Notes: a model not told the origin generated them from the letters alone. A stretch of 33,318 bases of DNA from an uncultured Oscillospiraceae bacterium (GCA_900769835.1 CAAGIE010000064.1:1-33318), one strand, 5' to 3'. Shown: positions 1 to 33,318, numbered from the stretch's first letter. Translations and numbers: made by a program.

Positions 1-61
1 CGTTCTTGGTAGAACCGCCGCCCTTGTGGTGAGCGAAAAACTGAATACCAATCTTCAGCAT
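1..61 (-). CDS. rpmA: 50S ribosomal protein L27, 5' part (runs off the window)
   Basis: Manual translation of the reverse complement from ATG at 61 gives MLKIGIQFFAHHKGGGSTKN, the L27 N-terminus with the Firmicutes extension cleaved by Prp; it lies downstream of rplU-prp. Confidence 0.95.
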   Translation of the reverse strand, partial: MLKIGIQFFAHHKGGGSTKN

Positions 62-65
62 GGTG

Positions 66-389
66 TTACACCTCCAAAACTTCGATATAATCTTCGTAAT
101 CTTCCCGCAGGTTGACCAGGGTCAACATCAGTCCGGAAAGGACTGCCTGGACGGTCTCTTCTTCGTCGCAGGAAACGGGGAGGGTCAGAGTGATGCGGGC
201 ATCCTCTTCCTTGACCCGGACTTTAGCCTTGGCACCGCAAATATCATTGATGGTAGCCTCAGCCATTGTGACCAGAGCGCTGATGGCGGCGCAGACGATA
301 TCACTGCCTGCCTCTGCATAGCCGCTGTGGCCGGAGATGGAGAATCCGGTGATTCTCTCTCCCTCAGTAAAAAATTCGCATCTTGTCAT
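66..389 (-). CDS. prp: Ribosomal-processing cysteine protease Prp (YsxB family)
   Basis: 107 aa with the SGHSGYAEAGSDIVCAAIS motif (catalytic His and Cys); canonical position between rplU and rpmA. Confidence 0.95.
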   Translation of the reverse strand: MTRCEFFTEGERITGFSISGHSGYAEAGSDIVCAAISALVTMAEATINDICGAKAKVRVKEEDARITLTLPVSCDEEETVQAVLSGLMLTLVNLREDYEDYIEVLEV

Positions 390-391
390 AA

Positions 392-703
392 TTACAGTGC
401 GATCTTGGTGATCTCCACCTTGGTGTAGGGCTGACGATGGCCCTGCTTCTTCTTCTCGTTCTTCTTAGCCTTGTACTTGAAGACGATGATCTTCTTAGCC
501 TTGCCGGTCTTCAGGACCTTAGCCTCGACGCAAGCACCCTCAACAACGGGAGCGCCGATCTTGGAGTTCTCGCCGTCCAGCACTGCCAGAACCTGCTCAA
601 ACTTCACGGTAGCCTCGTTCTCTGCCTCCAGCTTCTCGATGTACAGGACATCACCCTCGGAGACGGTGTACTGCTTACCGCCGGTAACGATAACTGCTTT
701 CAT
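392..703 (-). CDS. rplU: 50S ribosomal protein L21
   Basis: [14 protein letters not shown]...[17 protein letters not shown], 103 aa. The start is ATG at 703, not the ORF-track start at 781. Confidence 0.97.
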
Positions 704-727
704 TTCTTTTTCACCTACTTTATATTG

Positions 728-788
728 TGTAGACTCGCTCTTAGGGAGGGTGCGAAGGCGCACCAACTTGAACCCATTCAATGCGGCT
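728..788 (-). promoter_or_regulatory. Probable L21 leader cis-regulatory RNA
   Basis: 5' UTR of rplU contains a GGTGCG-CCTT-CGCACC hairpin and GCGAGTCT near the RBS, resembling the Firmicutes L21 leader; no covariance model was run. Confidence 0.6.
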
Positions 789-793
789 GGACT

Positions 794-822
794 ATTTTAA
801 CAAGGAAAGCGTGAAAAGTCAA
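794..822 (-). promoter_or_regulatory. Sigma-A promoter of rplU-prp-rpmA
   Basis: Minus strand TTGACT (822-817), 17-nt spacer, TAAAAT (799-794), with an extended -10 TG. Confidence 0.8.
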
Positions 823-960
823 GTGTTTTTATAACTTTTTGCGGGAAAATGTGCAATTTCAGACTTCCTGAAAAGGGCTTTTGAAATAAAAAGCGGAAAA
901 CCCTTACGGCGGCAACGACTTTCGGGCTTTTCAGAAAAATAAAAATGGGAATTTGGCGGG

Positions 961-989
961 AAGACAAGGGGGGGAAAGTGTGGTATGAT
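961..989 (+). promoter_or_regulatory. Putative extended -10 sigma-A promoter of the phage-like operon
   Basis: AAGACA (961-966), 17-nt spacer containing G7, then TG-G-TATGAT (981-989). Confidence 0.55.
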
Positions 990-1013
990 AGTTATACCGG
1001 AAGCATACCACAC
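978..1013. repeat. Perfect 10-bp inverted repeat overlapping the -10 box (operator-like)
   Basis: GTGTGGTATG (978-987), 16 nt, CATACCACAC (1004-1013). Confidence 0.8.
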
Positions 1014-1054
1014 GGGCACAAAATCAAAAAAAGGGGGAATGCATCACAGAAATT

Positions 1055-1456
1055 ATGGAAATGCAGAAACCGGAGGTCAGCCCGGAGCGGATCCTGCAGG
1101 AGCTGGCCAGGATCGGATTTGCCAGAGTTCCCGATTATCTGGAAATTCGGGAGGAGACCTTACTCCTTCGTAATGATGAGAGGCTGGATGGCGCGGCCAT
1201 TGCTTCCATTGAAAAAGGCAGTGGCGGCTGGAAGGTGAAATTCTATGATAAACTCAAAGCGCTGGAACTGATGGGAAAGCACTTAGGGATGTTCAACGGC
1301 TCGGAGGAGCCGGCGCAGACCGAAAATTGCAACCTGTTGGAGTGTATCATCCAGGCTACCCGGGAGGAGGTGGATCTGCGTGATATACCGGAAATTCAGC
1401 AAGCGGCAGATGCTGGCGATGAGTTGGTGGAACCGGCCGAAGTTGCAAAATTATGA
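1055..1456 (+). CDS. Terminase small subunit, N-terminally short
   Basis: ERILQELARIGF and VKFYDKLKALELMGKHLGMF match the middle and C-terminal part of Terminase_2-type TerS; immediately upstream of TerL and overlapping it. Exact start uncertain. Confidence 0.8.
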   Translation: MEMQKPEVSPERILQELARIGFARVPDYLEIREETLLLRNDERLDGAAIASIEKGSGGWKVKFYDKLKALELMGKHLGMFNGSEEPAQTENCNLLECIIQATREEVDLRDIPEIQQAADAGDELVEPAEVAKL

Positions 1457-2630
1457 CGGCATTATATGTGATGGAGCGGTGCGCTCGGGAAAGACAGTTT
1501 GTCTGGTGGACGGATTTTTCTTATGGTCCATGGCAAATTTTTCCGGGTGCATTTTTGCGTTATGCGGCAAGACCGTATCCTCCCTCCGACGAAATGTGAT
1601 CATCCACCTGCAGGACTGGCTGGGAGGTGTGCTGGACGTGCAGGAGCATCGCAGTGAGAACAAACTGGTGGTCACCGACAAGCGGGGAAATACCAATACC
1701 TATTATCTGTTCGGCGGCAAGGACGAAGGCTCCTATCAGGTGGTGCAGGGCATCACTCTGGCAGGCGCCCTGCTGGATGAGGCGGTGCTGATGCCCCGTT
1801 CTTTTGTGGAGCAGGTCTGCGCCCGCTGCTCCGTGGAGGGCGCAAAACTTTGGTTTTCCTGCAATCCGGACGGCCCGGAGCATTGGTTCTATAAGGAGTG
1901 GATCCTGGGGAGCAAGGAGAAAAATATGCTCCACCTGCACTTCACTATGGACGATAATCCCGGCCTTTCTCAGGCAGTTCGCAACCGCTATAAGCGCATG
2001 TATTCCGGCGTGTTTTACCGCCGCTATGTGCTGGGACAGTGGTGTGTGGCAGAGGGTCTTGTGTACCGCCTGCCGCCGGAGAGCATCGTGGAGAAATTGC
2101 CGCAGTACGGTCGCTATTATATTTCTGTGGACTACGGTACCATGAACCCCTTTTCCGCGGGACTTTGGTGTGTGGCGGAGGGAAAAGCGGTGCGCCTGCG
2201 GGAGTTTTATCACAACGGCAGAGAATCGGGAAAGCAAATGACAGACGAAGAATACTATCAGCAAATCGTAAAGCTGGCGAAGGGGTATCCTGTGGAGCAG
2301 GTGATCGTGGATCCTTCGGCGGCTTCTTTTATTGCAACGATCCGTGCCCACGGAACGTTTTCGGTACGCAAAGCAAGGAACGAAGTCCTCTCCGGCATCC
2401 GCCTGGTGGCGAGATGCCTGCAGGCAGGTGTGTTGCTGATCGGCAGGGAATGCCGGGATGCCATTCGGGAATTCGGTCTTTACAGCTGGCAGGAAGCGGG
2501 GGATGTGCCGTGCAAGGAAAACGACCACGCAATGGACGACATCCGCTATTTCTGCGCCACGGTTTTGCGAAGAGACAGACTTGTGAAAAGAATTTTGGAA
2601 GGAGACGACAATGAAGAAATGGTTGTATGA
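1380..2630 (+). CDS. Terminase large subunit, PBSX family
   Basis: Walker A GAVRSGKT, Walker B ALLDEA, SCNP coupling motif, nuclease motifs VDYG, DPSA and DHAMDDIRY; GTG start with GGAGG upstream. Confidence 0.95.
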   Translation: MIYRKFSKRQMLAMSWWNRPKLQNYDGIICDGAVRSGKTVCLVDGFFLWSMANFSGCIFALCGKTVSSLRRNVIIHLQDWLGGVLDVQEHRSENKLVVTDKRGNTNTYYLFGGKDEGSYQVVQGITLAGALLDEAVLMPRSFVEQVCARCSVEGAKLWFSCNPDGPEHWFYKEWILGSKEKNMLHLHFTMDDNPGLSQAVRNRYKRMYSGVFYRRYVLGQWCVAEGLVYRLPPESIVEKLPQYGRYYISVDYGTMNPFSAGLWCVAEGKAVRLREFYHNGRESGKQMTDEEYYQQIVKLAKGYPVEQVIVDPSAASFIATIRAHGTFSVRKARNEVLSGIRLVARCLQAGVLLIGRECRDAIREFGLYSWQEAGDVPCKENDHAMDDIRYFCATVLRRDRLVKRILEGDDNEEMVV

Positions 2631-2808
2631 TCATTTTCTGCCCATGTGGGCAAAGGAAACGGTGCTGGCGGAAAATCGCAGACTGCGGCGGGAAAATCAG
2701 CACCTTTTACAGCAGACCCAGCAGAAGGATGCCTACATCCAGGGCTTGCAGCTGGGGATCCGGGCAGGCAAGCGCATCAGCATCTATAACCGGGGAGGGG
2801 AAGTATGA
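2611..2808 (+). CDS. Small hypothetical coiled-coil protein
   Basis: 65 aa with AAGGAG RBS; overlaps the TerL stop and the portal start (ATGA). Confidence 0.6.
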   Translation: MKKWLYDHFLPMWAKETVLAENRRLRRENQHLLQQTQQKDAYIQGLQLGIRAGKRISIYNRGGEV

Positions 2809-4121
2809 GTATCTATGATTATGAAAGCGCCTTTGGCGTAGAGGACAAGACCTCCTCGGCTATGCGAAAGGCCATCGACCAGTGGTTTTCGCTCTACTAC
2901 GGCGAGGAGGGGGATGGTGACCCCAGCCAGCGGATCGCCTACACCGTGGTCAATAAGATCGTAAAGACCATGTTCGGTGAGTACCAGGTGGCGGCGGATA
3001 CGGAGTTTGCCAAAATGGTGGCCCGGAGCATCGCGCCCTACCGCTTCCACGCAATGCAGATGATGCTGGTGGGCGGCGAATGCTTTCTAAAGCCCAATCC
3101 CGAGCCTGACGGTTTCAGTTTTACCCTGATTCCTCGCAACAACATCCTGGTGTTTCAGCGAAATGCTCTGGGCGAAGCGGTGGATGTGGGTACGGTGGAG
3201 CGCAGTACATTCGGAAAACATTACTACACCCTGCTGGAGCGGAGAACGGTGGATGCCGAGGGCTTCCTGACCATCGAGAATCGATTGTTCCGCTCTCTCA
3301 ACGCCCAGAGCCTGGGCGGTGAGGTGTCCCTTTCCGAGCATCCCGCCTATGGCGATCTGGTGGCAAGCCATTGCTACGAGCGCCCCGTGGGACTGGGACT
3401 TGTGAGCCTGAAGACCCCTATGCTCAACTGTGTGGACGGTACCACCGATGGCGTGGCGGTGTATGCGGCGGCCGCGGGTCTGATCCGCAATATCGACCGC
3501 AACGAAGCCCAACTCAACGGGGAATTTTCCCGTGGCGAGAGCCGCGTGATCGTATCTGCCGACCTGCTGGACACAGATAAGCAGTTCAGCCAGAATCTGT
3601 TTGTGGGTCTGGACGAAGACCCCGAGCAGGTGGGCATCACCCTCTTTTCTCCCCAGTTGCGGGAGCAGTCGTTCCTGGCAAGAAAGCAGGAATATCTGCG
3701 GAACGTGGAAAGCGTGATCGGCCTGAAGCGAGGCCTTTTGTCAGACGCCAATGTGGAGGAGCGAACCGCCACGGAGATCTCTGCATCTGCAGGCGACTAT
3801 AACCTGACTGTGATGGACTTCCAGCGGGTTTGGGAGCAGGCATTGCAAAAGATCGTGGTGCTGTGCGGGGTCCTTTGGGAGATGTACGGCCAGGGTGTTG
3901 CAGAGGTCAGTTCCCTGAATGTGGACTGGGGCAACGGCATCCTCTACGACGAGGAAAAGACCTGGCAGGACTATATGGCAATGGTGGCCGCGGGTATCCT
4001 GAAGCCGGAGATCGCTCTGGGCTGGCGGTTCAATCTGCCTGCGGATACCCCTGAACAGCAGGCGGCCATTCGGGCGAAAATGATGCCCGCAAATATTGTT
4101 GATGAAAGTGCGATGTCGTGA
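2805..4121 (+). CDS. Portal protein (A118/SPP1-like)
   Basis: 438 aa after TerL; YYTLLERRT, RTATEI and DWGNGILYD motifs typical of A118-type portals. Confidence 0.88.
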   Translation: MSIYDYESAFGVEDKTSSAMRKAIDQWFSLYYGEEGDGDPSQRIAYTVVNKIVKTMFGEYQVAADTEFAKMVARSIAPYRFHAMQMMLVGGECFLKPNPEPDGFSFTLIPRNNILVFQRNALGEAVDVGTVERSTFGKHYYTLLERRTVDAEGFLTIENRLFRSLNAQSLGGEVSLSEHPAYGDLVASHCYERPVGLGLVSLKTPMLNCVDGTTDGVAVYAAAAGLIRNIDRNEAQLNGEFSRGESRVIVSADLLDTDKQFSQNLFVGLDEDPEQVGITLFSPQLREQSFLARKQEYLRNVESVIGLKRGLLSDANVEERTATEISASAGDYNLTVMDFQRVWEQALQKIVVLCGVLWEMYGQGVAEVSSLNVDWGNGILYDEEKTWQDYMAMVAAGILKPEIALGWRFNLPADTPEQQAAIRAKMMPANIVDESAMS

Positions 4122-4219
4122 GATACCGTGCTTTTTTCATACCCACGCCGGGGTGGCGTTCATCACCCCACCACCTTACCGGGGAAAACCCGGAATACAA
4201 ATTCTTTTAGGAGGAAGCA

Positions 4220-4702
4220 ATGAAAAACATCTATGAGATCCTGGCAGACTACGGCATCGCCGTAGAAGAGGAACACCGCGGGAAATTTGAGCGCCAGCTT
4301 TTTGGCAGCTACAAATCCGCGGCGGAAATGGAGAAGAAGGACGCAAAGATCGCCCAGCTGGAGGAGGCGCTGACACAGAAGGATCAGCACCACGCCCGAG
4401 AACTGGCAGACCGGGAATTTTCCCGCCTGCTGGATACCGCCATCAGCGGAGCAAAGGGTAGAAATCAGAAAGCGATCCTGGCGCTCCTGGATACTGAAGC
4501 CCTGAAAAATGCGGAAGACCCCGCAAAGGCCACTCAGGAAGCCATCGACCAGCTCCGCAAGTCCGACGGTTACCTCTTCGAGCAAACCAAGACCCCGCCT
4601 CTGTACGCAAGAGGCACCGGCGCCGATACCGGCGCACAGAAGAAAGCCCCCGCCACACTGGCCGGTGCATTACAAGAACGTTTTAATAATGAAAGGAAGT
4701 AA
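4220..4702 (+). CDS. Capsid scaffolding protein (Phage_GP20-like)
   Basis: Charged helical 160-aa protein with KGRNQKAILALLD...LRKSDGYLF; directly before the capsid gene; AGGAGG RBS. Confidence 0.85.
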   Translation: MKNIYEILADYGIAVEEEHRGKFERQLFGSYKSAAEMEKKDAKIAQLEEALTQKDQHHARELADREFSRLLDTAISGAKGRNQKAILALLDTEALKNAEDPAKATQEAIDQLRKSDGYLFEQTKTPPLYARGTGADTGAQKKAPATLAGALQERFNNERK

Positions 4703-4708
4703 AAAATT

Positions 4709-5677
4709 ATGGCAATTACATTAGCAGAAGCAAAGGTCGGCATGGCCGACAAGGTAGATCAGCAGATCGTAGATATGTTCCGCCGCAGTTCCCTGCTGCT
4801 GGACAATATGGTGTTCGATAACGCCATTTCCCCCGGCACCGGCGGCTCCACTCTGACCTACGGTTACATCCAGCTCAAGAGCCCCTCCACCGCATCTGTC
4901 CGTACCATCAACGGCGAGTACACTCCCGGTGAGGCAAAGAAGGAAAAGAAGACCGCCAACGCCATCATCATGGGTGGCGCATTCCAGATGGACCGTGTTC
5001 TGCAGAACACCTCCGGTGCCGCCAATGAACTGGCATTCCAGGCAGAGCAGAAAATCAAGGCAACCGCCAACTATTTCCACAATCTGGTGATCAACGGCAG
5101 TGGCGAGGCCACCGACGAGGGCTACATCGCAGGCACTTTCGACGGCCTGAAGAAACTGCTCTCCGGCACCGCCAACGAGATCGTTTCTCAGGTGAGCCTG
5201 ACCACCTCCGAGGAACTGGATCAGAACTACAACGCATTTCTGGACGAAATGGATAGCTTTATCAGCTGCTTGGACGGCACTCCCTCTATGCTGCTGATGA
5301 ACCGCGCAATGCTGGTCAAGCTCCGCTCCATCGCCCGCCGCGCCGGCTACTACGAGCGCAATCAGGACGATTTCGGCAGAACTGTGGAGACCTACGCAGG
5401 TGTTCCCATGATGGATATGGGTCAGTTCTTCAACGGCACTTCCATCGAGGATGTGGTGCATACCGAGGACGGCAAGACCGCCATCTACGCAGTTTCTCTG
5501 GGTCTGGACGGCTTCCACGGCATTTCCCCTCTGGGTGACGGTGTGATCCAGTCCTACCTGCCCGACCTGTCCAGCCCCGGCGCGGTCAAGACCGGCGAAG
5601 TGGAACTGGTGGCAGGTGTTGCCCTGAAGAATACCCTCAAGGCCGCAGTCCTGAAGGATATCGCTATCGGCGGTTAA
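4709..5677 (+). CDS. Major capsid protein
   Basis: 322 aa following the scaffold; MAITLAEAK start, FDGLKKLL and GEVELVAGVALKN resemble HK97-fold Firmicutes capsids. Confidence 0.88.
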   Translation: MAITLAEAKVGMADKVDQQIVDMFRRSSLLLDNMVFDNAISPGTGGSTLTYGYIQLKSPSTASVRTINGEYTPGEAKKEKKTANAIIMGGAFQMDRVLQNTSGAANELAFQAEQKIKATANYFHNLVINGSGEATDEGYIAGTFDGLKKLLSGTANEIVSQVSLTTSEELDQNYNAFLDEMDSFISCLDGTPSMLLMNRAMLVKLRSIARRAGYYERNQDDFGRTVETYAGVPMMDMGQFFNGTSIEDVVHTEDGKTAIYAVSLGLDGFHGISPLGDGVIQSYLPDLSSPGAVKTGEVELVAGVALKNTLKAAVLKDIAIGG

Positions 5678-5680
5678 TCT

Positions 5681-6010
5681 ATGGTGGATTACGAGTTCTA
5701 TCGGGATGCCTATCTGGGCAGTCAGATCCCTGAAAAGGCGTTCCCCGAGGCAGAGGCAAGAGCCAGAGAGTTTTTGCAGTATCTGCAGAGAAATTTCCAG
5801 GTAAATTCCAGCGGTGAGCAGGCAGAAAAAATGGCCTTGTGCGCCGTGGCGGAGGGGGTCTATCACGAGGAAAAGCGTGGCAGGATCTCCTCTGCCAGCG
5901 CCGGCAGCGTGTCGGTGCATTATCGGGGTAGTGAGGAAAAGAGCCTGCGTCGGGCGCTGCTGCAAAAGGCCGCCATTTACCTGGACATCCACAGAGGAGT
6001 GAGCGGATGA
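5681..6010 (+). CDS. Head-tail connector/adaptor
   Basis: MVDYEFYRDAYLG...ALCAVAE...SASAGSVSVHY pattern; first gene after the capsid. Confidence 0.75.
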   Translation: MVDYEFYRDAYLGSQIPEKAFPEAEARAREFLQYLQRNFQVNSSGEQAEKMALCAVAEGVYHEEKRGRISSASAGSVSVHYRGSEEKSLRRALLQKAAIYLDIHRGVSG

Positions 6011-6372
6011 TGGAGTATGATCTGTGCCGGGATACGGTAACGGTCTACCGCCTGACAGAGGAAGGCGTCTTTCGGCAGGTGCTGGAGGACTGCTTTCTGA
6101 GTTGGGAGGAGCAGACGGTGACCGATCTTTACGGCACCCGCAAAGGCGCGGAATTTCTGCTGATCCACCCGGGAAAGACCCAAGCGGTTTTTCCCGGCGA
6201 CCGGGTGATGGCAGGGGTTGGCCCCGAGATCGCAAAAGAGGAGTGGGGCAGTTTCATTCCCGCGGCAGTACCCGGTCTGGGTCAGGTCAGTTATGTGCGG
6301 CTCTATCGCTGGGGCGGTCAGTTGCAGCACTGCGAAGCAGGTAGCCGTCAGCCGGTGCGTCCCCAATTGTAG
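6007..6372 (+). CDS. Putative head closure/stopper protein
   Basis: 121 aa, DTVTVYR...GDRV...HCEA beta-rich pattern; neck position. Confidence 0.55.
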   Translation: MMEYDLCRDTVTVYRLTEEGVFRQVLEDCFLSWEEQTVTDLYGTRKGAEFLLIHPGKTQAVFPGDRVMAGVGPEIAKEEWGSFIPAAVPGLGQVSYVRLYRWGGQLQHCEAGSRQPVRPQL

Positions 6373-6380
6373 GAGGAAGT

Positions 6381-6791
6381 ATGACAGATTTGGAAAAAGT
6401 AAAAGCGTGGCTGGATCTGTGTCCTTATTTGCAGATCGAGAGTCGTGTGGATACCACCCAGGACTGGCCCGTCAGCGCCGGTCTGTACCCCCGCACCCAG
6501 CGGGTGACCGGCAGGACGGAGGATGTGCTGGGCGGTAAGAAAATGCGCATCAGCCAGACCTATTTTCTGCGCCTGGCATTGCCGGAAGGCGAAGAAGCGG
6601 CAGAACGGATGCAGAAGATCCAAAATTGGATTTTTACCCAGAATATCAACGGAAATGTGCCGTTTTTGGGCGAAAATGTATCCATTTGGGGTGAAGACGG
6701 CCGTCTGGAAAAAGCCGGTCAGGTGGGTATGTCCCTGTATGTGCTGACGCTGAAAACAGAGTTTACAGTAATCGTGGAAGGAGTAAATTGA
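6381..6791 (+). CDS. Putative tail terminator/neck protein
   Basis: 136 aa with AGGAGG RBS, directly before the tail tube gene; contains EDVLGG. Confidence 0.55.
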   Translation: MTDLEKVKAWLDLCPYLQIESRVDTTQDWPVSAGLYPRTQRVTGRTEDVLGGKKMRISQTYFLRLALPEGEEAAERMQKIQNWIFTQNINGNVPFLGENVSIWGEDGRLEKAGQVGMSLYVLTLKTEFTVIVEGVN

Positions 6792-7270
6792 TGGCAAAAA
6801 TCGAAAGAAAGTATCTGGCCCATTACGTGGATGTGGCCACTGTCCAGGGTTCTCCCGTTTATGAGCGACTGGGCAAAGACCTGGAGGAATACAGCCCCGA
6901 ACTGTCCGCCCAGGTGGAAACCAAAAAGAACATTCTGGGTGAAACCTCCGTGGTAATCTCCGGCTATGAAAAGACCGCTTCTGTGGAGTCTTACTATGCC
7001 GAGACCGGCTCTGGTCTGTTCACCCGCCTGCAGGAGATCATCGATAACGGCCTGGTGCTGGAGGATCTGAAGACCCGGGTGGTGGAGGTAAAACTGTGGG
7101 AGGCTGAGAGCGAGGGCGTGTATCCCGCAGTCTGCGAGGAGGCCTATATCGAGGTCAATTCCTACGGCGGCGACACCACCGGCTACCAGATCCCCTTTAC
7201 CCTGCACTACACCGGTGTCAAGGAAAAGGGCACCTTCAACGTGACCGAAAAGACCTTCGCAAAAGCGTAA
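6791..7270 (+). CDS. Major tail tube protein
   Basis: MAKIERKYLAHYVD...RLGKDLEEYSPEL...KNILGE...SYGGDTTGYQIPF; 159 aa, acidic, in tail position; no sheath gene, so a non-contractile tail. Confidence 0.82.
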   Translation: MAKIERKYLAHYVDVATVQGSPVYERLGKDLEEYSPELSAQVETKKNILGETSVVISGYEKTASVESYYAETGSGLFTRLQEIIDNGLVLEDLKTRVVEVKLWEAESEGVYPAVCEEAYIEVNSYGGDTTGYQIPFTLHYTGVKEKGTFNVTEKTFAKA

Positions 7271-7280
7271 GGGGTGAAAT

Positions 7281-7706
7281 ATGGAGAAGATCACATTTGA
7301 TAACGGTGTGCGGGAGTTTTCCGTCAATGGCAGAGGTGTCCTGCGGTTCAATCCTCAGGATCCCAATGTGTACTTGCGGCTGACCCAGGCAGAGGAAAAG
7401 ATCCGTAAAATTGAGCAGTCCCTGCCCAAAAATGCAGAAAATGGGGAGGAGGGCGCCCGCCTTTTGTATGAGGCGGACCGACAACTCAAGGAGATCCTGA
7501 ACTGGGTCTTTGGCGCCGGCAACGATTTCGAGGAGATCGCAGGCAATGTGAACTTACTGGCCACGGCCAAAAACGGCCGCACCGTAGTGGAAAACTTCCT
7601 GGAGGCCATCGCACCCGCGTTGCAGGCAGGGGCCGAAGCCGGTGTCCGCCTGCAGGTGGAGGCCGCACGAAAAGCGGCAAAGGCCAGAAGGATGGCGGCG
7701 CGATGA
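7281..7706 (+). CDS. Tail assembly chaperone
   Basis: 141 aa after the tail tube gene; LRFNPQDPN motif. Confidence 0.6.
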   Translation: MEKITFDNGVREFSVNGRGVLRFNPQDPNVYLRLTQAEEKIRKIEQSLPKNAENGEEGARLLYEADRQLKEILNWVFGAGNDFEEIAGNVNLLATAKNGRTVVENFLEAIAPALQAGAEAGVRLQVEAARKAAKARRMAAR

Positions 7707-8251
7707 GCCTGTGGGAGTTGCCACAAACGGCGAAGATCGGGGAGCGGGTCTACACCCTCCATACGGACTACCGTGACATTCTTGAGATCTTCTCCTATCT
7801 GGACAACGAGGATCTTCCCGAAGCGGTGCGCTGGCAGATCGCCCTGGGACTTTTCTTCGAGGAGGAGATCCCCCCGGAGGATATGCCCCGGGCGGCGGAA
7901 TACTTTTCCTGGTTCGTGGCCTGCGGGCAGAATCGGGGAAAGGGTGAGCGGCTGATGTGCTGGCAGCAGGATGCGCCGATGATCGTGGCGGAGATCAATA
8001 AAGCGGTAGGGCAGGAGATACGCGTCCTGCCCTACCTGCACTGGTGGACCTTTTTGGGATGGTTTCATGCCATCGGAGAGGGTCAGTTTTCCGCCGTGGT
8101 GGCCCTGCGCCATAAACTCAATCGCGGGCAGGCGCTGGAGCCGTGGGAAAAGACATTTTATCGGGAAAACCGGGCGGTGGTGGATCTCCGCAGACGGTAT
8201 TCCCGGCAGGAGCTGGAAGAAAAAGAAAGACTGGAGCAGCTCCTGAAATAG
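7703..8251 (+). CDS. Bacteriophage Gp15-family protein (A118 gp15-like tail chaperone)
   Basis: TDYRDIL...WQQDAPMI...YLHWWTFLGWF...VVALR signature; directly before the tape measure gene. Confidence 0.82.
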   Translation: MSLWELPQTAKIGERVYTLHTDYRDILEIFSYLDNEDLPEAVRWQIALGLFFEEEIPPEDMPRAAEYFSWFVACGQNRGKGERLMCWQQDAPMIVAEINKAVGQEIRVLPYLHWWTFLGWFHAIGEGQFSAVVALRHKLNRGQALEPWEKTFYRENRAVVDLRRRYSRQELEEKERLEQLLK

Positions 8252-8255
8252 ACCG

Positions 8256-8280
8256 AAGGGCCGCCCTTGTGCGGCCCTTT
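8256..8280 (+). terminator. Internal GC-rich hairpin (weak terminator or attenuator)
   Basis: AAGGGCCGC-CCTTGT-GCGGCCCTT with only a short T run. Confidence 0.5.
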
Positions 8281-8297
8281 GTGGAGGGAGTGAAACA

Positions 8298-9374
8298 ATG
8301 AGCAAAAAGGATATCAAAGAAACGATTTTAGGAAAATGGTGGCAAAAGAGCAGTGCAAAATCCTTTTTGGATGCCCTGAAGGAAGCGTTGAAAAATGCGT
8401 TTACTCTGCAGGAGCGAATTGCCACTGCCACCTCAAAGACCGTGGGGAAAGCACTGGCGACATTTGATGAAGTCAACACACTGAAAATGCCGTCCACCGG
8501 TAGCGGAACTACGGTGCAACAGACCGGCAGTTCCGTAAACAATCTGGTGGGTACGGCGATGTCCGCGTTGATCGCAATGACCGGTAAACTCTCCCAGATC
8601 TCCAGTTTTGCGAAAATGCTGGCAAAATTGCCCGGTCTGCTGCTGAGCCTGATCAGCCCCGGTCAGCAGAGCATTTCGATCTTCGAGCGGATCACAGGTA
8701 TTTTCCGCCAGACGGAGATCACCGCCGATGCAGTGGGGCAGAAGACCCAGGCGGTGGCACTGGCGGTGGGCCGTCTGTCCGGCGCCTGGTCCGGCGCATC
8801 TTTTGCGATGCAGCAGTGGCAGCAGACGGGTCGGGCGATGGAAAATACCGCGCCGATGATCCAAAATCTGGGTGAACTCACCAAGAATGTAAAACTTCTG
8901 GGCGGCGGCTTTCAGGACTGCAAACGGGCGGCGGATCAGACGCTGAAGTCCATCCAGACCAACTGGGCGAATCTGAACCAATGGTTCCGCACCAATGTTG
9001 CCAATCCGATGATCCGGGATGTGAACAATATGCTCAAGGGCATCACCAACGGATTCAATCAGGTGGCTTACAGCACCAAAAATGTGAGTACAGGCGCGCC
9101 GATCTCCACGCCGAAGATCCCCCAACTTGCCCAGGGCGCGGTGTTGCCCGCCAATAAGCCTTTTCTGGCAGTGGTGGGCGATCAGAAAAACGGCACCAAC
9201 GTGGAAGCACCCTTGGATACCATCCGCCAGGCAGTGGCAGAGGTGGTGGGCAGCAACGATGTGGTGATCCAGTTCAACGGCGATCTTGCCCAACTGGCGC
9301 GGGTGCTTCGCCCTGCCATTATTAAGGAAAATGCAAGAGTCGGCGGCGGTTTGATCGTAAAGGAGGTGTTGTGA
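8298..9374 (+). CDS. Short tape measure protein
   Basis: 358 aa, Ala/Thr/Gln-rich and helical; ALATFDEVNTL and C-terminal IPQLAQGAVLPANKPFLAVVGDQKNGTNVEAP motifs of clostridial tape measures; expected position. Confidence 0.78.
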   Translation: MSKKDIKETILGKWWQKSSAKSFLDALKEALKNAFTLQERIATATSKTVGKALATFDEVNTLKMPSTGSGTTVQQTGSSVNNLVGTAMSALIAMTGKLSQISSFAKMLAKLPGLLLSLISPGQQSISIFERITGIFRQTEITADAVGQKTQAVALAVGRLSGAWSGASFAMQQWQQTGRAMENTAPMIQNLGELTKNVKLLGGGFQDCKRAADQTLKSIQTNWANLNQWFRTNVANPMIRDVNNMLKGITNGFNQVAYSTKNVSTGAPISTPKIPQLAQGAVLPANKPFLAVVGDQKNGTNVEAPLDTIRQAVAEVVGSNDVVIQFNGDLAQLARVLRPAIIKENARVGGGLIVKEVL

Positions 9375-9763
9375 TGGATAGCCGTGATCTGTTTATGATC
9401 GACGGAGTGGGTTATCGTGTCCACGTGCTGAAACTGACCCGAAAATTCTCGGTGCTGGATTCGGAAAAGGCGGGTCGTACTATGGACGGCCAGATGTACC
9501 GGGAGCCCATCGGCACCTACTACAACTACTCCATGACCGTGGCGCCTTACGGGGACAATCAGGATCTGGAAAAATTCTGGGAGGTGATCTCCCAGCCCAA
9601 GAAAAGTTACACCTGCCGCTTCCCTTACGGACAGAAGACCCTGACCCAGAAGATGTACATCACCGGCGGTGAGCAGGATCTGCTTCGGGCGGGAAAAGAT
9701 GGTAATTTCTGGGGCGAACTCTCCGTAAACTTTATTGCGATGGGGCCAAAGGTGGTGCCGTAA
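9374..9763 (+). CDS. Distal tail (Dit)-like protein
   Basis: 129 aa right after the tape measure; AGRTMDGQMYREPIG motif; AGGAGG RBS. Confidence 0.65.
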   Translation: MDSRDLFMIDGVGYRVHVLKLTRKFSVLDSEKAGRTMDGQMYREPIGTYYNYSMTVAPYGDNQDLEKFWEVISQPKKSYTCRFPYGQKTLTQKMYITGGEQDLLRAGKDGNFWGELSVNFIAMGPKVVP

Positions 9764-11478
9764 TGATAGAAGTCAAATATTTGGATATTCCGCCGGAAAT
9801 CGAGGAAAAACTGTCTTTTACTTGCGAAAATATTGGAGAAAATGCAAGTGCAGAAAAACTGACATTTCTGGAAAAAGAGCCGCTGTGGGCCACAACGGAG
9901 TACTTCGGCTGGCCTTTGGATGGTAGTCGCAGACTGTTAAAAGAAACGGAAAGCACCACCCTTTGGAGCCGTGATTTCAGCGCAACGGAGTCGGGTTATC
10001 TGGGGGCCAGTGTGCTGGGCGGCGCTGTGCTGAACAGTCGCAGTACCGCAGTCAAAGACGGCCCTTTTCTGGAGGTCGTCGTGTCCGAGCCGGTGACGGT
10101 GCCGGGCATCACCTTCGAGTTTTCACCCGAGGAGGATCGCTGGTGCAGCACTGTGGAACTGACGGTTTACCGCGGGGAGGAGATGGTGGAAAAACAGACC
10201 CTGCATCCCGATAACCCTCGCTGGTGCTATGCCCTTGCAGAAAGTTTTGACCGTCTGACAGTTCGCCTTTTGGAAACCAGCGTCCCCGGTTGTTACGCAA
10301 AACTCAACCGACTGTATCTGGGTCGGGTGCTGGTGTATTCCCACGGGGAGTTGGAGTCGGTGAAACTGGTGAACGAGGCAGACCCCACCCTCAGCGAACT
10401 GACGGTGGATACCATGACCGTGGAACTGCGGGATCTGCAGGAGCGCCAGCTTCTGCCCCGGAAGGATCAGCGGATAGAACTGTACCGGGACGGCCGCCTG
10501 CTTGTGAGCTATGGCATCGAAAGTTTCAGCCGTCAGGAAAAGAACCGCTACACCTTGCGATGCCGCTCCGCGGTGGGTCAGCTGGAGGATACCTTCCTAG
10601 GTGGCATTTATGAAAATGCCCCCATAGAATCGGTGCTGGAGCAGATTCTGGAGGGGCTGGAGGTTCAGGTGGAGGAATGCCTGAAAGATGTTCGTATCAG
10701 CGGTTATTTGCCGGTCTGCACCCGCCGTCAGGCGCTGCAGCAGGTGGCCTTTGCGGCGGGCGCGTTGGTGAGCACCAGAGGCACCCGCGGAATCCTCCTG
10801 CGGGGAATTGCCCGTCAGGTGGACGGTAGTTTTCAGACCCAGATGCTCTTCCGGGATGGCGTGGTGCAAACCGATTCCGGCGTGAGCCGTCTGGAGGCGG
10901 TGGCCCATAAATATACCCCCACCCAGACGCGGGAAACTTTGGTGGACGGAGAACATTTCAGCGGGGAGAATGTACTGCTGACCTTTGATACGCCCCATCA
11001 TAGCTATACCATCACCGGCGGCAGGATCACCGAGCAGGGAGCGAACCATATCCGCCTGACTGCCAATGGCGCAGTGACCGTTACCGCCTGCACTTATAGC
11101 CATACCACCGTTCGCCATATTCGGGATCTGGCATCCCGGGGCGCGTTCAGCGCAGACCGCATTGAAAAGGTGGAGGCGGCGACCCTGATCCACAGTGGAA
11201 ATGTGCAGGCGCTTCTGGATCGGCTGGATGGGGTGTATGCTCTGCGGCAGACATTGACGCAGACTGTGGTGGTGAACGGTCAGTTTGCAGGTCAGCGCGT
11301 GGCGCTGACAGACCCCTTCGGTGATATGCTCAAAGGCTATATAACGGAGATGGAAAGCAATCTGACCCCCGGCGGACAAACCGCCCGCATCACCCTGCTG
11401 GGTCAGCAGGCTTCGCCGGAGACCGAGGTGCGTTACGCAGGTATGTTTTATGCAGGAGATCAGGAGGTGGCGCTATGA
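9763..11478 (+). CDS. Tail tip/baseplate hub protein
   Basis: 571 aa after Dit; GYLPVCTRRQALQQVAFAAG hub-like segment. Confidence 0.65.
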   Translation: MIEVKYLDIPPEIEEKLSFTCENIGENASAEKLTFLEKEPLWATTEYFGWPLDGSRRLLKETESTTLWSRDFSATESGYLGASVLGGAVLNSRSTAVKDGPFLEVVVSEPVTVPGITFEFSPEEDRWCSTVELTVYRGEEMVEKQTLHPDNPRWCYALAESFDRLTVRLLETSVPGCYAKLNRLYLGRVLVYSHGELESVKLVNEADPTLSELTVDTMTVELRDLQERQLLPRKDQRIELYRDGRLLVSYGIESFSRQEKNRYTLRCRSAVGQLEDTFLGGIYENAPIESVLEQILEGLEVQVEECLKDVRISGYLPVCTRRQALQQVAFAAGALVSTRGTRGILLRGIARQVDGSFQTQMLFRDGVVQTDSGVSRLEAVAHKYTPTQTRETLVDGEHFSGENVLLTFDTPHHSYTITGGRITEQGANHIRLTANGAVTVTACTYSHTTVRHIRDLASRGAFSADRIEKVEAATLIHSGNVQALLDRLDGVYALRQTLTQTVVVNGQFAGQRVALTDPFGDMLKGYITEMESNLTPGGQTARITLLGQQASPETEVRYAGMFYAGDQEVAL

Positions 11479-11855
11479 GATTTGTTACCGACAGAACCTG
11501 GGCGGATGTACTGGCGGGTACGGAAAAAGGACGCTATACCACCCGGGATCTGGATCGGGTGGAGCAGGCGGTGGAATATCTGGGGAGTTTTTTGCCCGCG
11601 CTGGGCATTTCTCTGGAACTGACCACCTGCACCCAATGGAGCAAGACCCGGAAAATGCCCACCCGGGAGTCTATGGAGCGGTATTTGCAGAATGTCCGCG
11701 GGCTTTGCGCCTGTCTGGGACTGGAGCCGGAGTTGCCGGATAGCATGGAAAGACTGACTTATCAGGATGCAAACCGTATCGAGCTTGCTCTGGAGCAGGC
11801 AGAAAAAAGACTGGAGCAGCTTCTGGGCGATTATCAAATGAGGAAGGAGCAATAA
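11475..11855 (+). CDS. Tail-associated hypothetical protein
   Basis: 126 aa, ATGA-coupled; contains DLDRVE and DANRIE motifs. Confidence 0.6.
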   Translation: MRFVTDRTWADVLAGTEKGRYTTRDLDRVEQAVEYLGSFLPALGISLELTTCTQWSKTRKMPTRESMERYLQNVRGLCACLGLEPELPDSMERLTYQDANRIELALEQAEKRLEQLLGDYQMRKEQ

Positions 11856-11856
11856 A

Positions 11857-12549
11857 ATGAAAGACAGAGTACCCGGCGCGCCGGGTCAATACAAAGCGGT
11901 GATCACCGCCGACGAGCAGATGAAACTCTCTGCGGAGGAGCCTTTTATCATCACTCTGACCAGGGACGATCACCCCATCACAGAGGGCACGCCTTACAGT
12001 AAGGCGGCGGTGCTGCCGGATAGTCTGGCAGCATCCCTCTGCCCCGGTGCAGAGGACCCCACACCTGCGGATGCCTTTGCGGCGCTCCACGCAAAAGCCG
12101 TGGAATCCCAAGAACATCCGGGCTGTTACTACCGTGTGGTAGCGGGGGAAACGGAGTGGATCAATCCCCCTATGCTGTATGGGCAAGAGTATCGCACCAC
12201 CCGTCGGCATAACGGCAAAGTGGTCTATACGAAGCTGGTGGATATGGGCGACTTGCCCTGGGGCACCGTGAGCGAGCCGGGCTATAAATGGGTAGACCTG
12301 GGAGCGGAAGCGGAATACATCCTGGCCTGGAAAGCAAGCCTCAGCAAAGAGACCCTTGCGGACGACGACAGAACCAAAATTATCGTGCGCTATGGCATCC
12401 CCTATGCGAAGCACGGCACCCAGCAGGTCATCGCAGATATCTATTTCAGAGGCAGAAGCGCAGTGCTGTCCACCACCGGGATCATGGACCACGGGGAGCA
12501 GGCGAATTTGCAGATCGAGTATACGAAGGAGGATTGGATATGCAAGTAA
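11857..12549 (+). CDS. Putative tail fibre/baseplate protein
   Basis: 230 aa; MKDRVP...EGTPYSKA N-terminus and EWINPPM...EYRTTRRHNGKVVYTKLVD fibre-like module. Confidence 0.6.
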   Translation: MKDRVPGAPGQYKAVITADEQMKLSAEEPFIITLTRDDHPITEGTPYSKAAVLPDSLAASLCPGAEDPTPADAFAALHAKAVESQEHPGCYYRVVAGETEWINPPMLYGQEYRTTRRHNGKVVYTKLVDMGDLPWGTVSEPGYKWVDLGAEAEYILAWKASLSKETLADDDRTKIIVRYGIPYAKHGTQQVIADIYFRGRSAVLSTTGIMDHGEQANLQIEYTKEDWICK

Positions 12550-12582
12550 TCGAGCGTATCTTTGGTAAGGAGGTGGCGGCAG

Positions 12583-12774
12583 ATGCAGTATGTTAAGCAG
12601 AATTTCGAGGACGGCACCGTGCTGACCGCCCAGCATCTGAACCACATAGAGGACGGCATCGCAGAACTGATCCCTCAGGTCACTACTATGGATGCCGGTA
12701 AGTTTCTGCGGGTGTCTTCCGATGGCAGATGGCAGGCGGAGCAGTTGATCGATGCGACGGAGGTGGGCATGTGA
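12583..12774 (+). CDS. Small fibre-associated protein
   Basis: AAGGAGGT RBS then ATG at 12583; MQYVKQNFEDGTVLTAQHLNHIEDGI, 63 aa. Confidence 0.65.
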   Translation: MQYVKQNFEDGTVLTAQHLNHIEDGIAELIPQVTTMDAGKFLRVSSDGRWQAEQLIDATEVGM

Positions 12775-13430
12775 GCGATTGCGTACTGATGCCCGCCGTC
12801 CACTTTCAGGATATCTGCAATGCGGTGCGGGAAAAGAGCGGCAAGCAAGCCCCTTTGTGCTCGGGGGATGTGGCGGAGGAGATCCGCAATCTCCCCAGCG
12901 GTGCCAACGATGCCTTTTGGGATGCTTACCAGCAAAACGGCAACCGCGTCAATTATTATCAGCGGTTTATGCACGATGGCTGGAACGATGAAACCTTCCA
13001 ACCCAAGTATGCCATCACCTGCCGGGACAGTTCCACCAGTGGCTGTTCCGTGTTCTACAATGCCCGTATGACCACGATCCCCGTGCCGGTGATCGTCAGC
13101 GGTGTGTCTGCCAAGGAGATGTTCAGCCAATGCACAAAACTGGAAACCATCTCCCGACTGGTGATGGACAATGTAACGGAAACCAGCGGTATGTTTACCG
13201 GCTGCGCGCGTCTGCGGGAACTGAATGTGGAGGGCAGAATCTCCACCAATCTGAGCCTTGCGGCGGCAGAAAATTTGTCGGAGGAGAGCGCGGAAAAGGT
13301 GGTGCTTTGCCTGCGGGATATGTCAGGTATCGGCGAGCGGACACTGACGTTGCACAACGCGGTGGGCAACCGTATGTCTCCCGACATGAAAGCGCTCGCC
13401 ACCATCAAAAACTGGATTTTGGTTTATTAA
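12771..13430 (+). CDS. BspA/DUF285-like leucine-rich-repeat protein, putative receptor-binding protein
   Basis: GTG start after GGAGG; EMFSQCTKLETI and GMFTGCARLREL repeats; ends ATIKNWILVY. Confidence 0.6.
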   Translation: MSDCVLMPAVHFQDICNAVREKSGKQAPLCSGDVAEEIRNLPSGANDAFWDAYQQNGNRVNYYQRFMHDGWNDETFQPKYAITCRDSSTSGCSVFYNARMTTIPVPVIVSGVSAKEMFSQCTKLETISRLVMDNVTETSGMFTGCARLRELNVEGRISTNLSLAAAENLSEESAEKVVLCLRDMSGIGERTLTLHNAVGNRMSPDMKALATIKNWILVY

Positions 13431-13440
13431 GGAGGACAGG

Positions 13441-13593
13441 ATGAAAACAGTCACACAAAGAATTCTCACTGCCGAGGAAGGTATGTACCTGACCGACGGC
13501 GAACATTACGGCAAAACGGTGATTCTCCCTATGGAAGCCGACCACACTTTGTGGCGCGAGGTGCGGGAAGAAGAGGTGCCGGATGAGTTTTAA
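13441..13593 (+). CDS. Small 50-aa hypothetical protein (not in ORF track)
   Basis: AAGGAGG RBS; MKTVTQRILTAEEGMYLTDGEHYGKTVILPMEADHTLWREVREEEVPDEF; fills the gap and overlaps the amidase start. Confidence 0.7.
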   Translation: MKTVTQRILTAEEGMYLTDGEHYGKTVILPMEADHTLWREVREEEVPDEF

Positions 13594-14494
13594 AATTGCT
13601 TACGGAGCCGGTCACTTTCGCCACACCCCCGGCAACAAGGTTTCCAGAGAATTTGACCCCGATGAAACCAGGGAATGGATCCTCAATGACCGGGTAGCCC
13701 GCCACTTTAGCGATGCCGCAAAGCAGTATCCGGATGTGGAGCTTTTGCGTACCGATGACGTCACCGGTGAAACGGACGTGGGTCTGTCTGCGCGATGCCA
13801 AAAGGCCAACGATTTCAATGCCGACTTCTGCCTTTCCATTCACCACAATGCCGGTGCCAACCTGACAAATGCCGGTGGTGTGGTGGCGTTTTCCTACCCC
13901 GGCAGCACTAAGGGCGCGGTGTACAGAAACGCCATCTATGACCACTGTATTGCCGCCGGCGGATTGCGGGGCAATCGGGCGTTGCCCAAGGCCACCGCGG
14001 GCTTTTATGTCCTGCGCTATACTGCGGCGCCCTGCGTGCTGATGGAGTACGGTTTTATGGACAGCAAACTGGATGCCCCGGTGATCCTGCAGGAGGAATA
14101 TTCCCGAAAAATGGCCTATGCCACTATGGCGGCCATTGCCGAGGTGGCAGGTCTTGAGAAACGGAAAACGCCTACGGACACCTACACTTTGGAGGAATTT
14201 ATCCGGGAGGTGCAGGCGGCCATTGGCGCAGAGGTGGACGGCATTGCCGGTCCGGAAACCATCGGCAAGACCGTCACCCTTTCCATAGAGAAAAATGATA
14301 CCCACCCCGCGGTAAAGCCGGTGCAAAAGCGCCTGTTCGCTCTGGGTTATACCCAGGTGGGCGAAGCCGACGGCATCGCCGGCCCTAAGTTTCGGGACGC
14401 GGTGCTGGCTTTCCAGCAGGATAACGACTGCTGGCGGGACGGTGTGATCACCGCCGCCAATAAGACCTGGCGCAAACTCCTGGGAATGGAGTAG
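13583..14494 (+). CDS. Endolysin: N-acetylmuramoyl-L-alanine amidase (Amidase_3) with C-terminal peptidoglycan-binding domains
   Basis: GAGH, REW, SIHHNA and LMEYGFMD zinc/catalytic motifs; VDGIAGPET, ADGIAGPK and AVLAFQ PG_binding_1 motifs. Confidence 0.92.
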   Translation: MSFKIAYGAGHFRHTPGNKVSREFDPDETREWILNDRVARHFSDAAKQYPDVELLRTDDVTGETDVGLSARCQKANDFNADFCLSIHHNAGANLTNAGGVVAFSYPGSTKGAVYRNAIYDHCIAAGGLRGNRALPKATAGFYVLRYTAAPCVLMEYGFMDSKLDAPVILQEEYSRKMAYATMAAIAEVAGLEKRKTPTDTYTLEEFIREVQAAIGAEVDGIAGPETIGKTVTLSIEKNDTHPAVKPVQKRLFALGYTQVGEADGIAGPKFRDAVLAFQQDNDCWRDGVITAANKTWRKLLGME

Positions 14495-14507
14495 GGGAGG
14501 TGTACCA

Positions 14508-14765
14508 ATGAGTGAAGCGATTGCCGTTGCCATCATCACCGGGGGACTGTCCCTTGCGGGTGTGGTGGTGACCTGCCTTGCCACTGCCAAGAAAAACGAA
14601 AATGCAGTGCGGATCAGCCAGGCGGTGACCGACACCAAGATCGACGAGCTGACCCGGGAAGTGCGGGAGCATAACGGCTTTGCCCGACGGATGCCGGTGG
14701 TGGAGGAGCAGATCAAAGTCCTGAACCACCGCATCACAGACCTGGAAACAAAGGAGAGAGTATGA
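14508..14765 (+). CDS. Holin-associated membrane protein (one TM plus coiled coil)
   Basis: Hydrophobic N-terminus followed by KIDELTREVREHN...RITDLE; lysis-cassette position. Confidence 0.65.
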   Translation: MSEAIAVAIITGGLSLAGVVVTCLATAKKNENAVRISQAVTDTKIDELTREVREHNGFARRMPVVEEQIKVLNHRITDLETKERV

Positions 14766-14944
14766 AAGAACTGATCAACGGATTGGCGAAACTTCTGAAA
14801 GTAAAGACCATCGTGACCCTGGTGGTGATCAGCGTATTTGCGGCACTGGCTATGTCGGCTCGACTGCCTGCAGACAACGTGATGATCGTAGTGTCTATGG
14901 TGGTGTCGTTCTATTTCGGCACCCAGCACGAGAAGGATAAATAA
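14762..14944 (+). CDS. Putative holin
   Basis: 60 aa with two hydrophobic segments and a VVSFYFGTQ plus charged C-terminus. Confidence 0.7.
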   Translation: MKELINGLAKLLKVKTIVTLVVISVFAALAMSARLPADNVMIVVSMVVSFYFGTQHEKDK

Positions 14945-14950
14945 AAGACG

Positions 14951-14987
14951 AAAAAGGGCGGCCTCAGGGCCGCCCGATTATGTTTTT
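14951..14987. terminator. Hairpin closing the phage-like operon (possibly bidirectional terminator)
   Basis: AAAAA-GGGCGGCC-TCAG-GGCCGCCC followed by GATTATGTTTTT. Confidence 0.65.
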
Positions 14988-15085
14988 GCCCCGAAGCGGC
15001 AAATTTTTGTGAGAAAATCCCTCGAAATGGCAAAAAACGAGAAAAATCCCCTTTGTTTTTGTTCAACTAAACGACAGATATCTCG

Positions 15086-15114
15086 TTGACTTTTGCTTTT
15101 TTGTATTATATAAT
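15086..15114 (+). promoter_or_regulatory. Sigma-A promoter of giant surface protein A
   Basis: TTGACT, 17 nt, TATAAT. Confidence 0.8.
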
Positions 15115-15180
15115 GTACAAGAGTATTTGTAGGACTATACCTACTCACTTTTAAGAACTCTGGAGAAAGGGGTTTTTCAA

Positions 15181-18100
15181 ATGAAAATGAGAACTCGTCG
15201 GATCCTCTCTCTGTTGCTTGTGCTGGCAATGGTTGTAGGATTCATCCCCGCCTTTGACTTGGGTGTCAAGGCTTCCGCAGCCGGAGAAGAAACTCCCGCG
15301 GAACCTACTGCTGCTGTCTATGCTTATGTGGCAGACATCAGCGAGTATCGTGTAAACACGGAAGTACACGATGCAAACAATGATGATAAGCACGATCTGA
15401 CCGCAGTGTATAGCGACTATCCTGCAAAGGAAGGCTATGTATTCGCAGGTTGGTTCGTGGATCAGTCCGGCAGTATGGAGGCAGCATTGCCTGCAGAAAT
15501 TACTTCCGGCGGCGCATACGCAAAGTTTGTGCCTGAAAGACTGATGAAGGCCGTAGCACAGGTCAGCATCACTACCGATTATACTACTGCAGCTTCCTCC
15601 CTGCGTTTTGTGGCAGCGGTGGACAGCCTGAACTATGCCCAGGTTGGCTTCAAGCTGAATAAGGAAGGCTCTGCAAAGACCTATTCCCATGCGACAGGCA
15701 AAGTGTATACTTCTCTGTCTGCAGCGCTGGAAGGCGGTTCTCTGAAGCCCGGTTATTTCGGTGAAGCGGCAAGCTATATGTATGCCCTGACCGTCACCGG
15801 CATTAAGGACCAGAGCGCCAACTATGTGGCAACTCCCTTCTGGATCACTCTGGACGGCACCAAGGTCGACCACATCCCCACTACCGAAAAGGCAGTTGAG
15901 ATGGGTATCAAGGCCAATGTGGCAGCCGGCAAGACCGAGATCCCCGAGAATATGACCTGGTACACCAATGCCAGCGTGTTGTACATCAGCAATGCCGAGG
16001 AATTCAAGGCTTTCGCCGAGATGACTAAGACCGACAATTTTGCCGGCAAGACTATCAAGTTGTCCGCTAACATCGACCTGAACCCCGGTGTTAAGTGGGC
16101 TGACATTACCGGCGCTTCCGGCGATGCATATGTTTGGCCCGGCTTGGGTACTCTGGATGTACCTTTTGCAGGTACTATCGATGGCTGCGGCCACACCATC
16201 AGCAAGCTGACTGCTAAGGCTACTGGTACTACTATCGGCTTCATCGTTGCTGCAAAGGGCGCAACCGTTAAGAACCTGACTCTGGATGCATCCTACATCC
16301 AGAACACCTCCGCAACCGGCACTGCTCATACCGGTGTGATCGCAGGTTGGTCTGACGGTATCACCATCGACAATGTTGTTGTCACCAAGGACGTTACCGT
16401 CAGAGGTGGCTACACTATGGGTCTGGTTGGTACTGCACAGACCGGCACCACCACCATCAAGAACTCCTGGTCCGCTATCACTATCCAGGCTAACTACAAC
16501 AACCTGGTTAACGTTGGCGGCTTCCTGGGTCACATGAACTCCACCGGCAAGTCCGTTGCAGTGATTGAGAACTGCTTGTTCACCGGTACCACTAAGGGTA
16601 CTTTCAAGACCGGCTCTTACGTTGGCGGTATCGTTGGTATCGGTGCTTACAACAACACCGTGACGATCACCGACACTCTGAGCGCTGGTAACATTAACGC
16701 TGTTGCAGGCGTTACCGTTTACAACGGCACCTGCTATGTTGGCTCCGTTATTGCTAACACCCCCGGTAACGGCAAGGGTACATATACCGATGTTTACGCT
16801 ACCAACGAGTGCGCTCCTGCTGCAATCGCAGCCGGCACCAAGTACACCGGCACAGTGACTTTGGTTGCCAATGCAGATATCCAGGGTTACAATGCTTTCA
16901 CCAATGCAAGTGGTCTGGACTACGCAAATAGTTGGGCAGCACAGCAGGGCGGCATTCCTGTTCCTAAGGTGTTTGCAGAAAACAACGGCGTGGATATCTC
17001 TTGGTACGACAGCACCAAGACCGAGTTCGTCATCACCACTGCAGCACAGCTCAATGGTCTTGTGTATCTGTCTAAGACCAACACCTTCGCAGGCAAGACT
17101 GTGAAGCTGGGCGCAGATATTACTTATAACACCGGCAATGCCGCAGACTGGGCAACCACTGCACCTGCATATTCCTGGTCTCCCATTGGCGACAGTGCCG
17201 ACGGCTGGAAGGGTACCTTCGACGGCCAGAACCACACCATTTCCGGTCTGTACTGCAGCAACACCGGCTACGCTACCTTCATTGCAAGAATGTATGCAGG
17301 CGGTGCGCTGAAGAACGTTAAGATCGTGAACTCCTACTTCGTCAGCACCGGTACCGGCGACTCCTTCCATAACGGCGCAGGTATCCTGGGTCGTGTGACC
17401 GGCGCACCGACCATTACCGGCATCTACACCGACGCCTACCTGAAGGGCGTTAAGGGCGTAGGTATTATTGCCTTCTCCGATTCCGGCGCCAACACCATCA
17501 CCAACTGCTGGTTTGACGGCACCATCGATGTGACCGGCGCCACCAACGTTGGCGGTATCGTCGGTTCTGTGGCGAACAGCGTTACCCATACCATTTCCAA
17601 CTGCTTGTTCACCGGCACGGTGACCGGCACCGTCGGCGGCAGCGCTTATGTTGGCGGTATTTACGGCATCGCCCCCTATAGCGCAAAGGTCAACATGACC
17701 AACTGCCTGGTGGCCGGCGATATGACCGGCGCGACCGGTTCCGGCAAGATCGGCGCTATCGCCGGTAACGTCCCCGGCGGTAACGGCTCCACCCATACCA
17801 ATGTTTACGCAACCGCTGAGACCCACGCAAATCTGGCAGGTGCAGGCGGCACACTGAGCAAGTTCACCGTTACCGCTGTTGCTGAGGCAAACATTCTGGG
17901 TGACGGCGCAAAGAGCGTGCTCACCGGCCTGACCTTCAACAACCCCCTCAATGCACAAGGCTGGTACACTCGTGAGAACGATGTTCCCGCATTCGGTCAG
18001 TATACCATCGAAGGCGTAGACGTTTCCTGGTACGATGAAAGCGCAACTGAATTCGTCCTGATGGACGAGGCAGATCTGTTCGGCTTTGTGTACCTGTGTA

Positions 18101-21100
18101 ACACCAGCGGCCTGAATTTCTCCGGCAAGACTGTAAAGCTTGGCGCAGATATGGTTCTCAATACCGGCGACGCAACCACTTGGGGCGCAACTGCTCCTGC
18201 AAATGCATGGACTCCCATTAAAGCCTTCAGCGGTACCTTCGATGGTCAGAACCATACCATTTCCGGTCTGTATCTGAAATCTACCGCAACGGACTATGAC
18301 GGCATGTTCAAGCTCAACAGCGGCGCGATCAAGAACTTTACTCTTACAAATAGTTATGTTTCCGGCTCCGGTAAGCTGGGCGCAGTGGTCGGCGCTATCG
18401 ACAACGGCAGCGTCACCAATGTCCATGTAAATGCAACTGTGGCAGGCGGCAACTATGTGGGCGGCCTGATCGGCTACCACGGTGGCGGCGGTGCTATTAC
18501 CATCGATGGCTGTAGCTTTGACGGCGCAATTACCGGCGCTTCCTACCTGGGCGGTATCCTGGGCTTCAGACAGAATGCCGGCAATGAGACCATTAAGAAC
18601 TGTACTGTTTCCGGCACGATTTCCGGCACCGGCAACCGCATCGGCGGTGTTGCAGGCTTCAGCCAGAACACCAGCGGTACGATCACTGTGGAAAATTGTA
18701 CTGTAGATGCCACCATCAGCAACACCAGCACTGCTCAGAGTGATATGGGTGGTATCCTGGGTTGCTATCTGGCAGCAACAGTCACTGTTAATAATTGTCA
18801 TTATACCGGCAATATGACTGCCGGCGCATACGGCAGCGGTGGTATCGTCGGCGCACAGAAGACCAATACCACCATTGAAAACTGTTCCTTCACCGGTGAG
18901 ATCATCGGCGCTAACCACTGGATCGGCGGTATGGTCGGCTATGTCTATGGCGGCACCATCACCCTGGTGAACAATATGTCCACCGGTCATATTGTTTCCC
19001 AGCATAGTTCCAACAGCGCTGTTGGCTCTTTGATCGGTCGTAACAATGGCGGTACTGTGAATGCAACCGGCTGTTACGGTGTTCTCAATGCATACTATAA
19101 GACCTCTACCTTGAAGGAATCTCAGGTCGGTCAGGGCACGGTTAACGGCTCGACTGCTCTGATCAACAACAAGGTCCGGGATCTGATGGAAGCATATTAC
19201 AACGCAGGCGTTGTGCTGGACTTCTCCAATAACATGGGCAGCTACTACGCAAACTCCAGCTTTGAGATCTCCAACCTGGGTCAGCTGGCAGCGTTCGATG
19301 TGATGGGTCAGGCTTATGACTTCAGCGGCAAGACCGTGAAGCTGACTGCTGATATCACCGTCAACGAAGGCGACGCAAATGACTGGACGATCCTGGCACC
19401 CAGCATCAAATGGATGCCCATCGGCGGTCTGTCCAGCACCAAGTTCGCTGGTACCTTTGACGGTCAGGGTCACACCATTTCCGGTATCTACTGCGCACAC
19501 AACGGCGGCAACTCCATGGGTCTGTTCCGTGAGGTTTCCGGCACTCTGACCAACTTCAAACTGGTCAACTCTTACTTTGCCAATACCATTGACACCACTT
19601 GGGGCTACAACGGCGGTATCGTTGCTGCTCTGACCGGCGGCACCCTGTCCAAGGTTTATACTGATGCGATCGTGGAGACTGTCGGCGCTTACGCAGGTGG
19701 CCTGGTTGGTTACACCACCGGCACCACCGCAACCATTTCCCAGTGTGTGTTCGACGGCGTGCTCAATGCCCGTTGCTATGTGGATCATGCTTGTGACAAC
19801 CAGTACGGCGCGATCCGCGCCCACGCCCGTTATGTGGGCGGCGTGGTTGGCAATTTGGCCGCAACCAATACCATCGTTAAGGATTGTGTTGTGACCGCAA
19901 CCATTCTCAATACCGATAACGGCGCACACCGCACCGGCGGTATCATCGGCGGCGCTTACGACAGCGGCAAGACGGCTACCATCACCGGTTGCTTCTCCCT
20001 GGCTGATTTCCGTGCTGATGTAAACTCCTACCACTTCAATATGATCATGGATGCCCGTAACAATAGCGGCACCACGCAGCCCACCAATGCGGCAACTCTG
20101 TACACCGACAACTATGTGCTGACTGCTCAGCTGCACACTCTGGCAGGCGCAGTGCTGAATGACGGTGGCAATTTGACCGGTGGTAATCAGGTTTCCTCCA
20201 GCACGATCCGCTATACCGCAGATGAGATGGCAAACAAGGTCGGCTACGCCGCACTGGCAACCAATAACCTGGACTTCGTGAACATCTGGAAGTTCAATAA
20301 GAACGCACTGCCCACTCTGCAGTGGCTCTCCGGTGCAAACGAAACCGGCGATCTGAACTTCCACTACCTGACCACTGAAGAGGGCGGTAAGCTCCTGAGC
20401 GTCTCTATGCCCAACGGCACCTACGACCAGTATGTGGATATGACTGTTGTGGAGTCCGAGGCCGGCAAGGGCACCTATACCGACGACAACGGTGACCAGC
20501 AACCCTACCTCCACCTGACTCAGGTGAACGATGCTCCCGTTGAGTTTAAGGACATCTTCTATGGCGCAGGTACCTACCTGACTAAGTACACCGGCACCAC
20601 CCTGGCAGATACTCAGGCTCTGGTTGCGCAGATGAAGGCATTCGGCTTTACCGAGTACACCACCAGCACCCTGAGCGACGGCGATGTGACCTACACTGCT
20701 CTGACCTTCGGTGACTATGTCTATGCTGTTACCTACTTCGCAAATACCCAGGAGACCTACATTTCTGCATCCGAAGAGCAGAAGCTGTCTCCCTACATGA
20801 ACGAGACCTACTACCAGACCGCAGTGAACACTGCTATGGGCGAGCCCAGCGGTCAGTTCAGCGATGTGACCATCACCTCTGTTGCGCTGGATAACGGTGG
20901 CGATGCCTTCATCATCCGCCTGAAGAATGGCCACTACATTATTGTGGACGGCGGTACCAACCGTCAGTCCGACCGTGACAGAATTGCCGAAGCACTGGGT
21001 GCAACGACTGCATCTGATGGAACAAAGCAACCTCAGATTGTGGTGGATGCCTGGTTCTTCACCCACTCTCACGCTGACCACGCAGGTATCTTCAGAGGCG

Positions 21101-22122
21101 GCATCTACGGTGCAATGCAGGTTGACGTTTACATCAAGGGCTTCTACTACAACTTCACCGAGAAGTGGCACCAGGATGCCCAGATCAAGATTGGCGGAAC
21201 GGAAGCCGCACCCGTTTATACCGATGGTTATGCGAATGCCGCATACTACTGGGAGAACCAGGATGAAGAAACCGGTATCAGCTACTACCGTAAGGGCATC
21301 GGCGACAGCAGTGAATTCTGGGTAGAGTACACTGCAACCCATAAGACTGCTGCCAACGTCAATACTCCTGCTTGGGGTTCTGCAGGCATTCCCATCTACC
21401 GTGTCCAGGCCGGTCAGAAGTTCTACTTCGACGGCATCACCGTGGAAGTTCCCTATACTCAGGAGCAGGTTCAGCCCAGCGAAATGCACTTGGATCTGAA
21501 CGGCACCGGTTCCTGGTTCCTGTTCACCGATGACTACGGCCAGACCTTCCTGGACGCAGGTGACGCAGAGCGCTTCAACGCCGTACAGGTTACCGAGCTG
21601 TACTCTGCTGACTACGCCCTCTTCGGCGCCGATGTGGGTAAGACCTTCCACCACGGCCTGAACCCCCTGGTTGAGTTCACCGGCACTTATGGCGAGACTC
21701 CTTCCGGAAGCACTGCAAGCCACTACAATTATGATCTGGTGGATAAGATCTACGGTATCAACAGCGCCTACGGCGATGGCCAGCAAACTCAGTTTGCCTT
21801 CGTTACCAAGACCTCCGGAGCTGGCTTTATCAGCATCTGCGGTTACACCACCAATGGCGGTTCCCAGAGAGACCTCTCCATCCACGAGATGCGTTACTTG
21901 TTCGGCTACGATCTGGGTGTAAGATCCTACAATGTTAAAAATTATAAGACTACTGCAAATCCCATTCCCTTCTCTGCTTACGGTGGCAAATTCGAAAAGG
22001 ATGGCTACACCGATACCTTTGAGGGCACTACCATCGTCACAATGAGCGAGAGTGGCATTACCTGGGATAAGCACCATACCACAAAGGTCTACGACCAGAA
22101 TGGCAATAAACTTTACAATTAA
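15181..22122 (+). CDS. Giant secreted protein A: N-terminal domain, four GLUG-like beta-helix modules, C-terminal metallo-beta-lactamase-fold hydrolase
   Basis: Signal peptide; YPAKEGYVFAGW; four WxP..GT(F/I)DGxxHTIS modules with VGGIVG repeats; VDGG, THSHADH, DAGD and HHG metal motifs; 2313 aa. Confidence 0.88.
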   Translation: MKMRTRRILSLLLVLAMVVGFIPAFDLGVKASAAGEETPAEPTAAVYAYVADISEYRVNTEVHDANNDDKHDLTAVYSDYPAKEGYVFAGWFVDQSGSMEAALPAEITSGGAYAKFVPERLMKAVAQVSITTDYTTAASSLRFVAAVDSLNYAQVGFKLNKEGSAKTYSHATGKVYTSLSAALEGGSLKPGYFGEAASYMYALTVTGIKDQSANYVATPFWITLDGTKVDHIPTTEKAVEMGIKANVAAGKTEIPENMTWYTNASVLYISNAEEFKAFAEMTKTDNFAGKTIKLSANIDLNPGVKWADITGASGDAYVWPGLGTLDVPFAGTIDGCGHTISKLTAKATGTTIGFIVAAKGATVKNLTLDASYIQNTSATGTAHTGVIAGWSDGITIDNVVVTKDVTVRGGYTMGLVGTAQTGTTTIKNSWSAITIQANYNNLVNVGGFLGHMNSTGKSVAVIENCLFTGTTKGTFKTGSYVGGIVGIGAYNNTVTITDTLSAGNINAVAGVTVYNGTCYVGSVIANTPGNGKGTYTDVYATNECAPAAIAAGTKYTGTVTLVANADIQGYNAFTNASGLDYANSWAAQQGGIPVPKVFAENNGVDISWYDSTKTEFVITTAAQLNGLVYLSKTNTFAGKTVKLGADITYNTGNAADWATTAPAYSWSPIGDSADGWKGTFDGQNHTISGLYCSNTGYATFIARMYAGGALKNVKIVNSYFVSTGTGDSFHNGAGILGRVTGAPTITGIYTDAYLKGVKGVGIIAFSDSGANTITNCWFDGTIDVTGATNVGGIVGSVANSVTHTISNCLFTGTVTGTVGGSAYVGGIYGIAPYSAKVNMTNCLVAGDMTGATGSGKIGAIAGNVPGGNGSTHTNVYATAETHANLAGAGGTLSKFTVTAVAEANILGDGAKSVLTGLTFNNPLNAQGWYTRENDVPAFGQYTIEGVDVSWYDESATEFVLMDEADLFGFVYLCNTSGLNFSGKTVKLGADMVLNTGDATTWGATAPANAWTPIKAFSGTFDGQNHTISGLYLKSTATDYDGMFKLNSGAIKNFTLTNSYVSGSGKLGAVVGAIDNGSVTNVHVNATVAGGNYVGGLIGYHGGGGAITIDGCSFDGAITGASYLGGILGFRQNAGNETIKNCTVSGTISGTGNRIGGVAGFSQNTSGTITVENCTVDATISNTSTAQSDMGGILGCYLAATVTVNNCHYTGNMTAGAYGSGGIVGAQKTNTTIENCSFTGEIIGANHWIGGMVGYVYGGTITLVNNMSTGHIVSQHSSNSAVGSLIGRNNGGTVNATGCYGVLNAYYKTSTLKESQVGQGTVNGSTALINNKVRDLMEAYYNAGVVLDFSNNMGSYYANSSFEISNLGQLAAFDVMGQAYDFSGKTVKLTADITVNEGDANDWTILAPSIKWMPIGGLSSTKFAGTFDGQGHTISGIYCAHNGGNSMGLFREVSGTLTNFKLVNSYFANTIDTTWGYNGGIVAALTGGTLSKVYTDAIVETVGAYAGGLVGYTTGTTATISQCVFDGVLNARCYVDHACDNQYGAIRAHARYVGGVVGNLAATNTIVKDCVVTATILNTDNGAHRTGGIIGGAYDSGKTATITGCFSLADFRADVNSYHFNMIMDARNNSGTTQPTNAATLYTDNYVLTAQLHTLAGAVLNDGGNLTGGNQVSSSTIRYTADEMANKVGYAALATNNLDFVNIWKFNKNALPTLQWLSGANETGDLNFHYLTTEEGGKLLSVSMPNGTYDQYVDMTVVESEAGKGTYTDDNGDQQPYLHLTQVNDAPVEFKDIFYGAGTYLTKYTGTTLADTQALVAQMKAFGFTEYTTSTLSDGDVTYTALTFGDYVYAVTYFANTQETYISASEEQKLSPYMNETYYQTAVNTAMGEPSGQFSDVTITSVALDNGGDAFIIRLKNGHYIIVDGGTNRQSDRDRIAEALGATTASDGTKQPQIVVDAWFFTHSHADHAGIFRGGIYGAMQVDVYIKGFYYNFTEKWHQDAQIKIGGTEAAPVYTDGYANAAYYWENQDEETGISYYRKGIGDSSEFWVEYTATHKTAANVNTPAWGSAGIPIYRVQAGQKFYFDGITVEVPYTQEQVQPSEMHLDLNGTGSWFLFTDDYGQTFLDAGDAERFNAVQVTELYSADYALFGADVGKTFHHGLNPLVEFTGTYGETPSGSTASHYNYDLVDKIYGINSAYGDGQQTQFAFVTKTSGAGFISICGYTTNGGSQRDLSIHEMRYLFGYDLGVRSYNVKNYKTTANPIPFSAYGGKFEKDGYTDTFEGTTIVTMSESGITWDKHHTTKVYDQNGNKLYN

Positions 22123-22137
22123 TTGGAGGTGAAAGCT

Positions 22138-22272
22138 TTGTCTTTGAAAGAAGCACTTTATGAAGCGCCGGATGTTGAAGAGATCGTTTTCGCTTCCGTA
22201 GATGCCATCGCCCTTTCCGAGGGCGTGGACGATGAAGACGATACCGTCGGTGACGACTGGTTCGAATTCTGA
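22138..22272 (+). CDS. Small acidic 44-aa peptide with a YxxP leader-like motif (not in ORF track)
   Basis: GGAGGTG RBS and TTG start; MSLKEALYEAPDVEEIVFASVDAIALSEGVDDEDDTVGDDWFEF; lies between the stop of A and the terminator. Confidence 0.7.
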   Translation: MSLKEALYEAPDVEEIVFASVDAIALSEGVDDEDDTVGDDWFEF

Positions 22273-22287
22273 TCGGCAAACAACCTG

Positions 22288-22321
22288 AAAACCCCCGACT
22301 GTTTCGGCAGTCGGGGGTTTT
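22288..22321 (+). terminator. Rho-independent terminator
   Basis: AAAACCCCCGACTG-TTTCGG-CAGTCGGGGGTTTT. Confidence 0.88.
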
Positions 22322-22411
22322 ACTTTATACATTATAATATATAGAGACTGCGCCGTGGGAAAATGGGCGAAAAGTGCAAATAATCTTTCTTTTTTAGGGG
22401 AAATTGCATAA

Positions 22412-22440
22412 TTGACGGGGAAGAGCGTTTGTGTTAAAAT
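22412..22440 (+). promoter_or_regulatory. Sigma-A promoter of giant surface protein B
   Basis: TTGACG, 17 nt, TAAAAT with an extended TG. Confidence 0.75.
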
Positions 22441-22482
22441 GTATGCGTGAAAATAGCGAAACCCAGGAAAGGGGAAACTTTT

Positions 22483-25400
22483 ATGCAGAAAAAGATCCAT
22501 CGTCTTCTCTCGGCGTTGCTTGTGCTGGCAATGGCCGTGAGTATGACTCCGGCAATCAGCTTGCCTGCAAATGCCGCAGAAACGACCCAAACCACCAATA
22601 AAAACGCGGTTTGGGAGTACATCTACGACATCAGCGCCTACCGAAGCGCCACGGAGAATCACGTTGTCAACAACGACAGCGACCTCTCTATGACGGTGTA
22701 CAGTGACTATCCCGCAAAGGATGGTTATGTGTTCGCAGGTTGGTATACCAGCCCTGCAAATACCACACCCCTGAGCGCTGAAGTTACTGCCGGCGGCGCA
22801 TTTGCAAAATTTGTGCCGGAAGAACTGATGAAGGCAGTGGCGCAGGTCAGCACCACCACGGATTACGAAACAGAAAACTCTGCGATCCGCTTTGTTGCGG
22901 CAGTGGAGAGCCTGGACTATGCCCAGGTCGGCTTTATGCTCAACCGTGCAGGTTCCTCCAGAACCTACACCCACGCATCCAACCAGGTATATACCAAGCT
23001 GTCTGCGGCAGTTGCAGGCGGTGTGTTGACACCTACATATTTCCATTCCACTGCAACCAATATGTTCGCTCTGACCCTGAGCGGCATTAAGAACCAGTCT
23101 GCAAATTATACTGCAACTCCTTTCTGGATCACGCTGGACGGCACCAAGGTGGATCATATCCCCACCGCTCAAAAGACGGTGAAAATGGGTGTCGATGCCA
23201 ATATGGCGGCAGGTCTGACTCTGCCCCCCGTTGTGGATACCGTTACGGAAACCACCGCTTGGTACGATGAAAATAAGACCGAATTTGTCCTGAGCACACT
23301 GGGTGAATTCAAGGGCTTTGTCACTCTGTCCCAGACCAACACCTTCGAGGGCAAGACCATCAAACTGGCAACGGATATCGTCTGGAACGAGGGCGATGCC
23401 TCCCAGTGGGGTACCACGCCTCCCGCAAATGTCTGGACGCCCATCGGCGATGGCTCCAATGGCTTCCAGGGCGTCTTTGACGGCCAGGGCCACACCATTT
23501 CCGGCCTTTATGCGAAAAATGGCGGCTATGCCGCTTTCGTAGCAAGACTCTACGGCGCAACCTCTGCCGTAAAGAATATCCGCGTTGTCAACTCCTACTT
23601 CGAGTCTGACGGCACTGCGGATGCCTTCCATAATGCCGCAAGTATCGTTGGCCGCGCCAATAACGGCTTCACCGTTTCCGGCATTTATACCGATGCTTAT
23701 TTTAAGGGTGTCAAGGCAGTAGGCATTGTGGGCTTCTGCGATTCCGGCGCTTCCACCATCACCAACTGCTGGTTCGACGGCACCATCGATGTCACCGGCG
23801 CAACCAACGTGGGCGGCATCATCGCAAACTATGCAAACAACCTGACTGCCACCATCACCAACTGCCTGTTCACCGGCACTATGGTCGGCACTGCTTCCGG
23901 TTCCTCCTATGTAGGCGGCCTGGTGGGTATCGGCCCCTGGAGCACTGCCATCAAGGCAACCAACTGCCTCTCTGCCGGTGATATGACCGGCGTGACCGGC
24001 GGTGTGACCGGTTCTGTGATCGGCAACAACCCCGGCGGCAACAAGTCTACATACACGAAAGTTTACGCCACCAACGAGACCCACACCAACCTCAAGGGTG
24101 CAGGCGGCGCAACCTTCCCCGTAACTGCAGTGGCAGAGGCAGACATCCTGGGCGCAAATGCCGCCACCGTTCTGTCCGGCCTGGGCTTTGTGGGTTATTG
24201 GGATACCCGCACCAACGATGTCCCCAAACTGGTGATGGCAGACACCACCTGGTACGACGCAAATAAGACCGAGTTTGTACTCTATACTGCCGCTCAACTC
24301 TACGGCCTGAGCATCCTGGCAGAAACTTATGATTTCAAGGGCAAGACCATCAAGCTTGGCGCAGACATCGTGCTGAACGAAGGCGATGCCAAGACCTGGG
24401 CGCAGAATGCCCCCGCAAATATGTGGAATCCCATCGGCAGAAGCGATGTTTCCCTGGACTTTGAAGGCACTTTCGACGGTCAGGGCCACACCATTTCCGG
24501 TCTGTACTACGATAGCGCATTGTACGGCGGCGGCCTGTTTGCAGTAACCGGTACCAGCGCAGTGATCAAGAACCTGAAGCTGACCAATTCCTATATCCGT
24601 TCCACTCACAATAACAAGTGGAGCGCCACCGGTTCCATCGCGGCGTTTGTCAACGGCACTGGTTTTTATAATGTATACTCCGATGCCATCATCGACACCA
24701 ACTCCGCTTATACCGGCGGCCTGGGCGGTCGTTCTCAGGGTACGGGCAGTACTGTGGAGAACTGCGAATTTGCAGGTACGATCAACGGCACCACCGCCAA
24801 TGCAATTTATATCGGCGGCATTTTCGGCGGTTTCAACACCAATGTGGTTGGTACCACCAACTTCAAGAACAACAAGTTCTCCGGTTCTGTTACCGGTGAC
24901 AACTGCGTAGGTGGTCTTGCCGGCTTTACCGACGGCACCGCAGGCTCCGTAGTTACAGTAGATGGCTTTACCTACACCGGCGAAGTCACCGCAACCAATA
25001 CCAGCAATGCCAGCCTGGTGGGCGGCGTGTTTGGTCTTACCCAAACCACCAACGTCACCATTAAGAACACCACCGTTAGCGGTGTGGTCAATGCACCTTT
25101 GGGCATTGCCGGCGGTCTGGTGGGTCGTGTGACCACTGCACCCTCTGTGACGATTGAGAACAGCGTGTTTGACGGCACTCTCAATGGCGGCACCAAGTTG
25201 GGCGGCTTTGTGGGTCAGGCCCAGGCAACCACCGTAAAGAATATTGCGGTTACCATTCGAAATTCTACGTTCTCCGGCGCTATCAACTCCACCTCCACCG
25301 GTGAGTCTACCAGTGCAGGTCTGATCGCCAGCGTCAATATGAGTAACACCGGCACCGTGACGATCGAACTCAAGGATTGCCTGACAGAAGGCTCTGTGAT

Positions 25401-28400
25401 CGCCGCAGGTCCTTATGCCGCAGGTGCCATCGCACAGATCATGAACGTGGAGGGCATCACCGTTAAGGTCGATGGCGTGATCTCCACCGCCGATGTGCAG
25501 TGTTCCGTTTCCAATGTAGGTGGCATCATCGCGCGTGTTATGGGCGTTAACCCCAGCATCAGTGTGCAGAACTGCCTGTCTAAGGCAACCTTCACTGCGG
25601 ACACCTGGTGTACCTCCCAGATCATCGCCCACGCACAGAACAATGCGGCGAAGATGAACAACAACTTCTTCGTCAAGACCGCATATTCTGCAGATAAGGG
25701 CATCGAGTCCAACGGCGGCAACGTTACCAATGCTCCCGTGGCAGTGAGCGAGGCAGTGCTGAACTACCTGATCGACCTCTATAAGTCCGGTATGCGTCCC
25801 GACTATGACGGCTTTGAGGACAGCGGCTACCTGATCAAGGATGCACAAGATCTCTACGGCTTCAATGTTTATAACGAGGTCAAGGGCTTCAGCGGCAAGA
25901 CCGCAAAACTCGCCGCCGACATCACCGTCAATACCGGCGACGCATCCACCTGGATGCTCAATGCGCCTGCCTATAATTGGCGTCCCGTGGGCGCTCTCAC
26001 CGGCGCAGGTAAGTTTGCCGGCACCTTTGATGGCCAGGGCTATACCATCAGCGGTATCTATTGCGCATACCCCGGCGGCAACTCCATGGGTCTGTTCCGT
26101 GAGGTTACCGGCAAGGTGGCCAACTTCCGCCTGGTCAATTCCTACTTCAAGAACACCGTAGAGTCCAACTACGGCTACAATGCCGCCATCGTGGCATACC
26201 TCAACGGCGGCACTGTTTCCGGCATCTACACCGATGCCTATGTGAACACCGTGGACTCCTACGCAGGTGGCATCGTGGGCATGGTAGGCGGCACCGCCGC
26301 GACCATTGCAGAATGTGAGTTTGACGGTCTGCTGATGGCGCAGTGTACCCTCAGCGGCGCTTGCCCCGGCACAACGGACACCGGCCTGCGCAGCCACGCA
26401 AAGTATGTGGGCGGCATCGCAGGTGCAAACCTGGCAACCACCCTCACCATCCGCGACTGTATTTATAGCGGCAAGGTGATGAACGAATGTACCGCCGCGC
26501 ACAGAACCGGTGGTATCCTGGGCGGCGCACCCCAGTCCGGCACCGGCATCACCATCACCGCCTGCCTGACTGTGGGCGAATTCAGCACCCTGAAGCACAA
26601 CAAGAATAACTACACCAACTTCAATATGCTCATGGACTGCCGTGGCGAAAAGGAAGGCACTTCCAGCGTCACCACCAGACCCACCAATGTGTCCACCTTG
26701 TATGCGGACAACTACGTGCTGTATCAGCGTCTGTATAACGAGTACAATGTGGCTCTGCAAACCGGTAGTAGTTATATTGCAGGCGCAAACTCCGCCAATG
26801 TCAGCGGTACACGCTACAATATGACCACGCTGATCAATAAGATCGCCGAGCAGATGAAGGATGGCACCAGCCCGCTGGATTTTGTAACGGTCTGGTCTTA
26901 TAAGAAGGATACCTTGCCTGTGCTCCGTATCTTTGATACAGATCGCATCGCAAATCCCTACTACATCACCGTGGACGGCACCCAGATCCTCTGTCTGGAA
27001 ATGACCGGCGAGACCTATGCCCAGTATAAGGATGCCAAACTGAAGGAAACCCTGCTGGAGGGTCAGACCAACGATAACGGCTGGCAGTTGTACGCTCTGG
27101 CTTATGAGTATTATGATGCCATCACCTTCAAGGATGTGGACTACGGCGAAAATGCTTATATCACCAAATATAACAACACCACACTGAGCGATTATACCTG
27201 GTATATCGGTCAGATGGAGGACTATGGCTTCCGGGTGGTGGCAAGCAATGTTGTGAATACCGACGACGCTTACTACACCGCTCTGACCTACAATAACCAC
27301 AGTTACTCCGTGACCTACTTTGCCAATACCGGCGAGACCTATGTCACTGCTTCCAACGAGATGAAGTTCTCTCCCTTCATGGCTGAGGACTACTACAAGA
27401 CCGCGGACGACAAGGATCCCGCGAAGCAGACTTATAGTGATATTACCGTTACGATGGTAGAACTCAGCGACGGCGGTATGTGCCAGATCATTCGCCTGAA
27501 GAATGGTCACTATATCGTTATCGACGGCGGCACCGGCACGACAGCGGCCGGAGCAACTGTCAACGGCACTACCTATACGGAAGCTGCAAAGGATCGTGCA
27601 GAATTGGCGGCAGCTTTGGGCGCAAGCGCCACTGCATACACCAATGGCGACAAGAACAATCCTCAGGTCATCGTGGATGCCTGGATATTTACCCACGACC
27701 ACGCTGACCACGTTGGCTGGCTCCGTGGCGGTGTCTATGGCGCAATGCAGGTGGACGTCTATATCAAGGGCTTCTACTACAACTTCACCGATGACTTCCG
27801 TGTGGATGCAGAGTTTGAGATCGGTGGCAATACGGTCCAGGGCTATGGCAATATCGCATATGCTTACCAGGACAACAAGGGCGCCAATGGTAGCAACCGT
27901 TACTATAAGGGCTCTCTGGACAATGGCCCCTTCTGGGTGGAATACTCTGCTACCCACAAACTGGCCAACAACGTCAATACTCCCTCTTGGGGTACAAAGG
28001 GCATTCCCATCTACCGCCTGCAGGCAGGTCAGAAGTACTACTTCGACGGTGTGACTATGGAAGTGCCTTATACCCAGGATCAGGCGCAGCCCAGCGAGTA
28101 TAGGATGGATATTAACGGTTCCTGCGCATGGCTTCTGTTCACCGATGACCACGGCAACACCTATCTGGAAGCCGGTGATACCGAAACCTGGAACCAGGAT
28201 GCAGTCATTAAACTCTATGACGACTACTACGATGGCGGTAGCGGCCCCAACTACGCTCTCTTTGGCGCAGATCTGGTCAACGCTTTCCACCACGGCCTGA
28301 ATCTGGAAGTCAACGGCAAGGATAACCATACCAGACTGAACATTCTGTTTGGTATCCAGAATAGCAACGGCAATCCTGCAACTGCCAACACTGCCACCAA

Positions 28401-28725
28401 TGGCAACGACGGCAGAACCAAGTTCATTTTCTACACCCGTGGCTATCTGAACTCCATTTTCGGCTATGTTACCGATGAGAGTTCCTGGAACTCCAGAAAC
28501 ATGCGGGCAAACCACTACCTCACCGGTTATGTTTACCCCAAACTGGTCACCAACTCTCTCAATGCGGCAAAGGCCTATCCCAATCTGAAATCGCCCATCG
28601 CATTCTCGTCCTACTGTACAAAGCCGGACGATAAGGGCGTGTCCTGGCAGGGCACCACAACCGTGTCCTTCAGCGCATCCGGCATCAGTTGGAATAAGCA
28701 GCAAACCAGTAGTATTTACCCCTAA
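22483..28725 (+). CDS. Giant secreted protein B, paralogue of A: three GLUG-like modules plus metallo-beta-lactamase-fold hydrolase
   Basis: AAAGGGG RBS before ATG at 22483 (MQKKIHRLL signal peptide); IDGG, THDHADH, EAGD and HHG motifs; 2080 aa. Confidence 0.88.
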   Translation: MQKKIHRLLSALLVLAMAVSMTPAISLPANAAETTQTTNKNAVWEYIYDISAYRSATENHVVNNDSDLSMTVYSDYPAKDGYVFAGWYTSPANTTPLSAEVTAGGAFAKFVPEELMKAVAQVSTTTDYETENSAIRFVAAVESLDYAQVGFMLNRAGSSRTYTHASNQVYTKLSAAVAGGVLTPTYFHSTATNMFALTLSGIKNQSANYTATPFWITLDGTKVDHIPTAQKTVKMGVDANMAAGLTLPPVVDTVTETTAWYDENKTEFVLSTLGEFKGFVTLSQTNTFEGKTIKLATDIVWNEGDASQWGTTPPANVWTPIGDGSNGFQGVFDGQGHTISGLYAKNGGYAAFVARLYGATSAVKNIRVVNSYFESDGTADAFHNAASIVGRANNGFTVSGIYTDAYFKGVKAVGIVGFCDSGASTITNCWFDGTIDVTGATNVGGIIANYANNLTATITNCLFTGTMVGTASGSSYVGGLVGIGPWSTAIKATNCLSAGDMTGVTGGVTGSVIGNNPGGNKSTYTKVYATNETHTNLKGAGGATFPVTAVAEADILGANAATVLSGLGFVGYWDTRTNDVPKLVMADTTWYDANKTEFVLYTAAQLYGLSILAETYDFKGKTIKLGADIVLNEGDAKTWAQNAPANMWNPIGRSDVSLDFEGTFDGQGHTISGLYYDSALYGGGLFAVTGTSAVIKNLKLTNSYIRSTHNNKWSATGSIAAFVNGTGFYNVYSDAIIDTNSAYTGGLGGRSQGTGSTVENCEFAGTINGTTANAIYIGGIFGGFNTNVVGTTNFKNNKFSGSVTGDNCVGGLAGFTDGTAGSVVTVDGFTYTGEVTATNTSNASLVGGVFGLTQTTNVTIKNTTVSGVVNAPLGIAGGLVGRVTTAPSVTIENSVFDGTLNGGTKLGGFVGQAQATTVKNIAVTIRNSTFSGAINSTSTGESTSAGLIASVNMSNTGTVTIELKDCLTEGSVIAAGPYAAGAIAQIMNVEGITVKVDGVISTADVQCSVSNVGGIIARVMGVNPSISVQNCLSKATFTADTWCTSQIIAHAQNNAAKMNNNFFVKTAYSADKGIESNGGNVTNAPVAVSEAVLNYLIDLYKSGMRPDYDGFEDSGYLIKDAQDLYGFNVYNEVKGFSGKTAKLAADITVNTGDASTWMLNAPAYNWRPVGALTGAGKFAGTFDGQGYTISGIYCAYPGGNSMGLFREVTGKVANFRLVNSYFKNTVESNYGYNAAIVAYLNGGTVSGIYTDAYVNTVDSYAGGIVGMVGGTAATIAECEFDGLLMAQCTLSGACPGTTDTGLRSHAKYVGGIAGANLATTLTIRDCIYSGKVMNECTAAHRTGGILGGAPQSGTGITITACLTVGEFSTLKHNKNNYTNFNMLMDCRGEKEGTSSVTTRPTNVSTLYADNYVLYQRLYNEYNVALQTGSSYIAGANSANVSGTRYNMTTLINKIAEQMKDGTSPLDFVTVWSYKKDTLPVLRIFDTDRIANPYYITVDGTQILCLEMTGETYAQYKDAKLKETLLEGQTNDNGWQLYALAYEYYDAITFKDVDYGENAYITKYNNTTLSDYTWYIGQMEDYGFRVVASNVVNTDDAYYTALTYNNHSYSVTYFANTGETYVTASNEMKFSPFMAEDYYKTADDKDPAKQTYSDITVTMVELSDGGMCQIIRLKNGHYIVIDGGTGTTAAGATVNGTTYTEAAKDRAELAAALGASATAYTNGDKNNPQVIVDAWIFTHDHADHVGWLRGGVYGAMQVDVYIKGFYYNFTDDFRVDAEFEIGGNTVQGYGNIAYAYQDNKGANGSNRYYKGSLDNGPFWVEYSATHKLANNVNTPSWGTKGIPIYRLQAGQKYYFDGVTMEVPYTQDQAQPSEYRMDINGSCAWLLFTDDHGNTYLEAGDTETWNQDAVIKLYDDYYDGGSGPNYALFGADLVNAFHHGLNLEVNGKDNHTRLNILFGIQNSNGNPATANTATNGNDGRTKFIFYTRGYLNSIFGYVTDESSWNSRNMRANHYLTGYVYPKLVTNSLNAAKAYPNLKSPIAFSSYCTKPDDKGVSWQGTTTVSFSASGISWNKQQTSSIYP

Positions 28726-28731
28726 GCAAGA

Positions 28732-28765
28732 ACCCCCGGCTACCTGCGTAGCCGGGGGTGTTTTT
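28732..28765 (+). terminator. Rho-independent terminator
   Basis: ACCCCCGGCTAC-CTGC-GTAGCCGGGGGT followed by GTTTTT. Confidence 0.88.
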
Positions 28766-28788
28766 GTGCAAAAAGCATAAGATAATAA

Positions 28789-28817
28789 TTGACTAAGCCG
28801 CCGGATTATATTATACT
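28789..28817 (+). promoter_or_regulatory. Sigma-A promoter of the lipoprotein pair
   Basis: TTGACT, 17 nt, TATACT. Confidence 0.75.
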
Positions 28818-28866
28818 GACAGAGTACGAATACCAACCCCAAAGACGATGAAAATGAGGTTAGAGA

Positions 28867-30363
28867 ATGCATACATCCCGCAAAATTTTAGCAGTTCTTT
28901 TGGCGATTTTGATGCTGGCAACGGTATTTGCCGGTTGCGCCAAAAAGGAAGAAGAAAAAGAAACCGAGCCTGAAGCAACCGTAAAGGAAGTAAAATACGG
29001 CGAGGATGGCGAGATCCCCTGTCTGGAACTGGTGTCTGCCACCTTTGCCACCTCCGATGTGGTAGAGTGGGAATTTACAGAGATCGCCTATGATGCCGAC
29101 GCCGGCTGGCCCTACGGCATTGCTGAGAAGCTCGTTGCCCAGGAAGATGCCCCCATTGTCAACTGGTATATGGGCGATGGCGTGTATGTAACGAAGTACG
29201 AAAAGCCGGCCAATACAGACTATGAGCTGCTGGTCAGCGAAATGGTAAAGGCCGGTTATGAGATCTATTCCGAAGGTTCTTTAAACCGGGGCGATGTGTA
29301 CTACACTCTGCTGACCTATAAGACGTTTGTTTACCATATCACCTATTGCCTGAGTGCCCGTGAAATGTATGTGGCGGCATCCGGTGAGCGCCCCTTGTCC
29401 CCCTATCTGCTGGAGGACAATGCCAGCACCCGGAGCCAGGCTGTTGAGGGTCTGGAAACGACTCTGAATATGCTCACCTGGCAGACCAGCGGCGGTGATA
29501 ACTATATCATTCAACTCAAGAACGGCAACTTCATTCTCTTCGACGGTGGTGCCCACGATATGTACGCCCAGGCACTGGATTTTATGGAGGCCAATACCCC
29601 CGCAGGCCAGACCCCCGTTGTGGAAGCCTGGTTCATCACCCACGGCCATTATGACCACGTAGGCTGGACACGGGCATATCTCTACACCAATGAGCAAAAC
29701 AACGGTCTGTTTGGCGGCGACCTGAATGACCGTGTCCGCGTCAATGGCATCTACTATAATATGCCGGATGAGTATATTCTGGAGCATACCATCTACGGCT
29801 GGCGTGGAGACGGCTACCGCAATAAGACCGAGAATATCTGGGCATACCGGGTGCAGCAGGCGGCAGAGAAAATGCTCACAGCAGACGGTCAGCAGACTCC
29901 CATCTACCGCCCCCAGACCGGCCAGACCTTCTACTTTAAGGATCTGACTGTGGAAGTGCCCTACACCCAGGAGCACATCACTTTTGTTGATTACCAGATG
30001 GATATTAACGCATCGTCTACCTGGTATCTGATTCGTGCTGAGGGCAAGACCTTCCTGGATGCCGGCGATACGGAGAATGTAAATCTGGCGCAGGTGGAAT
30101 TTATGTACACCGGTGACTACGAGATCTATCGTCCCAGCATTATGTCCGCGTTCCACCACGGTCACAATATTTACAGTGATTATATCGATAAGTTCAATTC
30201 TCCCATCGTGTTCTATACCAGCAGGACCATGTTCTCCTGGGCATCCGAGTACACCCAGGCCAATAAGGATATGCTGGCACAGCCCGGCACTACCTACTAT
30301 TGCTACGGTGACGGCGCTTATCGTTACACATTCTCTACCGGCGAGGTTACAGAAATACGATGA
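28867..30363 (+). CDS. Lipoprotein C, metallo-beta-lactamase-fold hydrolase (ComEC/Pce-like)
   Basis: Lipobox FAG-C; FDGG, THGHYDH, DAGD and HHG motifs; homologous to the C-termini of A and B. Confidence 0.88.
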   Translation: MHTSRKILAVLLAILMLATVFAGCAKKEEEKETEPEATVKEVKYGEDGEIPCLELVSATFATSDVVEWEFTEIAYDADAGWPYGIAEKLVAQEDAPIVNWYMGDGVYVTKYEKPANTDYELLVSEMVKAGYEIYSEGSLNRGDVYYTLLTYKTFVYHITYCLSAREMYVAASGERPLSPYLLEDNASTRSQAVEGLETTLNMLTWQTSGGDNYIIQLKNGNFILFDGGAHDMYAQALDFMEANTPAGQTPVVEAWFITHGHYDHVGWTRAYLYTNEQNNGLFGGDLNDRVRVNGIYYNMPDEYILEHTIYGWRGDGYRNKTENIWAYRVQQAAEKMLTADGQQTPIYRPQTGQTFYFKDLTVEVPYTQEHITFVDYQMDINASSTWYLIRAEGKTFLDAGDTENVNLAQVEFMYTGDYEIYRPSIMSAFHHGHNIYSDYIDKFNSPIVFYTSRTMFSWASEYTQANKDMLAQPGTTYYCYGDGAYRYTFSTGEVTEIR

Positions 30364-31880
30364 AAAAATGGATGAAAATTCTTTGCCCGGTGTTGGCAGT
30401 TCTGGTGGCGGCATCCGCTGTTACCATTGCGCTGACCCGGTGCAAGCGGGAAGAAGAAAGAGAGATCATCTGGGTCAATTACGGTGAGAGCAAGGACATT
30501 CCTTGTCTGCAGATCCCCGATGCGGAATTTGCCACCACCGATGATTTCCGCTATATTTTGCGAAAAGCCAATAAAGTGGGCATCTCCTCCGACTGGGGCT
30601 ACCTGGAAAAGAAGATCCGCCAGGAGGATAAAGCCATTGAGGGTCGCTACTATGGCGGCGGTGTATACCTGACTCGCTATGTGGATATGACCCTGGAGCG
30701 GTACAATAGCTTCGTGGGGGATATGGAGAGCCAGGGCTTTGCAGTGCTGGCGCAGAGTAGCCTTGCGGACAATGTGTATACCACCTCCCTGACCTATAAG
30801 GAGTGCAACTACACCGTTACTTATTTTGCTCAAACCAAGACCATCGATGTGACTGCATCCGAGGAAAACCATTTGTCCCCCCTCCTGCAAAAGGAAAACG
30901 CCAGCACAAAAGACGGGGCAGTGGAGGGCTTTTCCACCACTATGACCACCTGGGCGCACCGGGATAATGGCATTACCTATGTGTTCCAGCTGCCTAACGG
31001 TCACTATGTCATCAGTGGCGGCGGCGTTTTATGGGATTTCCCCAACCTCCTGGCCTACCTGGAAGAACACGCCCCGGAGGGTGAGACCCCCGTGGTGGAA
31101 GCCTGGTTCATCGATAGCGGCAACTATGACCTTTGCAACTGGATCATGGGCTTTGTAGGCACTGACAGAGATCTGAAATATTTCCCGGATCTGATCGAAA
31201 ATCCTGCAAAGGACCGCCTGGCGATCAACGGTCTGTATTATAATATGCCGGGCGCAGACGTGATCGACTCCACGGCGTACACCACCCACGAAAAAGATGG
31301 CGAAACCTATTACAGCAAGACCACCAACAGCTGGCCTACGAAAATCACCCAGGCGGCAACCTGTATGCTGACCGAGGACGGCCAGGTGACCCCCCTCTAC
31401 CGGCCTATGAGCGGCCAGGTGTACTACTTCAACGGCGGTCTGACTGTGGAAGTGCCTATGAGCCAGGAGCAGATGGATCTGTCTGAGTATGAACTGGAGT
31501 TCAAGGTGTCCAGTAACGGTCTTATCTTCCGCTATGGCGAAACCGCTTTCTTCGATATGGGCTATATGTGCGAGAAGAACCAGGATCGTATGGTGGAGCT
31601 TTGCGGCGAGGAATACTTTGCAGATGTGGATATGCTGGGCGTATCCTACCGTGGCGGCCGTATGTACGAAAAGTACCGGGACGTGTTCACCGGTAGCCTG
31701 GTGATCTACGCCACTACGAAGCCTCACCAGCTGTCCGGCGAGTCTGCAAACGTCTATAACCACTACCTGGAAAAAGAGGGCGTGGAAGTCTACACCTATG
31801 CCGACGGCACGTTGTGCTACAACTTCACCACCGGCGAGAAGACCGTAGAGCCTGCTGTGCAGGAACGTCCCTGGAGATAA
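30360..31880 (+). CDS. Membrane-anchored or exported protein D, degenerate metallo-beta-lactamase-fold paralogue
   Basis: N-terminal hydrophobic segment ending LTR-C; colinear with C, but motifs read SGGG, DSGNYDL, DMGY and YRG; ATGA-coupled to C. Confidence 0.82.
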   Translation: MKKWMKILCPVLAVLVAASAVTIALTRCKREEEREIIWVNYGESKDIPCLQIPDAEFATTDDFRYILRKANKVGISSDWGYLEKKIRQEDKAIEGRYYGGGVYLTRYVDMTLERYNSFVGDMESQGFAVLAQSSLADNVYTTSLTYKECNYTVTYFAQTKTIDVTASEENHLSPLLQKENASTKDGAVEGFSTTMTTWAHRDNGITYVFQLPNGHYVISGGGVLWDFPNLLAYLEEHAPEGETPVVEAWFIDSGNYDLCNWIMGFVGTDRDLKYFPDLIENPAKDRLAINGLYYNMPGADVIDSTAYTTHEKDGETYYSKTTNSWPTKITQAATCMLTEDGQVTPLYRPMSGQVYYFNGGLTVEVPMSQEQMDLSEYELEFKVSSNGLIFRYGETAFFDMGYMCEKNQDRMVELCGEEYFADVDMLGVSYRGGRMYEKYRDVFTGSLVIYATTKPHQLSGESANVYNHYLEKEGVEVYTYADGTLCYNFTTGEKTVEPAVQERPWR

Positions 31881-31886
31881 TTACTA

Positions 31887-31920
31887 AAACCCCCGAAACC
31901 GCAAGTGGTTTCGGGGGTTT
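31887..31920 (+). terminator. Rho-independent terminator
   Basis: AAACCCCCGAAACC-GCAAGT-GGTTTCGGGGGTTT. Confidence 0.85.
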
Positions 31921-32043
31921 CCTTGTAGGTAATATTGCACAAAAACTGCCCTGATTTTTGACAAATCGTACACTGCGGCAGTACCTTTGTCCACCGCCTG
32001 CGGAAAAAATTATGCCATATTGTGTGTTTTGCGAAAATAGTCA

Positions 32044-32072
32044 TTGAAATATACAAATGTTTCGTGTATAAT
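32044..32072 (+). promoter_or_regulatory. Sigma-A promoter of the EF-G paralogue
   Basis: TTGAAA, 17 nt, TATAAT. Confidence 0.78.
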
Positions 32073-32147
32073 GATCGTAATGTGGCGTGAGCCACGGTAA
32101 CGTAACTGTGGAGGGCGGAGACCTTCCCGAAAGGAGAACACAAAACC

Positions 32148-33318
32148 ATGTATACTGCAAACTCTATCCGTAATATCTGTCTGCTGGGTCACAGCGGCAG
32201 CGGCAAGACCGCGCTGGCTGAGAGCCTGCTGTTTATGACCGGTGCCATCGACCGTATGGGCAAAAATGCCGACGGCAACACCGTCAGCGACTACGATCCC
32301 GAAGAGATCCGTCGTAATATTTCCATTTCCACTTCTGTGATCCCCCTGGTCTACAACAACACCAAGATCAACCTGCTGGACACCCCCGGCGGTTTCGATT
32401 TTTCCGGCGCCGTGATGGAAGCCCTCCGTGCCGCGGATGCCGCGATCATCGTCTGCTCCGCTAAGGACGGCGTCACCGTTGGCGTGGAGAAGGCATGGAA
32501 GTATTGCGCAGACCGCAATATGCCCTGCTTCATCTACATCTCCAAGGTCGACGAAGACAACTCCGACTATAATGCCACCTTCGACGCTCTCCGTGAGAAG
32601 TACGGCAACAAGGTCGCTCCCGTGGTCGTTCCCATTTGGGACGGCAACCGTAAGGTCACCGGCATCATCGACGTGCTCAATAAGCGCGCATACGAGATGC
32701 AGAACCTCAAGCGCGTGGAGATCGAAATTCCCGAGGGTAAGGAAGAGGTTATCACCGAGTTCAACGATGCTCTGAAGGAGTCTGTTGCAGAAACCAGCGA
32801 AGAGTTTATGGATAAGTTCTTCGGCGGTGAGGACTTCACCTACGCTGAAATGATCAAGGGTATGCATAAGGGCGTTCTGGATCGTACTATGATCCCCGTT
32901 CTCTGCGGCTCCGGCGTCAACTGCATGGGCAGCCTGATGCTGATGGACCACATCATTGATCTGTTCCCCAACCCCATCGAGGGTAACTACCACAAGGCAA
33001 CTCTGGCCGACGGCACCACCGAGGAGTTCGTGGTATCTCCCGGCGGCGTTCCCTCCGCATTCGTGTGGAAGACCGTTTCCGACCAGTACGGCAAGTATTC
33101 CTACATCAAGGTTCTGTCCGGCGAGATCACCTCTGACACCACGCTGGTCAACGCCCGTACCGGTGAGACCGAGAAGCTGGGCCGTCTGTACACCATGTGC
33201 GGCAAGAAGAACACGGAGGTCAAGAAGCTGACCTGCGGTGACATTGGCGCCATCGGCAAGATGGACAAGGTCAAGACCGGCGATACCCTGTGCGATCCCA
33301 GAAAGGTCGTTTCTCTGA
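32148..33318 (+). CDS. fusA: Elongation factor G-like protein (EF-G2 type), 5' part (runs off the window)
   Basis: AAAGGAG RBS; manual translation MYTANSIRNICLLGHSGSGKT...DYDPEE...DTPGGFDF...SKVD...GDIGAIGK; open to the window end; not next to rpsL-rpsG, so a paralogue. Confidence 0.9.
   Translation, partial: MYTANSIRNICLLGHSGSGKTALAESLLFMTGAIDRMGKNADGNTVSDYDPEEIRRNISISTSVIPLVYNNTKINLLDTPGGFDFSGAVMEALRAADAAIIVCSAKDGVTVGVEKAWKYCADRNMPCFIYISKVDEDNSDYNATFDALREKYGNKVAPVVVPIWDGNRKVTGIIDVLNKRAYEMQNLKRVEIEIPEGKEEVITEFNDALKESVAETSEEFMDKFFGGEDFTYAEMIKGMHKGVLDRTMIPVLCGSGVNCMGSLMLMDHIIDLFPNPIEGNYHKATLADGTTEEFVVSPGGVPSAFVWKTVSDQYGKYSYIKVLSGEITSDTTLVNARTGETEKLGRLYTMCGKKNTEVKKLTCGDIGAIGKMDKVKTGDTLCDPRKVVSL

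What the first reader, a model, noticed from the sequence alone, without database searches (positions are those of the whole stretch)
961..14987. Candidate gene transfer agent: a ~13.9 kb stand-alone head-tail-lysis operon next to rplU
Seen: a complete-looking packaging, capsid, neck, tail, fibre and lysis set in one operon, with coupled start/stop codons, intact catalytic motifs and no visible frameshifts. It begins behind a host-type promoter about 350 bp from the rplU start and ends in a hairpin followed by a host gene promoter. There is no integrase, repressor, replication gene, late activator or decayed remnant on either side. Established: GTAs such as RcGTA are domesticated structural clusters of about this size that package host DNA under host control, while decaying prophages usually show pseudogenes. 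Inference: a domesticated particle-producing system, most likely a GTA, in a Clostridia lineage where I know of none characterised.
Basis: partly seen in the sequence, partly recalled or inferred. Interest (0 to 1): 0.93.

Follow-up and report, generated by a model that had tools for sequence, protein, structure and literature searches.

The report
Domesticated phage particle operon in Faecousia
A gut bacterium carries a complete, well-preserved set of phage head, tail and lysis genes with no genes for phage replication or integration, and dozens of related species carry the same stripped-down set, so it is most likely a host-kept particle maker of the gene-transfer-agent kind.

Summary
Window 947-15003 is one tight + strand operon: promoter, TerS, TerL, portal, scaffold, capsid, connectors, tail, amidase, two holin-like genes, terminators. 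It lies between rplU-prp and host surface-protein genes, with no integrase, repressor or replication gene.

Record titles name the genus Faecousia (Oscillospiraceae). The capsid gene occurs in 110 of 400 other Faecousia species genomes searched. Of 69 classifiable related loci, 66 share the stand-alone form.

That form differs from its true phage relatives in three fixed ways:
- TerS lacks the N-terminal DNA-binding domain.
- The minor capsid protein 2 gene is missing.
- A conserved promoter box, GGGAA-N6-GGGAAG plus an extended -10, sits before terS.

The same box stands upstream of dnaA in 11 carrier genomes. All 21 genes are intact and under purifying selection against the same-site copy in the closest species (dN/dS 0.03-0.39).

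This argues for one domestication, not decay. DNA packaging and transfer remain untested. The claim that no such element is known in Clostridia is outdated: FpGTA of Faecalibacterium was published in 2026. I rate it a new member of a known kind.

The parts
947..989 (+). Conserved promoter: direct-repeat box GGGAA-N6-GGGAAG (947-963) and extended -10 TGgTATGAT (981-989)
   Evidence: the strict motif is in 37 of 55 terS-upstream regions. There are 44 hits in 2.43 Mb of the 80 loci, all upstream of terS, and 1 hit in the whole G000 assembly; promoter-like site at 961-989; 87 of 400 genus genomes have a hit, against 10 hits of the reversed control.
1055..1456 (+). Small terminase without the N-terminal DNA-binding domain (133 aa)
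   Evidence: it matches Terminase_2 positions 60-135 of 141 only. 7 of 7 stand-alone TerS start at profile positions 57-62; 4 of 4 prophage TerS start at positions 1-4.
1380..2630 (+). Large terminase (416 aa)
   Evidence: Terminase_6N; phrog_2, E 3.5e-51. P-loop and acidic motifs are present.
2611..2808 (+). Conserved 65-aa ORF between terL and portal, function unknown
   Evidence: conserved at this position in most related loci. No family hit.
2805..4121 (+). Portal protein (438 aa)
   Evidence: SPP1_portal; phrog_533, E 8e-49.
4220..4702 (+). Head scaffolding protein. No minor capsid protein 2 gene lies between portal and scaffold.
   Evidence: the portal-to-capsid gap is 383-1240 nt in 60 of 67 loci and 2603-3969 nt in 7. 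In those 7, plus 2 prophages fetched earlier, the gap holds Phage_min_cap2 (9 of 9).
4709..5677 (+). Major capsid protein (322 aa)
   Evidence: phrog_212, E 3.7e-66; 99.1% amino-acid but 90.9% nucleotide identity to G032, dN/dS 0.027.
5681..6791 (+). Head-tail connector genes (5681-6010 adaptor; 6007-6372 unknown; 6381-6791 tail-completion-like)
   Evidence: phrog_541, phrog_3266. The middle ORF has no hit but is conserved.
6788..7270 (+). Probable major tail (tube) protein (160 aa)
   Evidence: Assigned by position before the chaperones, plus phrog_3099 (E 1.9e-46, function unnamed). No PDB sequence match. Inferred.
7281..8251 (+). Two tail assembly chaperone-type genes (7281-7706, 7703-8251)
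   Evidence: Phage_Gp15; phrog_11299, phrog_706.
8298..9374 (+). Short tape-measure candidate (358 aa)
   Evidence: Assigned by position after the chaperones. Its C-terminal part matches longer proteins at the same place in relatives: 598 aa in G015, and 699 and 932 aa in the prophages. Inferred.
9371..9763 (+). Distal-tail-type small protein (130 aa)
   Evidence: phrog_1194. The role is inferred from position. No PDB sequence match.
9763..11478 (+). Baseplate hub / tail-associated lysin-type protein (571 aa)
   Evidence: model with pLDDT 78, pTM 0.76. Foldseek E 1e-12 to 1e-13 to the Mu gp44 hub, phage NF5 tail-associated lysin, Listeria prophage gp18, and the 80alpha and p2 baseplates.
11475..13430 (+). 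Three fast-evolving tail-tip genes (11475-11855, 11857-12549, 12729-13430); candidates for receptor binding
   Evidence: 54-58% identity to G032 against 80-99% for head genes. Only a weak LRR_5 hit. The role is inferred.
13583..14494 (+). Endolysin (Amidase_3 + PG_binding_1)
14508..14944 (+). Two holin-like membrane proteins (85 and 60 aa)
   Evidence: phrog_1863, phrog_13256; hydrophobic segments.
14956..15003 (+). Two terminator-like hairpins that end the operon
66..781 (-). Host left flank: prp and rplU
   Evidence: The same arrangement continues to obg in relatives.
15181..28725 (+). Host right flank: two giant secreted surface-type proteins (2313 and about 2080 aa)

Best explanation
Proposed mechanism: this is a domesticated siphophage morphogenesis-and-lysis operon, a GTA-like 'viriform', kept by a lineage of Faecousia.

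Transcription starts at the conserved promoter at 947-989 and runs through 21 coupled genes to the hairpins at 14956-15003. Scaffold, capsid protein and portal build a head. TerL, with a TerS that has lost its sequence-reading domain, fills the head with whatever DNA is at hand, probably by the headful. Connectors, tube, a short tape measure, a hub and variable tip proteins add a short non-contractile tail. Amidase and holins release the particles by lysing the producer.

Shown: gene content, intactness, purifying selection, the shared derived form across species, and the shared promoter box.

Inferred: particle formation, random packaging, and delivery of DNA to other cells.
For: 1. The cluster stands alone between host genes on both sides. 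This holds in the window, in G015, G017, G018 and G023, and in 15 of 17 further loci whose upstream ORFs were scanned. Downstream host genes were found in 4 of 4 loci scanned.

2. TerS lacks the N-terminal domain in 66 of 69 classifiable loci. Pfam confirms this in 7 of 7 stand-alone and 0 of 4 prophage TerS. The phage record MT835595.1 also has the domain.

3. The minor capsid protein 2 gene is absent in 60 of 67 loci and present in all 9 phage-type loci scanned. Both relatives from other genera are also phage-type.

4. A promoter box specific to these clusters:
- All 44 hits in the 80 loci lie upstream of terS.
- Cross-table for 400 genomes: capsid+ box+ 66, capsid+ box- 44, capsid- box+ 21, capsid- box- 269.
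- In other genera of the family only chance-like hits were seen, 10 of 250 genomes.

5. Against the same-site copy in G032, all 21 genes are intact with dN/dS 0.03-0.39. Capsid dS is 0.46, against 0.45 for flanking prp.

6. IMG/VR: none of the 80 best contigs exceeds 29.5 kb, and many are 12.8-17.5 kb.

7. Precedent: FpGTA also has a TerS without a DNA-binding domain. GTA-like packaging has been reported in Oscillospiraceae (PMC12946183, section 9).
Against: - No expression, particle or packaging data.
- Capsid capacity is unknown. Phage relatives of the capsid protein have 37-43 kb genomes, so the head might hold the whole 14 kb locus. That would not fit the strict GTA definition.
- Distribution is patchy: 110 of 400 species genomes, and 16 of 94 high-quality ones.
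- The clusters lie at many sites, and about a dozen genomes list two capsid matches.
- Cluster similarity does not track the single host marker beyond the nearest species. Obg 92% pairs with capsid 80-85% in G009 and G018, while Obg 89% pairs with capsid 89% in G017.
- Loss of minor capsid protein 2 could impair DNA delivery. I recall that its SPP1 relative gp7 aids infection.
- No regulator was identified.
Confidence: 0.6

Rival explanations
1. A PBSX-like killer particle. The cell makes head-and-tail particles that package DNA incidentally, and their benefit is killing competitors rather than transferring genes.
For: It shares with a GTA the stand-alone architecture, the built-in lysis genes and fast-evolving tail-tip genes (54-58% identity to G032). 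Loss of the minor capsid protein fits particles that need not deliver DNA. PMC12946183 (discussion passage) raises the same alternative for FpGTA.
Against: No sheath or contractile-tail gene was found, and no xre/xpf-type regulators. The packaging genes TerS, TerL and portal are under strong purifying selection (dN/dS 0.09-0.17), which suggests that packaging matters.
Confidence: 0.15
2. A helper-dependent or phage-inducible mobile element. The cluster moves between sites and species and is switched on by a factor that a phage or another element supplies.
For: - It lies at many chromosomal sites, with two copies in some genomes.
- Whole tail modules are swapped between clusters.
- The promoter box also stands before small DUF6291 genes, whose domain is the N-terminus of about 230-aa phage proteins.
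- The box is nearly confined to carrier genomes.
Against: - No integrase, transposase, replication gene or flanking repeat.
- Same-site clusters group together in the TerL tree.
- Capsid dS equals the flank dS for G000 versus G032.
- DUF6291 was found in only 1 of 5 carrier genomes searched, and not in G000.
- The box is absent from the prophage loci.
Confidence: 0.12
3. An inert prophage remnant that has lost its early genes and is simply not yet degraded.
For: Remnants do exist in the genus. G022 keeps only capsid residues 1-149 inside a 35 kb contig. Presence across species is patchy.
Against: - All genes are intact with dN/dS 0.03-0.39 at dS 0.5-1.7.
- The same three derived changes recur in dozens of species.
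- No capsid match among the 110 carrier genomes has an internal stop.
Confidence: 0.05
4. The late region of a working temperate phage whose early genes lie elsewhere.
For: Only that G000 is 83% complete and in 173 contigs.
Against: Host genes abut both ends in many independent assemblies. G000 holds a single TerL and a single capsid gene. The true phage relatives keep the HTH TerS and the minor capsid gene.
Confidence: 0.03

Closest known systems
FpGTA of Faecalibacterium prausnitzii (PMC12946183; abstract, section 9 and discussion passages read; supplements searched for two genus names only)
   Same: - Same order (Oscillospirales); a gut anaerobe.
- A phage-derived packaging and head operon beginning with a TerS that lacks a DNA-binding domain, followed by TerL, portal, scaffold and capsid.
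- No replication or integration genes.
- Lysis genes belong to the system.
   Different: - FpGTA is split into two operons (10.5 and 5.5 kb) about 125 kb apart. It looks podovirus-like and has experimental support: 40 nm particles, about 9 kb DNA, proteomics.
- Here there is one 14 kb operon with a tape-measure-type tail and its own lysis genes, and no experimental data.
- Sequence relatedness could not be tested because I had no FpGTA sequences. The capsid was not found in 24 genomes of 24 other families of the order.
- One Faecousia variant (G017) has only three genes between the adaptor and the lysin and may be short-tailed.
RcGTA of Rhodobacter capsulatus (recalled; its TerS paper appears only as a reference in PMC12946183)
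   Same: A head-tail cluster of about 14-15 kb kept by the host. TerS lacks a DNA-binding domain. Short tail. Release by lysis. Expression under a host regulator that also acts at the replication origin (CtrA), a possible parallel to the dnaA-linked box here.
   Different: Unrelated host phylum and a separate domestication. As I recall, the RcGTA lysis, head-spike and regulator genes lie at other loci, it sits at one conserved locus across a large clade, and it packages about 4 kb. Here lysis genes are in the operon, the sites are many, and the packaged size is unknown.
PBSX of Bacillus subtilis (recalled; mentioned in PMC12946183)
   Same: A Gram-positive defective phage-like element with terminase, head, tail and lysis genes. 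It packages host DNA and cannot propagate.
   Different: As I recall, PBSX has a contractile tail, its own repressor and late sigma-type factor, and is about 28 kb. None of these was found here.
Candidate GTA clusters of Coprocola, 14 kb core plus 3.6 kb lysis (bioRxiv 10.64898/2026.07.08.737213; passages read)
   Same: A Clostridia gut commensal with a core cluster of about 14 kb holding small and large terminase and structural genes, and without integration or replication genes.
   Different: In Coprocola the lysis genes form a separate cluster, and VLP read coverage supports packaging.
Capsid-forming phage satellites (cf-PICI; recalled)
   Same: Small elements that encode their own packaging and capsid genes.
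   Different: As I recall, satellites carry an integrase and replication genes and lack tails. Here there is no integrase or replication gene, and a full tail module is present.

Membership tests
Gene transfer agent (GTA / viriform) | Phage-like structural gene cluster in the host chromosome without replication, integration or lysogeny functions | tested here: met
   for the window. for relatives.
Gene transfer agent (GTA / viriform) | Maintained by the host lineage under purifying selection | tested here: met
   21 of 21 genes intact, dN/dS 0.03-0.39 against G032; no capsid match has an internal stop.
Gene transfer agent (GTA / viriform) | Vertical inheritance at a conserved locus | tested here: inconclusive
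   - For: same-site loci group in the TerL tree, and G000 and G032 share the site with matching dS.
- Against: many sites, 110 of 400 species, some double copies, and a poorly resolved host marker tree.
Gene transfer agent (GTA / viriform) | Particles package essentially random host DNA, not preferentially their own genes | not testable with these tools
   Only indirect evidence: TerS lacks the DNA-binding domain.
Gene transfer agent (GTA / viriform) | Head capacity smaller than the coding locus | not testable with these tools
   The capsid model failed (pLDDT 32). Phage relatives have 37-43 kb genomes.
Gene transfer agent (GTA / viriform) | Delivery of packaged DNA to recipient cells | not testable with these tools
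   No data.
Gene transfer agent (GTA / viriform) | Expression under host control | tested here: inconclusive
   The promoter box is shared with the dnaA operon in 11 of 20 second-site loci fetched. The factor is unknown, and the box was found before dnaA in only 2 of 30 genus genomes examined.
FpGTA family | Sequence homology of capsid and portal to FpGTA proteins | not tested
   No FpGTA sequence was available to any tool used.
Intact temperate prophage | Integrase, repressor and replication module next to the late genes, with att repeats | tested here: not met
   The true prophage relatives do have them (G030, G014).
PBSX-like defective phage / R-type tailocin | Contractile tail (sheath) | tested here: not met
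   No sheath family in Pfam or PHROGs. The tail has a tape-measure and hub layout.
F-type tailocin | Tail genes only, no head or packaging genes | tested here: not met
   Terminase, portal, scaffold and capsid genes are present and conserved.
Phage satellite (PICI / cf-PICI) | Own integrase and replication initiator, with dependence on helper tails | tested here: not met
   None found. A full tail module is present.

The most novel reading that the evidence does not exclude
Particle production may be wired into the control of chromosome replication. The cluster promoter and a promoter 170-300 nt upstream of the dnaA-dnaN-recF-gyrB operon carry the same 11-bp-spaced direct repeat (GGGAA-N6-GGGAAG) and extended -10. 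The 6-nt spacer changes together at both places from lineage to lineage: the same, or one base apart, in 9 of 11 genomes.

This points to one unknown DNA-binding factor that governs both. It would be a Gram-positive counterpart of the CtrA link between the origin and GTAs in alphaproteobacteria. The box is nearly confined to carrier genomes, so the factor or the box may have come in with the phage ancestor.
Probability: 0.3. Interest if true: 0.8.

Novelty: new member of a known kind. Interest (0 to 1): 0.66.

Why it matters
GTAs outside the alphaproteobacteria are few, and they are hard to tell from dead prophages by sequence alone. This lineage offers three concrete genomic marks that separate a domesticated cluster from its living phage relatives within one genus:
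- a TerS without its DNA-binding domain;
- loss of the minor capsid protein 2 gene;
- a shared promoter box.

It also places such a cluster in about a quarter of the species genomes searched in a very large genus of animal gut bacteria.

If the particles move host DNA, they would be a major route of gene flow in livestock and poultry gut communities. The dnaA-linked promoter box gives a direct handle on how a Gram-positive host controls such particles.

Tried and rejected
- TerS length as a marker. The first-start ORF lengths overlapped between classes. This was an artefact of upstream in-frame starts, and Pfam coverage resolved it.
- Host-likeness of flanks by BLAST to G000 alone. It left 19 loci as 'none'. 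Pfam then showed that 15 of the 17 scanned had host genes missing from the incomplete G000.
- DUF6291 as the general regulator. Rejected: found in 1 of 5 carrier genomes and not in G000.
- Capsid structure. The model was useless (pLDDT 32), so no fold search was run on it.
- Sequence search of tube, distal-tail, hub and capsid proteins against PDB. No matches.
- Empty-site comparison. 16 of 16 rplU-prp-obg loci without the cluster were found, but none keeps the window's right flank, so no clean insertion boundary could be drawn.
- att-like repeats: none of 9 nt or more.
- Rfam: nothing.
- GC content is not anomalous. The cluster is 56.2% against 53.2% for the genome, and 9.7% of 14-kb windows are as high.
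- rpoB was absent from the assembly and secA was cut by a contig end, so Obg was used as the host marker.
- Literature. No paper holds both 'Faecousia' and 'gene transfer agent'. 9 papers hold 'gene transfer agent' and 'Oscillospiraceae', of which two were read in part. The supplements of PMC12946183 held as text have no 'Faecousia'. bioRxiv supplements are closed and may bear on this.


Full report
**What is in the window**

The window is a whole contig (C64) of a fragmented assembly: 1.24 Mb, 173 contigs, 83% complete. From 1055 to 14944 there are 21 co-directional, tightly coupled ORFs. In order they are:
- a small terminase and a large terminase;
- a conserved 65-aa ORF;
- portal, scaffold and major capsid protein;
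- three connector-type genes;
- a probable tube protein and two chaperone-type genes (Phage_Gp15);
- a 358-aa tape-measure candidate and a small distal-tail-type protein;
- a 571-aa protein;
- three unassigned tail-tip genes;
- an Amidase_3/PG_binding_1 endolysin;
- two small membrane proteins.

17 of the 21 ORFs hit PHROGs. The 571-aa protein gave a good model (pLDDT 78). Its fold matches baseplate hubs and tail-associated lysins, such as Mu gp44, phage NF5 Tal and the 80alpha and p2 baseplates, at E about 1e-12.

A promoter-like site lies at 961-989. Two hairpins at 14956-15003 end the operon, and a strong promoter at 15086-15114 serves the next gene.

On the left lie prp and rplU, on the other strand. 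On the right lie two giant + strand genes with signal peptides and weak Flg_new, GLUG and MBL hits. The 4573-aa minus-strand ORF over them has no family hit and an odd composition, so I read it as an antisense shadow.

Nothing resembling an integrase, repressor or replication gene is on the contig. There are no tRNAs, no Rfam family and no flanking repeat of 9 nt or more.

**Who has it**

Record titles of related contigs name the genus Faecousia, family Oscillospiraceae.
- G000 has one copy each of the capsid gene and TerL.
- In a draw of relatives, the capsid gene was found in 13 of 36 genomes of the genus and in 0 of 24 genomes from 24 other families of the order.
- In a larger draw it was found in 110 of 400 other genomes of the genus. 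Counting G000, that is 16 of the 94 high-quality genomes. No match had an internal stop.
- In the family outside the genus, 2 of 247 genomes matched. Both are phage-type loci.
- The species-genome collection holds 153 stretches that encode a relative, and IMG/VR holds 224. The 80 best of each were fetched.
- None of the 80 IMG/VR contigs exceeds 29.5 kb, and many are 12.8-17.5 kb.
- Among deposited phages the best capsid match is 66% (MT835595.1). The next are Clostridium perfringens phages at 49%, with genomes of about 39-40.5 kb.

**Stand-alone is the rule, and it is one derived form**

Host genes abut the cluster in other species too.
- G032 has the same arrangement next to rplU.
- G023 has it near rplU, with two host genes between.
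- G015, G017 and G018 have it at other host sites.
- Two species, G030 and G014, have full prophages with integrase, repressor and replication genes next to a related late region. Their capsid identity is 68-69% and 77-79%.

Of 17 further loci whose upstream ORFs were scanned, 15 have host-type or insertion-sequence genes next to terS and 2 have phage replication-type genes. Downstream flanks were host genes in 4 of 4 loci scanned.

The stand-alone loci share three changes that the phage-type loci lack.

First, TerS.
- 7 of 7 stand-alone proteins match Pfam Terminase_2 only from profile position 57-62 onward.
- 4 of 4 prophage proteins match from position 1-4, so they keep the N-terminal helix-turn-helix part.
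- Over all 160 fetched loci, 69 could be classified: 66 lack that part and 3 have it.
- The phage record MT835595.1 has it as well.

Second, the portal-to-capsid gap.
- It is 383-1240 nt in 60 of 67 loci and 2603-3969 nt in the other 7.
- In those 7, and in the two prophages, the gap holds a Phage_min_cap2 gene (9 of 9). Two of these carry toxin-type C-termini.

Third, a promoter box before terS: GGGAA-N6-GGGAAG, then about 19 nt, then TGnTAnnnT.
- The strict pattern is in 37 of 55 upstream regions. Several of the rest show clear variants.
- In 2.43 Mb of the 80 genome loci it occurs 44 times. 39 hits are within 360 nt of terS, and the other 5 are further upstream of terS.
- It occurs once in G000, at 947-989, and not in the prophage loci.

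Three shared derived characters at a dozen or more sites argue for one domestication followed by spread or rearrangement. They argue against repeated decay.

**Selection and history**

Against the same-site copy in G032, whose Obg is 97% identical, all 21 genes are intact.
- dN/dS is 0.03-0.39 and dS is 0.46-1.7.
- The capsid protein is 99.1% identical in amino acids but only 90.9% in nucleotides. Its dS of 0.46 compares with 0.45 for the flanking prp and 0.18 for rplU.
- This looks like co-divergence under strong constraint rather than a recent transfer. The host comparison rests on only two short genes.
- Tail-tip genes and the tape measure are 48-60% identical.

A second same-site species (L041) is much more diverged in the cluster (TerL 72%), although its rplU and prp are 95% identical.

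In a quick TerL tree, loci at the same host site mostly group together and the phage-type loci form their own clade. The careful tree did not finish, and the portal and capsid trees were not built.

In a single-gene Obg tree of 32 genomes, the stand-alone carriers fall on one side. Two supported clades lack the cluster, but resolution is poor.

Several observations count against a simple vertical story:
- presence is patchy;
- the sites are many;
- about a dozen genomes have two capsid matches;
- G017 has a tail module of only three genes;
- capsid identity does not follow Obg identity beyond G032.

A remnant exists in G022. In 16 of 16 genomes examined, the rplU-prp-obg region carries no cluster genes. 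None keeps the window's right flank, so no insertion boundary could be defined. The cluster's GC content is not anomalous.

**The promoter box elsewhere**

In the genus, 87 of 400 genomes have a hit, against 10 hits of the reversed control. The cross-table with the capsid gene is 66, 44, 21 and 269. Kin are not independent, and at least 9 of the 21 box-only genomes have sequences that look like chance hits. Other genera of the family show only chance-like hits, 10 of 250 genomes.

I fetched 20 loci around box copies in carrier genomes, most of them on contigs other than the capsid contig.
- In 11, the box lies 170-300 nt upstream of dnaA-dnaN-S4-recF-gyrB. These include G032, the closest relative.
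- Others lie before small DUF6291 genes, and one lies before rpmH-rnpA-yidC-jag.
- One locus is another cluster copy.

In G000 the dnaA contig ends 136 nt upstream of the gene, so its state is unknown.

The 6-nt spacer of the box is the same, or differs by one base, between the cluster copy and the dnaA copy in 9 of 11 genomes, while it differs between lineages (sequences listed, loci identified).

Among 30 genomes of the first draw, the box stands before dnaA in G032 and G017 only, and in none of the genomes without the cluster.

DUF6291 is not the general factor. It was found in 1 of 5 carriers and not in G000. Its domain matches the N-terminus of phage proteins of about 230 aa with unknown function.

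The repeat spacing of 11 bp, with an extended -10 and a poor -35, is the layout I recall for promoters driven by winged-helix activators. That reading is inference.

**Reading**

The best explanation is a host-kept, phage-derived particle operon of the GTA kind. The loss of the TerS reading domain predicts packaging without sequence preference. The intact head, tail and lysis genes under constraint predict released particles. The absence of any replication or integration function means it cannot spread as a phage.

What is missing is any direct evidence of particles, of what they package, of head capacity, or of transfer. A PBSX-like killing role, or dependence on a factor from another element, cannot be excluded.

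**What is known**

The nearest published systems are:
- FpGTA of Faecalibacterium (PMC12946183);
- candidate clusters in Coprocola (bioRxiv 10.64898/2026.07.08.737213);
- PBSX and RcGTA (recalled).

No paper in the library joins Faecousia with gene transfer agents. The text-held supplements of PMC12946183 do not mention the genus.

**Verdict**

This is a real and well-preserved feature, and a new member of a known kind. It comes with an unexpectedly clean comparative signature and a regulatory link worth testing.

Noticed in passing
window 15151-28872 (minus strand): A 4573-aa open frame runs antisense and codon-aligned across two giant + strand surface-protein genes and the gap between them. 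The sense genes use no TTA, CTA or TCA codon in 4407 codons, whereas six cluster genes use 11 in 2414. The antisense product has no family hit and an odd composition.
   Followed up: partly
window 15181-31880: Four tandem + strand genes with signal peptides. Two are giant paralogues (2313 and about 2080 aa) with weak Flg_new, GLUG and metallo-beta-lactamase hits. Two are about 500-aa lipoprotein-like paralogues, one of which has a Lactamase_B hit.
   Followed up: partly
L040, L043-L047, L049, L051, L052, L054-L056 and L076, upstream of terS: In the clade that sits near DUF218 or sfsA, a G+C-rich hairpin followed by a T run lies between the promoter box and the terS ribosome-binding site. It looks like a leader terminator and so suggests attenuation or antitermination control. 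The window's own leader has none.
   Followed up: no
L058, L066, L068, L083, L110 leaders: Copies of a palindromic element about 40 nt long (core like GCCACG..CACTGGCTCGCAATGAC) and short tandem GTTGATAGTTGA-type repeats are inserted between the promoter box and terS in some species.
   Followed up: no
L247, L248, L251-L255, L257-L259, L261: The cluster's promoter box also stands 170-300 nt upstream of the dnaA operon in 11 carrier genomes. Its spacer changes in step with the cluster copy.
   Followed up: partly
L070:4747-4953, L074:396-689, L263, L264, L265, L266, L249: Small DUF6291 genes (69-98 aa) sit about 50 nt downstream of the same box. In L070 the gene is divergent from the cluster promoter, and in L263 and L264 it precedes holB and a PSP1-domain gene.
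   Followed up: partly
L020 (G017:C67) 480-5503: A stand-alone variant has only three genes between the head-tail adaptor and an M15 endolysin: 123, 507 and 576 aa, the last with DUF859. It has no tube, chaperone or tape-measure homologue and may be short-tailed.
   Followed up: partly
L101:6978-8651, L029:4505-6139: The minor capsid protein 2 genes of the prophage relatives carry C-terminal nuclease or toxin-type domains (PBECR2 or PBECR3; Ntox50), as in MuF-type polymorphic toxins.
   Followed up: no
L021 (G015:C45) 78-1314: A barnase-type ribonuclease gene with a barstar gene lies just upstream of the capsule-type genes that flank this species' cluster.
   Followed up: no
L268 / G000:C113 and L267: DnaA of G000 and G032 is 86% identical between the two, but only 64-70% identical to other Faecousia. 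Obg is 84-92% identical across the same genomes.
   Followed up: no
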